Positions 1 to 42,542 of a DNA stretch of 42,542 bases are shown here, piece after piece. Below the pieces are notes generated by a model. That model did no database searches. It was not told the origin of the DNA and saw only the letters and a program-made list of their open reading frames with translations. The position numbers and the translations under genes were made by a program. Numbering within the stretch: the first letter of the stretch is position 1; each line of letters starts with the position of its first letter. Origin of the DNA: Candidatus Aerophobota bacterium (GTDB lineage Bacteria; Aerophobota; Aerophobia; Aerophobales; JAGGXI01); contig JAYEHT010000207.1 in assembly GCA_034659655.1 (NCBI GenBank), positions 1 to 42,542 of the forward strand. The letters are read 5' to 3'.

Positions 1-783
1 CTGCACATCTTCCTCCCAGGCTCTCTTAGCCAACTCTCCCAGAAGAATTAACTCCTGAAACTGAGCTCTGTCTGTAGAATCAGCTATACATCCCGGACGA
101 AAACCATCCCCTAAGCTTAAAGTAAGATCGTACTTTTTAGCTATTTCCAGAAGACGCTCGTAATCCTCATAAAGGGGATTTTCTCTCTCATTAGCTATCA
201 TCCAGGTAGTTAAAAATGCTCCTCCTCGACTAACTATATCAGTAACTCTTCCTTCCCTTTTAAGGCGCTCTAACGAGGCTCTGGTCACACCACAATGGAC
301 AGTAACAAAATCAACTCCATCTTCAGCCTGTCTTTCAATTACCTCAAATACCTTGTCTTTATCCATCCTTACCAGAGCTTCCTTTTCTGCAATTGTTTCA
401 ATGGCTGCCTGGTAAATGGGAACTGTGCCTAAGGGAACAGGGGAAGAATCCAAAATGGCCCTTCGGATTCTATCCAGATCACCTCCTGTGCTTAAGTCCA
501 TAACTGTATCTGTTTCTGCATCAATGGCTACCTTTAATTTCTTCAGCTCATAGCTTAAATCTATATTATCGGTAGATGTCCCGATGTTGGTATTTACTTT
601 GGTCTTTGTCTTGCTGCCAATAGCTTTTATCTTAAGTAAATTATGTCTTATATTCTTGGGAATAATTATCTCTCCTTTTGCTATTCTCTCACCAATAAAA
701 TCAGGGGTTAAAGATTCCTCCCTGGCTATTTTTTTCATCTCAGGAGTAATTACCCCCTTTTTTGCTTCACTTAATTGAGTCAT
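1..783 (-). CDS. thiC: Phosphomethylpyrimidine synthase ThiC, N-terminal 261 codons; the 3' end lies beyond the window edge
   Basis: My own translation of the minus strand from ATG 783-781 (SD AGGGAGGA upstream) stays open to position 1. It reads [20 protein letters not shown]...KVNTNIGTS...[10 protein letters not shown]...VPIYQA...DFVTVHCG...SRGGAF...[10 protein letters not shown], the conserved ThiC blocks. It is absent from the ORF track because it has no stop inside the window. Confidence 0.9.
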
Positions 784-873
784 TTTATTAAATCCTCCCT
801 TATTTATATCCTGCTGCCTTTAATACAGCTTCCTCCTCATTTCATCAAGTTCTCCTTAAAATTCCTCTTCTTA

Positions 874-901
874 ATTATAAGTAAAACGCTTTTTCTGTCA
901 A
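874..901 (-). promoter_or_regulatory. Sigma70-type promoter TTGACA-N16-TATAAT upstream of thiC
   Basis: The minus strand reads TTGACA (901-896), a 16-nt spacer, then TATAAT (879-874), about 90 nt upstream of the thiC ATG. Checked base by base. Confidence 0.5.
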
Positions 902-1022
902 ACTGAACTTTTGCGAGACCTCCAAAAAATCTCCAGAGTCCTCTGATAACCTAATCTGTGTAATTTAGACTTTTATCTGTGGAATCAGAAATTTCTTTTG
1001 CACAGAATTGCATAGGCTTGGA

Positions 1023-1868
1023 TCAGTTCCCCTCACTCTTTAATACTATATCTCCCTTTCTGCATCCCAGATCCCTTGCTATTATCGAGCATTTCGCTTT
1101 AAGAAGAAAGAAAATGGGTCTTTTCTCCTCAGATAAACTCTCATAGTTTCCCTGTCCTTTGCTGATGATTAGTTTGGAGGAGTTATACAGGGCAAAGAAT
1201 TTTTTTGAGCAGAGGGAAAGAGTATTTCCTGGAGCGTCGGAACCGGAGGAGATAACCTTAGTTATCTTATCCATTCCGAAAAATAGGGCATCCTCCAGGG
1301 TAGCATCATTTACGACCGGTTTTCTCCTAACTGCATAGGTGACTTTTTTATTTAGCTGTTCTATCAATATTTTATCAAAGGGAACTTCGCTGGAATTATC
1401 ACCCAGATATAGAATTTCCTCTGTTTCTCTTAATGCTTTTTTAAATTTAGCGTAGTCAAATATAGCAAATTCCTGATTTAAAATTGTTTTTATCTCCTGT
1501 TCGAGATTTAGCCGAACAGGCACTCCAAAATCGACAACATTTCCTATAATAGCTACTCTTATTGCAGTAAGAAGAGAGTCTTCAGCCTTTTCCACCTCGC
1601 TCTTTAATTGAGGATATAGCTTTAGAGCTATTTTATTATATTTTTCCTTAATTTTTTTATAAGGATCAAGGGAGCCTGTTGCTTTTTGGATAATTGTGTG
1701 AATCTTTTTTCCTATTTGAGGTGGGGTGCTATCCAAAGAAATTGAAGGGATCTCTTTGGCTATCTCTTCTAAGATTTTCTTCTGTTTTTTCTCATCCTTT
1801 GTAAACAGTCGAGCCGCCGTTAATCCCTGCCTAAAAAAACAGGGTATACAATCAAGATATGTTCTCAT
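1023..1868 (-). CDS. DUF89 family protein (ARMT1-like damage-control phosphatase)
   Basis: 281-aa ORF. It has the N-terminal CIPCFFRQ motif and a GDNSSE metal-site-like block typical of DUF89 subfamily proteins, and sits 11 nt downstream of yggS. Confidence 0.7.
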   Translation of the reverse strand: MRTYLDCIPCFFRQGLTAARLFTKDEKKQKKILEEIAKEIPSISLDSTPPQIGKKIHTIIQKATGSLDPYKKIKEKYNKIALKLYPQLKSEVEKAEDSLLTAIRVAIIGNVVDFGVPVRLNLEQEIKTILNQEFAIFDYAKFKKALRETEEILYLGDNSSEVPFDKILIEQLNKKVTYAVRRKPVVNDATLEDALFFGMDKITKVISSGSDAPGNTLSLCSKKFFALYNSSKLIISKGQGNYESLSEEKRPIFFLLKAKCSIIARDLGCRKGDIVLKSEGN

Positions 1869-1879
1869 ATTCTTAATCC

Positions 1880-2548
1880 CTATTCGCGGGGTCCAAAGAT
1901 CTTTGTCCCTATCCGTACAATATTTGCCCCCTCTTCAATGGCGACGCGGTAAGAGTTACTCATCCCCATAGAAAGATACCTCATTTCCACATTAGGGATG
2001 CTCATCTCTTTTATTTTCTCAAGTATTTCCCTTGTCTTTTTAAAATACGGTCTTGCATCCTCCGGGTTTCCGAAACGAGGTCCCATAGTCATTAAACCCA
2101 TTATTTTTATATTTTGAAGATTAGAAATCTCTTTCATTAATTCAATTGTTTTTTCTGGTAACACTCCTGATTTCTGAGGTTCTCTGCCACTATTAATTTC
2201 AATCAATATAGGCATCACTTTGTTAATTTGAGCGCACCTTTTACCGATCTCTGCTGCTATTTCAAATGAATCAACAGTTTCTATTATGTCAAACATCTCT
2301 AATGTTTTCCTTTTTAAAAGATCATGTTTTTGTGTTTTAGGAATTCCGATAAAGTGCCATTTTGCTCTCTTTCCTGTTGCTATATATGCTCTTTTTGCTT
2401 CTCCAATATAGTTCTCTCCGATACTCTTAATTCCTGCATCTATAGCTTTAAGTATCTCTTCGGGTGTTCTTGTTTTTGCTGCAGCAACAAGGATAATGTT
2501 CTCCGGAATCTCCTCTAATAAATACTTTACATTTTCTTTTATTCCCAT
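1880..2548 (-). CDS. yggS: YggS-family PLP-binding (PLP homeostasis) protein
   Basis: 222 aa, with LVAAAKTRTPEEI (PLP lysine region), GENY, WHFIG and SMGMS..Y..A blocks characteristic of the YggS/PROSC family. Confidence 0.85.
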   Translation of the reverse strand: MGIKENVKYLLEEIPENIILVAAAKTRTPEEILKAIDAGIKSIGENYIGEAKRAYIATGKRAKWHFIGIPKTQKHDLLKRKTLEMFDIIETVDSFEIAAEIGKRCAQINKVMPILIEINSGREPQKSGVLPEKTIELMKEISNLQNIKIMGLMTMGPRFGNPEDARPYFKKTREILEKIKEMSIPNVEMRYLSMGMSNSYRVAIEEGANIVRIGTKIFGPRE

Positions 2549-2568
2549 ATCTCCTCCTGGATTTATTC

Positions 2569-2961
2569 TTAAGAAGATGATTTCACAGATTCTAAAAACT
2601 CCATTAATCTCTTCAAGGTAATCGCACTAATGGAATGTTCCATTTTACAAGCATCCTCATTGGCGGTTTCAGGATCAATCTCCAGCACTTCATTTAAAAA
2701 CTTAAAAAGAGTCCGATGGCGAGATTTAACTTCTTCTGCTAATTCGTTTCCTTTCTTAGTTAATTCTATTTTCCCGTATCTCTCGTGTCTTACCAATCTT
2801 TCTTTAGACAAGAATTTTAGAGTTTCACTCACGCTGGGCATTTTTATCTTCAGTTCTTGAGCAATATTTTTTACTCTGACTACCTGCTTTATCTTTTTCA
2901 GGTTACTTATAACCTCTAAATAATCTTCCATAGTAGGAGTCAATGTCTTCTCCATTATCAA
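2569..2961 (-). CDS. DtxR/IdeR-family metal-dependent repressor (short form, HTH plus dimerisation/metal domain, no SH3-like domain)
   Basis: MEDYLEVI... N-terminal wHTH and a C-x-x-E-H ligand block (EDACKMEHS), as in DtxR/IdeR. It is the last gene of the feo operon, and a matching operator lies at 5159-5176. Confidence 0.8.
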   Translation of the reverse strand: MIMEKTLTPTMEDYLEVISNLKKIKQVVRVKNIAQELKIKMPSVSETLKFLSKERLVRHERYGKIELTKKGNELAEEVKSRHRTLFKFLNEVLEIDPETANEDACKMEHSISAITLKRLMEFLESVKSSS

Positions 2962-2977
2962 GACCCCCTTTTCTCAA

Positions 2978-4402
2978 TTATAAAGTAAATAAGCTAAATA
3001 ATATTGAATGGAGTAATCCCCCTACTCCAAAAGCGACAACAAGCATAATGAGAGTGCTCTTTATAGTTCCCCTTATCCCTAATTCTTTTAAAAATACAAC
3101 AAAGGTAGCTGCGCAGGGAAAATAGATAACCAGAATTGCTACTGCAATCACTGCCTGGTAGAAATTCATAATGTTTTCATTCAGTAAGGGGATAAGGAGT
3201 CCTGTGGCTACATCCTTTCTTAGGAAGCCTATTATTAAAGGATAGATAGCCTCTTTGGGTAGTCCCAACCATCTTCCCAGAAGGGGAGATAAAATTTGAG
3301 ATAAGTAGTCTGTTATTCTCAAGGTATGTAAAATATTCACGAGTATAATTCCCACAAATACCCAGGGGATTGCCTCCAATAAAAATTGCTGAATTCTTAG
3401 TCCTGTCTTCATCACCAGGTTAGAAATTCGAGGCAATCTATATGGAGGGATTTCTATAGCTATCTCAGGAGCTTCTCCCTTTAATACTCTGTTAAGTATG
3501 CTTCCCATACTAACAAAAATAGCCATTAAAATAAGATAGATTAAGATAACCCAGTGCAAGCCAAAAGGGCCGATAACCCTTAAAATCACTGCTGTTTGAG
3601 CCATGCAGGGGATGGATATCCCGAGTAGAGTAAGCATCATAAATCTCTGTTTATCAGAAGTTAAAACTCTTGCTGCCATAACCCCGGGAACATTGCAGCC
3701 AAAAGAGAGGATAACCGGAACAATGGAATATCCATGCAGCCCTATCCTGTGAAATATAGTATCCACCAGAATAGCTAAACGGGGAAGATAACCAACATCT
3801 TCGAGTAGAGTAAGAATAATATAAAAGATTAAAACAGCTGGCAAAACAATCCCTATAGGGACAAAAATCCCTGTAGTAAGAATACCAAAAGATTCTAAAT
3901 ATCCGGCTCCTGGAGTCCCCAGAAGCATATCATGGATGAAACCTCTCGGAAATACCCCTTCTATCAGAGAACGGATAAAGACATCGTAAGGACCCTCAAA
4001 AAAAGGAACCATTATCCCATCGGTAATAAATCCGGCTGTGGTAATAAAAAATTTAAATACTCCAATAAGAATAATTGCCGCTATAGGTAGACCGATAAAA
4101 GGCTTTACCGTGGCATCTCCCAGTTTTTCGAGAAGGGTGGGATGGCGATGGTGAACTTTTTGCACCCGATTAGCGATAGCACCTGCCTGTCCAAATCTTG
4201 CCTTTAGCATAGTCAGCTCTATAGGCTCTTTATGGTCTTTTTCTACCTCCAAAATCGCTTCTTGCCAGATTTTCTTAGGCACCCGGTTTTTAAGTCTCTT
4301 ATCTCCCTCTAAGGCAAGAATTATCTTCCATCTAGGCAAACTGCTCTTTTTTTGTATATTCTCAATGGCTGCTTCTATCCTTGGTTCAAATCTTATCCCC
4401 AT
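2978..4402 (-). CDS. feoB: Ferrous iron transporter FeoB, helical plus membrane permease portion
   Basis: 474 aa and polytopic, with FeoB gate-type motifs (SFGCNVPGVMAAR, CAATFVV). It begins with the helical domain that normally follows the G domain. Confidence 0.9.
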   Translation of the reverse strand: MGIRFEPRIEAAIENIQKKSSLPRWKIILALEGDKRLKNRVPKKIWQEAILEVEKDHKEPIELTMLKARFGQAGAIANRVQKVHHRHPTLLEKLGDATVKPFIGLPIAAIILIGVFKFFITTAGFITDGIMVPFFEGPYDVFIRSLIEGVFPRGFIHDMLLGTPGAGYLESFGILTTGIFVPIGIVLPAVLIFYIILTLLEDVGYLPRLAILVDTIFHRIGLHGYSIVPVILSFGCNVPGVMAARVLTSDKQRFMMLTLLGISIPCMAQTAVILRVIGPFGLHWVILIYLILMAIFVSMGSILNRVLKGEAPEIAIEIPPYRLPRISNLVMKTGLRIQQFLLEAIPWVFVGIILVNILHTLRITDYLSQILSPLLGRWLGLPKEAIYPLIIGFLRKDVATGLLIPLLNENIMNFYQAVIAVAILVIYFPCAATFVVFLKELGIRGTIKSTLIMLVVAFGVGGLLHSILFSLFTL

Positions 4403-4896
4403 CTCTTATCTCTTTTTAGTATCTCCGTAGTTGCCATTCTTAATTCCCCAATTCCTTCTCCGCTTATAGCTACGGTGGAAACCACAGGAGTTTTTAGTTC
4501 TCTTGACAGTGCAGATGTATCTATCTCTATACCCTGCTCTCGGGCTACATCAATCATATTTAAATCGAGAATCAAAGGAATAGGAATTTCTCTTAATTGT
4601 AAGGTAAGATAAAGATTTCTCTCTAAATTGGTAGCGTCCGCTATGTTAATGATTAGGTCTGTTTTTTCTTTTAAAAGAAGATTAACCGCCGCCTCTTCTG
4701 CTTTATCAGAAGGAATAAGAGAGTAAGCTCCTGGTGCATCAATTATTCTTATTCTTTTCCCCTCAATGATTATGCTTCCTTCTAAGAATTCAACGGTAGT
4801 GCCTGGATAATTAGAGATGATAACCTTTATCCCTGTAAGGCGATTAAAAATGACACTTTTCCCCACATTAGGATTTCCCATTAACAGTATCCTCAT
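4393..4896 (-). CDS. feoB: FeoB N-terminal GTPase (G) domain encoded as a separate ORF
   Basis: 167 aa with GNPNVGKS (G1), DAPG (G3) and NMID (G4). Its stop overlaps the next ORF start by 10 nt (ATGGGGATAA). Confidence 0.85.
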   Translation of the reverse strand: MRILLMGNPNVGKSVIFNRLTGIKVIISNYPGTTVEFLEGSIIIEGKRIRIIDAPGAYSLIPSDKAEEAAVNLLLKEKTDLIINIADATNLERNLYLTLQLREIPIPLILDLNMIDVAREQGIEIDTSALSRELKTPVVSTVAISGEGIGELRMATTEILKRDKRWG

Positions 4897-5123
4897 TAGC
4901 CTATTCTCTTGACCATAATTCTTCTTGCTATCCCTCGACCAATGGTTACGCGGGCCCCTCCTATATCAATGACAATCGGCCCTCCCATTGGCTGGCTGGT
5001 TATTTTATAAATAATTTTCCCCGGAAGAACACCCAGAGAAATCAGGTGCCTTTGCATTCCAAATCCACCTCTTAACTTCACTATCTGTGCTTCTATGCCT
5101 ATTGGTAGTTCTATTAAGCTCAT
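4896..5123 (-). CDS. feoA: FeoA family protein
   Basis: A 75-aa SH3-like FeoA-size protein directly upstream of, and overlapping, the feoB G-domain ORF. Confidence 0.75.
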   Translation of the reverse strand: MSLIELPIGIEAQIVKLRGGFGMQRHLISLGVLPGKIIYKITSQPMGGPIVIDIGGARVTIGRGIARRIMVKRIG

Positions 5124-5158
5124 TTTCGCCCCTTACATTTAAATTAGTTTTGCCCATT

Positions 5159-5208
5159 TGTTAGGTTAACCTAACATTTATAATAATAAAAAATAGAATT
5201 CTGTCAAT
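5159..5208 (-). promoter_or_regulatory. feo promoter with DtxR/IdeR-type palindromic operator
   Basis: A perfect 18-bp palindrome TGTTAGGTTAACCTAACA lies at 5159-5176, with half-sites as in the IdeR/DtxR iron box TTAGGTTAGSCTAACCTAA. On the minus strand it sits 2 nt downstream of TATAAA (5182-5177), with TTGACA at 5208-5203 (19-nt spacer). Confidence 0.55.
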
Positions 5209-5229
5209 CACGTAGATTAAATAATTTTT

Positions 5230-5874
5230 TTATACTCCTACCTTGTCACAAAATTTCTTCAGAGGGCAGAGGTTACATTTAGGTGAGATGGGACGACAGA
5301 GGTTTTGTCCCAGGGCGACCAGAAGATGGTTAAATTCTATCCAGTACTGGGGTGGAAGTTTTTCTCGAAGAGCAAATTCTGTTTTCTCGGGAGTCAGCGT
5401 TTTAATGTAACCCCATCGGTTGCAGATTCGGTGAACATGAGTGTCTACACAGATCCCTGGTTTTGTGTAACCTAAGGTAATTACTAAATTAGCTGTTTTT
5501 CTCCCTACTCCTTTGAATTTTAGAAGCTCGTTCACTTTATCAGGAACCCTACAGTTATATTTTTGCACAAGCTGCTCTGATATTCGGAGAATGGTGCGAG
5601 TTTTGTTTCGGTAGAATCCAACTGGATAAATTGCTTTCTCAATCTGGCGAGGAGTTAGCCTTAGCATTGATTGTGGATTGTCAGCCAACCGAAAAAGCCT
5701 TTTTGCTGCCTCATTGGTGGTTTTATCCTGCGTCCGAAGGCTTAAGATGCAGGAGATGAGAACTTTGAAGGGATCAGGGGGAGGTCCTGAAACTCTACCT
5801 ACAACAGGAACTTTCCATTTAGATGCTAATTGGTGCAATATCTTCATTACTTTGTGAATATCGCTGTTCTTCAC
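5230..5874 (-). CDS. nth: Endonuclease III (DNA glycosylase/AP lyase)
   Basis: HhH-GPD block (LLKFKGVGRKTANLV) and a C-terminal 4Fe-4S motif C-x6-C-x2-C-x5-C (CRPISPKCNLCPLKKFC). The start could be the GTG at 5874 or the ATG 9 codons in. Confidence 0.9.
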   Translation of the reverse strand: MKNSDIHKVMKILHQLASKWKVPVVGRVSGPPPDPFKVLISCILSLRTQDKTTNEAAKRLFRLADNPQSMLRLTPRQIEKAIYPVGFYRNKTRTILRISEQLVQKYNCRVPDKVNELLKFKGVGRKTANLVITLGYTKPGICVDTHVHRICNRWGYIKTLTPEKTEFALREKLPPQYWIEFNHLLVALGQNLCRPISPKCNLCPLKKFCDKVGV

Positions 5875-6133
5875 GGTTTAACTGCGGCTTTATTTTTTTC
5901 ATTCTATTTTTACAAAAAGTATGCATAAAGTCAATCTCAAGAAAATCCTAACTTTCACCTCAAGTGGCTGTTTTTGAATATAATTAGGAATGATTATGCG
6001 TGAGGTGCCTCGAGCGGTTTCCGTCAAATAAGTTTGCTTCCCTTCATTACCTGATCCACAAAAAGGGATTCTGAAACTGCCTTTAACAGAGGCAAAACCT
6101 GACTCCATAGAGTTTCTCCTTCTTCTTTCTATT

Positions 6134-6637
6134 TCACCCCTGGGGAGGAGAATGCTGGGTTAGTCTGCTTTTCATACTCGAAAGTTTGCGAATGTGTTTC
6201 TTTTCTTCCTGAATTATCTTTTTAACAAGGTCATTCTCCGGGGGGCTAACTACTTCAAGCATCTCGTAGAAGAAGAGAAGCGTCTCCTTTTCGAAGCTAA
6301 TAGCTGAATTGAGAGCCTCTATTTCACTTTTTGCCTCCCTGGCCATCTGGATAGCTTTATCGGGACCGGTAAAAAATCTGGAATCTATGAGAGCTTTAAG
6401 ATAGAGCTTTGCCTCCTCCCAATTGTAAGGAGCTGGTTCCTCTCGCTCCTTGAGTTTATCATAGAGACCCTGAAAAGTCTTGAGATGCTTTTCTTCTTCC
6501 TCCGCGAGATATTGGAGGAGTTCTCTAAGGTTCTTTTTCTTGGCTGATTTTGAAGCGGTTTGATAAAAAGCCTGACCGCTTCTTTCTGTACTTATGGCCA
6601 TTTCTACCACTTCCTGAACAGAAAAAAAGATACTCAT
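6134..6637 (-). CDS. Ferritin-like diiron protein (rubrerythrin family, no rubredoxin domain)
   Basis: 167 aa with a four-helix-bundle pattern carrying two E...ExxH sites (STERSG / AEEEEKH; FEKETL / IQEEKKH). Confidence 0.7.
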   Translation of the reverse strand: MSIFFSVQEVVEMAISTERSGQAFYQTASKSAKKKNLRELLQYLAEEEEKHLKTFQGLYDKLKEREEPAPYNWEEAKLYLKALIDSRFFTGPDKAIQMAREAKSEIEALNSAISFEKETLLFFYEMLEVVSPPENDLVKKIIQEEKKHIRKLSSMKSRLTQHSPPQG

Positions 6638-6690
6638 CTCTCCCTCCTTTCTATTCTTCAGGTAAATTTTCTCTTTCTTTGACTATCTTT

Positions 6691-7206
6691 TTATCCTCCA
6701 TCAAGCAGACCCCTTTCTTCCCAGAGAAACCAATCTCCGGAATCTTTAAGGTAAGAGCGGGTGGTTTCCAGCAGTTGATAATGTTCTTTTTCTTCCTCAA
6801 TTAACCTTTTGAAAAAAGCCCTCAGTTGAGAGCCCCAACTCTTTTTTAAAGCATTTTTGTAAAACTCAACGCTTTCCGACTCCATATTCATGCCAATTTT
6901 TAATGCTTCGAGTTCGTCAGGATTAGCTGCAATTCTTTCCTTAAGCTCACTCTTAACTTCCCGAAAGACAGTTTTGATTTTCTCTCTGGGCTTTTTCTCT
7001 CCAAAGAATCGGTCGAAATCTGAAAATTTAAGGTCAGCGAGGATGTTTCTTAAAACAGTTAGATGTTTTTTCTCATCCTCGGCAAAAGATAAGAACATCC
7101 TCTTACCAAAAGGATGGGAAGTTTTTTTGGCTGCCTTATGGTAGAAATCTATACCATCTTCTTCCATCTTAATAGCCGTTCTTATAACGTTAGAAAAATC
7201 ATTCAT
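6691..7206 (-). CDS. Ferritin-like diiron protein (rubrerythrin family, no rubredoxin domain), paralog of 6134-6637
   Basis: 171 aa with the same two E...ExxH sites (KMEEDG / AEDEKKH; NMESES / IEEEKEH). Confidence 0.7.
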   Translation of the reverse strand: MNDFSNVIRTAIKMEEDGIDFYHKAAKKTSHPFGKRMFLSFAEDEKKHLTVLRNILADLKFSDFDRFFGEKKPREKIKTVFREVKSELKERIAANPDELEALKIGMNMESESVEFYKNALKKSWGSQLRAFFKRLIEEEKEHYQLLETTRSYLKDSGDWFLWEERGLLDGG

Positions 7207-7274
7207 TTTTGTTACCTTTATTTAGTCATCGTTTTTTTAAACATATCTCATTCAAGTTACTTTTTAGTTATTAG

Positions 7275-7691
7275 CTAAATAAATAAGTTTATCTTACTTT
7301 CTTTGGCTTCCTGTATAAATTTTCCTACCGCCCCGTATTCATCAATAATCTCTTCTCGTAAATCTTCTTTTCTTATATTCATTATTCCCATAGTCATCTC
7401 GCAGGCGATAATTTTACCCCCTAACTCTTTATAATCTTTAAGTAATTTTTCCAGAGAAGCAAGATTGGCTTTCTTCATCTTTTTTCTCACTATCCATCTA
7501 CCCAAGCCCAAAAAGTTCATCCTGGATAGCTTTGCTTTATCCAGTTTCTTCTTTTTTAATCTTTCCAAACCCCAGAAGGTAAAAAAGAGTGTAGCCTCTA
7601 ATCCCATAGCTAATGCCCCCTTACCTATAATCAAAGCACTATAGACTTTATCCAGATCTCCGCTGTGTACAATAATATTTGCTTTTTTCAT
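7275..7691 (-). CDS. DsrE/DsrF-like sulfur-relay family protein
   Basis: 138 aa with the IVHSGDLDKVYSALI...FFTFWG...ACEMTM pattern of the DsrE-like family. Its start overlaps the TusA-like gene stop by 4 nt. Confidence 0.65.
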   Translation of the reverse strand: MKKANIIVHSGDLDKVYSALIIGKGALAMGLEATLFFTFWGLERLKKKKLDKAKLSRMNFLGLGRWIVRKKMKKANLASLEKLLKDYKELGGKIIACEMTMGIMNIRKEDLREEIIDEYGAVGKFIQEAKESKINLFI

Positions 7692-7933
7692 TCTCCTTCT
7701 TCTCTCATTTTCTTTATAAAGATATGCCAGAGTCCCTTCTCTCTTTCTTCTATTTTTAACAATTTGAATCCCAATGATTTCACCGCCATAGGGATTTCCT
7801 TCTTAGAAGCAGGATGAGTGCCTATGACTTCTACTACTTGCCCTTCTTTTGCCTTTCTTAACGCTTTCCTTGTTTCAACAAGAGGAATAGGACAGACTTG
7901 ATTTATGCAATCAACTTTAATATCTGAGTGCAT
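7688..7933 (-). CDS. TusA/SirA-like sulfurtransferase
   Basis: 81 aa with the conserved C-P-x-P motif (CPIPLVETRKAL). Confidence 0.8.
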   Translation of the reverse strand: MHSDIKVDCINQVCPIPLVETRKALRKAKEGQVVEVIGTHPASKKEIPMAVKSLGFKLLKIEEREKGLWHIFIKKMREEGE

Positions 7934-7946
7934 AGAGCTCTCCTTA

Positions 7947-8582
7947 TCAATCTATAAATTCTACCTTAACTTCTTTAACGTCCCATAAGGGTTTTATTCT
8001 TTCTACTATCTCGTCCTTAATGTTACCAGCAAATTGATTATCTTCAGGTATGTCTACACTCACTGTTACCTCTCCTTCCCCGACTTTGATATTCCTCACT
8101 ATATTGGTCTTCACAATATCCAAACCGACTATTGGATTTATAACGTGCTTCAGCCTCTTTAAAACTATATCTTCGGTAGTTTTCACTCTTTCTTTAATCA
8201 AGCCATGTTCTTGCTCATAATTATCAATAGCTGATTTTAAAGCATCAACAGCTAAAACTGCGCAGTGAACTTTAACTGGAGGAAGGCCACCCAGTTTCTC
8301 AGAAGCCATTTTCCAGGTCACTTTTTTTGCCTCTTCCAGAGTTTTACCTTTGGCTATGTCGGTAATAATTGAACCAGTAGCAATATTAGAAGCGCAACCA
8401 TAAGATTCAAACCTTATATCAGTAATACGCTTTTCTTTCTCGTCAACTTTAAGGTAAAGGCTTACCATATCTCCGCAGGCCGGACTTCCTTCCGTAGCTT
8501 TCGCATCGGGATTATCTATTTTGCCCACATTATGAGGATGCCTGAAGTGCTCCAATATTTTTTTGCTATAAGATAACGGCAT
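7947..8582 (-). CDS. iscU: IscU/NifU-type Fe-S scaffold fused to a C-terminal DUF59 (MIP18/SufT-like) domain
   Basis: The N-terminal ~135 aa carry the three scaffold cysteines (PACGD, YGCASN, HCAVLA). The C-terminal ~75 aa (LKHVINPIVGLDIVKTNIVRNIKV...VTVSVDIP) look like DUF59. Confidence 0.8.
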   Translation of the reverse strand: MPLSYSKKILEHFRHPHNVGKIDNPDAKATEGSPACGDMVSLYLKVDEKEKRITDIRFESYGCASNIATGSIITDIAKGKTLEEAKKVTWKMASEKLGGLPPVKVHCAVLAVDALKSAIDNYEQEHGLIKERVKTTEDIVLKRLKHVINPIVGLDIVKTNIVRNIKVGEGEVTVSVDIPEDNQFAGNIKDEIVERIKPLWDVKEVKVEFID

Positions 8583-8583
8583 T

Positions 8584-9747
8584 TTATCCCTCCTTTTTGC
8601 CCAGAGGACTTATCTTTCTTAATGATTCTACCACTTCAGCTGTTGCCTCAATTGTATAGTCAATCTCCTCTGCGGTATTAAATTTACTTAAACTGTATCT
8701 TACAGAACCGTGAGCTAACTCATGAGTAAATCCCATAGCCATCAAAACATGGCTTGGCTCTAAAGACCTGCTGAAACAGGCTGAACCTGTAGTTACAGCA
8801 ATTCCCTTCATATCCAGATGCAAGAGAATTGATTCTCCCTCAGCAAAATGGAATGATACATTAACATTATTAGGGAGTCGCTTTTCTGGAGAACCATTAA
8901 GCTGACAGTGGGAAATCCTGGACAAAATCCCCTTAATTAATTTATCGCGCAGTTTCTTTACATATTCTACTTGCTCTCCACTGGCTATCTCCACCGCTTT
9001 AGCAAATCCCACAGCTCCTGGAATATTTTCGGTTCCTGCTCTTAAATTAAACTCATTAAATCCCCCTTCCATTATTTTCTCTATTTTTGTCCCTTTTTTG
9101 ATATAAAGGGCGCCTATCCCTTTGGGGCCATGAATTTTGTGAGCAGTTATCGATATTAAATCCACATTGGTGTTCTTTACACTCAAAGGAATTCTGGTAA
9201 AGCTTTGAGCAGCATCAGTATGAAGAATTACCCCTTTCCGTGTGCATATATCTCCTATTTTATCTAATTCCTGTATTGTTCCTGCTTCTTGATTTGCCTG
9301 TTGGATAGAAACCAGGATTGTTTTATTATTTATCGCATCTTCTAACTGTTCAAGATTTACAAAACCTTCTCTATCCACGTCCAAATAAATAACCTCAAAG
9401 CCCTTTTTTTCTAAAGCTCGACAGGTATTTATTACGGAATGGTGCTCTATTCTGGAGGTAATAATCCTATTACCTTTGTTCTTTAAAGCATAAGCAACTC
9501 CCTTGATAGCCAAATTATTAGATTCAGTTCCTCCCGAGGTAAACACAATTTCCTCAGGCTGAGCGCCAAGCTTTTTAGCTATTGCTACCCTTGAATCTTC
9601 CAGGGCATCTTTTGCCTCTATGCCTGGGGTATGACCAAATTCTGATGAAGCAACGCCATATTTTTTTAAAAAATAGAGTTTCATTGCCTCAAAAACTTGA
9701 GAATCTACTCTGGTAGTAGCCGCATTGTCCAGATAAACTCTTTTCAT
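8584..9747 (-). CDS. nifS: Cysteine desulfurase (NifS/IscS class)
   Basis: 387 aa with SGGTESNN, ITAHKIHGPKGIG (PLP lysine) and TGSACFS (catalytic Cys loop). Confidence 0.9.
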   Translation of the reverse strand: MKRVYLDNAATTRVDSQVFEAMKLYFLKKYGVASSEFGHTPGIEAKDALEDSRVAIAKKLGAQPEEIVFTSGGTESNNLAIKGVAYALKNKGNRIITSRIEHHSVINTCRALEKKGFEVIYLDVDREGFVNLEQLEDAINNKTILVSIQQANQEAGTIQELDKIGDICTRKGVILHTDAAQSFTRIPLSVKNTNVDLISITAHKIHGPKGIGALYIKKGTKIEKIMEGGFNEFNLRAGTENIPGAVGFAKAVEIASGEQVEYVKKLRDKLIKGILSRISHCQLNGSPEKRLPNNVNVSFHFAEGESILLHLDMKGIAVTTGSACFSRSLEPSHVLMAMGFTHELAHGSVRYSLSKFNTAEEIDYTIEATAEVVESLRKISPLGKKEG

Positions 9748-9792
9748 TTAACCTACCATTTTATAAACTTATTTTTATCTTTTTGCTAATCA

Positions 9793-10176
9793 TTAATTTT
9801 CTCCTCCTTTCCATAGTCCGTGTATGCTGCAGTACTCACGGGCTGCGATTTTCCTGGCCTTAACATTAAACGTCGCTTCCGGGGTATCTCCCGGTTTTAA
9901 AAAACGACGGCAGGATTTTCCCTCAGCTATCACCTCTATCCACTCTATGTAGTGCTTCTCTTCCATAGGATGAGGGATACTCCCTACTTTCACCTTAACT
10001 TTGTCTGCTGCTTTCTCTATTACCGGTAGATGTTTTTCCCGACCTACCTCCTCTTTCTTTTCTTCCATAAGTTCCATAGGCTTCCCGCAACAAACCAGTT
10101 TTCCTTTGCCGGTATGCAAAACCTCAACGATATTCCCGCATATATTACACTTATAAACCTCTTTTAGCTTAGTCAT
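9793..10176 (-). CDS. dfx: Desulfoferrodoxin (2Fe superoxide reductase)
   Basis: An N-terminal desulforedoxin motif (CNICGN...CCGKPM) plus the neelaredoxin-type centre II ([26 protein letters not shown]). Confidence 0.9.
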
Positions 10177-10233
10177 CTTTCTCTCCTGAGATGGATAAAA
10201 GAATCTTATCTCTACTTTTTGATAATAATGTTT

Positions 10234-10548
10234 CTATTCAATAAGAATTTCTTTTGGCTTCTCTGGCTTCATAAATGGTACGGTAATTGCAAGAAGACCA
10301 CTATCAAATTTAGCCTTAGCTTCATCCAGAGTAATCTCGTGAAGGAACCGGTAGCAAGTCTGGTAGATAAAGTCATCCCTTTCCCCAGTGGCACAGAAAC
10401 CTTCATCGGTCATACTCACCTTCACATCCTTCTTCTTTACCCCGGGAAGCTCTACCTCAATAATTAGATTCTCATCTTTTTCATCATGGTAGGCACTCAC
10501 CGTGGGCACAACCATCACTTTTTCCTTCTTTTTAGGCATTTTCCTCAC
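10234..10548 (-). CDS. Hsp20/alpha-crystallin family small heat-shock protein
   Basis: 104 aa with an alpha-crystallin core (LIIEVELPGVKKKDVKVS...GLLAITVP). Confidence 0.7.
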   Translation of the reverse strand: MRKMPKKKEKVMVVPTVSAYHDEKDENLIIEVELPGVKKKDVKVSMTDEGFCATGERDDFIYQTCYRFLHEITLDEAKAKFDSGLLAITVPFMKPEKPKEILIE

Positions 10549-10606
10549 CCCCTATTTTATTCTTAAAGATATATTGCTTAATCTACACTGCAGGCTTCCC
10601 CTACTA

Positions 10607-10828
10607 TTATCCTTCAATCTTCGCTCGTCCTAATTTAGTAGCAACATACTTTTCTTCTTTTTCCTCTACCAAACCAGCCTCAAGCATTTCTCGAATACTG
10701 CTCCTTATCCTGAAAAGCGGTAATCCGGTAGATTTAGCTACTTCTTCTGAGGTGATGGGTGATGATATAGCAGAGAGCACTGCTCTGGCAGAGGGAGTTA
10801 GAGTTCCATCCTCATTGATACAAGGCAT
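10607..10828 (-). CDS. Small (74 aa) putative winged-helix protein
   Basis: I prefer the internal ATG at 10828 (MPCINEDG...), which has AGGAG 8 nt upstream and avoids the 41-nt overlap with the peroxiredoxin gene. The helix-turn-helix-like segment is ITSEEVAKSTGLPLFRIRSSIREMLEAGLV. The function is a guess. Confidence 0.4.
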   Translation of the reverse strand: MPCINEDGTLTPSARAVLSAISSPITSEEVAKSTGLPLFRIRSSIREMLEAGLVEEKEEKYVATKLGRAKIEG

Positions 10829-10838
10829 GATAAATCTC

Positions 10839-11501
10839 CTAAAGTTTTTTCTTGCAGAAGTACCAGTCTTTACATTCATACCCTTCTTTTAGCCGTTGCT
10901 CTGCCATCTCCTGGGTTTTGGGCGGAGGCACGATAACTGCTTCACCCGGCTTCCAGTTAGCAGGGGTAGCCACCTTATGCTTGTCTGTTGTCTGGAGAGC
11001 GTCAATGAGACGGAGAATCTCTTGCATATTGCGACCAGTAGTAAGTGGATAGTAAATCATAGCCCGCAAAATTCCTTCCGGGTCAATGACGAAGACACAT
11101 CTTGCCGTCTCTGTTTTGCTCTCTCCCGGATGGATCATACCATAGAGAGTAGCCACTTTCTTGTCTAAATCCGCAATAACAGGGAAGGGTATTTTAACTC
11201 CCATTTTTTCTTCAATGTTTCTCACCCAGGCGATATGTGAGGACACACTATCTACACTAAGACCCAAAAGCTCCACTCCCCGCCTCTTTAATTCAGGATG
11301 AATTTCGGCAAAGCCCATAAATTCTGTAGTGCAAACCGGGGTAAAATCAGCTGGATGAGAAAATAAAATTAGCCAACCTCCTTTAAAGTCTTCCAGGCGC
11401 ACTACTCCCTGTGTAGTTGTAGCTTCAAAGGTTGGAGCTGGTTCTCCAAGCCTTGGCATAGACACAGCCTCTTTTATTTCAGTAATTATTTTTTCTTCCA
11501 T
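10839..11501 (-). CDS. Peroxiredoxin (1-Cys / Prx6-like)
   Basis: 220 aa with the peroxidatic motif FTPVCTTE and the length and blocks of Prx6-type enzymes. Confidence 0.9.
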   Translation of the reverse strand: MEEKIITEIKEAVSMPRLGEPAPTFEATTTQGVVRLEDFKGGWLILFSHPADFTPVCTTEFMGFAEIHPELKRRGVELLGLSVDSVSSHIAWVRNIEEKMGVKIPFPVIADLDKKVATLYGMIHPGESKTETARCVFVIDPEGILRAMIYYPLTTGRNMQEILRLIDALQTTDKHKVATPANWKPGEAVIVPPPKTQEMAEQRLKEGYECKDWYFCKKKL

Positions 11502-11564
11502 TTTTTTCTCCTCTCTTTATTATTCTCTTAATTTCTTTTCATTAAAGTCTCTTTATTTTTTCAG

Positions 11565-11948
11565 TTATAGGAGCCTTTTCTCACCCTTAATCTTTTTTAT
11601 TTCTGTGATATCTTGTGTAGCTTCCAGACATCCGAGATAGCTTCCTTCTTTATCCCGTACAGCAAAATACCGGATATAAATCAGACGTTCTTTATTTTTT
11701 ATCCAAAATTCTGCTGTATCTCTACGAGCTTTTTTGAAATCGTCCAGAATTTGATTAACAACGTGGAGGCTCTTACCTGGATGACATTGCTGAACTTTGC
11801 GACCGATTACAGCGCGAGTTCGGGGGAAAATTCGCCTCCCCTCTTTATTGAAATATCTGACCGTATCCTCCTTATTTACAAAGGAAATCTCTACGGGTAT
11901 AGTATCTAAAATTGCCTCAAGCTCCTCTTTGCTAAGATTTTCAATCAT
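11565..11948 (-). CDS. Stand-alone PAS-fold protein of the type found at the C terminus of DUF438/hemerythrin proteins
   Basis: 127 aa. The blocks VRYFNKEGRRIFPRTRAVIGRKVQQCHPGKS...FWI...IRYFAVRD..G.YLG.LE..QDIT match my memory of that PAS subfamily. Confidence 0.55.
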   Translation of the reverse strand: MIENLSKEELEAILDTIPVEISFVNKEDTVRYFNKEGRRIFPRTRAVIGRKVQQCHPGKSLHVVNQILDDFKKARRDTAEFWIKNKERLIYIRYFAVRDKEGSYLGCLEATQDITEIKKIKGEKRLL

Positions 11949-11951
11949 TTT

Positions 11952-12641
11952 TCATTCCTCCTTTTCAAATTCTTCCTTACTTGCGCCGCAGATAGGGCAT
12001 ACCCAGTCATCGGGTAGCTCTTTAAAAGGTGTGCCCGGTTTTATTCCGCTATCCGGATCTCCCTTTTCAGGGTCGTAGACATATCCACAAACAGCGCATC
12101 TATATTTATCCATATCCTCACCTCTCTTTTTAGGTTCTTCTTTTATATAAGTAGGTGCAGCTTTAGGAGCCTTACCCCGTTTCACCTCATGATAATAGGC
12201 ATAAGTCATAGGAATTCCTTCTTTGATGTTTTCTGCCTCCACCACTTTTCCTATAAAGATAGTGTGAGTTCCCACATCTATCTTTTTAATTACCTCAGCC
12301 TCCAGATAAGCTAAAGTGTTGTCCAGAACTAAAGGAGCTCCTGTTTCACCGATTTTATAATTTACAGCGGTGAATTTATCTATTTCTCTACCCGATTTGA
12401 AACCAAAGTGACCAATAAATTTCAAGGGGGTATTTTCCGAGAGAATAGAGGCAGCAAAAACACGACTTTCCTCAATAAATTGGTGAGTGAAATTCTCTTT
12501 GTTGATGCTCACAGCAACGGTAGGGGGTTCGGATGTAACTTGAAAGAGAGTGTTGGCAATCTGTCCATTTAACTTATCCTTTTTTCTTGAGCTAATTACA
12601 TATAAACCATAACTTATCCTGTATAAAGCCTTAAGGTCCAT
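11952..12641 (-). CDS. Flavin-reductase-like domain fused to a C-terminal rubredoxin (high-molecular-weight rubredoxin type)
   Basis: An N-terminal FMN-binding flavin reductase fold, then CAVCGY...CPICG, a rubredoxin with the DDWVCP motif. The SD GAGGAGG lies upstream. Confidence 0.85.
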
Positions 12642-12903
12642 CTATAGCCTCCTCGTATAATATGTTTAATTTAGCATATAAGTTTTAAGCAATTTTTATG
12701 CCAACTCGTAGCTGCCAAAAATAAACTATTTGGAGATACTCTAAATGGTTTATCCATGAGAATTTGTAGATTTTTCTGACAAAAAAAGAGCTCATCTAAA
12801 TGGACATTTTTTGTGCCTATATTGTGCAAAACTGTCTCTTTCCTTCTTCTTTATCTATGTTCGCCACTTAAAAGCGATTTTCAGGATAATTTAAGGCTAA
12901 CGG

Positions 12904-13154
12904 TGGTAGCTTGTTTCAGAGTAATAACTGTAATGCTTTATAGAAAAGTATCTTATGGATACAGTTGCTGGTATTTGAAAAATAGGGAATGTGAGACGGA
13001 GCAAAATTAATTGCTCACAGTGCCAACTTAAAAATTTTGTCCTTTTATTGGTGCAGCTTTCTGGAATCAACTGGCAAACACAGGATAGAATATTCTGGAT
13101 CGGGTGGATATTTCCGGGTTAGCAGTTTATTTTTCTTGAAAGTCTATTTTTGTT
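12904..13154. repeat. Left arm of a 251-bp inverted repeat
   Basis: It is the reverse complement of 14586-14836. I aligned every base (pairing rule l + r = 27740) and found 12 mismatches and no indels. Confidence 0.95.
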
Positions 13155-13155
13155 G

Positions 13156-13184
13156 ATTATAGTCTATTTTTCTAATTATGTCAA
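13156..13184 (-). promoter_or_regulatory. Perfect consensus sigma70-type promoter reading into the left IR arm
   Basis: The minus strand reads TTGACA (13184-13179), a 17-nt spacer, then TATAAT (13161-13156). Checked base by base. Confidence 0.55.
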
Positions 13185-13387
13185 ATAACTCCTTCTCCAG
13201 TTTTCCGGAAACTGGAGCTTTACCATCTACCCAAAAATCAAGCTCAAAAGCATCTTCAATAAGAGGGTGAAGGCTCCATCCAATAAGGCCGGCAAGGGTG
13301 TGAGAGGCAATTAGTGAGATAATCTTATCTTCCAGACTTTTCTTTGTCCTTTTTCTGCCTCTCTTTGTGGACAAAAAAGAAGGGATA

Positions 13388-14077
13388 GAACCAGGAATAA
13401 TTCTTGTAATCCAAACAGCTGGAAGATCTTTGAATTTCAATCTTCATCTTCTCATTACCGAAGGAGGGTTAGGTAAAGATAATAGATGGTATAGTCTCTC
13501 TTATATAGACCAGCATCTTTTAGGGGAAAAATGGTAGTATCTTCTTCTTACAAGATTAAGAGAGTATCTGCCCAAAAATGAAAGAACAAAAAGATTAATA
13601 GATAAGCTGTTCAAAGAAAAACGCATGTTTATCACTTATGCCAAAAAGGAGAGGAAAAGAAAGGTAGACATTGTAGGCTATCTTATAAAATATGTAATCT
13701 CTCCCCCGATCTCTTATCGAAAGATTATAGATTACAAAAATGGGGAGGTTACCTTTCGCTACCAGACCCGAGAGGGGACTAAGAATAAGATAAAAAAGCT
13801 GGATGCTTTAGGTTTTATCTATTTTTTAGTTCAGCACATCCCGGAGACGAACCAGAAGATGATTCACTACTATGGGCTTTATACAGGAGCAAAATCAAAG
13901 AGAATGAAGAAGGTAGTAGAAGAGTTCATAAGGTCTTTCAATCAACAGGGATGGGAAGAGGAACAGGAAAGACTCTTATCAGAGATTCTATCCTTTCCCA
14001 CTACTTATAGGGAGAGGATGAAGATGAGCTATAATAAAGATCCCTATCTCTGCCTGTTTGTGGAAATGAGATGGTAA
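13388..14077 (+). pseudogene. IS91-family (rolling-circle, Y2-type) transposase remnant: C-terminal two-thirds only, with an in-frame TAG
   Basis: One frame reads EPGIILVIQTAGRSLNFNLHLLITEGGLGKDNRWY...GEKW*YLLLTRL...YLIKYVISPPISYRKII..GEVTFRY...FIYFLVQHIP...IHYYGLY. This is the IS91/IS801 transposase pattern (degenerate HUH block, then the Y-motif region). There is a TAG at 13535-13537, no N-terminal zinc-finger part, and the usual C-terminal CxxC is degraded (LCLFVEMRW*). Confidence 0.7.
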
Positions 14078-14391
14078 TAGAGAGGATAGTTGGCCCTTAT
14101 GGTTATGTTATCTTTGATATTTGGAAAACAGATTATTTCCAGAATATTCCTGATGAGGAGGAGAAGAATACTAAATCTCTTCAAAAAGAAGAAAAAGGAC
14201 AAAAAGAGGAGTCTTCAAGATTTCACTAGCTTCTATTGCCCTCACTGCAAAAATAAGCAAGCTATTCCTAATAAAGTGGTTTATGTTTTACTCAAGGAAA
14301 ACATTCTCATTCTGGAGGAACAACTGCTTTTATTTATACTAAATGTGGTAGCCCTATGAAACCCATGAAGAAAGAAGATGTTTAAAAAGCC

Positions 14392-14412
14392 CTCCTCGCC
14401 AAAGGCGAGGAG
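14392..14412 (-). terminator. GC-rich hairpin followed by a T-run on the minus strand
   Basis: CTCCTCGCC-AAA-GGCGAGGAG forms a 9-bp stem. On the minus strand it is followed by GGCTTTTT. It could equally be an IS91-type end hairpin. Confidence 0.35.
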
Positions 14413-14418
14413 CTGTGC

Positions 14419-14447
14419 TTGACAAATTCATAAAGCTGTGCAATAAT
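14419..14447 (+). promoter_or_regulatory. Candidate sigma70-type promoter with extended -10, facing the right IR arm and the envelope locus
   Basis: TTGACA (14419-14424), a 17-nt spacer whose last bases are TGC, then AATAAT (14442-14447). Confidence 0.35.
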
Positions 14448-14585
14448 TTTCTTAGATTGTTTCATTTTATCCTCTCTTCTTCTCTTATTATTTTCTTCTG
14501 AGAAGGGAGGATAGTAATTCTTTTCTTCATTGACGAGGAGCATTAATTACCAGACACAATATTTATTATACTACCATCTGGGATT

Positions 14586-14836
14586 AACAAAAATAGACTT
14601 TCAAGAAAAATAAACTGCTAACCCGGAAATATTCACCCGATCCAGAATATTCTATTCTGTGTTTGCCAGTTGATTCCAGAAAGCTGCACCAATAAAAAGA
14701 CAAAATTTTTAATTTGGCACTGTGAGCAATTAATTTTGCTCCATTTCACATTACCTATTTTTCAAAGACCAGCAACTGTATCCATAATATACTTTTTTAA
14801 AAAGCATTACAATTATTACTCTGAAACAAGCTACCA
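14586..14836. repeat. Right arm of the 251-bp inverted repeat
   Basis: It is the reverse complement of 12904-13154, with 12 mismatches and no indels. Confidence 0.95.
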
Positions 14837-15132
14837 TTGTTTGTAGAGTTTACGCAGAAATGATTCTTAAATTAGCTCATAGTATAGTAAAACCGATAAT
14901 AAAATAGGGGTAATTATAGAAAGAACAACATCGAAAGATTCAGCTAAAGTAGAACACCTTCTATAATTATGTCTGCTTGTTACTTATAGAAGATGAAATA
15001 AAGCAAAAATAAGCTCAGAAGAAAGCGAGGTGATAAGTAGAGACATTAGCTGATGAATAAAGGGTAAATAAAAGAAAGTTTAACAATTCGTAAGTCTCAT
15101 GAGGATGATAAATAAAAATAGATCGTGAATAT

Positions 15133-17568
15133 TTGGAAGGGGGCTGGACAACGAAGAGAAAGTGCATCGTAATAATCTTACTCAGCTTATTTATTGTATG
15201 TTTACTTGCTCTTTCCGGTGCAGCATACCTTTATAGGAAGGAGAAAACCGGTACAGAAATTTTTGCTGTGGGTCTTTATGAATATGAACTCAAGAATGTT
15301 TATCGTGTCTTGGGCAATGAGGAAGAGTTAGCATTGGGAGAAGAAGGTTTAGCTCAAGGCTGGTCCGGTGAGGAAAGTCTTCGGCTATACCTGGATGGAT
15401 CTGTCCGTTATCGTCGGCGAATCACTCTCAGTTATGATTCAACCGAAGAGGAGGAGACTGAGCGACTGTGGGCAAAACTTGCCCGGGGAGCCAGCTACCT
15501 TTTTTACGGGAAATACCAACTCTCTTTTCCCGATAATAAATTTATTGGGGAAAACAAGAGTCTTTATGGCCCTGAACTTCATCTTGAGGGGAAAAGGAAT
15601 TTGTTTACCGGAAGTTTTACTGAGGTGAAAGGACTCTTTGCCCGGGATGAGATACCAGCGGATGGCAGCTCCACTTATTTCGTAAAGCTCGCCCCGATGG
15701 TGGTAGGGAGCGAAATAATATGGATTGAGGCAAGAGACCCTATTTCGGAAGTCGTTGTTTCTAAAACTCATATGGAGCGAGATATAGACTATACCATCGA
15801 TTACGATACCGGAGAGATTATCTTTACTGAAGCCATCCCTTCCGTTACTCCAGAGGGAAATATTAACTACATCGTGGCTGACTATCAGTATCTTCCCGAA
15901 GCTCCCGGTTACAGAAGATATCTGGTTGGTTTACGCAATACCTATAAAATATCGGATAGGTTAAGCCTGGGAGCAGGTTATCTTACCCAATACGATGATA
16001 GAGGCTCTTCCACTCCAGAGTTAGCTGGTAGGAACCCTTCTCAGAATTCGGCTTGGAGCGTGGGTATCCAATACAAACTTGGCGAGGAGCTGGTTTTAAG
16101 TACCGAATACGGAAAGAGTCAACAAGACGAAGATATCTTAACCAAGGGGAATGAGGAGGAAAGATCTGCCTATAGAGGTGAATTAAAGGGAAAACTCACT
16201 AATCGTTCGGAGGTTCTTTTAGGCTATGAAAGGATTAATCCTGAATTTTTCTCTCTCAACCCCGAGGTAGAGGATGACCTTGAAAAATATGAGCTTTCTC
16301 TCTCTCATCAACTGACTGATAAACTAAAACTTAAGGGAGGCTATGAATACTCCCACGATAATATTTTAGAGGAGGAAGAGCCAACCACTACTGAAAAAAC
16401 CTCTGATTTGAGTCTTACCTATGAATTAGGTAAATACAAGTATCTCGGTCGAGTGGAATTTGAGGGTCTCTATCGTTTTAAAGACGAGGAAAACGACTGG
16501 TATCCCCGAGAGGGCAGCCAGTCAAAAATTTCTTCTCTAAAACTTGGTATGGAGCCTTCGGAGGTTTTTAGCTCCTTCGTTAAATACGAACATGAGGATA
16601 TATACGGTAAGCCAGAGCTACAAATTACCTCTAAAAAAGATACCTCCGCCTTCGGCCTGGAATATAGTCCCACTGAGAAACGTTCTCTCACTACTCAAAT
16701 TCAGTTCATAGATGAGCGAGATCTCTTAACAGGAGAAAAGCCCTATACTAAAAAGTTTCTTTTCCAGGGGGAAAGGGATCTTACAAGATCGCTGGATGTA
16801 TCCCTTAACTATGAACATTCAGATACGGAAGAGGGGAAAAGGTTTACTAAAGAAAGTGATGTCACCTCGGCAAAACTGAAATATACTCCTTCCGAGCAAC
16901 TCATCTTTTCCTTAGGAGAGGAGACTTCGAGGACTGTGAATCGCAGTGCTGATCCTATTAGCACTGAAAAAAGGAAGAAAGACACTGCTGGTATTGAATA
17001 CGCTCTTACTAACTATTTTCTCCTCTATGCAGAATACGAAAAAGAAGAAGAGAAAACTTTAAACCCCCAGAGTTCCAAACTCAGCGAACGATTAGTAGCG
17101 AGACTTCCTTATGAGCCTTCCCATAGATTTTCTCTAACCCCAGGATACGAATACGAGGAGACTCGGGAGACTTTAGCCCAGGAGAGTCTGGAAAGAGAAA
17201 ATATTCCCTCTTTAAAGATGGACTGGTTTCTCACAGAAAAATGGGAGCTCTTTACCAATGTGGAGCTAAAAACGGTAAAGAGTATCCTTCCTCCTCCAAA
17301 GGTTAAGGCGGTTACTGCCACTGGATTGGGAAGAATAACTTATAAGATCTTGGATCGGTGGGACCTTATGGGTCAGTATGAAGAAACTAACCAGATAGAG
17401 CCCCAAAAAAGTAATAAGCAAATCACTGCCTTTGAACTGGGCTATGAAATCACCGATAATATAAGGATTGGTCTGGGACATAGAAGTATTAAATTTACAG
17501 ATGAAGCTATTCCTGAGAATGATTATCAAGCCGACATGGCTTACCTTCGGCTAACGGGCAAGATTTAA
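15133..17568 (+). CDS. Putative outer-membrane beta-barrel protein of unknown family (N-terminal membrane anchor, ~230-aa soluble region, long beta-strand-rich region)
   Basis: 811-aa uninterrupted ORF. The hydrophobic segment is CIVIILLSLFIVCLLALSGAAYL. From about residue 260 onwards there are runs of alternating hydrophobic residues with recurrent GYEY/YEYE/LSLTYEL strand-turn patterns. The start is a TTG with no clear SD, so the 5' end is uncertain. Confidence 0.5.
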   Translation: MEGGWTTKRKCIVIILLSLFIVCLLALSGAAYLYRKEKTGTEIFAVGLYEYELKNVYRVLGNEEELALGEEGLAQGWSGEESLRLYLDGSVRYRRRITLSYDSTEEEETERLWAKLARGASYLFYGKYQLSFPDNKFIGENKSLYGPELHLEGKRNLFTGSFTEVKGLFARDEIPADGSSTYFVKLAPMVVGSEIIWIEARDPISEVVVSKTHMERDIDYTIDYDTGEIIFTEAIPSVTPEGNINYIVADYQYLPEAPGYRRYLVGLRNTYKISDRLSLGAGYLTQYDDRGSSTPELAGRNPSQNSAWSVGIQYKLGEELVLSTEYGKSQQDEDILTKGNEEERSAYRGELKGKLTNRSEVLLGYERINPEFFSLNPEVEDDLEKYELSLSHQLTDKLKLKGGYEYSHDNILEEEEPTTTEKTSDLSLTYELGKYKYLGRVEFEGLYRFKDEENDWYPREGSQSKISSLKLGMEPSEVFSSFVKYEHEDIYGKPELQITSKKDTSAFGLEYSPTEKRSLTTQIQFIDERDLLTGEKPYTKKFLFQGERDLTRSLDVSLNYEHSDTEEGKRFTKESDVTSAKLKYTPSEQLIFSLGEETSRTVNRSADPISTEKRKKDTAGIEYALTNYFLLYAEYEKEEEKTLNPQSSKLSERLVARLPYEPSHRFSLTPGYEYEETRETLAQESLERENIPSLKMDWFLTEKWELFTNVELKTVKSILPPPKVKAVTATGLGRITYKILDRWDLMGQYEETNQIEPQKSNKQITAFELGYEITDNIRIGLGHRSIKFTDEAIPENDYQADMAYLRLTGKI

Positions 17569-17716
17569 GCCTTTTATGAGACGCATTGCAACTTCGTTTA
17601 ATCCTCAAAAAAAGCTTTTGACAAACTGGAAGGTAATAATAAGTCAGGTTTCCCCGTAATATGTATAAGGAAGCTATTTGAGATTTTTATAAGAAAAGTT
17701 AAAATAAGAGGTTAGT

Positions 17717-20497
17717 ATGAACACAACTCCCAATATTATCGGGAAAATTTATGGTTCGCAGGATAATAGTATCTCTCTCAGAAATTCAATTGTAGAGAAA
17801 CTGAAAAAATTAGCTATAATACTTGTTATAGGAAGTATTATTGTAAGTTTTGTTGCGTCGGCCGTTTATGCCTGGCCCTCCAGCTGGCGGGCTTATACCA
17901 AGGGTGGAGATTTACTGTGGGATCCAAAAGATCAAAACCCGTCCGCGATAGATCTTAGAGGGGATAGTGGTTCCGCCGCTGGATTCTACTACCAGGATTC
18001 CAACGGACTTTACTTTCGACAAAGAGTAAATGCCAATCCTTCAGGTCCAGGTATATTTGCTCAATATGCATGGATGGTTCTCATAGAAAGCGATGGAGAT
18101 TCAACCACTTATGAGTGGTCACTGGGAGTGAATGGTATAGGTGAAGAAGTAGAATTATGGGAAAATACTGTTAAAAGCAACAGTCCTGGTGATTTGGCTG
18201 AAATCCAAAAATGGACGGGACTCACAGGAACTTATGCCCAAATTGTACTAGCTGATTCAAGTTTTGACAGTGATACAGACTATTTCGTTGACTGGTACAT
18301 ACCCTATACTACCTTCACTTTCCTGACTGGTCTCAATGAAAACTCCACCATCAGGTTCTTTTATGGCACTTCTGCCAATGCTCAAAATATTAATAAGGAT
18401 CTTCAAGCAGGTGATCCTGGTACCCTGTCTGAGGGGTTCGGTGATGCAGTTACTCCCAGTGGCGCTGTTCCTGTTATTCCGGACGTTGAGGTAGTTGCTC
18501 CTTCTGGCCAGACCGCAAATCCCGGGGAGAGCGTTATCTATAATTTCACCGTTAAGAATACTGGCAATACCCTTGATACCTATGAGCTTATTGCTCAATC
18601 CCAGCATGGCTTGCCGGTTGGCTCTCCATCCTCTATCACTGTTTCCCCAAACGATAGCAAAACAGTAGCAGTTAGTCTGAGTGTGCCTTCAGATGCTACT
18701 GCTGGTACAACTGATGAGTTAACCCTCACCGCTACTTCCAAAACAGACCCTGGTGTTAAAGATAGTGATACCACTACCACCACCGTAGGTGTGGTTCCTG
18801 CTGTAGAGGTAAAAGCACCCTTTGGTCAGAGTGCTAATCCTGGTGATGTGATAACTTATGAGTTTGTAGTAAGCAATAAGGGCAATAGCACCGATACTTA
18901 TAACTTAACTGCTCAATCCCAGCACGGCTGGCCGGTTGGCTCTCCTTCCTCTATCACTGTTTCTGCTGGTGAGAGCAGGACCGTCACCGTTACCGTCACT
19001 GTTCCTTCAGATACTTCGGATGGGATAACCGATGATTTGACTCTAACCGCAACTTCTCAGACCGATATCGCCATCAGTGATTCTGACATCACTATCACCA
19101 CAGTCACTGCGCCGCTTATGAGTATTAATAAAACTGACAACGTAAGTTCGGCAAATGTAGGTGATAGGTTGGTCTATACCATAACTTACGAGAATACAGG
19201 GAGCGGCGAAGCGATAGCCCAAATTACTGATATTCTCCCAGAAGGAGTAACCTATGATGCGGATGACCCGGCCACTCCTTCTCCGGATGAAATTCAAGGT
19301 CAAAAGCTTATTTGGAAAGATTCCATCAGTCCGGTCGCTGAAAACAGTGACAGCTTGATAATTACTATTCCAGTAAAGGTAAACCTGGATCTGGAAGATG
19401 AAACCACCATTACCAACCAAGCTGTTCTGGATTATACGGATCTTAATGGAAATCCTCTACCTCAAAAAACTGCCGAGGACGAGACTCTAATAAGGGCTCC
19501 CCAACTTACCCTTACCAAAGAGGTTAATAAGTTGGAGGCAGAGCGAGGCGACATTCTCGTATATTATCTTACTATTAAGAATAATGGCACCGGAACTGCC
19601 TATGGGGTCAATATAATAGATACCCTCCCTCGAGGACTTTCTTACCTTAAGGGTAGCTCTGCCTTGAATGGAACTTCCATAGATGACCCTACGGGAAGAA
19701 ATCCCTACATCTGGAGTGTACCTGATATCTTGGGTAATTCCCGGATAAACTTAAGTTATAAGGTAATTGTAAGCCCCAATGCTCCTCATAAGAAAGTTCA
19801 AAACCAGGCTGAGCTTGCCAGCTCCAACGCTCCCACGATTAAAGCTATTTCATCTTTGAAAATAGTTAAGGGTAAAGGTCCCCTGGAGCAAAAGGGAACT
19901 GTCCGGGGAGTAGTTTTTGAAGATACCAATGCTAATGGGAAGCAAGATTCTGGAGAGCCCGGTCTTACCAATGTGGAAATTAGACTTGATGGACCTCGAA
20001 CGGTGAAAACTGATAATACTGGTAACTATAAGTTTGAGGAAGTAGAGCAAGGTTGGCACGTGGTAGCTCTTGATTCCCGAACTCTACCCGAGGGCTATGT
20101 GCTTATTGAATCGGATTCTAAATTTGTGGATAATCTTGCTCCTGGGCAGACAAAATGGTTAAACTTTGCCATCAGGAGCCTCCCGGGAAAAATAGTAGGG
20201 GTAGTCTTTCTTGATGCAGATAGAGATGGAAAAAGAGACCCTGGCACCGCTGGTATTAGCGGAATCAGCATAGTTTTGAATGATACCATCACTGTAGACA
20301 CTGATAAGAATGGCAATTTTGTGTTCGACAAACTTCTCCGAGGAGAATATGATGTTCGGCTGGATACTAAAAAGCTGGGAAAGAAATACCGACTCACTAC
20401 AGATGAAATTTTGGAGATTTCTCTATCTCCGGGAGAGACCATTTCTGTAGATTTTGGCCTTCAGCCAAGACCTTATCTAATTATTAAGGTGGAGTAA
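17717..20497 (+). CDS. Cell-surface repeat protein: signal-anchor, WPxSW-type N-terminal domain, 2 CARDB/NEW3-like repeats, 2 DUF11-type repeats, 2 SdrD-B/Cna-B-like domains
   Basis: 926 aa. There are tandem ~100-aa repeats (VEVVAPSGQTANPGESVIYNFTVKNTGNTLDTY... / VEVKAPFGQSANPGDVITYEFVVSNKGNSTDTY...) at about 18487-19100. DUF11-like units are GDRLVYTITYENTG and GDILVYYLTIKNNGTG. The C-terminal units GVVFEDTNANGKQDSGEPGL...TDNTGNYKF and GVVFLDADRDGKRDPG...TDKNGNFVF are typical SD-repeat B-domain motifs. Confidence 0.8.
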   Translation: MNTTPNIIGKIYGSQDNSISLRNSIVEKLKKLAIILVIGSIIVSFVASAVYAWPSSWRAYTKGGDLLWDPKDQNPSAIDLRGDSGSAAGFYYQDSNGLYFRQRVNANPSGPGIFAQYAWMVLIESDGDSTTYEWSLGVNGIGEEVELWENTVKSNSPGDLAEIQKWTGLTGTYAQIVLADSSFDSDTDYFVDWYIPYTTFTFLTGLNENSTIRFFYGTSANAQNINKDLQAGDPGTLSEGFGDAVTPSGAVPVIPDVEVVAPSGQTANPGESVIYNFTVKNTGNTLDTYELIAQSQHGLPVGSPSSITVSPNDSKTVAVSLSVPSDATAGTTDELTLTATSKTDPGVKDSDTTTTTVGVVPAVEVKAPFGQSANPGDVITYEFVVSNKGNSTDTYNLTAQSQHGWPVGSPSSITVSAGESRTVTVTVTVPSDTSDGITDDLTLTATSQTDIAISDSDITITTVTAPLMSINKTDNVSSANVGDRLVYTITYENTGSGEAIAQITDILPEGVTYDADDPATPSPDEIQGQKLIWKDSISPVAENSDSLIITIPVKVNLDLEDETTITNQAVLDYTDLNGNPLPQKTAEDETLIRAPQLTLTKEVNKLEAERGDILVYYLTIKNNGTGTAYGVNIIDTLPRGLSYLKGSSALNGTSIDDPTGRNPYIWSVPDILGNSRINLSYKVIVSPNAPHKKVQNQAELASSNAPTIKAISSLKIVKGKGPLEQKGTVRGVVFEDTNANGKQDSGEPGLTNVEIRLDGPRTVKTDNTGNYKFEEVEQGWHVVALDSRTLPEGYVLIESDSKFVDNLAPGQTKWLNFAIRSLPGKIVGVVFLDADRDGKRDPGTAGISGISIVLNDTITVDTDKNGNFVFDKLLRGEYDVRLDTKKLGKKYRLTTDEILEISLSPGETISVDFGLQPRPYLIIKVE

Positions 20498-20614
20498 TTT
20501 GAGCTGTATTACAAATTTTGCTAATTTTGAAATTTTTAAGGATTTAAAGGACTGGATAACTCATAAAGAGGTGATAGATGTTTCGGAGATAAAGTTTATA
20601 GGAGGATAGACGTA

Positions 20615-23600
20615 ATGAAAATGAGATCTAATATGGTGAGTGCATTTGCAAAGAAAAATTTGCCGTTCCGCTTTCATAAGCATCTTTCATTTTTATTTAC
20701 CGGTATTATTACTTTTTTTCTCCTTCCGGCATTATTTACTCAAATAGGTTTTTCTCAGGTGAGGATAACTGGCCCCACCGAGTTAACTGCCTGTAGTCAG
20801 GCGATCTTCACCATTGAGATTAAGAATGAAGGGCAAGTTTCTGCCTGTAATGTCATCGTAAGCGCTGAAATCCCCCCGGGGTTTGATTATATAGAGGATG
20901 ATCAGGGAGCATCTCTGGCGGATGATACACTTATCTGGACGATTGGACAACTAGAAGCAGGGGATAGATGGGTTGATTACCTTACCCTAAGGGCAACACC
21001 GGAGACAGCTAAGCCATCGGCAAAAGAAAATAGATTAGCCATCACCGTAACTTACGATTACTGTCCTGCTGAGGGGATTAATGATTTTTCTGAAGGTCCG
21101 GTTTATTCCAGCCCGGTGAAAGTTAGTTCTCCAGAATTTGCTCGACGTCTTGCTGGCCACAAAGTCGGCCAGCACAAAGTTCCCCCAACTGTCGAAGTAG
21201 AGATGACCGTCACTGCTGACATTCCCTCCCCCATAGAGAATGCCAAGCTAATTGATTATTTCCCTGCTGATTGGACTATTCTGAATTCAGGCGGTGGTCA
21301 GGTTGACCCCGTTAACCACACCATCACCTGGGACCTTGGCATACTCAGCGATTCAGTCTCTCAGAGCTACACTATCCTCAGTCCCCAAAAAACCTTACCC
21401 CCTACAAAATACTTGTTTCACTCCGAGCTGGTTTCAGGAGATTGCACAACAGCAAGCGCTGATTGGACAGTAGTAGTGGCCGACCCCACCGACTGGCCTG
21501 ACTCGTGGATTACTATTGACCAGGACCTTAATGAGAATGGGACGGAAGATGATTTGCGTGACGTAAAAACCGCCTTTTATAACTACGATGAGAACTATCT
21601 CTACCTGAGACTGTGCCTTTATGGGACTCCTGATTTCGCTGGTCCGTCTCGCTATAAGTGGTTTTTCGACCTCGGCGTAGGTGATAACCTATACATTTCA
21701 GGCAATAATATATTGGGTACTGAGTATCTACTGTTTGTGGAGGATACCAATAATGATGGCACAGGAGAGGTCTACCTTCTCGATGCTCATGGCTACGACC
21801 GATTTAGGGAATATGAGCCCAACATATACAAAACAAACCCTGGTCCAATTACTGACCCAACCATAGCTGGCTACCGATTTGATGGAAATTGCGTTGACCT
21901 GTATATCAAGCTGAGCGAATTGAAGGTTGACGGCGTGGGCAGGTCTAACCCCTCCGGCATAAACCTCACCTGGGCTACTGACCAGGAAAACCCAAACCTG
22001 GAGCAGGCGCCAATCACAGATAGAGCCAACACTTCTGATGTGCCCATCCACATAGCTCCTGTTATTGATGTCACCAAGACCGATTCACCTGACCCGGTCG
22101 AGACTGGGCAGAACATAACCTATACAGTTACCATTACTAACAGTGGTAACATAGATGTCCTCGACGACCCGAACAGCAATGAGTTTGAAGATAGCATCCC
22201 AGAAAATACAACTTATGCCACTGGCAGCATAATCGTCAATGGCACTCCCAACGACGATGATATCTCTGACGGCATAGGATATGACTCAGTAAATAATAAA
22301 ATCATCTGGAACGGCATTGTCCCTGCTGGCGGCAGTGTCACCATAAGTTTTCAGGTCACCGTAAAGTCGCCTCTGCCTAATGGCACCCAAATATCAAATC
22401 AGGGATTTGTTTGGTGGGATTCAGATGGAGACGGCGTAAATGATGCCTATGAGCCCACTGACGACCCGCTCACTACCGAGGATAACGATCCCACCATCAC
22501 CACAGTTCACTCGGCTCCACTGCTGATGATAACCAAGGATGACTGGCCTGACCCGGTCAAGCCTGGGGAGACCCTGACCTATACCATAATCTATCAAAAT
22601 ATCGGCAATGGAGTTGCCCATAATGTAGTCATCACCGAGACTTATGATGCAAATGTTACCTTCTCATCAGCTTCGCCTTCGCCTGATAGCGGAACAAACA
22701 ATCGCTGGACAATCGCAAGCCTTTCCCCTGCAGACGGGCAGCAGACGGTAACTATAAATGTCACCGTCAATGCTAACGAGGGAACAACCCTGCATAACTA
22801 TGTTAACATCACCTGTGATGAGGGGATATTTGAGGATGATACTGAGGAAACAAAGGTCAGCAGTGCTATCCTGATTTTGAGCAAGGCGGATAACCCTGAC
22901 CCTGTCCCCGCCGGCGAGCTATTGAGCTATACCCTCACCTACCAGAACATGGCAACGGACAACGTTACTGAAACCGTGATTACGGATACGCTCCCCTATG
23001 AGGTGAGCTATGTTTCAGCAAGTCCGGCACCAAACTCTACCTCAGATGGCACATTGACCTGGAATATCGGAAAGCTTGCACCAGGCGCCTCCGGCAACAT
23101 AACCATAACTGTCAGGGTCAATACACCTATAGACAGCGGGACGGTGATAACTGATAACGTTACTATTACCGGTTACCTTGGAGGTGCAGAGAAAGTCGGT
23201 ACGGATGTTGAGGAAACCACTATCATCTCGGCTCCCATCATTGCCGTTGAAAAGACCGATTCCCCCGACCCGGTTGAGGCTGGGGGAACCCTCACCTACA
23301 ACATAACTGTAACCAATAGCGGTAATGCTGATGCCACAGGAGTTAGCGTAGTAGATGACTATAATGAGACTATCCTTACCATAACGGATGCAGGTGGTGG
23401 TGTTGATAACGGTGACACCATAACCTGGGATGGAGGGATAACCATTCCCGCCGCAGGCTCCGTTTCTTACGCTGTCACTGCCAAGGTAGCATCTCCGCTT
23501 GATAACGGCATCAAGCTGTTCAATACTGTTTCTGTGGACTGTGACCAGGGGGTAACTGCCAGCACAACAGAGATTACCACGGTTCACTCGGCTCCACTGC

Positions 23601-26600
23601 TGATGATAACCAAGGATGACCGGCCTGACCCGGTCAAGCCTGGGGAGACCCTGACCTATACCCTCACCTACCAGAATACGGGAAATGAGGTTGCTCATGA
23701 TGTGGTCATCGCCGACTACCTCCCTGCTGATGTAACCTATATTTCAGCAAGTGGGACTCTGTCTTTCTCAGACAGGACATTAACATGGGATATTGGGGAC
23801 CTTTCGCCGCAAGTTGGAGAGCAAACACTAACCATAAATGTCACAGTCAACTCGCCATTACCTGATGGAACGACTCTGGAGAACACTGCTAACATCTGGT
23901 GCAGCCAGGATGTAGGCTCCTACATAACAGAGAGCACCACAGTTCACTCGGCTCCACTGCTGATGATAACCAAGGATGACCGGCCTGACCCGGTCAAGCC
24001 TGGGGAGACCCTGACCTATACTTTAATCTATGAAAACACCGGGAATGCTGTTGCTCATAATGTGGTTATCACCGAGACTTATGATCCAAACGTTACCTTC
24101 TCCTCGGCCTCTCCCTTACCTGATAGTGGGACGAACAACACCTGGACAATCCCGAGCCTGTCGCCCACAGATGGACAGCAGACGATAACCATAGAAGTCA
24201 GCGTCATCTCACCATTGGCTGATGGGACAATCCTGAATAACTATGTCACCATTAGCTGTGCTGAGGGTGTATCTGATGATGATAGTGAGGGGACAATAAT
24301 TAACAGTGAGGCTATCTTAATTTTGAGCAAAGCTGATTATCCTGACCCTGTTCCTGCTGGTAACTTATTGACCTATACTCTCACCTACCAAAATACGGGA
24401 ACAGCTACCACCACCGGAACTGTGATCACAGACACCCTCCCCAATGAGGTGACCTATGTTTCAGCAACCCCGGCACCAAGCTCAATATCGGGCAAAGTAT
24501 TGACATGGGAGATTGGGGACCTTGCGCCTGATGGCTCACATACTATAACGATAGAAACTAGGGTCAACTCACCATTACCTGATGGTACAAAGATAAGAAA
24601 TAGAGCCTCCATCACCTCCAGCCTTGGAGTTGGCGCTGATGTTGAGGATACCACTGTTGTTTCAGCTCCCATCCTTAGCATCGAGAAGACAGATTCGCAA
24701 GACCCAGTAGAGGGTAGTGGTACATTAACCTACACCATAACCATAGCCAACAGTGGCAACGCTGATGCTACTAATGTGGTAGTGACTGAGACCTATGATG
24801 TGAACTTTGCATTCTCATCAGCCACGCCAGCCCCTGATGCTGGGACTAACAATCAGTGGACGTTTGCCATCATTGCTGCCGGGGCAAGTAAGACCATCAC
24901 TATTACAGGAACCGCCCTTCTAAAAGGTGAAGCATCTCTAATCAATACGGTCTCCTTTACTTCAGATAATGCAGGAGGCGGAAGTGTAACCGAGACAACA
25001 GGCGTAATCTCGGCCAACCTGGAAGTTACCAAGACCGATACACCTGATCCAGTCATAGCCGGTAACATCTTATCTTATTCAATTACTGTAACCAACCTGG
25101 GTCCCTCTGATGCCCAGAACGTGGTGGTGAGCGAGAGCTATGATACAAACTTTATATTCTCATCAGCCACCCCAGCTCCTGATACGGGGACAGAAAATCA
25201 GTGGACCCTTGCCACCATTGCTTCGGGCGCAACTGAGACCATCACCATTACCGGCACAGTTAGTGCCTCAGCCAGTGGCAGCCTGAGTAATACTGTTGCC
25301 CTTACATCTGATACCGCTGATCCGAATACTGACAACAACACTGTGACTGAGCCGACGGTGGTTAACACCTCGGCCGACCTTCTTATGGAAAAGAGCGGCC
25401 CAGCTACAGGAACAGCAGGTACCAATATCACCTACACTCTAACCGTAACCAATCTCGGACCTTCAGATGCAGTAGATGTGAGTGTTACAGATTCTATACC
25501 TACAGGAACCGAATGGGTAAGTGATACCTCTCTTGGTGCCTATGATCCAGCAACTGGAGTATGGACTATTGGCAATCTCACTGCGGGGAGCACCACTTCC
25601 CTGGATATAACCGTCAAGATCCTTTCGGGAACCACAGATTCGCTAGTGAATGCCGCTGTGGTCAGTACGACTACCTCTGATCCTGATACAACCAATGATA
25701 CTGCTTCGGTAACCACTACCGTGAATACCTCAGCTGATCTTTCGATTACAAAGATAGATTCACCCGATCCGGTCATAGCCGGCACCGAGTTGACCTATAC
25801 CATAACCGTAACCAACCTGGGTCCCTCTGATGCCCAGGATGTAGTAGTAACTGATCCTCTACCGGAAGAATTAAACAATGCTCAATATTCTACGGATAAT
25901 GGCCTAACTTGGAGTCCTTATACTGGTTCAGTCTCCTTAGGTACTCTCACCTCTGGAGGTGAAGTAAGCTTCTTAATTAAAGCCAATGTAGATCCCGCTG
26001 TGGCTCAGGATACCGTACTTAGCAATACCACCACGGTCAGCTCAGTTACTCCTGATTCGGATAGTACTAACAACAGCGCTACTGAGCCGACCACGGTCAA
26101 TACCTCAGCTGACCTTATAATGGCCAAGACTGGTCCAACCTCAGGTACTGCTGGTGAGACAATCACCTACGCCTTGACCGTAACTAACAATGGTCCCTCT
26201 GACGCTCTTGAGGTGGCTGTAACTGATGCCATCCCCACCGGAACCGAATGGGTAAGTGATACTTCTGGTGGAGCCTACACGCCAGCAACAGGAATATGGA
26301 CTATTGGCAAACTTGCTGCTGGGAGTAGTGTTTCCCTGGATATAACCGTAAAAATACTTTCAGGAACCACAGATTCGCTAGTGAATACCGCTGTGGTCAG
26401 TACGACTACCTTTGATCCTGATACCACTAATAATGAGGCTGCGGTAAGCACTACGGTCAACACCTCGGCCGACCTGGTCATCAGCAAGAGCGATTCACCC
26501 GATCCGGTAGTTGCTGGTGAGACATTAACCTATACCTTAAAGGTGACCAACAATGGTCCTTCAGATGCCCAGAATGTGGTGGTGACAGATACTCTACCAG

Positions 26601-29600
26601 CAGGTTTAAGTAATGCTCAATATTCTCTTGATAATGGCGCCAACTGGAATCCTTATCCTGGCTCAGTTTCCTTAGATACCACACCTTATCCAGGTTCGAC
26701 TGGTTTCTTAATTAAAGCCGATGTGGATAATAATATAGCTCCGGGTACCGTGCTTAGCAACACAGCCACAGTGAACTCTGATACTTATGACTCAAACCCC
26801 AACAATAACAAGGGAACCCAGGACACTACAGTCATCACCCCTATACTAACGATAACCAAGGACGATTACCCTGAGCCTGTTAAACCTGGGGAGACCCTGA
26901 CCTATACTTTAATCTATGAAAACACCGGGAATGCTGTTGCTCATAATGTGGTCATCACCGAGACTTATGATCCAAACGTTACCTTCTCCTCGGCCTCTCC
27001 CTTACCTGATAGTGGGACGAACAACACCTGGACAATCCCGAGCCTGTCGCCCACAGATGGACAGCAGACGATAACCATAGAAGTCAGCGTCATCTCACCA
27101 TTGGCTGATGGGACAATCCTGAATAACTATGTCACCATTAGCTGTGCTGAGGGTGTATCTGATGATGATAGTGAGGGGACAATAATTAACAGTGAGGCTA
27201 TCTTAATTTTGAGCAAAGCTGATTATCCTGACCCTGTTCCTGCTGGTAACTTATTGACCTATACTCTCACCTACCAAAATACGGGAACAGCTACCACCAC
27301 CGGAACTGTGATCACAGACACCCTCCCCAATGAGGTGACCTATGTTTCAGCAACCCCGGCACCAAGCTCAATATCGGGCAAAGTATTGACATGGGAGATT
27401 GGGGACCTTGCGCCTGATGGCTCACATACTATAACGATAGAAACTAGGGTCAACTCACCATTACCTGATGGTACAAAGATAAGAAATAGAGCCTCCATCA
27501 CCTCCAGCCTTGGAGTTGGCGCTGATGTTGAGGATACCACTGTTGTTTCAGCTCCCATCCTTAGCATCGAGAAGACAGATTCGCAAGACCCAGTAGAGGG
27601 TAGTGGTACATTAACCTACACCATAACCATAGCCAACAGTGGCAACGCTGATGCTACTAATGTGGTAGTGACTGAGACCTATGATGTGAACTTTGCATTC
27701 TCATCAGCCACGCCAGCCCCTGATGCTGGGACTAACAATCAGTGGACGTTTGCCATCATTGCTGCCGGGGCAAGTAAGACCATCACTATTACAGGAACCG
27801 CCCTTCTAAAAGGTGAAGCATCTCTAATCAATACGGTCTCCTTTACTTCAGATAATGCAGGAGGCGGAAGTGTAACCGAGACAACAGGCGTAATCTCGGC
27901 CAACCTGGAAGTTACCAAGACCGATACACCTGATCCAGTCATAGCCGGTAACATCTTATCTTATTCAATTACTGTAACCAACCTGGGTCCCTCTGATGCC
28001 CAGAACGTGGTGGTGAGCGAGAGCTATGATACAAACTTTATATTCTCATCAGCCACCCCAGCTCCTGATACGGGGACAGAAAATCAGTGGACCCTTGCCA
28101 CCATTGCTTCGGGCGCAACTGAGACCATCACCATTACCGGCACAGTTAGTGCCTCAGCCAGTGGCAGCCTGAGTAATACTGTTGCCCTTACATCTGATAC
28201 CGCTGATCCGAATACTACCAACAACACTGTGACTGAGCCGACTGCGGTCAACACCTCGGCTGACCTTCTTATGGAAAAGAGTGGTCCAGCTACAGGAACA
28301 GCCGGCACCAATATCACCTACACTCTCACCCTAACCAATCTCGGACCTTCAGATGCAGTAGATGTAAATGTTACAGATTCTATACCTATAGGAACCGAAT
28401 GGGTGAGTGATACCTCTCTTGGTGCCTATGATCCAGCAACCGGTATCTGGACTATCGGCAATCTCACTGCGGGGAGCACCACTTCCCTGGATATAACCGT
28501 CAAGATCCTTTCGGGAACCACAGATTCGCTAGTGAATACTGCTACGGTAAGTTCAATTACCGATGATCCTGATACAATTAATGATACTGCTTCGGTAACC
28601 ACGACTGTTAATACCTCAGCAGATGTTCTTATTACCAAGTCTGACTCCCCTGACCCGGTGATAGCCGGTGAGACATTAACCTATACCTTAACCATAGCCA
28701 ACAATGGGGGTCCATCTTCAGCCCTTAACATCTCTATTACAGATACATTACCGGCTGGAGTGACCTATGTCAGTGATACCTCAGGTGTAACACCGACTGT
28801 TTCAGGCAGTGATTACACCTGGAACTTTACCGGTACAAACTCAGGTCCTGCCGGTCTAACCGATGAGGATAAAGATAGCTTTGCTGATGACCTTACTCCT
28901 AATGCCAGCTTCTCCCTTACCATAACGGTAAAGGTGGATGCAAACTACACCGGAACAAGCCTCTCCAATACGGCCACGGTAAGTTCAGATACATATGATC
29001 CTAACCCTGCCAATAACAGTGCCACTGAGACAACTTATGTTTTACTTAAGCCAAGCCTCAGCATCGAAAAGCATGTCATACCATCTTCTGGTTATCCTGG
29101 TGATACTTTCACTTTTACCCTGGTAGTTAAGAATACTGGAGAAATTCTCGTGGATCCTGTTCCGGTTAGTGATACTGTGCCAGTTGCCCTTAGTCAGCCT
29201 TTTGAGGCAACTCCATCGGCAAGCAGTGTTGTGGGACAGAATATTAAGTGGGATAATGTTGGTCCTCTTGGTCCGGGAGACTCAGTGACTCTTACCTATA
29301 AAACTCAGGCTCAACCTGGATATACAGGAGTTTACTATAATACTGCGCGTGTAATGGGAACTACCCCGGAGGGTGAAATCATCACTCACGAGGCCAGGGT
29401 CCCGGTAACCATACTCAAATGCTCTCCTGCTTTGATAACAAAGAAAGAGATAGTAAAGATAAGTCCCGAGATTATAAGGTTTAGTTTTACCGTTCAAAAC
29501 GTGAGTAATTGTACTGCCTACAATATAGATATTAGCGATACCTTACCTTCTGGATTCAAATACCTCTCAGCAAGTACGTATCTTAGCTGGCCTGGGGGAA

Positions 29601-32600
29601 TTTATACCGAAGATCCTCAAATTAGCCAGGGGGGAAAAAGGCTTTTTTGGGAGAGCTCCATTACTCTGGCAGGAGGTGAGCCTGTGGGTGAGTCTCTGAA
29701 CTTGAGCTTTGATATAGTAGTAACTGATGAGGCAAAGCCAGGTGTTACCTATACCAATGCTGCCTGGGCCACAGGAGAGAATCAATGGGGAGACCCAATT
29801 GAGCCTACCACCGATGAGCCTGATGATACTGATCCCGATGATTACGACGAAGTAGAATTCACCATCGTCCTTCCACGACTTCCAAAGCTTGAGTTAGAAA
29901 AGACCCAAGCTATTATACCTCCACTTCCCTGCGAAGTAGCCAGGGCTGAGTTGGAGAAGGTCTGGTTCCAAACTGACATCTCTATGTATGCATCCACAGA
30001 ACTTCTTTTCACTGGCAAAGATTTCCTCCGGTGGGCAGAAAGAAAGGATTTAACCATTGATCCATTATCACTGCGGCCAACTGGAATATCTCTTCTCAGT
30101 GCCCAATCTCACAAGTATTCGGCGAATAATATTCGTAGTCTGGTTTTTGATTCCGGGATGGGACTTAACCTTCGCTATGGCCCCAGAATAGAGCAAATGG
30201 CTAGTAAAGAAAATGTCTCTAATGAAACTGCTCTGCAAAGACTTCTGGAGAAATACGCTCAAGCCGTCGGACTTGAAAAGCTTCCTGAAAATCCTTGGCT
30301 AATTTTTGCCCCTTACGAGGGGGGTGACCCCCGATATATCCAGGAGATGAAGCCCGAAGACTGGTCAACCCGAAGGTGGCAAGACTATGACCTCGATATA
30401 GTGCCCAGTGCTCTGGGTCAATCCCTGGTAAGAGAAGTCCTTTTAGCAAGAGAACTTTTGGCTTCTAATCATACCCAGGAGGGAAAAGAAGATATACAGG
30501 GTCAATATCTGGGTAAGGATGCCTTGAGTGGATATCTTGGTCTGGTGGTGATGGAAGAGACCGCTAACAAACTATTGTTATTAGAGAAGCTCTTAGCCCT
30601 TACCAGGGAAAAAGGATACTTCCCCCACCGAATAAAAGTTAAATTTGACCTTAAAGATAAGCCTATAGATTACACAATAACTGATTCCTCAAGTCATCTC
30701 TTTGACCAAATCTCGCTTCTCTGGGGGTTGCTTGAATTTAAACTTCTCTCAGATCCTAATATAAAAGATAATTATGATCGCCTCTTTGGGAAGGGTAAAA
30801 TGTTCTCATTGGCCTTGTATGAGCTCTCTTCCAAGCTGGCCGAGAAGGTTTTAGAGAATATCTACCAGATGCACTATAACAAAGATATAGGGAGTCTAAT
30901 TGAGGTAGTTCAGCCAAGCTCCCAGATTTCTCAGTCTCAATCTATCTCTACTACTCAAGCTGGTCTTTCTCTCCTGGTTTTAGAAAGAGCTTACCATGGT
31001 CTTTATGATGATCCTGTACTACAAAAAAGAATTAAGGAACTTGCGCTCAGGCAGAGTGGATTCTTACTTAATCATCTTAGGGCACCTGAAGGTGGTTTCT
31101 ATGATGGTTATAATCTGAAAAATAATAAAGTTATCTATGGGAAGAAAAGAAGCTTAGTTTCTCAAGTAGCCGCCATTAGAGGTCTTTTAGCTACCTACAA
31201 GCTCACCAGTGATGAAAAGTTAATAGAAGTTGCCAGAAAAGTATTTGATTACCTGGAAAAAAGATTCTGGAATGAGGACTTCAGAATTTACACCAGCGCG
31301 ACCAACTCCACCATTGGCTATCGTTATACTCCTTTAAATGTTGGTTTAACTATAGGAGCTTTAAGAGAGCTGATTTACCTATCAGATAAAGCTCAAGCTA
31401 TTCATATCTTCTCCAGGCTTACTGATTTCTTTCACAACATTCTGGAAGAGGCAGGTCTTGAGCTCTCCTGGGCCAACCTTGAGGGAAAATTACCTATAGT
31501 TCAAGATTCTGGTAGAAATCAGATTAGAGAAGTAGGAGTAATTGAGGCTTCCTTTGGGGTTGCTCCCGTGCTCCAGTCAGAAATTTATCTTATCCTCCCA
31601 CCAAGAGTAAGCTTGATTAATCTTTATGAGCGAGGTCCCTGTGAGGAGAGCCAGGCTATTCTGGAAGAACCCTGGTTCGTGACAGATGTGGCTATGTATG
31701 CTGCTATAGAACTGGGGAAATATCCAGAGGAAGGGATTGGCAAGAAGATGAGAGAGTATTCAGATCTTAACCTCACCACCCTTACTCTCTCTTCCGGTAT
31801 GGGGCTACCCCTTAAATATGGACCTCTACTTTTGAACAAAGCAGAAATGAAAGGAGTCTCGGCGGAAGAGCAACTGGAGAAAGATCTTCAAGAATATGCT
31901 CGTTTGAGCAATTTAAAAGATAGGCCCAATGATTTATCTTATATATTCGCTGAATATGCTTCGGGAGATCCCCATATCAAAGAACCAAAAGCACTCAGGT
32001 GGAATCCAGACACCTTGGATAAGACTCTTAGGATGAGTGCTTTGGGAATGACTCTGGTAAAACAGGTGCTTTCTGTCAGGAATCTTCTCCTCACCAATCA
32101 TACACTTGATAATCAAGAGGACCCAGCCGGACCGTATCTGGGGAGAAGCAACCTTAAGGGTTATCTGGGACTGGTTTTAACCGCCGAAATGGTCAACAAG
32201 CTAAAGTTTTTAGAAAAACTTTTCACACTTTCTCCTCAAGGAGAGTACTTACCTCATCTGGTGAAGGTCACCTTTGATGATGAAGGAAGACCGCTGGACT
32301 ACCAGATAATCGATGCATCGAGTGACCTTTTTGATCAGCTCTCCCTCCTCTGGGGATCAAGTGAACTCAGAAGATTTGCTGATCCTAAGATAGAGGATAA
32401 CTATAATAAGCTTTTTGGTGAAGGCAAACTTTTTCCCTCTGAATCTTATGAGCTTTCTACCAGCCTTGCCCGGCTTGTCTTTGAGAACCTCCTGAAAATG
32501 CATTACGATAAAGATTTAGGGACATTGGTAGATAGAGCTGTCGAAGGAGAGAAGATGCGGCGAATTTCCACCATAAACGCTGGTCTTGCCATCCTGGCAC

Positions 32601-33583
32601 TTAGAAGTTTTTACGATAGCTTTGCTGATGAACCTGAACTTCAAAAAGAGGCGAAGAATCTTATAACCTCACAAACTAAGTTTATTATAGAGAAGCTAAA
32701 GGATAAGAGAGGTGGTTTCTACAGTAGCTATGAGGAATCCGGCTTGCAATCTGAACCTTTAGTGGGGGATAAAACTCTCGCTTCCCAATCAGCAGCTATC
32801 AGGGGACTCCTCACCGCCTACCGGTTGACCAAAGACAAAAAATATCTGGAACAGGCAGAAAAGGCATTTGATTACTTACAGGCCAACTTCTGGGATAAGA
32901 ATCTCGAGGTCTATAAGAATAAACCTGAGGAAATAGCCGAAGAGCTCGGATATTCCTATTCCCCTCTGGATGCGGGTCTTACTACAGGAGCCTTAGAAGA
33001 TCTTGCCAGTCTTTCTTCACCCATTAAGGCTGACCTTATTCGCCTCTATCTTACTAAATTCCTCCAGAAAGTGGTTGATAAAGCAGGTCTACAGCTACCC
33101 GGGCGAAGAACTATTCGCCTCTTAACTCCCTATCCTCGGATAGAAGAAGAATACTTTGCTCCGGTCATGGCCTCTCGAATAAGTTTAACTAGTCTTATTA
33201 GAAAGATTAGGAAAAAATTTGCTCAACCCGAAGATATCATTATATACACTATTACTGTTAAAAATTTAGGAGAAGACATCGCTTATAATGTGGTAGTAAA
33301 GGATATCTTACCTCTCGGGGTAACTTACATCGCCTCCGAGCCGGAAGCCAGTGTGAAGGGTAGAGAGTTGAACTGGAGCCTGGGAGAGATTTCGCCAGTC
33401 TCTCCTCCTTTACATATTAAAGTTTTAGTTGCTGTTTCTTCAGAGATTTCCCAGGGTACTCACCTGCGAAACTGTGCTATTATAAGCTACACTGACAGTG
33501 AAGGTAGATACCAGCCAGTGAAGGAAGCCTGTGTAGAGGCTGAAGTTCGAGGAAAGATAGTAACCAGCTTTCCCGCCTATTAA
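20615..33583 (+). CDS. Giant (4322 aa) secreted/surface protein: signal-anchor, Ig-like units, WPxSW-type domain, more than 20 DUF11-type repeats, two tandem helix-rich toroid-like modules, terminal DUF11 repeat
   Basis: A single uninterrupted 12969-nt ORF with AGGAGG 8 nt upstream of the ATG and an N-terminal hydrophobic segment (LSFLFTGIITFFLLPALF). The recurrent motif is (T/S)K(T/A)D.PDPV..G..LTYT(I/L)T..N.G. See the sub-features below. Confidence 0.9.
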   Translation: MKMRSNMVSAFAKKNLPFRFHKHLSFLFTGIITFFLLPALFTQIGFSQVRITGPTELTACSQAIFTIEIKNEGQVSACNVIVSAEIPPGFDYIEDDQGASLADDTLIWTIGQLEAGDRWVDYLTLRATPETAKPSAKENRLAITVTYDYCPAEGINDFSEGPVYSSPVKVSSPEFARRLAGHKVGQHKVPPTVEVEMTVTADIPSPIENAKLIDYFPADWTILNSGGGQVDPVNHTITWDLGILSDSVSQSYTILSPQKTLPPTKYLFHSELVSGDCTTASADWTVVVADPTDWPDSWITIDQDLNENGTEDDLRDVKTAFYNYDENYLYLRLCLYGTPDFAGPSRYKWFFDLGVGDNLYISGNNILGTEYLLFVEDTNNDGTGEVYLLDAHGYDRFREYEPNIYKTNPGPITDPTIAGYRFDGNCVDLYIKLSELKVDGVGRSNPSGINLTWATDQENPNLEQAPITDRANTSDVPIHIAPVIDVTKTDSPDPVETGQNITYTVTITNSGNIDVLDDPNSNEFEDSIPENTTYATGSIIVNGTPNDDDISDGIGYDSVNNKIIWNGIVPAGGSVTISFQVTVKSPLPNGTQISNQGFVWWDSDGDGVNDAYEPTDDPLTTEDNDPTITTVHSAPLLMITKDDWPDPVKPGETLTYTIIYQNIGNGVAHNVVITETYDANVTFSSASPSPDSGTNNRWTIASLSPADGQQTVTINVTVNANEGTTLHNYVNITCDEGIFEDDTEETKVSSAILILSKADNPDPVPAGELLSYTLTYQNMATDNVTETVITDTLPYEVSYVSASPAPNSTSDGTLTWNIGKLAPGASGNITITVRVNTPIDSGTVITDNVTITGYLGGAEKVGTDVEETTIISAPIIAVEKTDSPDPVEAGGTLTYNITVTNSGNADATGVSVVDDYNETILTITDAGGGVDNGDTITWDGGITIPAAGSVSYAVTAKVASPLDNGIKLFNTVSVDCDQGVTASTTEITTVHSAPLLMITKDDRPDPVKPGETLTYTLTYQNTGNEVAHDVVIADYLPADVTYISASGTLSFSDRTLTWDIGDLSPQVGEQTLTINVTVNSPLPDGTTLENTANIWCSQDVGSYITESTTVHSAPLLMITKDDRPDPVKPGETLTYTLIYENTGNAVAHNVVITETYDPNVTFSSASPLPDSGTNNTWTIPSLSPTDGQQTITIEVSVISPLADGTILNNYVTISCAEGVSDDDSEGTIINSEAILILSKADYPDPVPAGNLLTYTLTYQNTGTATTTGTVITDTLPNEVTYVSATPAPSSISGKVLTWEIGDLAPDGSHTITIETRVNSPLPDGTKIRNRASITSSLGVGADVEDTTVVSAPILSIEKTDSQDPVEGSGTLTYTITIANSGNADATNVVVTETYDVNFAFSSATPAPDAGTNNQWTFAIIAAGASKTITITGTALLKGEASLINTVSFTSDNAGGGSVTETTGVISANLEVTKTDTPDPVIAGNILSYSITVTNLGPSDAQNVVVSESYDTNFIFSSATPAPDTGTENQWTLATIASGATETITITGTVSASASGSLSNTVALTSDTADPNTDNNTVTEPTVVNTSADLLMEKSGPATGTAGTNITYTLTVTNLGPSDAVDVSVTDSIPTGTEWVSDTSLGAYDPATGVWTIGNLTAGSTTSLDITVKILSGTTDSLVNAAVVSTTTSDPDTTNDTASVTTTVNTSADLSITKIDSPDPVIAGTELTYTITVTNLGPSDAQDVVVTDPLPEELNNAQYSTDNGLTWSPYTGSVSLGTLTSGGEVSFLIKANVDPAVAQDTVLSNTTTVSSVTPDSDSTNNSATEPTTVNTSADLIMAKTGPTSGTAGETITYALTVTNNGPSDALEVAVTDAIPTGTEWVSDTSGGAYTPATGIWTIGKLAAGSSVSLDITVKILSGTTDSLVNTAVVSTTTFDPDTTNNEAAVSTTVNTSADLVISKSDSPDPVVAGETLTYTLKVTNNGPSDAQNVVVTDTLPAGLSNAQYSLDNGANWNPYPGSVSLDTTPYPGSTGFLIKADVDNNIAPGTVLSNTATVNSDTYDSNPNNNKGTQDTTVITPILTITKDDYPEPVKPGETLTYTLIYENTGNAVAHNVVITETYDPNVTFSSASPLPDSGTNNTWTIPSLSPTDGQQTITIEVSVISPLADGTILNNYVTISCAEGVSDDDSEGTIINSEAILILSKADYPDPVPAGNLLTYTLTYQNTGTATTTGTVITDTLPNEVTYVSATPAPSSISGKVLTWEIGDLAPDGSHTITIETRVNSPLPDGTKIRNRASITSSLGVGADVEDTTVVSAPILSIEKTDSQDPVEGSGTLTYTITIANSGNADATNVVVTETYDVNFAFSSATPAPDAGTNNQWTFAIIAAGASKTITITGTALLKGEASLINTVSFTSDNAGGGSVTETTGVISANLEVTKTDTPDPVIAGNILSYSITVTNLGPSDAQNVVVSESYDTNFIFSSATPAPDTGTENQWTLATIASGATETITITGTVSASASGSLSNTVALTSDTADPNTTNNTVTEPTAVNTSADLLMEKSGPATGTAGTNITYTLTLTNLGPSDAVDVNVTDSIPIGTEWVSDTSLGAYDPATGIWTIGNLTAGSTTSLDITVKILSGTTDSLVNTATVSSITDDPDTINDTASVTTTVNTSADVLITKSDSPDPVIAGETLTYTLTIANNGGPSSALNISITDTLPAGVTYVSDTSGVTPTVSGSDYTWNFTGTNSGPAGLTDEDKDSFADDLTPNASFSLTITVKVDANYTGTSLSNTATVSSDTYDPNPANNSATETTYVLLKPSLSIEKHVIPSSGYPGDTFTFTLVVKNTGEILVDPVPVSDTVPVALSQPFEATPSASSVVGQNIKWDNVGPLGPGDSVTLTYKTQAQPGYTGVYYNTARVMGTTPEGEIITHEARVPVTILKCSPALITKKEIVKISPEIIRFSFTVQNVSNCTAYNIDISDTLPSGFKYLSASTYLSWPGGIYTEDPQISQGGKRLFWESSITLAGGEPVGESLNLSFDIVVTDEAKPGVTYTNAAWATGENQWGDPIEPTTDEPDDTDPDDYDEVEFTIVLPRLPKLELEKTQAIIPPLPCEVARAELEKVWFQTDISMYASTELLFTGKDFLRWAERKDLTIDPLSLRPTGISLLSAQSHKYSANNIRSLVFDSGMGLNLRYGPRIEQMASKENVSNETALQRLLEKYAQAVGLEKLPENPWLIFAPYEGGDPRYIQEMKPEDWSTRRWQDYDLDIVPSALGQSLVREVLLARELLASNHTQEGKEDIQGQYLGKDALSGYLGLVVMEETANKLLLLEKLLALTREKGYFPHRIKVKFDLKDKPIDYTITDSSSHLFDQISLLWGLLEFKLLSDPNIKDNYDRLFGKGKMFSLALYELSSKLAEKVLENIYQMHYNKDIGSLIEVVQPSSQISQSQSISTTQAGLSLLVLERAYHGLYDDPVLQKRIKELALRQSGFLLNHLRAPEGGFYDGYNLKNNKVIYGKKRSLVSQVAAIRGLLATYKLTSDEKLIEVARKVFDYLEKRFWNEDFRIYTSATNSTIGYRYTPLNVGLTIGALRELIYLSDKAQAIHIFSRLTDFFHNILEEAGLELSWANLEGKLPIVQDSGRNQIREVGVIEASFGVAPVLQSEIYLILPPRVSLINLYERGPCEESQAILEEPWFVTDVAMYAAIELGKYPEEGIGKKMREYSDLNLTTLTLSSGMGLPLKYGPLLLNKAEMKGVSAEEQLEKDLQEYARLSNLKDRPNDLSYIFAEYASGDPHIKEPKALRWNPDTLDKTLRMSALGMTLVKQVLSVRNLLLTNHTLDNQEDPAGPYLGRSNLKGYLGLVLTAEMVNKLKFLEKLFTLSPQGEYLPHLVKVTFDDEGRPLDYQIIDASSDLFDQLSLLWGSSELRRFADPKIEDNYNKLFGEGKLFPSESYELSTSLARLVFENLLKMHYDKDLGTLVDRAVEGEKMRRISTINAGLAILALRSFYDSFADEPELQKEAKNLITSQTKFIIEKLKDKRGGFYSSYEESGLQSEPLVGDKTLASQSAAIRGLLTAYRLTKDKKYLEQAEKAFDYLQANFWDKNLEVYKNKPEEIAEELGYSYSPLDAGLTTGALEDLASLSSPIKADLIRLYLTKFLQKVVDKAGLQLPGRRTIRLLTPYPRIEEEYFAPVMASRISLTSLIRKIRKKFAQPEDIIIYTITVKNLGEDIAYNVVVKDILPLGVTYIASEPEASVKGRELNWSLGEISPVSPPLHIKVLVAVSSEISQGTHLRNCAIISYTDSEGRYQPVKEACVEAEVRGKIVTSFPAY
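23999..25330 (+). repeat. Intragenic direct repeat, copy 1 (1332 bp)
   Basis: Compared line by line with 26885-28216 (offset 2886 nt = 962 codons). I found one difference, at 24066 (T versus C). Confidence 0.95.
26885..28216 (+). repeat. Intragenic direct repeat, copy 2 (1332 bp)
   Basis: See copy 1. The identical antisense ORFs in the track (24454/27340, 24853/27739) confirm the 2886-nt offset. Confidence 0.95.
29888..31475 (+). other. Helix-rich toroid-like module 1 of the giant protein (residues about 3092-3620)
   Basis: It is paralogous to module 2, with helix-pair motifs DSSSHLFDQISLLWG, ISTTQAGLSLLVL, GGFYDGY, SQVAAIRGLLATYKLTSDEK, FDYLEKRFWNED and YTPLNVGLTIGAL. The fold assignment is inference. 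Confidence 0.45.
31613..33110 (+). other. Helix-rich toroid-like module 2 of the giant protein (residues about 3667-4165)
   Basis: Motifs DASSDLFDQLSLLWG, ISTINAGLAILAL, GGFYSSY, SQSAAIRGLLTAYRLTKDKK, FDYLQANFWDKN and YSPLDAGLTTGAL. The fold assignment is inference. Confidence 0.45.
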
Positions 33584-33758
33584 TCCATTAATTATTGGCG
33601 AGTGAACTCCAAAAATTGTCCGATGATTCTTAGCAACTCCTATCAAAGACAGAACACTGAAACCGAGATGGACGAAGTGTTATCCTTTTTAAAGTCGGAG
33701 TGGAGTAATCCAATGGTTTTCCTGGGAAATTTTCTTAAAGAAAAGGGGGATTATGTAA

Positions 33759-34316
33759 ATGAAAAAGATAACCTGGTTAGTAGTCTTAATCCTGGTCGTT
33801 AATGGAGGCTTTGTTGTCAGAGCTCTTCCAGCTCAAGAGACCTCGCCACCAGACATAGAGTTTTCTGAAGAGCTGTGGGATTTTGGAACTATCAAGGAGG
33901 GAGAAAAGGTAACCCATACGTTTGAGGTGAGGAATTTAGGAGGGGCTAAACTTGTGATCGGTAAAGTAAGAACTTCTTGTGGATGTGCGGCTGCCCTGGT
34001 TTCTTCGCAAGAGGTTGCTCCGGGTGGGAGTGGTCAAATCAAAGTAATTTTCGACTCCTCGGGATATAAAGGGAAGATTAGTAAGAACATTTATGTTGAA
34101 TCAAATGATCCTGACGAACTTCGAAAAGTACTTACCATAAAGGCAAATGTTGAGGTCTCACCAAAACCCACTATTAAATTAATGGAAAATAGCTGGGATT
34201 TTGGATTGATTACTGAAGGGAGGAAGCTTACATACATCCTCTCAGTAAAAAATACGGGCGAACAAGAATTAGTGGTTAGCAAGATAAGCACATCTTCTCA
34301 TTATACTCATTTTTGA
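33759..34316 (+). CDS. DUF1573-repeat protein, 5' portion (signal peptide, one complete DUF1573 unit, a second unit cut by a stop)
   Basis: Signal peptide MKKITWLVVLILVV. The first unit is WDFGTIKEGEKVTHTFEVRNLGGAKLVIGKVRTSCGCAAA...YVESNDP. The second unit starts WDFGLITEGRKLTYILSVKNTGEQELVVSKISTS and then hits TGA at 34314. Confidence 0.65.
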   Translation: MKKITWLVVLILVVNGGFVVRALPAQETSPPDIEFSEELWDFGTIKEGEKVTHTFEVRNLGGAKLVIGKVRTSCGCAAALVSSQEVAPGGSGQIKVIFDSSGYKGKISKNIYVESNDPDELRKVLTIKANVEVSPKPTIKLMENSWDFGLITEGRKLTYILSVKNTGEQELVVSKISTSSHYTHF

Positions 34317-34367
34317 GGAGATCTCAAATCAAAGTATGACAAATTATTTTTTTTCTGAGTCCCATAA

Positions 34368-34792
34368 GGTCTGAAACATTTCATTTCTTATGACTCCACC
34401 GGACAGAAAGGAGTGGTGAAAGAGTACCTTTGTATCGATTCCAACGACCCTTTCAGGAAAACCGTAGTTTTTCCCATCACTGGCTACGTAATAGAACCAA
34501 AACCGGAACTTACCATCTTGCCGATTTTTTTAAATTTGGGAACTGTCAAACAGGGCGAAAAATGCACGGCGATAATCGAATTAAAAAACCGGGGAGAGAA
34601 AAAATTGAGATTGTAAATATTAATAGCTCTTCTAAATTGATAACCGTCACTCCCTCCTCAATAGAGATGGGGTCCGCTGAGGAATCGAAAATTGATATCA
34701 CTCTGAATCCCGGCAAAGAAACTGGCCAGATAGAAGAGTATCTTTACATCACTATCGCCCTTCCTATAGAGGTAGTGATTAAAGAGAGGTAA
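34368..34792 (+). pseudogene. Continuation of the DUF1573-repeat gene, disrupted by in-frame stops and a 1-nt frameshift
   Basis: In the same frame as 33759, this resumes as YDSTGQKGVVKEYLCIDSNDP... and runs into a third unit, FLNLGTVKQGEKCTAIIELKNRGEKK. The frame then shifts in the A6 run 34599-34604 and continues IEIVNINSSSKLITVTPSS... to the stop at 34792. Confidence 0.5.
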
Positions 34793-34796
34793 AATA

Positions 34797-36353
34797 ATGG
34801 GGAGACCGTTAATTTTTCTTAATAATACTCTATCTATCTTTCTCTTTTTAACAGTAATACTCTTAAACGTAGGTGCGCCGAGAATTTCCAAAGTCTTTGC
34901 TTTACCAGAAGGTAAAGTAAGAATGTTTATGTTCTATGCAGAAGATTGTCAGCATTGTCATTCCATAATTAATGAACTCCTGCCGGAGCTAAAGGAAAAA
35001 TATGGACCGATAATTGAGACAAAGTTATTTGAGATAAACGAGCCTGAAAACTATGACTTCTGGGTAGAGCTGGAAAAAGAGTGCGGAGATACGGAAAATG
35101 AGGTTCCTACAATATTCATCGATAATTATGTGCTGGGTAGTTGGGAGGAAATAGAGGAAAATCTGGAGAACATAGTCAAGCAGTCTATTCTTAAAGGAGG
35201 GTGTGACTGGCCTTCACTCCCAGGGGTAACAGTTGCTGAAGTTGAAGATTTTAGTCCGACCAGTAAAACTATTTATTTAGCTTACTTTTCCCAGCCGGGA
35301 TGTAAGGAATGTGAGCGGGCGCATTATATAATAAAGAATCTAAAGCTAAAATATCCCAATTTAAAGGTGAAGGAATACGACCTTTCTCTTGGGGAAAATA
35401 AAGAGTTAGAAGTTGCTTTATGTATGAGATATGGAGTTCCAAAGAGAAAATGGCTGGTGAGCCCGGCGGTCTTTATAGGTAAAGATTATCTGTTAGATAA
35501 AAAGATTAGTGAAGTTAATTTAAAAAAGATACTTTTGAAATACAGGCCGGTAGGGTCGCATCCTCCCCGGGAGAGTGTAGAGAGAGAACTTGCCCGGGCT
35601 AAAAAGGCTCTGGTAGGTGAATTCTGGTCCTGGAGGCCCCTTACGGTTATGGTGGCTGGCTTGATAGATGGCGTTAATCCCTGTGCTTTTGCCGTCATCA
35701 TATTTTTCGTATCCTGGTTAATAATTATTGGACGGAAAGGTAAGACAATATTGGCTGTAGGTTTAATCTACACTCTTGCCGTGTTCCTGGCCTATCTTCT
35801 GATTGGCATAGGGGCCCTCAGATTCGTCCAGGCACTGGTAGTTTTTCCATCAATTTCAGTAATAATCTATTCTCTCACGGTAATGGTTGCTTTAGCACTC
35901 GGTTTTTTTAGTCTGTATGATTATTTCAAGGCAAGAAAAGGTGAATGGAAAGAGATTAAACTTCAATTACCAGAGTTTTTAAAGAAAAGGATTCATAAGA
36001 CGACCCATCAATTTATGGGGTCCGATGCTAAGATGAGGACCCATCTGGTAGCAGCATTTGTGGTAGGATTTTTGGTATCCTTATTTGAGTTTCCCTGCAC
36101 AGGGCAGATCTATCTTCCCACCATAGTCTTTGTTACTCAAATGCCCGACTTGAAAATCAACGCCTTGAGCTACCTGATACTTTACAATCTTATGTTTATC
36201 ATTCCTCTGGGAATTATACTGGGGTTTACCTATTGGGGAACATCTGCGCCCCGGTTCGTTCAAATTTTGGAAAAGAATACAGGCCTGGTAAAAATATTAA
36301 CTGCTCTCTTTTTCTTTGGTTTAGCTGGATACTTAATCTATGCTATCCTGTAG
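34797..36353 (+). CDS. Membrane thiol-disulfide oxidoreductase: two thioredoxin-like CxxC domains fused to a DsbD/CcdA-like transmembrane domain
   Basis: 518 aa with an N-terminal anchor. The CxxC motifs are CQHC (FMFYAEDCQHCHS) and CKEC (FSQPGCKECERA). The C-terminal polytopic domain has the two conserved membrane cysteines (DGVNPCAFAV and FEFPCTGQIY) typical of the cytochrome c biogenesis/DsbD transmembrane family. The gene starts 4 nt after the DUF1573 stop. Confidence 0.75.
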   Translation: MGRPLIFLNNTLSIFLFLTVILLNVGAPRISKVFALPEGKVRMFMFYAEDCQHCHSIINELLPELKEKYGPIIETKLFEINEPENYDFWVELEKECGDTENEVPTIFIDNYVLGSWEEIEENLENIVKQSILKGGCDWPSLPGVTVAEVEDFSPTSKTIYLAYFSQPGCKECERAHYIIKNLKLKYPNLKVKEYDLSLGENKELEVALCMRYGVPKRKWLVSPAVFIGKDYLLDKKISEVNLKKILLKYRPVGSHPPRESVERELARAKKALVGEFWSWRPLTVMVAGLIDGVNPCAFAVIIFFVSWLIIIGRKGKTILAVGLIYTLAVFLAYLLIGIGALRFVQALVVFPSISVIIYSLTVMVALALGFFSLYDYFKARKGEWKEIKLQLPEFLKKRIHKTTHQFMGSDAKMRTHLVAAFVVGFLVSLFEFPCTGQIYLPTIVFVTQMPDLKINALSYLILYNLMFIIPLGIILGFTYWGTSAPRFVQILEKNTGLVKILTALFFFGLAGYLIYAIL

Positions 36354-36379
36354 CTCTTTAATTATATGGATTGGATTTT

Positions 36380-36413
36380 AAGGGAACAGCTTTTCCTCCT
36401 TCCCTTTTCTCTT
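36380..36413 (+). terminator. Weak candidate intrinsic terminator after the envelope locus
   Basis: AAGGGAA (36380-36386) pairs with TTCCCTT (36400-36406) around a 13-nt loop, followed by TTCTCTT. The stem is AT/GC mixed and the U-tract is modest. Confidence 0.3.
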
Positions 36414-36493
36414 CATAAACTTGGGTGAGTGCCGTAATACACAAACCTTCTATACTATGTCGCTAAGTGAAGTGGCTGCCTTTTCGGTTTCAT

Positions 36494-38140
36494 TTAGCCT
36501 GGTTTTACAGTCTTCTTTATGGTTCGGAGCAGGTCAACCAAGGCATAAGGTTTCTGTAGAAATAGAAATCCCTTTTTGTGTATGACGGACCATTGCGATT
36601 TCTCATCAGTGTAGCCACTGCTCAGCAGGATCGGAAGTTCGGGTTTACGAGAGAGGATTTGGTTAACCAATTGAAGACCATTTTCATCAGGCAGGACCAC
36701 GTCGCAGAAAACCAGGTGAAACTTTCCCTTCTCCCTCTCAAAGATATCCAGCGTCTCTTTTGCATTTGCGGCCCCAAATACGACGTAGCCATTTTCACCA
36801 AGTGCCCTTGTGACAAATTTGCGGACTTCTTCTTCATCTTCCACCAGCAGAATCCGCTGGCCACTGCCTTGAAGCGCTGGCAACGAAATCGTCTCTTTAC
36901 TTTCATCTTCCGGCTTCACGGAAAAAGCTGGCAGGTAGACCTTGAATGTTGAGCCCTGGCCGGGTTTACTATCAACATTTATCCACCCCTGGTGCTGTTT
37001 AACAATGCCATGGACAACAGACAGACCGAGTCCAGTACCCTTTCCAATCTCCTTGGTGCTGAAAAAAGGCTCAAAGATGCGCTGAATGATTTCTTTATTC
37101 ATACCGATTCCCGTATCCGCAACCGATAGACAAACAAATTTGCCGCACCGCACTTCGGGAATAACCTGCCGGTGGTCCTCGTTTAGGGTCGCGTTTTCGG
37201 TCTTGATAATGAGTTTCCCACCTTTTGGCATGGCATCCCTGGCATTGACCGCCAGATTCATAATCACCTGCTCAATATTTCCCGCATCGGCCCTTACTGT
37301 CCAGAGGTCAGGCTTCGGGTATGTCTCGATGGTAATGTCTTCACCGATAAGGCGGTTGAGCATCTTCAGTAAATCCTTAATCGTCTTGTTGACGTTAAGG
37401 TATGTAAACTCCATTGGCTGCCTGCGGCTGAAGAGAAGCAATTGGCGGATGAGATTTGCCGCACGCATAGAAGCACGACGTATATCCTTCAGATACTTAT
37501 ATGAAGGACCATCCCTGTCAAATTTTTCCATCAACAGCTCTGTATTTCCTTGAATAGGCACCAGCAGATTATTGAGATCGTGAGCAACTCCTCCAGCCAA
37601 TGTTCCAATAGCTTCCATTTTCTGCGCCTGGAAGAGCTGGGTTTGTATCTTTTTTATCTCTTTCTCCGCGTGCTTGCGCTCAGTGATGTCTTCTCCTGAA
37701 CTTAAAGTGCCAGTGATATTACCTGCTTGATCTCTCAGTAGAGTATCGTGCCATGCGATAATTTTCTCCTCGCCGGTTCTGGTCAAAACAGGATTTTCAA
37801 GATATTCGACCGGCTCAATCTCTCCCGCCATTAACTTTATGAAGGTCTCTCTTATTTCATCCCTGACTCTTTCCGGAATAAACGTATCGAACCAGTTTTT
37901 TCCAATAATCTCATTTTGTTCATATCCCAAAATCTCACAGCCCTTTTTATTTATAAGAGTTACCTTCTGGTCAGCATTAATAGCTATCATCATAACTGCC
38001 GCAATATCAAGGTACTTTTCGGCCTTATTTCTCTCTTTTTGCAGTGCTTCTTCTGATTTCCTGTTCTGGACTTCTGATGCCTCTATTTCAGCAATTCGCT
38101 GGTTAAGAGCCATTAATTCATCTATAACCTCATCTTTCAT
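36494..38140 (-). CDS. Cytoplasmic hybrid sensor histidine kinase (coiled coil, PAS, HisKA, HATPase, C-terminal receiver)
   Basis: 548 aa with no TM segment. It has the H-box GGVAHDLNNLL, the N-box NLAVNARDAM, G-boxes DTGIGM and GTGLGL, and a receiver with LLVEDEEE...FCDVVLPD...QKPY. Confidence 0.9.
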   Translation of the reverse strand: MKDEVIDELMALNQRIAEIEASEVQNRKSEEALQKERNKAEKYLDIAAVMMIAINADQKVTLINKKGCEILGYEQNEIIGKNWFDTFIPERVRDEIRETFIKLMAGEIEPVEYLENPVLTRTGEEKIIAWHDTLLRDQAGNITGTLSSGEDITERKHAEKEIKKIQTQLFQAQKMEAIGTLAGGVAHDLNNLLVPIQGNTELLMEKFDRDGPSYKYLKDIRRASMRAANLIRQLLLFSRRQPMEFTYLNVNKTIKDLLKMLNRLIGEDITIETYPKPDLWTVRADAGNIEQVIMNLAVNARDAMPKGGKLIIKTENATLNEDHRQVIPEVRCGKFVCLSVADTGIGMNKEIIQRIFEPFFSTKEIGKGTGLGLSVVHGIVKQHQGWINVDSKPGQGSTFKVYLPAFSVKPEDESKETISLPALQGSGQRILLVEDEEEVRKFVTRALGENGYVVFGAANAKETLDIFEREKGKFHLVFCDVVLPDENGLQLVNQILSRKPELPILLSSGYTDEKSQWSVIHKKGFLFLQKPYALVDLLRTIKKTVKPG

Positions 38141-38271
38141 CCTGGAGACCTCCTAAAATAGGCAGCAATTTCACCTTTTAGAAAAACTTACCTCTTCGTA
38201 TAATGTAAAGTTGAATTTTAACTTACCTAATAAACCAAGCGGCCCGTATACTGGAACATGGTGGGAAGATT

Positions 38272-39177
38272 CTATTCTCGGGTTTCCTGGATTCTCTTCT
38301 CGAGGATTCGATCGGGGGAAAAATCCCTTAGTTGGAGATAAAAGATAGATGCATCAATTAAGGCATCTAAAGGAACAAGGCCTATTATTTCGCTTTCTCT
38401 CACAGATACCCCATAATGTTTTGCCTCTGTTTTAATTAGCTCTACAACTCTATACAAGGGAGTAGTTTTATAATCTGTTATATTCATAGATACCTGAACC
38501 ATACCTTCTTTCTTCAGTTCAACTCCTATCGCCTTAAGATGCATTAATCCACCGCTACTCGCTCTTATATCTTTAGCAATTCTCTTAGCTATTTTTATAT
38601 CCGTGGTCCCTAAATTTACATTGAAAGCTATAAGGGGCATCCTTGCTCCTACTACGGTGGCTCCGGCTGTGGGATGGAGAGAAGGCTTGCCAAAATCAGG
38701 ACGCCTCTCCGGTTTGGTTATCTCTTTTTTTAATGTCTCATATCCTCCTCTGCGAATATTCTCTAAATTTTTTCTCTCCGGTCTTATAGCAGCCTCTTCA
38801 TAAAGGTAAACAGGAATTTTCAACTTTTCAGCTACCTCTTCCCCCAAATCCCTCGCTAATTTGACACATTCCTCCATAGTTATTCCCTCAAGAGGAATAA
38901 GAGGGATAACGTCGGTGGCACCTATTCGTGGATGAGCACCTTTATGTTCTTCCATATTAATCAGTTCTGCCGCTTTTTTAGCAGCATAGAAAATTGCTTC
39001 TTTTACTGGTTGAGGTTCTCCAACAAAAGTTATCACCATTCTATTATGGTCCTCATCCCGTGAATAATTAAGAAGCCAAACCCCTCTTTTATCTCTAATT
39101 TGGTCAACAATCGCCTCGATAACCTCTTTTCTTTTCCCTTCACTAAAATTGGGAACACACTCCACTAACTTTGACAT
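38272..39177 (-). CDS. Glutamate formimidoyltransferase (formiminotransferase domain only)
   Basis: 301 aa starting with the signature ECVPNFSEGKR, with the length and blocks of the FT domain of FtcD and no cyclodeaminase domain. Confidence 0.85.
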   Translation of the reverse strand: MSKLVECVPNFSEGKRKEVIEAIVDQIRDKRGVWLLNYSRDEDHNRMVITFVGEPQPVKEAIFYAAKKAAELINMEEHKGAHPRIGATDVIPLIPLEGITMEECVKLARDLGEEVAEKLKIPVYLYEEAAIRPERKNLENIRRGGYETLKKEITKPERRPDFGKPSLHPTAGATVVGARMPLIAFNVNLGTTDIKIAKRIAKDIRASSGGLMHLKAIGVELKKEGMVQVSMNITDYKTTPLYRVVELIKTEAKHYGVSVRESEIIGLVPLDALIDASIFYLQLRDFSPDRILEKRIQETRE

Positions 39178-39256
39178 AATTTACATCCAGTTATCTACAT
39201 TATACCAGTACCAGGAAAGTATTAGTAATAAGTTTGTTGAGTTTACAGGTATCGAG

Positions 39257-39501
39257 GGACTTTCCCCGAAGGAGCCTTACAGGAGCTACCTTAACGAGTA
39301 TTCGAGTTGAGGAAAAAGAAAGACTTGCTGTTTGAGGAGCTCTGCGACCTGCTCTGCTTGTTTTTGAATTTGGGGGGAGCAGCGTAGAAGAGAGGGGGGA
39401 TATTTCCCCCCTTCAAAATCCTTCAAGTCTTTCCTGTAGCTAAGAAAACGAGCAGAAACAATCCAAAGCGGATATACTCTGGTGGTGAGGGAAAAGTCCC
39501 G
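39257..39501. other. ORF-free GC-enriched segment with nested long-range complementarity (candidate structured RNA, strand undetermined)
   Basis: Complementary pairs are 39257-39268/39490-39501 (12 positions, one non-Watson-Crick), 39319-39328/39425-39434 (10 of 10) and 39355-39365/39446-39456 (11, one wobble on the plus strand). There is also a hairpin at 39395-39412 (GGGGGGA-TATT-TCCCCCC). No ORF of 60 aa or more occurs on either strand in 39178-39633. Confidence 0.25.
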
Positions 39502-39633
39502 AGATTCTCTTGAGTATTTTCAAAATTTCATTTCGAGAGCTCTGAAGAACCTTCACAATAATCTGATTACGCAGATTCTTAAAAATGATTACACCGATTA
39601 ATCAGAGATTTCTGACTTTTTAGAAATCTCATT

Positions 39634-40374
39634 TTATGTTTTCCTTTTCTTCTTCAAAATTTTCCAGGCTCTCTTTAGTTCTTTAGGAGTATTAATACCC
39701 AAAACCACATCAGGCTCATCAGCTCTTAAGGCATGCACTTTTAACTTTCTTTCACTTAATAATTCAACTATATCAGTTAAATAGTATTCTCCTCCTGCGT
39801 TATTGCGGTCTATGCAGGAAAGGAGTGGAAGCAGTTTCTGGGTATCAAAACAGTAAATACCACTATTTACCTCTCGAATTTTTATCTCTTCAGGGGCGGC
39901 ATCTTTACTCTCCACAATCTTTTTAATTTGTTTATGACCGTTTCTAATAATTCTTCCGTAGGAGCCAGGAGAGGGAAGAAAAGCAGTTAATATGGTAGCC
40001 ACAACTCTTTCCTCTCGATGATAATTAACTAATTTAATAATTGTAGAGGGAGTAACAAAGGGAGCGTCTCCGGGAAGCACCACTAACTCTCCTTTGAAAT
40101 CTTTCAACAAAGGGGCGGCTCGTTTAAGAGCATCTCCCGTGCCCAATCTTTTATCCTGAAATGCATACTTAAAACCTTCTCCTAAAATAGATTTTACCTT
40201 ATCTGCCTGATAACCCACTACAACAATAACCTCCTTAATTCCGCTTTCTAAACAGGTATTAACAGGAAAACTTACCAAAGCCTGGGAATCCAGGGAATGA
40301 GCTAATTTAATCAATCCTGACCTCATCCTTGTTCCTTCCCCTGCTGCTAAAACAACCGCCTTTACATTCTCCAT
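39634..40374 (-). CDS. Sugar-1-phosphate nucleotidyltransferase resembling the N-terminal (uridyltransferase) half of GlmU, without the left-handed beta-helix acetyltransferase domain
   Basis: 246 aa with LAAGEGTRM, the QDKRLGTGDA-type block, VLPGDAP and GEYYLTD motifs as in the GlmU N domain. The ORF ends where the LbH domain would start. Confidence 0.7.
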   Translation of the reverse strand: MENVKAVVLAAGEGTRMRSGLIKLAHSLDSQALVSFPVNTCLESGIKEVIVVVGYQADKVKSILGEGFKYAFQDKRLGTGDALKRAAPLLKDFKGELVVLPGDAPFVTPSTIIKLVNYHREERVVATILTAFLPSPGSYGRIIRNGHKQIKKIVESKDAAPEEIKIREVNSGIYCFDTQKLLPLLSCIDRNNAGGEYYLTDIVELLSERKLKVHALRADEPDVVLGINTPKELKRAWKILKKKRKT

Positions 40375-40426
40375 TTTCTTCCTTCTCTCCTTTTTTCTTA
40401 TTAAAATATCAGTAATTCTGCATTTG

Positions 40427-41989
40427 TCAACTAACCTTCCTTTTTGTAAATATTCTTAAGACATTTTTAAATTCCTCTAACTTTAAGATATAAGATAAGA
40501 AAGAGAATATACTCACTCCTACCCCTACTCCAAGGCCTACCTGGACAATCTGAAATATTATGGAGGGCAACCTCTCCTTAAAAGTAGATATCTCTTTGAA
40601 CAGTAAAAAGATCCCCATTCCCATTATTACGGTGATAAGAATAATTTTCAAAAAAGAGTGAAGAATCTTTTTCCCTCCTATTCTTTTTAGCCTCTTCCTC
40701 AATAAAAAAAGTAGAATAAACATATTGACCATCATAGAAATGGAGGTAGCCAGCGCTAATCCTCCCTGTTTTAAAGGCGATATCAAAAGAAAGTTGAGCA
40801 GGGCATTAAGGCCTAATATAATTACGGATATAATCACAGGGGTAACAATGTCTTGTAAGGAGTAAAAAGCTCTCGTGATAATCATAACCTCTCCCATAGC
40901 AAATAAACCAAGCGAATAATAAAATAAAGCCTGGGAGGTCATCAGTGTATCTTTTACAAGAAAGAGTCCATGCTGGAAAAGAAGAGAAATTAGGGGTTCT
41001 CTGATCATAATCAGTCCCATACTGGAGGGAAGCAAAACCAGAAGAACCATCCTTATCCCCAAGGATATGTTCTCTCTTAGCTTCTGCATCTTTTCTTTAG
41101 CTGCTAAAGTAGATAAAGTAGGAAAGATAGCTGTAGATAAAGCTATGGCAAAAAGACCCAGAGGAAATTGTATTAACCTCATAGCATACTGAAGGGAGGA
41201 GATACTACCAGCGGAAAGAGTGGAGGCGAAAATACGATTGATAATTATATTAATTTGAAGAGTGATCCCTCCAAAAAGAGCCGGGACCATTAATTTAGCA
41301 ATCTTGTGCAATCCGGGGTCTTTAAAAGATAAAAAAAGACGATAGGCAAATCCCTCTTTAAGTAATGAAGGAACCTGAAATAAGAGTTGCATTCCTCCTC
41401 CCACTACCACACCCAAAGCTAAACTATAAATCCCATATTTAGGAGTCAATGCTAAAGAAAATAGAATAATAGCTATATTAAACATAAGAGGAGCAAAGGC
41501 AGGAGCAGTAAAATGTTCCTTACAATTGAGGACAGCCATCACTAAAGCTGCTAAGCTGATAAATATAAGGAAGGGAAACATAAACTGGGTCATTCGGATA
41601 GCCAAACTCATCTGAGAAGGATTCTCTCTAAAGCCGAAAGCTAAATAGGGAATGTAGTAAGGAGCCAAAAGAATTCCTGCGGCTGTTGTTGCTAATAAAA
41701 TCAGAATTAAAAGAGTGAAAACATTATTGACTAACTTCCTGGTTTCATCCTCTCCCTTTTTAGATAGCCATTCACTGAGAACAGGAATAAAGGCAGCACT
41801 CAATGCTCCTTCTGCCAGAAGGGACCTGAAAAGGTTAGGGATGGTAAATCCTACCCAGAAGGCATCGGTAGCTTCTGAGTAACCGAATATATAGGCAATA
41901 ACTTGCAGTCTCACTAAACCGAGGATGCGCGAAAGAAGAGTTCCCAGACCCACTATACCTGCCGCCTTTATTACTGCGTCTTTCTTCAA
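40427..41989 (-). CDS. murJ: Lipid II flippase MurJ (MviN family)
   Basis: 520 aa and polytopic, with the N-terminal LLSRILGLVR...FGYSEATDAFWVGFTIPNLFRSLLAEGALSAAFIP signature of MurJ. Confidence 0.9.
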   Translation of the reverse strand: MKKDAVIKAAGIVGLGTLLSRILGLVRLQVIAYIFGYSEATDAFWVGFTIPNLFRSLLAEGALSAAFIPVLSEWLSKKGEDETRKLVNNVFTLLILILLATTAAGILLAPYYIPYLAFGFRENPSQMSLAIRMTQFMFPFLIFISLAALVMAVLNCKEHFTAPAFAPLMFNIAIILFSLALTPKYGIYSLALGVVVGGGMQLLFQVPSLLKEGFAYRLFLSFKDPGLHKIAKLMVPALFGGITLQINIIINRIFASTLSAGSISSLQYAMRLIQFPLGLFAIALSTAIFPTLSTLAAKEKMQKLRENISLGIRMVLLVLLPSSMGLIMIREPLISLLFQHGLFLVKDTLMTSQALFYYSLGLFAMGEVMIITRAFYSLQDIVTPVIISVIILGLNALLNFLLISPLKQGGLALATSISMMVNMFILLFLLRKRLKRIGGKKILHSFLKIILITVIMGMGIFLLFKEISTFKERLPSIIFQIVQVGLGVGVGVSIFSFLSYILKLEEFKNVLRIFTKRKVS

Positions 41990-42006
41990 ACTTTAACAGT
42001 CCTCGG

Positions 42007-42034
42007 TTGCAAAAATTTTAAAATTTAGTAGAAT
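42007..42034 (+). promoter_or_regulatory. Candidate promoter of rpsT
   Basis: TTGCAA (42007-42012), a 16-nt spacer, then TAGAAT (42029-42034), about 35 nt upstream of the rpsT ATG. Confidence 0.4.
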
Positions 42035-42070
42035 ATTGGTATCATTGGATGCTATTTAAGGAGTTAAAAA

Positions 42071-42331
42071 ATGCCCATTATTAAATCGTCTAAAAAAAGT
42101 ATGAAAAAGAACCAACAGAGAAGGGAACGTAATCAAAGTATAGAGAGCAAAGCTAAAACAGGGATTAAAAAAATAAATGAGCTTATTACCCAAAAAAAGG
42201 GAGAGGAAGCAAAAAAAATCCTTCCTCACATTGTAAGCCTTATTGATAATACAGCTCAGAAGGGAATCTGGCACAAAAATAAAGCCGCCCGGGAAAAATC
42301 TAAATTGATGAAAAAGCTGAGCTTTAAGTAA
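42071..42331 (+). CDS. rpsT: 30S ribosomal protein S20
   Basis: 86 aa and highly basic. The N terminus MPIIKSSKKSMKKNQQRRERN and the overall pattern are typical of S20. The SD AAGGAG lies upstream. Confidence 0.9.
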   Translation: MPIIKSSKKSMKKNQQRRERNQSIESKAKTGIKKINELITQKKGEEAKKILPHIVSLIDNTAQKGIWHKNKAAREKSKLMKKLSFK

Positions 42332-42337
42332 GTTTAT

Positions 42338-42400
42338 CTCAGATTCGACAATCTGAGCAATATTTTTCGCAATAACAAGAGACAGGGAGTCTTGTTTTTT
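42338..42400 (+). terminator. Two tandem hairpins with T-runs downstream of rpsT
   Basis: The first hairpin is CTCAGATT-CGAC-AATCTGAG (42338-42357), followed by CAATATTTTT. The second pairs AACAAGA (42374-42380) with TCTTGTT (42390-42396) and ends in a T-run to 42400. Confidence 0.45.
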
Positions 42401-42542
42401 CCTCTAATCCTTTACCCCTTTAATCCTCTAATCCTGTGTTTTCCCTTTAAGATCCCTCTTTTCTTATAGCTTGCCCTATCATTTTAGAGAAGTCAAATGC
42501 TTCCAGAATATTAAGAGGCAAAGGAAAGACTATGGTAGAGTT

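Follow-up and report, generated by a model that had tools for sequence, protein, structure and literature searches.

A 259-bp inverted repeat and the DNA that it brackets, lying between two gene blocks of the window (the whole 42,542-nucleotide stretch of DNA analysed here), are probably the scar that repeated insertion, deletion and rearrangement of mobile elements have left in an intergenic site prone to recombination, and not a dedicated device. The composition of the repeat arms, the inward direction of the insertion sequence (IS) ends within them, the decay of the genes between them, the single copy of the arm in a related species and the position of the whole at an island boundary were all observed directly, and this reading is built on them.

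A repeat search placed the arms at 12899-13157 (arm L) and 14583-14841 (arm R), each of 259 nt, 94% complementary to each other and separated by 1425 nt. Compared base by base, arm L and arm R differ by 15 mismatches in 259 positions and by no indels, a divergence of 5.8%. The first-pass annotation of this DNA had reported slightly shorter arms (12904-13154 and 14586-14836), and a recount of these returned the 251 positions and 12 mismatches that it claimed. This is the only long inverted repeat in positions 12000-16000, where five other pairs are of 23-30 nt at 73-76%, and a 259-bp inverted repeat is far beyond chance. The genome to which the window belongs (G000) is a Candidatus Aerophobetes MAG that totals 1.99 Mb over 315 contigs at 85.7% completeness, and it holds exactly two copies of the arm. 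Collections of plasmid and phage sequences contained no match to the arm sequence.

The arms were also considered as coding DNA, and this was rejected: all six frames are interrupted, and a 57/58-codon ORF with a TTG start on the outward strand is lost in L089, a contig from a related species. The outward strands contain no ATG, as had been noted before, and carry two GTG and four TTG per arm; the ORF at 12813-13010 that enters arm L was likewise correctly described as broken, since a stop in the arm R copy interrupts its reading frame. This forward-strand ORF is kept in L089 with 6 residue differences and ~8 base differences in 12885-13010 (counted on alignments). A weak three-base periodicity was seen among the arm mismatches (9/15).

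Each arm consists of three units, A (~120-134 nt), B (70 nt) and C (69 nt). Arm L, on the forward strand, reads A (12885/12899-13018), B (13019-13088) and C (13089-13157), and arm R, on the reverse strand, has the mirrored units C' (14583-14651), B' (14652-14721) and A' (14722-14841). Between arm R and arm L, unit B is 95.7% identical and unit C 98.5% identical. Unit B is the right terminus of an IS1634-family element, with the element end at 13088 in arm L (forward strand) and at 14652 in arm R (reverse strand), both pointing into the cassette. The first-pass annotation had overlooked this embedded terminus. An nhmmer profile of the 3' ends of such elements, built from 11 copies out of 27 loci of the common type and including the transposase tail, matched the window at 13018-13088 (E 1.8e-11, profile positions 330-399 of 399) and at 14653-14722 (E 1.2e-10); it matched nowhere else in the window, and units A and C were unmatched. 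The arms were also tried as the 3' coding tail of an IS1634-type transposase, a candidate that was rejected because the profile includes that tail and only B is matched. A tblastn search of the arms with 161 ORFs from the IS loci gave nothing (best E 0.031).

The terminus pattern was found at 29 loci, nine in species genomes and 20 in metagenome contigs, and seven of the nine genomic loci are in MAGs titled Candidatus Aerophobetes. Two of the 29 are arm-like and the other 27 form a common subfamily; block B forms the final 70 nt of the element in 27/29 loci. The IS1634-type transposase frame ends ~85 nt before the element end (judged by eye on the alignment), and at locus L033 the listed transposase ORF stops ~135 nt ahead of block B. 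Copies in different contexts lose their likeness directly after ...GGCAAACAYGGGNTAG, and because they diverge right after this terminus the IS ends in the window are placed at 13088 and 14652, face to face. Facing inward, these termini are unable to mobilise the interior. In two genomes (G003 and G006) the match to block B lies just 3' of the C-terminus of a DDE transposase, and the transposase beside it was assigned to the NCBIfam IS1634 family NF033559 (110 bits, cut-off 100).

Initial DNA searches in relatives returned only partial arm matches, at 76-81% identity, in G014, G010 and G003, which represent three other families of the same order. At a threshold of E 1e-4, 4 of the 31 genomes of the order matched the arm, including G000 itself, and the other three matches were partial. 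For unit A, partial relatives at 76-81% identity are found in these three families, in G014 and G010 in unrelated contexts.

Two transposase-gene remnants lie between the arms. The first, an internal fragment of an IS1634-family transposase at 13216-13371 on the reverse strand, was missed by the first-pass annotation; its 52 codons correspond to residues 399-450 of a 574-aa protein. It shares 71% amino-acid and 84% DNA identity with a transposase on contig C231 of G000 that scores 261 bits on NF033559 (cut-off 100), and it belongs to a different subfamily and lies on the other strand. The second, at 13373-14423 on the forward strand, is an IS91-family pseudo-transposase (Y2_Tnp, Pfam PF04986) with its 3' flank. 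Its likeness to the rolling-circle elements of that family is clear from 74% DNA identity over 1057 bp to an intact Aerophobetes copy, L026, together with a tblastn match of the 436-aa L026 protein. Unlike the intact copy, the remnant lacks N-terminal residues 1-144 of that protein and is broken by a TAG at 13535-13537 and a change of frame at ~14054-14056; its NCBIfam IS91 score (73 bits) is below the cut-off of 125 because it is a fragment. The interior transposase genes are dead.

Homology with L026 spans 13376-14423 and continues through a terminator-like hairpin followed by a T run (14392-14412, reverse strand), which is situated inside the 3' flank of the remnant. A sub-threshold Rfam match to 'U7' at 14385-14449 coincides with this hairpin. 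The view, put forward from the first inspection, that the arms are not accounted for by the IS91-type remnant holds: elements of this family have no long terminal repeats, and the intact L026 copy has no arm-like DNA in the ~1 to 1.5 kb beside its gene. The arms as part of the IS91-type element were rejected, as L026 shares 13376-14423 only.

Two metagenome contigs from a related species, L086 and L089, are 99.98% alike and are colinear with window positions 11313-13184 at 86-92% identity. The colinear stretch comprises the peroxiredoxin gene, the flavin reductase-rubredoxin gene, the upstream region, one copy of the arm and 27 bp beyond it. Arm L with both of its flanks (12783-13184) is 92% identical to this single copy, and no second arm was found within 2.5 kb in L086 or L089. 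The homology in L089 ends exactly at the -35 hexamer of a sigma-70-type promoter (TTGACA-17-TATAAT, 13156-13184, reverse strand) that has 12/12 consensus matches and reads outward through arm L; its counterpart in L089 also has 12/12 matches, with a 16-nt spacer. Different DNA follows beyond this point in L089 and includes a gene for an ABC-transporter binding protein. The L089 ORF beside the arm copy (2760-2984) had no family match, and a guess that it is a transposase fragment was dropped on that account.

Polarised by L089, the differences between the copies are 4 private to arm L, 10 private to arm R, 15 private to L089 and 1 three-way. Midpoint rooting on these branch lengths (L 4, R 10, L089 15) groups L with R, so arm R would be a copy of arm L, or of its close kin, made after the species split. 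Arm L is accordingly read as the older resident copy and arm R as a later inverted copy, an order that the comparison implies because the related species, in the same setting, has arm L but no arm R. Arm L and L089 differ at 20 of 259 sites (92.3% identity), and in unit B alone at 2 of 70 (97.1%), compared with 79.8% identity in the adjoining intergenic DNA and 33 differences in 230 third codon positions of the adjacent gene. The better conservation of arm L than of its neighbours hints at either constraint or recent exchange.

The cassette separates the oxygen-defence block from the envelope locus, as the first-pass annotation had stated; that annotation did not recognise that the cassette also marks the left edge of an island. 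A 25.4-kb segment (12831-38248) is missing at the syntenic site of G001, a genome of the same genus, in which contig C99 is colinear with the window up to ~12777-12830 and then resumes at window position 38249, the 3' end of a formiminotransferase gene. By Pfam, the island encodes a barrel-like protein, giant DUF11 proteins (including one of 4322 aa), a DUF1573 protein and a hybrid histidine kinase, in addition to carrying the inverted-repeat cassette, and the arms begin ~55-70 bp inside its left edge. Beyond the flavin reductase leader, on its right, the DNA is different in all three genomes compared, which argues that the site is prone to rearrangement. A local alignment suggesting a remnant of unit A in G001 was weak and was equalled by 9/300 shuffles.

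A search of G001 with the query used for the barrel protein gave no match. Matches to this protein occur in 3 of the 31 genomes of the order, including G000, at a best identity of 31%, and it has no close relative among the other 30 genomes; no arm-like DNA was seen beside its distant homologues. That arm R arrived with the island from a donor gained no support from these searches, which gave a barrel protein without close relatives and homologue neighbourhoods without arm-like DNA.

The history behind this arrangement may be outlined as follows. The starting state would have been a local intergenic stretch of ~260 bp holding a dead solo IS1634-family end (B) and 69 bp of outside flank (C). 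With arm L as the old resident, arm R would have been copied from it later and in inverted orientation, in this lineage. Because C lies outside the IS and is nevertheless duplicated, arm R is best regarded as a segmental copy and not as a product of transposition; an inverted segmental duplication could have arisen by template switching or by IS-associated break repair, and may have been tied to the arrival of the island or to its rearrangement. The 1.4 kb between the arms would then hold the remains of two more transposase genes, of IS1634 type and of IS91 type, and the whole assembly would have come to rest at the left end of an island of surface-protein genes that is 25.4 kb long and specific to the lineage. 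Inversion through staggered breaks was rejected as an origin, arm L having retained its ancestral neighbours on both sides.

Alternatively, a non-autonomous or composite element (a MITE pair or a foldback cassette) that was once mobile as a unit may have decayed here, leaving the arms as its terminal inverted repeats. This is unlikely. The arms do contain IS-terminus sequence, but both termini face inward, and a transposase acting on them would be unable to move the interior. Fragments of unit A in unrelated contexts in other genomes of the order, and a third A-like variant in contigs of the same metagenome study (a loose end at 12939), count in its favour; the genome itself holds only two copies, with partial matches in three other genomes of the order, in place of the many dispersed copies typical of a MITE, and in the related species a single copy, arm L, is fixed and arm R is absent. 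Within a single arm no clear terminal inverted repeat was seen, the arm's own ends being non-complementary; the one match in favour, an IRL-like stretch at 12855-12874, is weak (E 1.8).

No target-site duplication supports mobility as a unit. The absence of a direct repeat flanking the arms, already noted at first inspection, was borne out when the flank sequences were compared, and the flanks of unit B likewise share no direct duplication. As regards a composite transposon, the ends at 13088 and 14652 face into the cassette, neither IS body is present and the outside shows no duplication. The repeats of MITE pairs and 'integron mobilization units' possess terminal inverted repeats, come with target duplications and are open to mobilisation in trans. 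The cassette is like them in having IS-end-derived inverted repeats of a few hundred bp around unrelated DNA, but here neither clear terminal repeats nor target duplications were found, and the IS ends are wrongly oriented.

The resemblance to the IS1634 family (IS4-related DDE elements; NF033559) lies in the homology of unit B to the conserved 70-nt right end of the family and in the second IS1634-type gene fragment in the interior. Here, however, there is no transposase in the arms, their single type of end points inward, and between the inverted ends there is only the 52-codon internal fragment in place of an intact DDE transposase. In PMC2266710, target duplications of the IS1634 family are given as 5-6 bp, and as long and variable in IS1634 and IS1549; no direct duplication of either kind, 5-6 bp or long, accompanies the cassette.

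It is very unlikely that the cassette is an invertible promoter module, in which recombination between the 259-bp arms would flip 13158-14582 and thereby let the oxygen-defence operon and the island of surface-protein genes trade a perfect sigma-70 promoter against a weaker one. Repeats of this length suffice for RecA-type recombination, and homologous inversion of the interior had been proposed for them. Besides the perfect promoter at 13156-13184, the interior holds a second sigma-70-type promoter (TTGACA-17-AATAAT with a TG extension, 14419-14447, forward strand; 11/12 matches) that reads outward through arm R. Sites with at least 11/12 matches number five in the window, two of them in the cassette and both outward through the arms, and 235 in the 1.99 Mb of the genome (54 of them perfect), from which ~0.24 would be expected in 2 kb.

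Inversion itself left no trace in the data searched. Contigs of four sequencing runs from one study, in which rare variants, such as a minority flipped form, are dropped, gave no joints or inverted junctions indicating the flipped orientation. No site-specific recombinase was found by Pfam in 35 scanned ORFs of the window, where nothing of recombinase type turned up apart from the two dead transposase remnants. The proposal of inversion is thus not borne out. The 5.8% divergence of the arms and their unequal private changes (10 against 4) give no sign of ongoing homogenisation, and the one-armed relative would be incapable of inversion. Invertons of the fimS type and the Bacteroides type likewise have inverted repeats around a segment with outward promoters between two operons. 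Known switches of this kind, however, have short repeats, a dedicated recombinase encoded nearby and both orientations in reads, none of which was found here.

The left operon also appears to have a promoter of its own. A sigma-54-type -24/-12 element (TGGCATAAAAATTGCT, 12688-12703, reverse strand) is located between arm L and the start of the flavin reductase-rubredoxin gene at 12641; it is the sole zero-mismatch match in the window to the sigma-54-type consensus, and the same 16-mer is found upstream of the orthologous gene in both G001 and L089. Since this element is conserved, the left operon would not need a promoter beyond arm L, which counts against the invertible module.

The same element bears on the suggestion that the arms, read outward, supply the two divergent transcription units with a common 5' leader or a cis-regulatory RNA or DNA element, which is just as unlikely. 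In its favour, outward sigma-70-like promoters do lie upstream of both arms inside the cassette, no terminator is predicted from the left promoter to the gene, and arm L is better conserved than the adjoining non-coding DNA. For the left operon, the idea is weakened by the sigma-54-type promoter lying downstream of arm L, between the arm and the gene, and the left sigma-70-type promoter was not copied into arm R. A conserved RNA structure in the arms, as the first-pass annotation had envisaged, did not emerge. Rfam returned no match at the gathering score and seven sub-threshold matches (E up to 5), none of them in the arms. The folding energies of the arms were no better than those of shuffled sequences (z -0.12 and -0.46), and compensatory changes were seen in 0/52 and 0/90 predicted pairs, a comparison of three sequences only and so of low power.

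A combined form of these ideas, in which a recombination-swappable dual-promoter module would serve both an oxygen-defence operon under sigma-54 control and a 21-kb surface-fibre island, with the conservation of the arm reflecting selection on a domesticated IS terminus as a cis element, is highly improbable. That the fragmented MAG (315 contigs) carries a chimeric fold-back at this point can be dismissed almost entirely, because the two copies differ at 15 sites and because the junctions recur in independent contigs: all four arm junctions in the reference arrangement are covered by Logan contigs in each of runs X1 and X2, a single contig of run X3 (14508-14884) crosses all of arm R, and these contigs show 0-2 differences each. 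The runs, which are public, come from one brine-metagenome study and may include the MAG's own source.

On the preferred reading, as the scar of repeated insertion, deletion and rearrangement, a striking 259-bp inverted repeat between operons would be explained as an IS end and its flank around dead transposase genes, and its annotation as a switch or an RNA element would be unwarranted without read or transcript evidence. The comparison defines a conserved right end for an IS1634-family element that recurs across Candidatus Aerophobetes MAGs and points to an intergenic site whose rearrangements differ among three related genomes. It also fixes the left boundary of a 25.4-kb island carrying giant surface-protein genes.

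The flavin reductase-rubredoxin gene is preceded by an identical 16-mer, TGGCATAAAAATTGCT, in three genomes: the window genome (12688-12703, minus strand), the same-genus genome G001 (locus L019, 6854-6869) and a related species represented by the metagenome contig L089 (2186-2201). This 16-mer matches the sigma-54 -24/-12 consensus, and a repeated TTGTGC/TTGTAC motif lying approximately 110-130 bp upstream of it (window 12811-12830) could be an activator site. DNA resembling the flavin reductase leader occurs three times on one G001 contig (C79), adjoining genes for response regulators; by eye, one of these looks NtrC-like. The part of the leader that runs from the sigma-54-type site to the start codon region has approximately 220 bp of additional DNA in G001 (L019 6609-6829) and approximately 110 additional aligned-gap positions in L089; this extra DNA may be a small inserted repeat.

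In the window, a gene for a 127-aa PAS_10 protein (11565-11948) separates the peroxiredoxin gene from the flavin reductase gene, and the same position is occupied by a 394-aa ORF, which looks flavodiiron-like by eye, in both G001 (L019 4671-5855) and the L089 species (L089 237-1421). A 25.4-kb region of the window (12831-38248), encoding a barrel-like protein and giant DUF11 proteins, is absent from the syntenic site in G001, where the flavin reductase leader directly adjoins a formiminotransferase gene. Across the 30 remaining genomes of the order, no close homologue of the barrel-like protein was found, the best match having 31% identity.

Relatives of unit A, the outer ~120-134 nt of each arm of the inverted repeat, were found in other assemblies. 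Contigs in X1 and X3, two public sequencing runs of one brine-metagenome study, match window 12886-12939 with 4 differences and then switch to different, A-like sequence; because they diverge after 12939, a third unit A variant is present in another population or locus. In G014, a genome of the same order and another family, an A-like fragment at locus L003 (1169-1324 and 1-1046) adjoins two coding remnants: a YADD-motif ORF fragment that by eye resembles a group II intron reverse transcriptase, and a frame-broken gene that by eye resembles an IS110-type transposase. The locus looks like another IS graveyard. The nesting of IS1634-type and IS91-type elements into one another also recurs, since in another Aerophobetes MAG (L066, ~255-361) the IS1634-type right end seen in the arms directly adjoins an IS91-type transposase coding region homologous to window 13949-14018.

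Perfect TTGACA-(16-18)-TATAAT sites number 54 across the whole 1.99-Mb genome (G000), a count that we take to be far above chance on a rough estimate of approximately one expected per genome of this size. The site count suggests that canonical sigma-70 promoters are in use in this Aerophobetes lineage.

Follow-up and report, generated by a model that had tools for sequence, protein, structure and literature searches.

A 21-kb envelope locus read as two adjoining modules: a candidate surface-fibre system and a thiol-redox gene pair

We favour, with a probability of roughly 0.55, the reading that the 21-kb stretch at positions 15133-36353 of the window (the whole 42,542-nt piece of DNA that was analysed) consists of two unrelated, independent modules side by side: an undescribed fibre system encoded by genes A, B and C, and a thiol-redox pair encoded by genes D and E. 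The A-B-C module (15133-33583) is a trio that is conserved widely yet undescribed; its products probably anchor or export surface fibres, and no paper describing such a system was found in open-access text. The D-E module (33759-36353) is an independent, widespread extracytoplasmic thiol-redox pair whose D gene is disrupted in this genome. The border and the genes are as follows.

12899-14841: inverted repeat arms and an IS91-type Y2 transposase fragment, the left border of the A-B-C block
15133-17568, plus strand: gene A, secreted acidic outer-membrane protein of 811 aa, TTG start
17717-20497, plus strand: gene B, cysteine-free DUF11/SdrD_B protein of 926 aa
20615-33583, plus strand: gene C, fibre protein of 4322 aa, a DUF11 giant
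33759-34792, plus strand: gene D, three-domain DUF1573/OS_HP2/choice-of-anchor-D protein, a pseudogene in this genome
34797-36353, plus strand: gene E, membrane thiol-disulfide oxidoreductase of 518 aa

An initial annotation had described the stretch as a single system of five consecutive plus-strand genes with gaps of 148, 117, 175 and 4 nt. All five are present at the positions listed above and the first three gaps stand, but gene D is broken and the locus is composite; the 4-nt gap separates a remnant ORF of D (34430-34792) from E. It had been correctly noted that each of the five products carries a hydrophobic segment at its N-terminus (a single one in each case, with five more transmembrane-like segments in E), and that the window encodes no secretion ATPase, usher, sortase or TpsB-like protein.

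The D-E pair and its position beside gene C

Gene D belongs to the DUF1573/OS_HP2 family (PF07610, 120.6 bits against a threshold of 26.1; NF041425, 108.2 against 100). Its reading frame is broken by three in-frame stops (34314, 34356 and 34365) and, near 34601, by the loss of 1 nt; only domain 1, which carries an SCGC motif, is intact, in an ORF of 185 aa (33759-34316). The intact gene of relatives encodes a three-domain protein of 344 aa or a two-domain protein of 239 aa. Independent Logan contigs from four brine-metagenome runs match the window sequence at the disruption, where the core of the middle domain has been replaced by a short element.

34298-34386: short multi-copy element within gene D

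The element occurs once in the window and has no Rfam match. Its depth is 5-10 times that of the flanking sequence, and many contigs run into differing sequence at its edges.

The product of gene E has a signal or anchor segment and two thioredoxin-like domains, whose CxxC motifs are CQHC (aa 51) and CKEC (aa 169); its CcdA/DsbD-like transmembrane domain contains Cys296 and Cys434. E has more than 583 homologs, which are spread across phyla. In relatives D lies directly upstream of E, and fused DUF1573-E proteins also occur (P0020, P0030, P0031, P0034 and P0075). We propose that E would act as a CcdA/DsbD-type membrane electron conduit serving the CGC motif of the DUF1573 protein.

The distribution of the pair bears directly on whether all five genes could form one functional system, in which D-E would maintain the disulfide or redox state of the secreted giants. 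No giant gene, the counterpart of C, lies upstream of D in three relatives whose E proteins are 75-92% identical (L009, L012 and L144); in relative L001 the DUF11 gene is followed by UvrD, and D-E is absent. Distant E homologs sit in unrelated contexts, with no adjoining DUF11 giants in two distant lineages. A single system would be in keeping with the shared direction and short gaps of the genes, with a search for a terminator-like site between C and D that found none, with the paralogous A-family gene 2.3 kb from D-E in L140, and with the cysteine-rich giants of distant operons (48-69 Cys in the parts read). No RNA run contains the region. In the present locus, however, B has no cysteine and C has 17 in its 4322 aa, and this, together with the pseudogene state of D, speaks against the periplasmic redox support that had been suggested for them. 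The one-system explanation is thus already largely refuted, and we regard it as highly improbable. Synteny of the five genes in relatives holds for the A-B-C order but not for the position of D-E beside the giants.

That position is lineage-specific and is probably the result of a rearrangement near the IS91-like remnant. The left border of the A-B-C block comprises an inverted repeat with 259-nt arms (12899-13157 and 14583-14841, 94% complementary), between which lies the truncated IS91-type Y2 transposase fragment (13625-14077, plus strand). A piece of the repeat of ~100 nt is also found upstream of the DUF1573 gene in L009.

The barrel protein and the fibre proteins

The product of gene A is acidic, as first described (pI 4.9), and was modelled by AF2 as a giant beta-barrel (pLDDT 87, pTM 0.75) with about 38 long beta strands, the strand count, the barrel closure and the position of the small domain being read from the DSSP string alone. 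This highly conserved small beta domain (aa ~176-243) is inserted after strand 8 and carries the motif RD..DYxIDYxxGxIxF..GNPxxIVVxYxY. The modelled loops are all short, and the chain ends in AYLRLTGKI. The A family comprises about 1985 related clusters and has cultured carriers such as Geomonas, Geomobilimonas and Sphingopyxis sp. H115. Pfam, NCBIfam and PDB sequence-family searches gave no match to A beyond generic barrel similarity. Foldseek likewise returned generic giant-barrel matches only, the best being to MtrB, SlpA, SprA, BtuB, FimD and LptD, all with TM scores of 0.2-0.3. A known porin or usher family had been named as the outcome that would undo the initial proposal; profile and Foldseek searches place A in neither. 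Most of the best-matching PDB barrels are occupied, whether by a plug, by a partner protein or by substrate.

Gene B encodes a long signal peptide followed by an N-terminal domain of unknown type, two Ig domains (VWA7/FixG_C-like), two DUF11/CLIPPER domains, two SdrD_B/CarboxypepD_reg domains and a terminal amphipathic strand. The DUF11 match covers two stretches (89 bits), in the tandem PF01345-type arrangement of fibrillar adhesin stalks. In C the corresponding match reaches 1203 bits over 23 stretches; the protein has at least 23 DUF11/CLIPPER-type domains and closes with a DUF11 domain, and 15 of the repeats begin K.D.PDPV. On these grounds B and C are CLIPPER/DUF11 stalk proteins of the isopeptide type, with a putative intramolecular Lys-Asp-Asn bond. 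Two features stand out within C.

23954-28609, plus strand: internal duplication in gene C (23954-25723 against 26840-28609, offset 2886 nt, 97% identical)
30482-33214, plus strand: two tandem alpha-helical (alpha/alpha)6-like domains of C (aa ~3290-4200)

The duplication is recent, and includes an identical stretch of about 1.26 kb (24068-25330). The helical domains are weakly similar to cellobiose 2-epimerase/AGE, GH127, GH76 and C5-epimerase, and are conserved in a 1907-aa protein of L001; we propose that they form a putative glycan-binding or glycan-processing head. Pfam also reports a Chlam_OMP6 match in C.

The signal peptides of B and C are long, and in both proteins the only hydrophobic segments are N-terminal. 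The chains end in RPYLIIKVE and KIVTSFPAY, respectively. As had been noted, neither has a C-terminal hydrophobic or sorting segment, nor an LPXTG, PEP-CTERM, RTX, autotransporter or T9SS-CTD family match. With no Por_Secre_tail/CHU_C domain, no RTX repeats and no LPXTG or PEP-CTERM motif with a transmembrane tail, B and C do not resemble T9SS, T1SS, sortase or exosortase cargo.

Conserved gene order, fusions and a proposed mode of action

The order of an A-like gene, a B-like gene and a DUF11 giant is kept in three distant lineages (L013, L015/L016 and L017), although the A homologs of these lineages are only ~21% identical to A. L013 is a Candidatus Zymogenaceae MAG. The B-like proteins of the three trios are 632-958 aa long and combine DUF11, SdrD_B and CarboxypepD_reg domains, the gaps measure 0-96 nt, and the giants, again DUF11 proteins, range from at least 2077 to 3984 aa. 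The C-terminal half of B aligns end-to-end with the B-like proteins of L013, L015, L017 and L069, the last of these having a standalone A-like gene followed by a B-like gene. In L001, A is directly followed by the 1907-aa protein, a B/C hybrid. The closest relatives (L005/L007) have A and B apart, with nothing but a 3.6-kb sigma/anti-sigma cassette between them; Sphingopyxis-type operons have several small DUF11 subunits ahead of the barrel gene.

Fusions of the barrel module were counted over 122 representative clusters with a complete A module. In 86 of these the module is fused at the C-terminus of a longer protein (N-terminal extension >300 aa), and in 92 of the 122 the chain ends within 30 aa of the barrel. 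An SdrD_B-like domain lies upstream of the fused module in 81/86 clusters and a DUF11-like domain in 63/86; the domains at the junction are those that end B. Pfam analysis of 31 fused members found DUF11 in 21, SdrD_B in 21 and CarboxypepD_reg in 10. Domains of the F5/8-type-C, Big_1, Invasin_D3 and beta-propeller kinds are seen at the passenger ends. The suggestion of a barrel with its cargo is therefore borne out by the conserved order and the fusions, which support A as a partner dedicated to the Ig-repeat proteins.

The view of A as a large-pore porin of general function, or as an abundant structural protein of the outer membrane, with DUF11 neighbours that are merely co-regulated envelope genes, is hard to reconcile with these data, since fusions and conserved order are difficult to explain without physical association. 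In such a scheme an unlinked system, T2SS for example, would export B and C, which would agree with the lack of an export ATPase in the window. The A-family gene of L003-L007 adjoins groES-groEL and an ECF sigma factor gene, and Pfam gives matches of A to Porin_4, DUF2490 and BBP2; these matches, however, are weak, partial and generic. Given that the barrel is covalently joined to DUF11-SdrD_B stalks in most family members, and that the A-B-C order survives at ~21% identity, we consider this explanation improbable.

A-B-C is best read as an outer-membrane anchor or translocon, so far undescribed, that serves isopeptide-stabilised fibrillar adhesins. The data are best explained if the trio belongs to a large family, likewise undescribed, whose outer-membrane systems handle CLIPPER/DUF11 and SdrD_B fibrillar surface proteins. 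Following Sec export, A would form a very large barrel in the outer membrane. Because all of its loops are short, the lumen must be filled by something: the small beta domain of A itself, placed in a turn on the periplasmic side much as the plug of an usher is, may close it, and the C-terminal SdrD_B/CarboxypepD_reg end of B may occupy it, in addition or instead. The barrel-proximal stalk would then be B, and the distal 4322-aa fibre would be C, with its two (alpha/alpha)6 domains binding or processing glycans. In most relatives stalk and barrel are one polypeptide, autotransporter-like, with an N-terminal passenger and a C-terminal barrel; here, and in several distant lineages, they are separate genes, in the manner of two-partner secretion. 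We infer that A is the route by which B and C would arrive at the cell surface, or the platform on which they would stand there.

A few fused members suggest another arrangement. L021 and L089 carry a peptidoglycan-binding OmpA domain in the segment that links SdrD_B to the barrel, and TPR repeats follow the barrel in P0138, so that at least part of the barrel-adjacent chain would be periplasmic, an arrangement just as compatible with a periplasmic tether. A would then be an anchor only, the Ig stalk would run through the periplasm from the outer membrane to the peptidoglycan or inner membrane, as OmpM/SlpA or OmpA do, and the layer formed by C would be periplasmic or sub-membrane. Chlamydial OmcB, which carries a DUF11-related Chlam_OMP6 domain, offers a second comparison, and C itself has a Chlam_OMP6 match. 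Deinococcus SlpA is among the best fold matches to A, a Pfam SlpA_C match is precomputed for homolog P0003, and no signal for translocation across the outer membrane can be recognised in B or C. We nevertheless judge such an envelope scaffold unlikely: OmpA is rare in the A family (1/31 by Pfam), and Pfam found neither SLH nor any other peptidoglycan-binding domain in A itself. The discoidin/F5-8-C, Invasin_D3/Big_1, beta-propeller and (alpha/alpha)6 domains on the passengers are typical of extracellular binding proteins and enzymes, and a 4322-aa rod with more than 23 Ig-like domains is judged far too long for the periplasm.

Comparison with known systems

The D-E pair resembles DsbD/CcdA systems in the transmembrane domain of E, with its two conserved cysteines, and in the two CxxC thioredoxin-like domains of E; D shares with the OS_HP2 (seleno)protein family a CGC motif, located in its first domain. 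However, E falls below the cut-offs of the DsbD models (DsbD_2, 18.3 bits against 24.9; NF001419, 30 against 330), and the pairing with DUF1573 appears to be uncharacterised in the literature.

The A-B-C trio shares its layout with type V secretion (Va autotransporters and Vb two-partner systems). Fused members join passenger and C-terminal barrel in one chain, whilst the window has barrel and cargo as adjacent genes, with long signal peptides on the large cargo; both are Sec-dependent and use no ATPase. Yet A is unrelated in sequence, with no Autotransporter, ShlB, POTRA or Omp85-type match in Pfam or NCBIfam, and has ~38 predicted strands against 12 in Va and 16 plus POTRA in Vb. Its passengers are isopeptide-type Ig domains rather than a beta-helix, and translocation by A is putative.

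Chaperone-usher systems likewise combine a barrel of ~800 aa with a small beta domain between strands (the usher plug lies between beta-6 and beta-7) and Ig-like subunits encoded alongside, and FimD and PapC are among the fold matches. The differences are the ~38 strands of A against 24, the giant multi-domain subunits and the low TM scores (0.2-0.36); there is no Usher (PF00577) match to A and no periplasmic PapD-like chaperone gene in the window.

MtrB gives the best Foldseek match to A (6r2q_B, E 9e-10) and the top weak NCBIfam and partial Pfam match, and MtrAB/PioAB share the plan of a large short-loop barrel whose lumen holds a co-encoded partner, with a third protein at the surface. The scores are nevertheless below threshold (TIGR03509, 22 bits against a cutoff of 240; PF11854, 19.6 against 23), and the partners of A are Ig-repeat proteins, not multihaem cytochromes, with no CXXCH-rich neighbours. 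OmpM/SlpA proteins are also giant barrels (30-strand in Deinococcus SlpA), and 7zgx_A and 8ae1_A are top fold matches, but A lacks the SLH domain and coiled coil of these tethers, and Pfam records SlpA_C for homolog P0003 only.

Solan et al. (2021, PMC8346858) used sequence and predicted contacts to identify a superfamily of single-chain barrels with 38 and 40 predicted strands, larger than any solved, to which no function was assigned. A resembles this superfamily in its strand count of 38, the sole basis of the comparison, but the paper reports no link to DUF11/SdrD_B proteins. Finally, PMC12617251 describes DUF11, now called CLIPPER, and SdrD_B as stalk domains that isopeptide bonds stabilise in fibrillar adhesins, those of Gram-negative bacteria among them, and B and C are built of the same DUF11/DUF7507/DUF7619 and SdrD_B domains. 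The terms 'outer membrane' and 'barrel' do not occur in that paper, which describes no barrel partner; its Gram-negative example is anchored by an OmpA-like domain.

Gene A and its family

Five plus-strand genes, here A to E, had been proposed in the initial annotation to form one envelope locus. All five frames were recovered at the positions it gave, each product carries one N-terminal hydrophobic segment, and A is acidic as described (pI 4.9).

Reading frames of the A to E region
15133-17568, plus strand: A, predicted outer-membrane barrel protein, 811 aa, TTG start
17717-20497, plus strand: B, DUF11 Ig-repeat protein, 926 aa
20615-33583, plus strand: C, DUF11 Ig-repeat protein, 4322 aa
33759-34316, plus strand: D (first ORF), DUF1573 protein, 185 aa
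34430-34792, plus strand: remnant ORF of D
34797-36353, plus strand: E, Trx/DsbD-like protein, 518 aa

The reported gaps of 148, 117 and 175 nt were reproduced; the 4-nt gap separates the remnant ORF, not an intact D, from E. The start of A is uncertain, as its homologues begin about seven codons downstream of the TTG (MKRC...) and the window has no ATG there (15133-15160).

A lies outside all Pfam, NCBIfam and PDB families. Its Pfam and NCBIfam matches are partial and generic (Porin_4, DUF2490, BBP2 and MtrB_PioB), and a search of PDB sequences with the A-family profile returned nothing below E 0.08. Only five close homologues were found, all metagenomic and 60-92% identical. Searching 1.84 billion representative proteins by profile brought up 1985 related clusters, with E ≤ 1e-10 for 886; these roughly 2000 clusters are defined at 50% identity. 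In most of them the A module (a region conserved from about aa 100 onwards, the motif RD..DYxIDYxxGxIxF..GNPxxIVVxYxY, and a barrel running through the final residue) forms the C-terminal ~700 aa of proteins of 1000-5700 aa.

The fusions were counted in 122 representatives carrying a complete A module. The module stands alone in 16, and 86 have an N-terminal extension of >300 aa; upstream of the barrel, these extended proteins carry SdrD_B-like (81/86) and DUF11-like (63/86) domains. The chain ends within 30 aa of the barrel in 92 of the 122. Pfam analysis of 31 fused members detected DUF11 in 21, SdrD_B in 21, CarboxypepD_reg in 10 and OmpA in one, with Invasin_D3, Big_1, FlgD_ig, discoidin and beta-propeller domains farther upstream. 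B itself comprises two Ig, two DUF11 and two SdrD_B/CarboxypepD_reg domains. B therefore ends in the very domains found ahead of the barrel in fused members, which links it to A in the Rosetta-stone sense.

A scan of GTDB genomes with the alignment of close A homologues gave no matches, and GTDB loci were retrieved with a degenerate DNA pattern for DYxIDYxxGxIxF. The pattern returned 120 loci, 92 of which encode family members. They include loci of the cultured Geomobilimonas luticola, Geomonas azotofigens and Sphingopyxis sp. H115, as well as of MAGs from Gamma- and Alphaproteobacteria, Planctomycetota and Latescibacterota. Also retrieved were conserved ORFs of ~1150 aa from Flavobacteriaceae and other Bacteroidota that contain the motif and match the A family more weakly, aligning to profile positions ~75 to 640 at E 1e-15 to 1e-26 (L025 2061-5492, L065 822-4319 and ~60 further Bacteroidota loci). 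These proteins belong to no Pfam or NCBIfam family.

The structure of A was modelled with AF2 from a 31-sequence alignment (pLDDT 87, pTM 0.75). The DSSP string shows eight long strands at aa 41-175, then a small beta domain at aa ~176-243, where conservation across the family is highest, and thirty more long strands up to the C-terminus. All connecting loops are of 2-15 residues, the longer ones following odd-numbered strands. From this string we infer that A is a barrel of ~38 strands with both ends periplasmic and the small domain placed at one of the turns on that side, a predicted placement like that of the plug of fimbrial ushers. A TonB-dependent receptor or Oar-like plug-barrel was rejected, as there is no Plug match and eight long strands lie ahead of the small domain. 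Foldseek against the PDB returned generic giant-barrel matches only (MtrB, Deinococcus SlpA, T9SS SprA, BtuB, FimD and LptD; TM 0.2-0.3). So wide a barrel with such short loops would need filling, and most of the best fold matches hold a plug, partner protein or substrate inside the barrel. A 2021 survey described a superfamily of predicted 38- and 40-strand barrels, giving no function (PMC8346858); the ~38 strands predicted for A agree with this in number.

Gene order and flanks of A, B and C

Three standalone A relatives, ~21% identical to A, keep the order A, B, giant, with intergenic gaps of 0-96 nt.

Loci of relatives that keep the A-B-giant order
L013 (Ca. Zymogenaceae MAG): A-like 809 aa, B-like 748 aa, giant ≥2077 aa
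L015/L016: A-like 828 aa, B-like 958 aa, giant 3984 aa
L017: A-like 794 aa, B-like 632 aa, giant 3595 aa

At L069, in a delta-proteobacterial MAG of GTDB, a standalone A-like gene is followed by a 604-aa gene with DUF11 and two SdrD_B domains. The C-terminal half of B aligns end to end with the B-like proteins of L013, L015, L017 and L069 (E 1e-26 to 1e-39), and a short amphipathic strand closes all these B-like proteins. At L001, where A is 64% identical, A precedes a 1907-aa fusion of B with the helical domain of C, and then UvrD. In the closest relatives, L005 and L007, a 3.6-kb ECF sigma/anti-sigma cassette of five genes separates A from the B orthologue (L005 2712-6120; L007 3054-6462). 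A generic porin with coincidental neighbours, a reading to which the weak porin-type profile matches of A would lend themselves, is improbable beside these fusions and recurrent gene orders.

The cassette comprises, in order, genes for an ECF sigma factor, a protein of 349 aa, a zf-HC2/CBM48 anti-sigma-like protein, a protein of 173 aa and a DUF5654 protein. The 173-aa and DUF5654 genes reappear straight after D and E in L011 and L012, with 78.6% nucleotide identity. These findings may point to envelope-stress regulation and to genes having been shuffled between the loci. In L132 (4550-7463, Sphingopyxis sp. H115) and L038 (5295-7926), three small same-strand ORFs (159-434 aa) lie ahead of a fused SdrD_B-barrel gene, and two of the three end in a DUF11 domain that stops at profile position 84 of 114. 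The arrangement looks like a pilin-type multi-subunit variant, in which the short DUF11 domain is possibly completed through strand donation by the next subunit.

Features at the left border of A-B-C
12899-13157 and 14583-14841: arms of a 259-nt inverted repeat, 94% complementary
13625-14077: truncated IS91-type Y2 transposase, between the arms

One arm precedes A; the other precedes a flavin-reductase/rubredoxin gene on the minus strand. In L009 (118-216), the DUF1573 gene has ~100 nt of this repeat upstream of it, at 88% identity. The inverted repeat around an IS91-type remnant, together with the partial copy before D in L009, points to rearrangement in this lineage; the repeat may be the end of an IS, a regulatory region that is shared, or a segment able to invert. 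The idea that 13185-33665 is one insertion relative to L009 is weakened, as the shared ~100 nt belong to a repeat present twice, inverted, in the window, and we take this sharing as a hint of rearrangement.

Farther left, the minus strand at 1023-12641 encodes an anaerobe's set of iron and oxidative-stress genes: an ARMT1-like phosphatase, an iron-dependent repressor (Fe_dep_repress), FeoB in two ORFs, two rubrerythrins, a DsrE-like protein, NifU, a cysteine desulfurase, desulfoferrodoxin, Hsp20, a peroxiredoxin, a PAS protein and a flavin reductase-rubredoxin. To the right, a PAS histidine kinase/receiver gene (36494-38140) is missing from the syntenic L009 region.

The D-E pair

D is a DUF1573 protein with matches to the NCBIfam models for the OS_HP2 (seleno)protein and for choice-of-anchor-D, and has an SCGC motif in domain 1. 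E combines two CxxC thioredoxin-like domains with a CcdA/DsbD-like membrane domain, at scores under the curated cut-offs, and has five membrane-like segments beyond the N-terminal one. D is not an intact gene: its own frame contains stops at 34314, 34356 and 34365, and there is a 1-nt deletion near 34601. Intact D has three DUF1573 domains (344 aa) in L144, L145 and L140 and two (239 aa) in L009 and L012.

In the window, a short element (34298-34386) stands in place of the core of the middle domain. Its depth is 5-10 times that of its flanks in four brine-metagenome runs, many of whose contigs diverge at 34298, 34347 and 34381-34386; outside the element, these independent contigs match the window. 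It folds modestly (z = -2.2) and is possibly a MITE-like repeat. A CRISPR repeat or known RNA finds no support, as the element has a single copy in the window and lacks an Rfam match. Selenocysteine at TGA 34314 was discarded: the TGA stands in a context unlike the CGC/UGC motif and is followed by a TAA, and relatives, whose frames stay open here, carry differing residues.

D lies directly upstream of E in relatives, and E has >583 homologues across phyla, several fused to DUF1573 domains. Neighbours of the distant homologues include copper-chaperone (HMA), thioredoxin, arsenic-resistance and DsbD genes, and no DUF11 giants. In relatives with 92%, 77% and 75% identical E, the 472, 290 and 594 nt covered upstream of D hold no trace of the 3' end of C, which in the window stops 175 nt before D, and no D-E pair follows the DUF11 gene of L001. 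B has no cysteines and C has 17 in 4322 residues, leaving little substrate for a disulfide system. The redox support for the giants once ascribed to D and E is thus not supported, given their other contexts, the absence of C upstream of D in relatives and the few cysteines. D-E is a module separate from A-B-C, and a five-gene system is very improbable. The pairing, also seen as natural fusions, suggests that the widespread DUF1573 (OS_HP2) domain takes part in redox chemistry.

At L140, where E is 80% identical, a convergent paralogous A-family barrel gene (4872-6155, minus strand), ~29% identical to A over 136 aa, lies 2.3 kb downstream of D-E.

A candidate anchoring and export system

C contains at least 23 DUF11-type domains and, near its C-terminus, two alpha-helical (alpha/alpha)6-like domains weakly similar to cellobiose 2-epimerase/AGE and glycoside-hydrolase toroids. 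DUF11 has lately been renamed CLIPPER; CLIPPER and SdrD_B are predicted isopeptide-bonded stalk domains of fibrillar adhesins, and a solved structure of one CLIPPER domain contains the isopeptide bond (PMC12617251). C also carries an internal duplication (23954-25723 and 26840-28609, offset 2886 nt) that includes an exact 1.26-kb copy (24068-25330 = 26954-28216), either a very recent event or an assembly artefact of a repeat-rich gene.

We consider it somewhat better than an even chance (about 0.55) that A, B and C belong, in split form, to an undescribed system that anchors or exports isopeptide-type fibres at the outer membrane. A would be the barrel; B would form the barrel-proximal stalk, its C-terminal SdrD_B/CarboxypepD_reg end docking in or on A; and C would be the distal fibre with glycan-directed head domains. 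The earlier pairing of a barrel with Ig-repeat cargo is thereby retained, on the fusions and synteny, and the assignment of D and E to the same system is dropped. Alternatively, A and B may form a periplasmic tether, a rather unlikely reading for which OmpA domains between stalk and barrel, which are rare, and TPR repeats behind the barrel would speak.

Beyond the split system of the window, we tentatively raise the possibility that the A family is the outer-membrane part of a distinct, widespread diderm secretion and anchoring pathway for isopeptide-bonded fibrillar adhesins or pili. Its ~38-strand barrel with an usher-like plug would pass folded or partly folded Ig-like domains and then hold the stalk base, in fused, split and multi-subunit forms. 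Groups that carry the family include Desulfobacterota-like lineages, Geobacterales, Alpha- and Gammaproteobacteria, Planctomycetota, Latescibacterota and possibly Bacteroidota.

For Gram-negative bacteria and other diderms, the way in which giant DUF11/CLIPPER fibrillar adhesins are displayed is largely without explanation. The DUF11 proteins of the window carry no known sorting signals, and no barrel partner for DUF11/SdrD_B proteins is described in the searchable open literature. A family fused to, or encoded beside, the DUF11-SdrD_B stalk base is therefore a concrete, testable candidate for the missing anchor or translocon, made accessible by the cultured carriers Geomonas, Geomobilimonas and Sphingopyxis. 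This reading would also explain what one of the largest single-chain barrels predicted for the outer membrane does.

The logic of barrel and passenger is already known from type V secretion and ushers. A long stretch precedes the hydrophobic core of the signal peptide in B (~30 aa, 17717-17870) and C (~22 aa, 20615-20760), recalling the extended signal peptides of large type V cargo; neither protein has a Pfam match to the ESPR type. We propose an autotransporter-like mode for the fused relatives and a two-partner or usher-type arrangement for A-B-C in the window, and a distinct pathway of this kind would share no ancestry with T5SS, chaperone-usher or T9SS.

Follow-up and report, generated by a model that had tools for sequence, protein, structure and literature searches.

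The question raised by this locus is what two large helix-rich modules are doing at the C-terminal end of a giant protein whose body consists of Ig-like repeats. The protein is encoded in the window, by which we mean the whole 42,542 nt stretch of Candidatus Aerophobota DNA that was analysed, and runs from a signal-peptide-like N-terminus through a DUF11/CLIPPER-type Ig-like stalk and two toroid modules to a terminal DUF11 unit (Table 1). The initial annotation had suggested that the N-terminal hydrophobic segment might be the anchor, but its layout as read from the translation, with a basic n-region, an h-region of about 22 residues and then GFS/Q, looks like that of a cleavable Sec signal peptide. 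The first DUF11 unit starts at aa 55, and Pfam coverage of the stalk extended from there to about aa 1000 (PF01345, E=2.7e-56 for aa 1-1000) and from about aa 2729 to aa 3091 (E=1.2e-28), whilst the repeats of aa ~1001-2728 were read from the translation. The single DUF11 unit anticipated behind the toroid pair was recovered by PF01345. In the last 160 residues of the ORF Pfam identified DUF11 only and no T9SS C-terminal domain, no LPXTG or PEP-CTERM motif was seen on reading the C-terminus, and these two approaches together revealed no cell-surface anchor or sorting domain.

An export signal joined to a tandem-repeat stalk is one of the marks by which fibrillar adhesins are recognized, alongside a surface anchor and an adhesive non-repeat domain, and the giant ORF has a signal-like leader by eye and the DUF11/CLIPPER array by Pfam and translation. 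The passages on CLIPPER and DUF11 in the fibrillar-adhesin survey list adhesion, stalk and sorting domains and describe CLIPPER as an isopeptide stalk domain of such proteins (PMC12617251). As described in those passages, fibrillar adhesins with DUF11/CLIPPER stalks share with the window protein a signal peptide, a tandem Ig-like array and a non-repeat domain at one end, but differ in the head, which here comprises tandem toroids of ~550 aa at the C-terminal end, bracketed by DUF11 (PMC12617251).

Table 1. Features of the giant ORF and its C-terminal module pair (positions in the window)
Feature	Position (nt)	Strand	Basis
Giant ORF, 4,322 aa	20615..33583	+	ORF list, translation, Pfam on segments
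Basic and hydrophobic N-terminal leader, aa 1-47	20615..20755	+	Read directly from sequence
Ig-like repeat stalk (DUF11/CLIPPER, DUF7927, DUF7507, DUF7619)	20777..29884	+	Pfam on both ends and translation
Predicted toroid module A, aa 3098-3664	29906..31606	+	HMM envelope, AF2, Foldseek
Conserved single Cys in module A (aa 3106)	29930..29932	+	Alignment; exactly 14 residues before T of the TD motif
Predicted toroid module B, aa 3669-4196, paralogue of A	31619..33202	+	BLASTP, HMM, pair model, residue table
Corresponding single Cys in module B (aa 3676)	31640..31642	+	Alignment
Terminal DUF11/CLIPPER unit	33215..33496	+	Pfam PF01345, E=3.2e-12

The two modules had been proposed as paralogous copies, and BLASTP placed this far beyond chance, aligning A with B over 521 aa at 42 % identity and 59 % positives (E=3e-126); all 14 motifs quoted for the pair are present where they had been located (e.g. 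DSSSHLFDQISLLWG at aa 3357 and DASSDLFDQLSLLWG at aa 3900). Boundaries taken from the family HMM give each copy a length of ~530-565 aa. The region as first delimited is real, but its end at 33110 falls short of the HMM end of module B and therefore drops about 30 residues, corresponding to the C-terminal strands of that module. AlphaFold2 predicted an (alpha/alpha)6 six-hairpin toroid for module A (pLDDT 85.6, pTM 0.90) and likewise for module B in the model of the tandem pair (pTM 0.88). The six inner helices of module A (module residues 29-41, 173-192, 271-287, 355-371, 423-440 and 482-497) carry the six conserved motifs, and the core is flanked by N- and C-terminal beta-strands. About 12 helices per copy had been counted initially, which describes the toroid core; the model totals 16 because each module is extended by two beta-hairpins and, at module residues ~44-170, by an inserted helical/beta segment.

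Comparison of the single module with the PDB by Foldseek returned 138 matches at E<=0.001, the best being 3vw5_A (E=1.1e-8, TM 0.62). We inspected the best 50 of these 138, and in the module and pair searches alike the best 50 were all six-hairpin proteins, comprising the AGE superfamily, GH76/GH88/GH8 and others, among them one YyaL-like protein of unknown function. Cellobiose 2-epimerase, AGE and YihS ranked first, followed by GH76, GH88 and YyaL-like structures, at identities of 10-15 %. The families named beforehand from sequence (six-hairpin glycosidases, N-acylglucosamine 2-epimerase and YyaL) were thus those retrieved with the predicted structure. Matches to viral structures were to generic six-hairpin glycosidases only, and Foldseek of the tandem model gave no precedent for a two-toroid arrangement.

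The closest of these neighbours is the AGE superfamily (PF07221; PDB 3VW5, 3WKF, 2RGK), which includes N-acylglucosamine 2-epimerase, cellobiose 2-epimerase and the sulfoquinovose/mannose isomerase YihS. It shares the (alpha/alpha)6 barrel with the modules (Foldseek E 1e-8 to 1e-6, TM 0.55-0.62 over the whole target); several hairpins match weakly at profile level, the inner-helix signature Q-x-A-A-x-R-G-L-L-x-A-Y among them, and the family profile matched cellobiose 2-epimerase chains at E=1e-7. However, identity is 10-14 %, the window module is ~170 residues larger, and it is an extracytoplasmic part of a giant protein, whereas AGE proteins are cytoplasmic single-domain enzymes. Against PF07221 the module scored 11.2 bits (cut-off 23.4) and against NF041848 (NCBIfam EpiA) 15.8-18.8 bits (cut-off 800), each over a single hairpin, which does not place it in the AGE family, and hhalign of the family alignment with Escherichia coli YihS gave a 70-column match at 1 % probability. 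The catalytic His pair of AGE enzymes sits where inner helices 4 and 6 begin, with an Arg on hairpin 1 (R52/H243/H374 of RaCE on 3VW5). The helix starts equivalent to these by topology, rather than by residue-level superposition, read S-T-x-x-(A/L)-G-L and Y-T-P-L-x-V-G-L and contain no conserved His; the only conserved His residues of the family are H247 and H329.

The six-hairpin glycosidases of clan CL0059 (GH76, GH88, GH8, GH127), of which GH76 are alpha-1,6-mannanases and GH88 unsaturated glucuronyl hydrolases, are similar in fold (Foldseek E 1e-5 to 1e-6), in their extracellular carbohydrate context and in sub-threshold Pfam hairpin matches to the window modules, but neither the GH76 Asp-Asp motif nor the Cys/Zn site of GH127 was found in the module. 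The catalytic motif of GH76 consists of consecutive Asp residues, and with 11.5-14 bits to PF03663 (cut-off 25.9) and no conserved D-D pair in the conservation table the modules do not belong to that family. YyaL/SSP411-type proteins (Thioredox_DsbH plus six-hairpin; PDB 7TKV) gave a distant Foldseek match at rank 39, which spans just 15 % of the query, and one YyaL-like protein appeared in a profile search at E=7e-6; unlike these, the window module has no fused thioredoxin domain.

Word-indexed searches retrieved only three to seven relatives, all named 'hypothetical', and the family became visible only in an exhaustive HMM search, which yielded 744 cluster representatives with E<=0.001, 136 of them passing E<=1e-30, spread over no fewer than ten phylum-level groups. 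The module stayed below threshold for every Pfam and NCBIfam model, and no Pfam or PDB sequence match was longer than one hairpin, in line with the initial view that the architecture fits no described family. Literature searches on toroid-headed fibrillar adhesins, Moduliflexus adhesins and six-hairpin/cytochrome c fusions returned nothing relevant. The architecture is not unique, as at least 35 representatives carry this tandem pair, 17 of them in proteins of >3,000 aa; their sources include Ca. Moduliflexus, MAGs of Thermotogae and Bipolaricaulota. The arrangement of stalk and tandem pair, in many cases with a DUF11 unit behind the pair, is kept among representatives <50 % identical from several phyla, and the giant proteins with a C-terminal pair or triplet span 3,400-5,700 aa, which places them among the largest bacterial proteins known. 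In relatives the pair often continues into a DUF11 spacer and then a third, degenerate copy. The terminal DUF11 of the giant ORF had its best BLAST matches between modules 2 and 3 of such proteins (P0009, P0011, P0008, P0007 and others), and it is orthologous to the module 2-3 spacer of three-module relatives.

The search for the module in non-giant proteins that had been suggested at the outset identified about 50 secreted single-module members, several with T9SS tails by Pfam and some with cytochrome c or cupredoxin domains. A signal-peptide-like leader was present in 45 of the 50 single-module members with a complete N-terminus, and T9SS C-terminal sorting domains are typical of secreted CAZymes and adhesins; leaders and tails together point to an extracytoplasmic family. 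Of 113 family proteins of <1,100 aa, 7 have one CxxCH motif on either the N- or the C-terminal side of the toroid, with Pfam confirming cytochrome c in three (P0064, P0079 and P0088), and one further member (P0062) carries a plastocyanin-type cupredoxin. Clustering of neighbouring genes at 30 loci revealed no partner gene conserved across phyla, Pfam on the genes downstream of the Moduliflexus and Thermotogae giants identified nothing related, and no glycan-utilization or polysaccharide genes are conserved beside family members. The modules form a novel family in a novel architectural variant, whilst the fold itself is not new; we regard them as an uncatalogued extracytoplasmic six-hairpin family distantly related, at superfamily level only, to AGE-type isomerases and six-hairpin glycosidases.

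Conservation across 150 module copies defined a set comprising T29-D30, W164, D168, Y244, H247, D266, S269, D273, Q274, H329, Q426, R431, W461, Y468 and Y480. On the AF2 topology the polar members of this set all lie either at the N-terminus of an inner helix or at the C-terminus of an outer helix or hairpin, which is the face that usually holds the active site in six-hairpin enzymes. The initial proposal to look for acidic or His residues at the toroid centre was borne out to the extent that conserved D and H lie at that face; their clustering in one pocket is deduced from topology, and the conserved residues are accordingly only predicted to converge there. Modules A and B both keep the conserved polar set, with B differing at R493 (E), whereas the third copies of three-module relatives retain the fold signature but have lost W164, D273, H247, R431 and W461, which would be the usual pattern of active versus degenerate paralogues. 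The charged and polar residues E38, E142, D168, K228, H247, D266, D273, E283, H329, R431 and R493 are shared between the copies in giant proteins and the free single-domain forms secreted in distant phyla.

The reading we prefer, at a probability of roughly 0.55, is that the tandem modules are functional fibre heads, directed at glycans and probably catalytic, on an isopeptide-type stalk; it is supported by paralogy, fold, family spread, recurrent architecture, residue conservation and export signals. The giant protein would be exported by Sec, its body forming the DUF11/CLIPPER Ig-like stalk and its two toroids a compact pair of heads at the C-terminal end. In each head the conserved residues would line a pocket on the N-terminal side of the six inner helices. 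The pocket would bind, and probably act chemically on, a ligand of carbohydrate type in a surface, a matrix or the wall of a neighbouring cell, with the stalk keeping the heads away from the producer cell. The carbohydrate nature of the ligand, and catalysis in place of mere binding, are inferred. Weighing against this reading, the AGE His pair and the GH76 Asp-Asp were not found at topologically equivalent helix starts, no conserved glycan genes lie beside members, and eight members are fused to cytochrome c or cupredoxin, unusual partners for carbohydrate-active enzymes.

Should the modules be enzymes, the giant proteins would be enzyme-tipped fibres and not simple adhesins, which would change how giant DUF11/CLIPPER proteins of uncultured lineages are read and would provide a candidate new carbohydrate-active or redox-coupled family; should they only bind, they would represent a new class of adhesin head. 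Under either reading, the work defines a sizeable family with no Pfam/NCBIfam model, no solved structure and no literature that we found, occurring as free secreted proteins and as a conserved C-terminal pair or triplet of giant proteins, and its single-module homologues are tractable targets for expression and structure determination.

More speculatively, the toroid may be the founding member of a new extracytoplasmic enzyme family with a catalytic apparatus unlike that of AGE or known GH families (possibly D266/S269/D273/H329, with the Cys in giants). The deep-branching Thermotogae, Bipolaricaulota, Ca. Moduliflexus and the organism of the window would display it in tandem on isopeptide-type fibres, as a tethered enzyme acting far from the cell. 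We hold this extended proposal only tentatively; if it were correct, the cytochrome c and cupredoxin fusions of the free relatives would point to an oxidative or electron-coupled reaction on an extracellular polymer.

Somewhat less probable again is that the modules are non-catalytic, lectin-like heads for a glycan or another surface ligand, making the protein a classical fibrillar adhesin with an unusual head. We consider this unlikely, although no known AGE, GH76 or other six-hairpin catalytic motif was recognized and none of the acidic residues is invariant, D273 being kept in 81 % of the 150 module copies. The charged and polar residues shared by giant and free secreted forms are more numerous than a binding site usually needs, and the T9SS-tailed single-domain forms resemble enzymes. 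The giant DUF11/CLIPPER-stalk context agrees with a lectin-like head, being of the kind described for fibrillar adhesins (PMC12617251).

We judge it quite improbable that the family performs redox-linked chemistry or docks an electron carrier, the toroid binding a redox-active substrate or cofactor, with electrons passing via cytochrome c or cupredoxin and the giants acting at a surface or on an insoluble substrate. The fusions described above would favour it, but they are a small minority of the family, the window protein and other giants carry no haem or copper domain, the toroid has no conserved group of Cys, His and Met residues such as metal or cofactor sites typically show, and the structural neighbours are all sugar isomerases or glycosidases. 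Two neighbouring genes are consistent with such chemistry: that adjoining the cupredoxin-fused member has faint Pfam matches to multihaem cytochromes, and the gene downstream of the window's giant ORF region is thioredoxin/DsbD-like, at sub-threshold scores.

The Cys codons noted initially at 29930 and 31640 are present at exactly those nucleotides, and Cys3106 and Cys3676 are the only Cys residues of the 1,100 aa pair. In C3 and A2M the thioester domains (TEDs) have an alpha/alpha toroid fold, come after arrays of beta-sandwich domains and, as in the window protein, have a further beta-sandwich behind and a Cys near the toroid N-terminus. The fold class and the fixed position of the Cys, 14 residues ahead of the first inner helix, in 54 of 150 copies, nearly all from multi-module proteins and with a sole Cys per module in the window's clade, would suit a complement/alpha-2-macroglobulin-like thioester that binds the fibre covalently to its target. 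This is very improbable, as CxEQ is absent (module A reads CEVAR and module B CEESQ from the Cys onwards) and the Cys-bearing copies share no Gln column at >=85 % conservation, many of them having G, A, L, S, Y, H or R in place of Q274. Most single-module members (all of those tabulated) lack the Cys but keep the pocket residues, the best 50 Foldseek matches belong to AGE and GH families and include no TED, nothing matching MG, CUB or bait regions accompanies the modules, and two Cys per tandem pair fit an inter-module disulfide equally well.

Elsewhere in the locus, the giant ORF is preceded on its own strand by genes for an outer-membrane beta-barrel and for an Ig-rich protein, and the stalk-coding region of the ORF contains an internal duplication of 1.85 kb.

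The C-terminal region of the giant protein resolves into two paralogous modules, A and B, which aligned by BLASTP with 42 % identity and 59 % positives across 521 residues (E=3e-126). The initial annotation had placed a pair of paralogous copies here, and the translation bore out every one of its paired motifs, both Cys codons (nt 29930 and 31640) and the single DUF11 unit behind the pair, but its right boundary (33110) falls ~90 nt before the end of module B as delimited by the family HMM.

Features in and around the giant ORF
Feature	Position (nt)	Strand	Details
Y2-type transposase fragment	13625-14077	+	PF04986, E=1.3e-18; just upstream of surface-protein gene cluster
Porin-like outer-membrane beta-barrel	15133-17568	+	811 aa; Porin_4, DUF2490, weak MtrB_PioB; upstream of giant ORF
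Ig-rich protein	17717-20497	+	926 aa; DUF11, SdrD_B, CarboxypepD_reg; upstream of giant ORF
Giant ORF	20615-33583	+	12,969 nt, 4,322 aa, single ORF
Module A	29906-31606	+	aa 3098-3664; family HMM
Module B	31619-33202	+	aa 3669-4196; family HMM
Terminal DUF11 unit	~33215-33496	+	PF01345, E=3.2e-12; protein ends after
DUF1573/HYDIN-type Ig-like protein	33759-34316	+	185 aa; directly downstream of giant ORF

An alignment of 13 module copies, comprising the window copies and those of six relatives from word-indexed searches, yielded an AlphaFold2 model of module A with a mean pLDDT of 85.6 and pTM of 0.90. Each of six family motifs (TD-x-AMYA, (P)SALG-x-x-L, S-x-LFDQ-x-SLLWG, ST-x-x-GL-x-x-AL, Q-x-AA-x-RGLLAAY and YTPL-x-VGL-x-GAL-x-EL) opens one regularly spaced helix in this model (module residues 29-41, 173-192, 271-287, 355-371, 423-440 and 482-497; protein residue equals module residue plus 3091). 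Longer helices sit between them, a pattern that marks a barrel with six inner and six outer helices. Beyond this core, the model has a helical/beta insertion at residues ~44-170, a pair of beta-hairpins, and terminal strands at 17-23 (N) and 565-569 (C). A Foldseek search of the PDB returned 138 matches at E<=0.001, headed by cellobiose 2-epimerases, N-acylglucosamine 2-epimerases, glucose/mannose isomerases and YihS at 10-14 % identity (3vw5_A: E=1.1e-8, TM 0.62 normalised to target), with GH88, GH76, GH8 and one YyaL-like protein in a second tier. The model, its topology and these matches support the toroid interpretation, and the six-hairpin glycosidase, N-acylglucosamine 2-epimerase and YyaL-type folds to which the modules had been likened are all represented. 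Together with the BLASTP paralogy, they show that the original finding was real and its structural reading correct. Modelling the A-B pair (1,119 aa, 16-sequence alignment) gave pLDDT 86.8 and pTM 0.88, the latter unlikely without confident relative placement of the toroids; on this model the pair is read as a compact unit, and its Foldseek matches were the same single-toroid enzymes.

The toroid module is an uncatalogued family of known fold. No Pfam-A or NCBIfam model reached its curated threshold on module A, module B or six tested single-module relatives, in keeping with the initial view that the module lies outside described families. One further single-module relative, P0041, exceeded the PF06662 (C5-epim_C) threshold (26.6 vs 23.3 bits) over 47 residues forming a single hairpin, and sub-threshold one-hairpin matches were seen to GH127, GH76, C5-epim_C, GlcNAc_2-epim, the EpiA cellobiose 2-epimerase model and LanM; the short hairpin matches centre on the Q-x-AA-x-RGLL helix. 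Searches of PDB sequences with phmmer and profiles recovered cellobiose 2-epimerases and GH76 only, with E down to 1e-7, the scores being sums of several weak hairpin matches in differing registers. Such weak multi-hairpin matches indicate membership of the superfamily rather than of any described family.

An exhaustive profile search over 1.84 billion cluster representatives gave 744 family members at E<=0.001, of which 349 reached E<=1e-10 and 136 reached E<=1e-30. Two architectures prevail among the 150 matches listed, tandem pairs and single-module proteins. Tandem pairs account for at least 35 representatives within these 150, 17 of which exceed 3,000 aa, the longest reaching 5,693 aa, and many of the shorter entries are pieces of larger proteins cut off by contig ends. 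The two full modules lie at about 70-85 % of the length of the large proteins, and in many a third module, preceded by a ~130-aa unit, occupies the extreme C-terminus. The terminal DUF11 unit of the window is orthologous to this spacer between modules 2 and 3, so the window protein represents a two-module form, ending where others continue to a third copy. Within the species-level genome collection, giants were found in Ca. Moduliflexus/UASB270 and Thermotogae MAGs, and further giants are labelled Bipolaricaulota. In a separate locus (L002, 2127-7261), homologue P0001 (814 aa) breaks off just after the start of a second module, which an overlapping, DUF11-bearing gene of 900 aa continues; the two together look like one giant gene broken by a frameshift.

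Single-module proteins (about 550-770 aa) occur in Planctomycetota, Bacteroidota, Krumholzibacteriota, Myxococcota/Bradymonadales, Gammaproteobacteria, Acidobacteria and Sericytochromatia. A signal-peptide-like leader is present in 45 of the 50 with complete N-termini, and several end in a T9SS sorting domain. The initial annotation had proposed looking for the module in non-giant proteins, and the profile search found it there, including in T9SS, cytochrome c and cupredoxin fusions. A CLIPPER (DUF11-type Ig-like) stalk combined with tandem toroids and a DUF11 unit, and in some cases a third toroid, recurs as a previously undescribed variation on the plan of giant surface proteins. The family is large and unannotated, and in giant proteins from poorly known phyla its placement is strikingly conserved; the toroid fold itself is familiar, and the functions put forward below are proposals.

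Polar positions conserved across 150 module copies were T29, D30, E38, S89, E142, W164, D168, K228, Y244, H247, D266, S269, D273, Q274, W279, E283, H329, Q426, R431, W461, Y468, Y480, T481 and R493. E38, K228, E283 and R493 are mid-helix and S89 and E142 belong to the N-terminal insertion, whilst each of the others either opens an inner helix, in its first turn or immediately ahead of it, or lies in an outer helix's last turn or a hairpin leading into an inner one. In a six-hairpin barrel such positions face one side, which is the active-site face in AGE (N-acylglucosamine/cellobiose 2-epimerase) enzymes and six-hairpin glycosidases. From topology, the conserved residues would thus cluster on one putative active-site face. 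The initial annotation had suggested looking for conserved acidic or His residues at the toroid centre; such residues are present (e.g. D266, D273, H247 and H329), and from topology they would lie on that face. The set is kept in both window modules, save for P142 in A and E493 in B, and in free secreted relatives from distant phyla. Many of its residues are missing from the third copies of three-module giants, which look degenerate and pseudo-enzyme-like in sequence. Two intact copies and one degenerate copy are expected if the conserved residues work and do not merely hold the fold. Third copies such as P0007 aa 4350-4801 (without W164, D273, H247, R431 and W461) and P0005 aa 1093-1542 retain the fold motifs, with many pocket residues gone.

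We favour, at a probability of roughly 0.55, the reading that the modules are glycan-directed heads that have a conserved pocket and are probably catalytic. Where inner helices 4 and 6 start (position equivalence by topology), the family shows no histidines of the AGE type, and it shows no GH76 Asp-Asp pair either, so the chemistry, if the modules are enzymes, is not readable from the structural neighbours; hhalign against E. coli YihS gave a 70-column match at 1 % probability, too weak for catalytic-residue transfer. Pure binding heads, in which the modules would serve attachment only, are an unlikely reading by comparison. A DxDxDG motif resembling a calcium-binding loop was seen near the C-terminal end of the module in 27 of 50 single-module proteins (e.g. 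GETGGDSDGDGIPFIPEQ); the equivalent loop of the window protein (aa ~3620-3635) has low pLDDT in the model of module A alone, and both window modules lack the motif.

A redox-linked function, which we consider less probable still, draws on fusions among the relatives. Seven single-module proteins (P0064, P0079, P0088, P0068, P0095, P0039 and P0067) each have one CxxCH motif, on either the N- or the C-terminal side of the toroid, and Pfam confirmed cytochrome c in three of them. One member, P0062, is fused to a plastocyanin-type cupredoxin. These fusions hint that some members carry out chemistry coupled to electron transfer. The P0062 gene adjoins one with faint multihaem-cytochrome Pfam matches (L033 2029-3207).

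In 54 of 150 copies, almost all from multi-module proteins, the column located exactly 14 residues ahead of the Thr in the TD motif is occupied by a Cys, which co-varies with D30 and S174. The window protein and its nearest relatives (P0013, P0016 and P0017) have a single Cys per module, so exactly two per pair. Another clade has two extra conserved Cys (columns 479 and 567), jointly missing from the window's clade, that probably form a separate disulfide. The shared Cys may link A to B in an inter-module disulfide, act as a free catalytic thiol or simply mark the clade. A thioester domain of complement or bacterial type is very improbable: CxEQ is absent, no Gln column tracks the Cys, and Q274 is replaced in many Cys-bearing copies. 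Two genes downstream of the giant ORF, a 518-aa ORF (34797-36353, +) has thioredoxin-like, glutaredoxin-like and transmembrane DsbD_2 matches, all sub-threshold; it looks, from these matches, like a membrane thiol:disulfide oxidoreductase and may be relevant to the lone toroid Cys residues.

Clustering of neighbour genes around family members found no neighbour conserved across phyla. The Ig-rich SdrD_B/CarboxypepD_reg gene preceding the giant gene has a counterpart beside the giant homologue P0007, where an SdrD_B/CarboxypepD_reg/Big_9 gene adjoins (L035 8082-10004). The products of the upstream beta-barrel and Ig-rich genes may anchor the giant protein or act as its partners. The N-terminal hydrophobic segment of the giant protein, initially taken as a possible anchor, looks instead like a cleavable signal peptide, with a basic stretch, ~22 hydrophobic residues and then GFS/Q, and Pfam detected no C-terminal sorting domain in the last 160 residues. 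The initially suggested placement of the toroids at the far end of the stalk is thus a conjecture. DUF11/CLIPPER-type stalk domains were detected by Pfam at aa 55-~1000 and aa ~2729-3091, the stretch between being read from translation only; the class is described in PMC12617251 as having intramolecular isopeptide bonds and building fibrillar adhesin stalks. Within the stalk-coding part of the giant ORF, 23965-25816 and 26851-28702 form a 1,853-bp direct repeat at 96 % identity. It may have arisen through a recent segmental expansion involving about five DUF11 units, or it may mark a stretch that the assembly could have collapsed or expanded.
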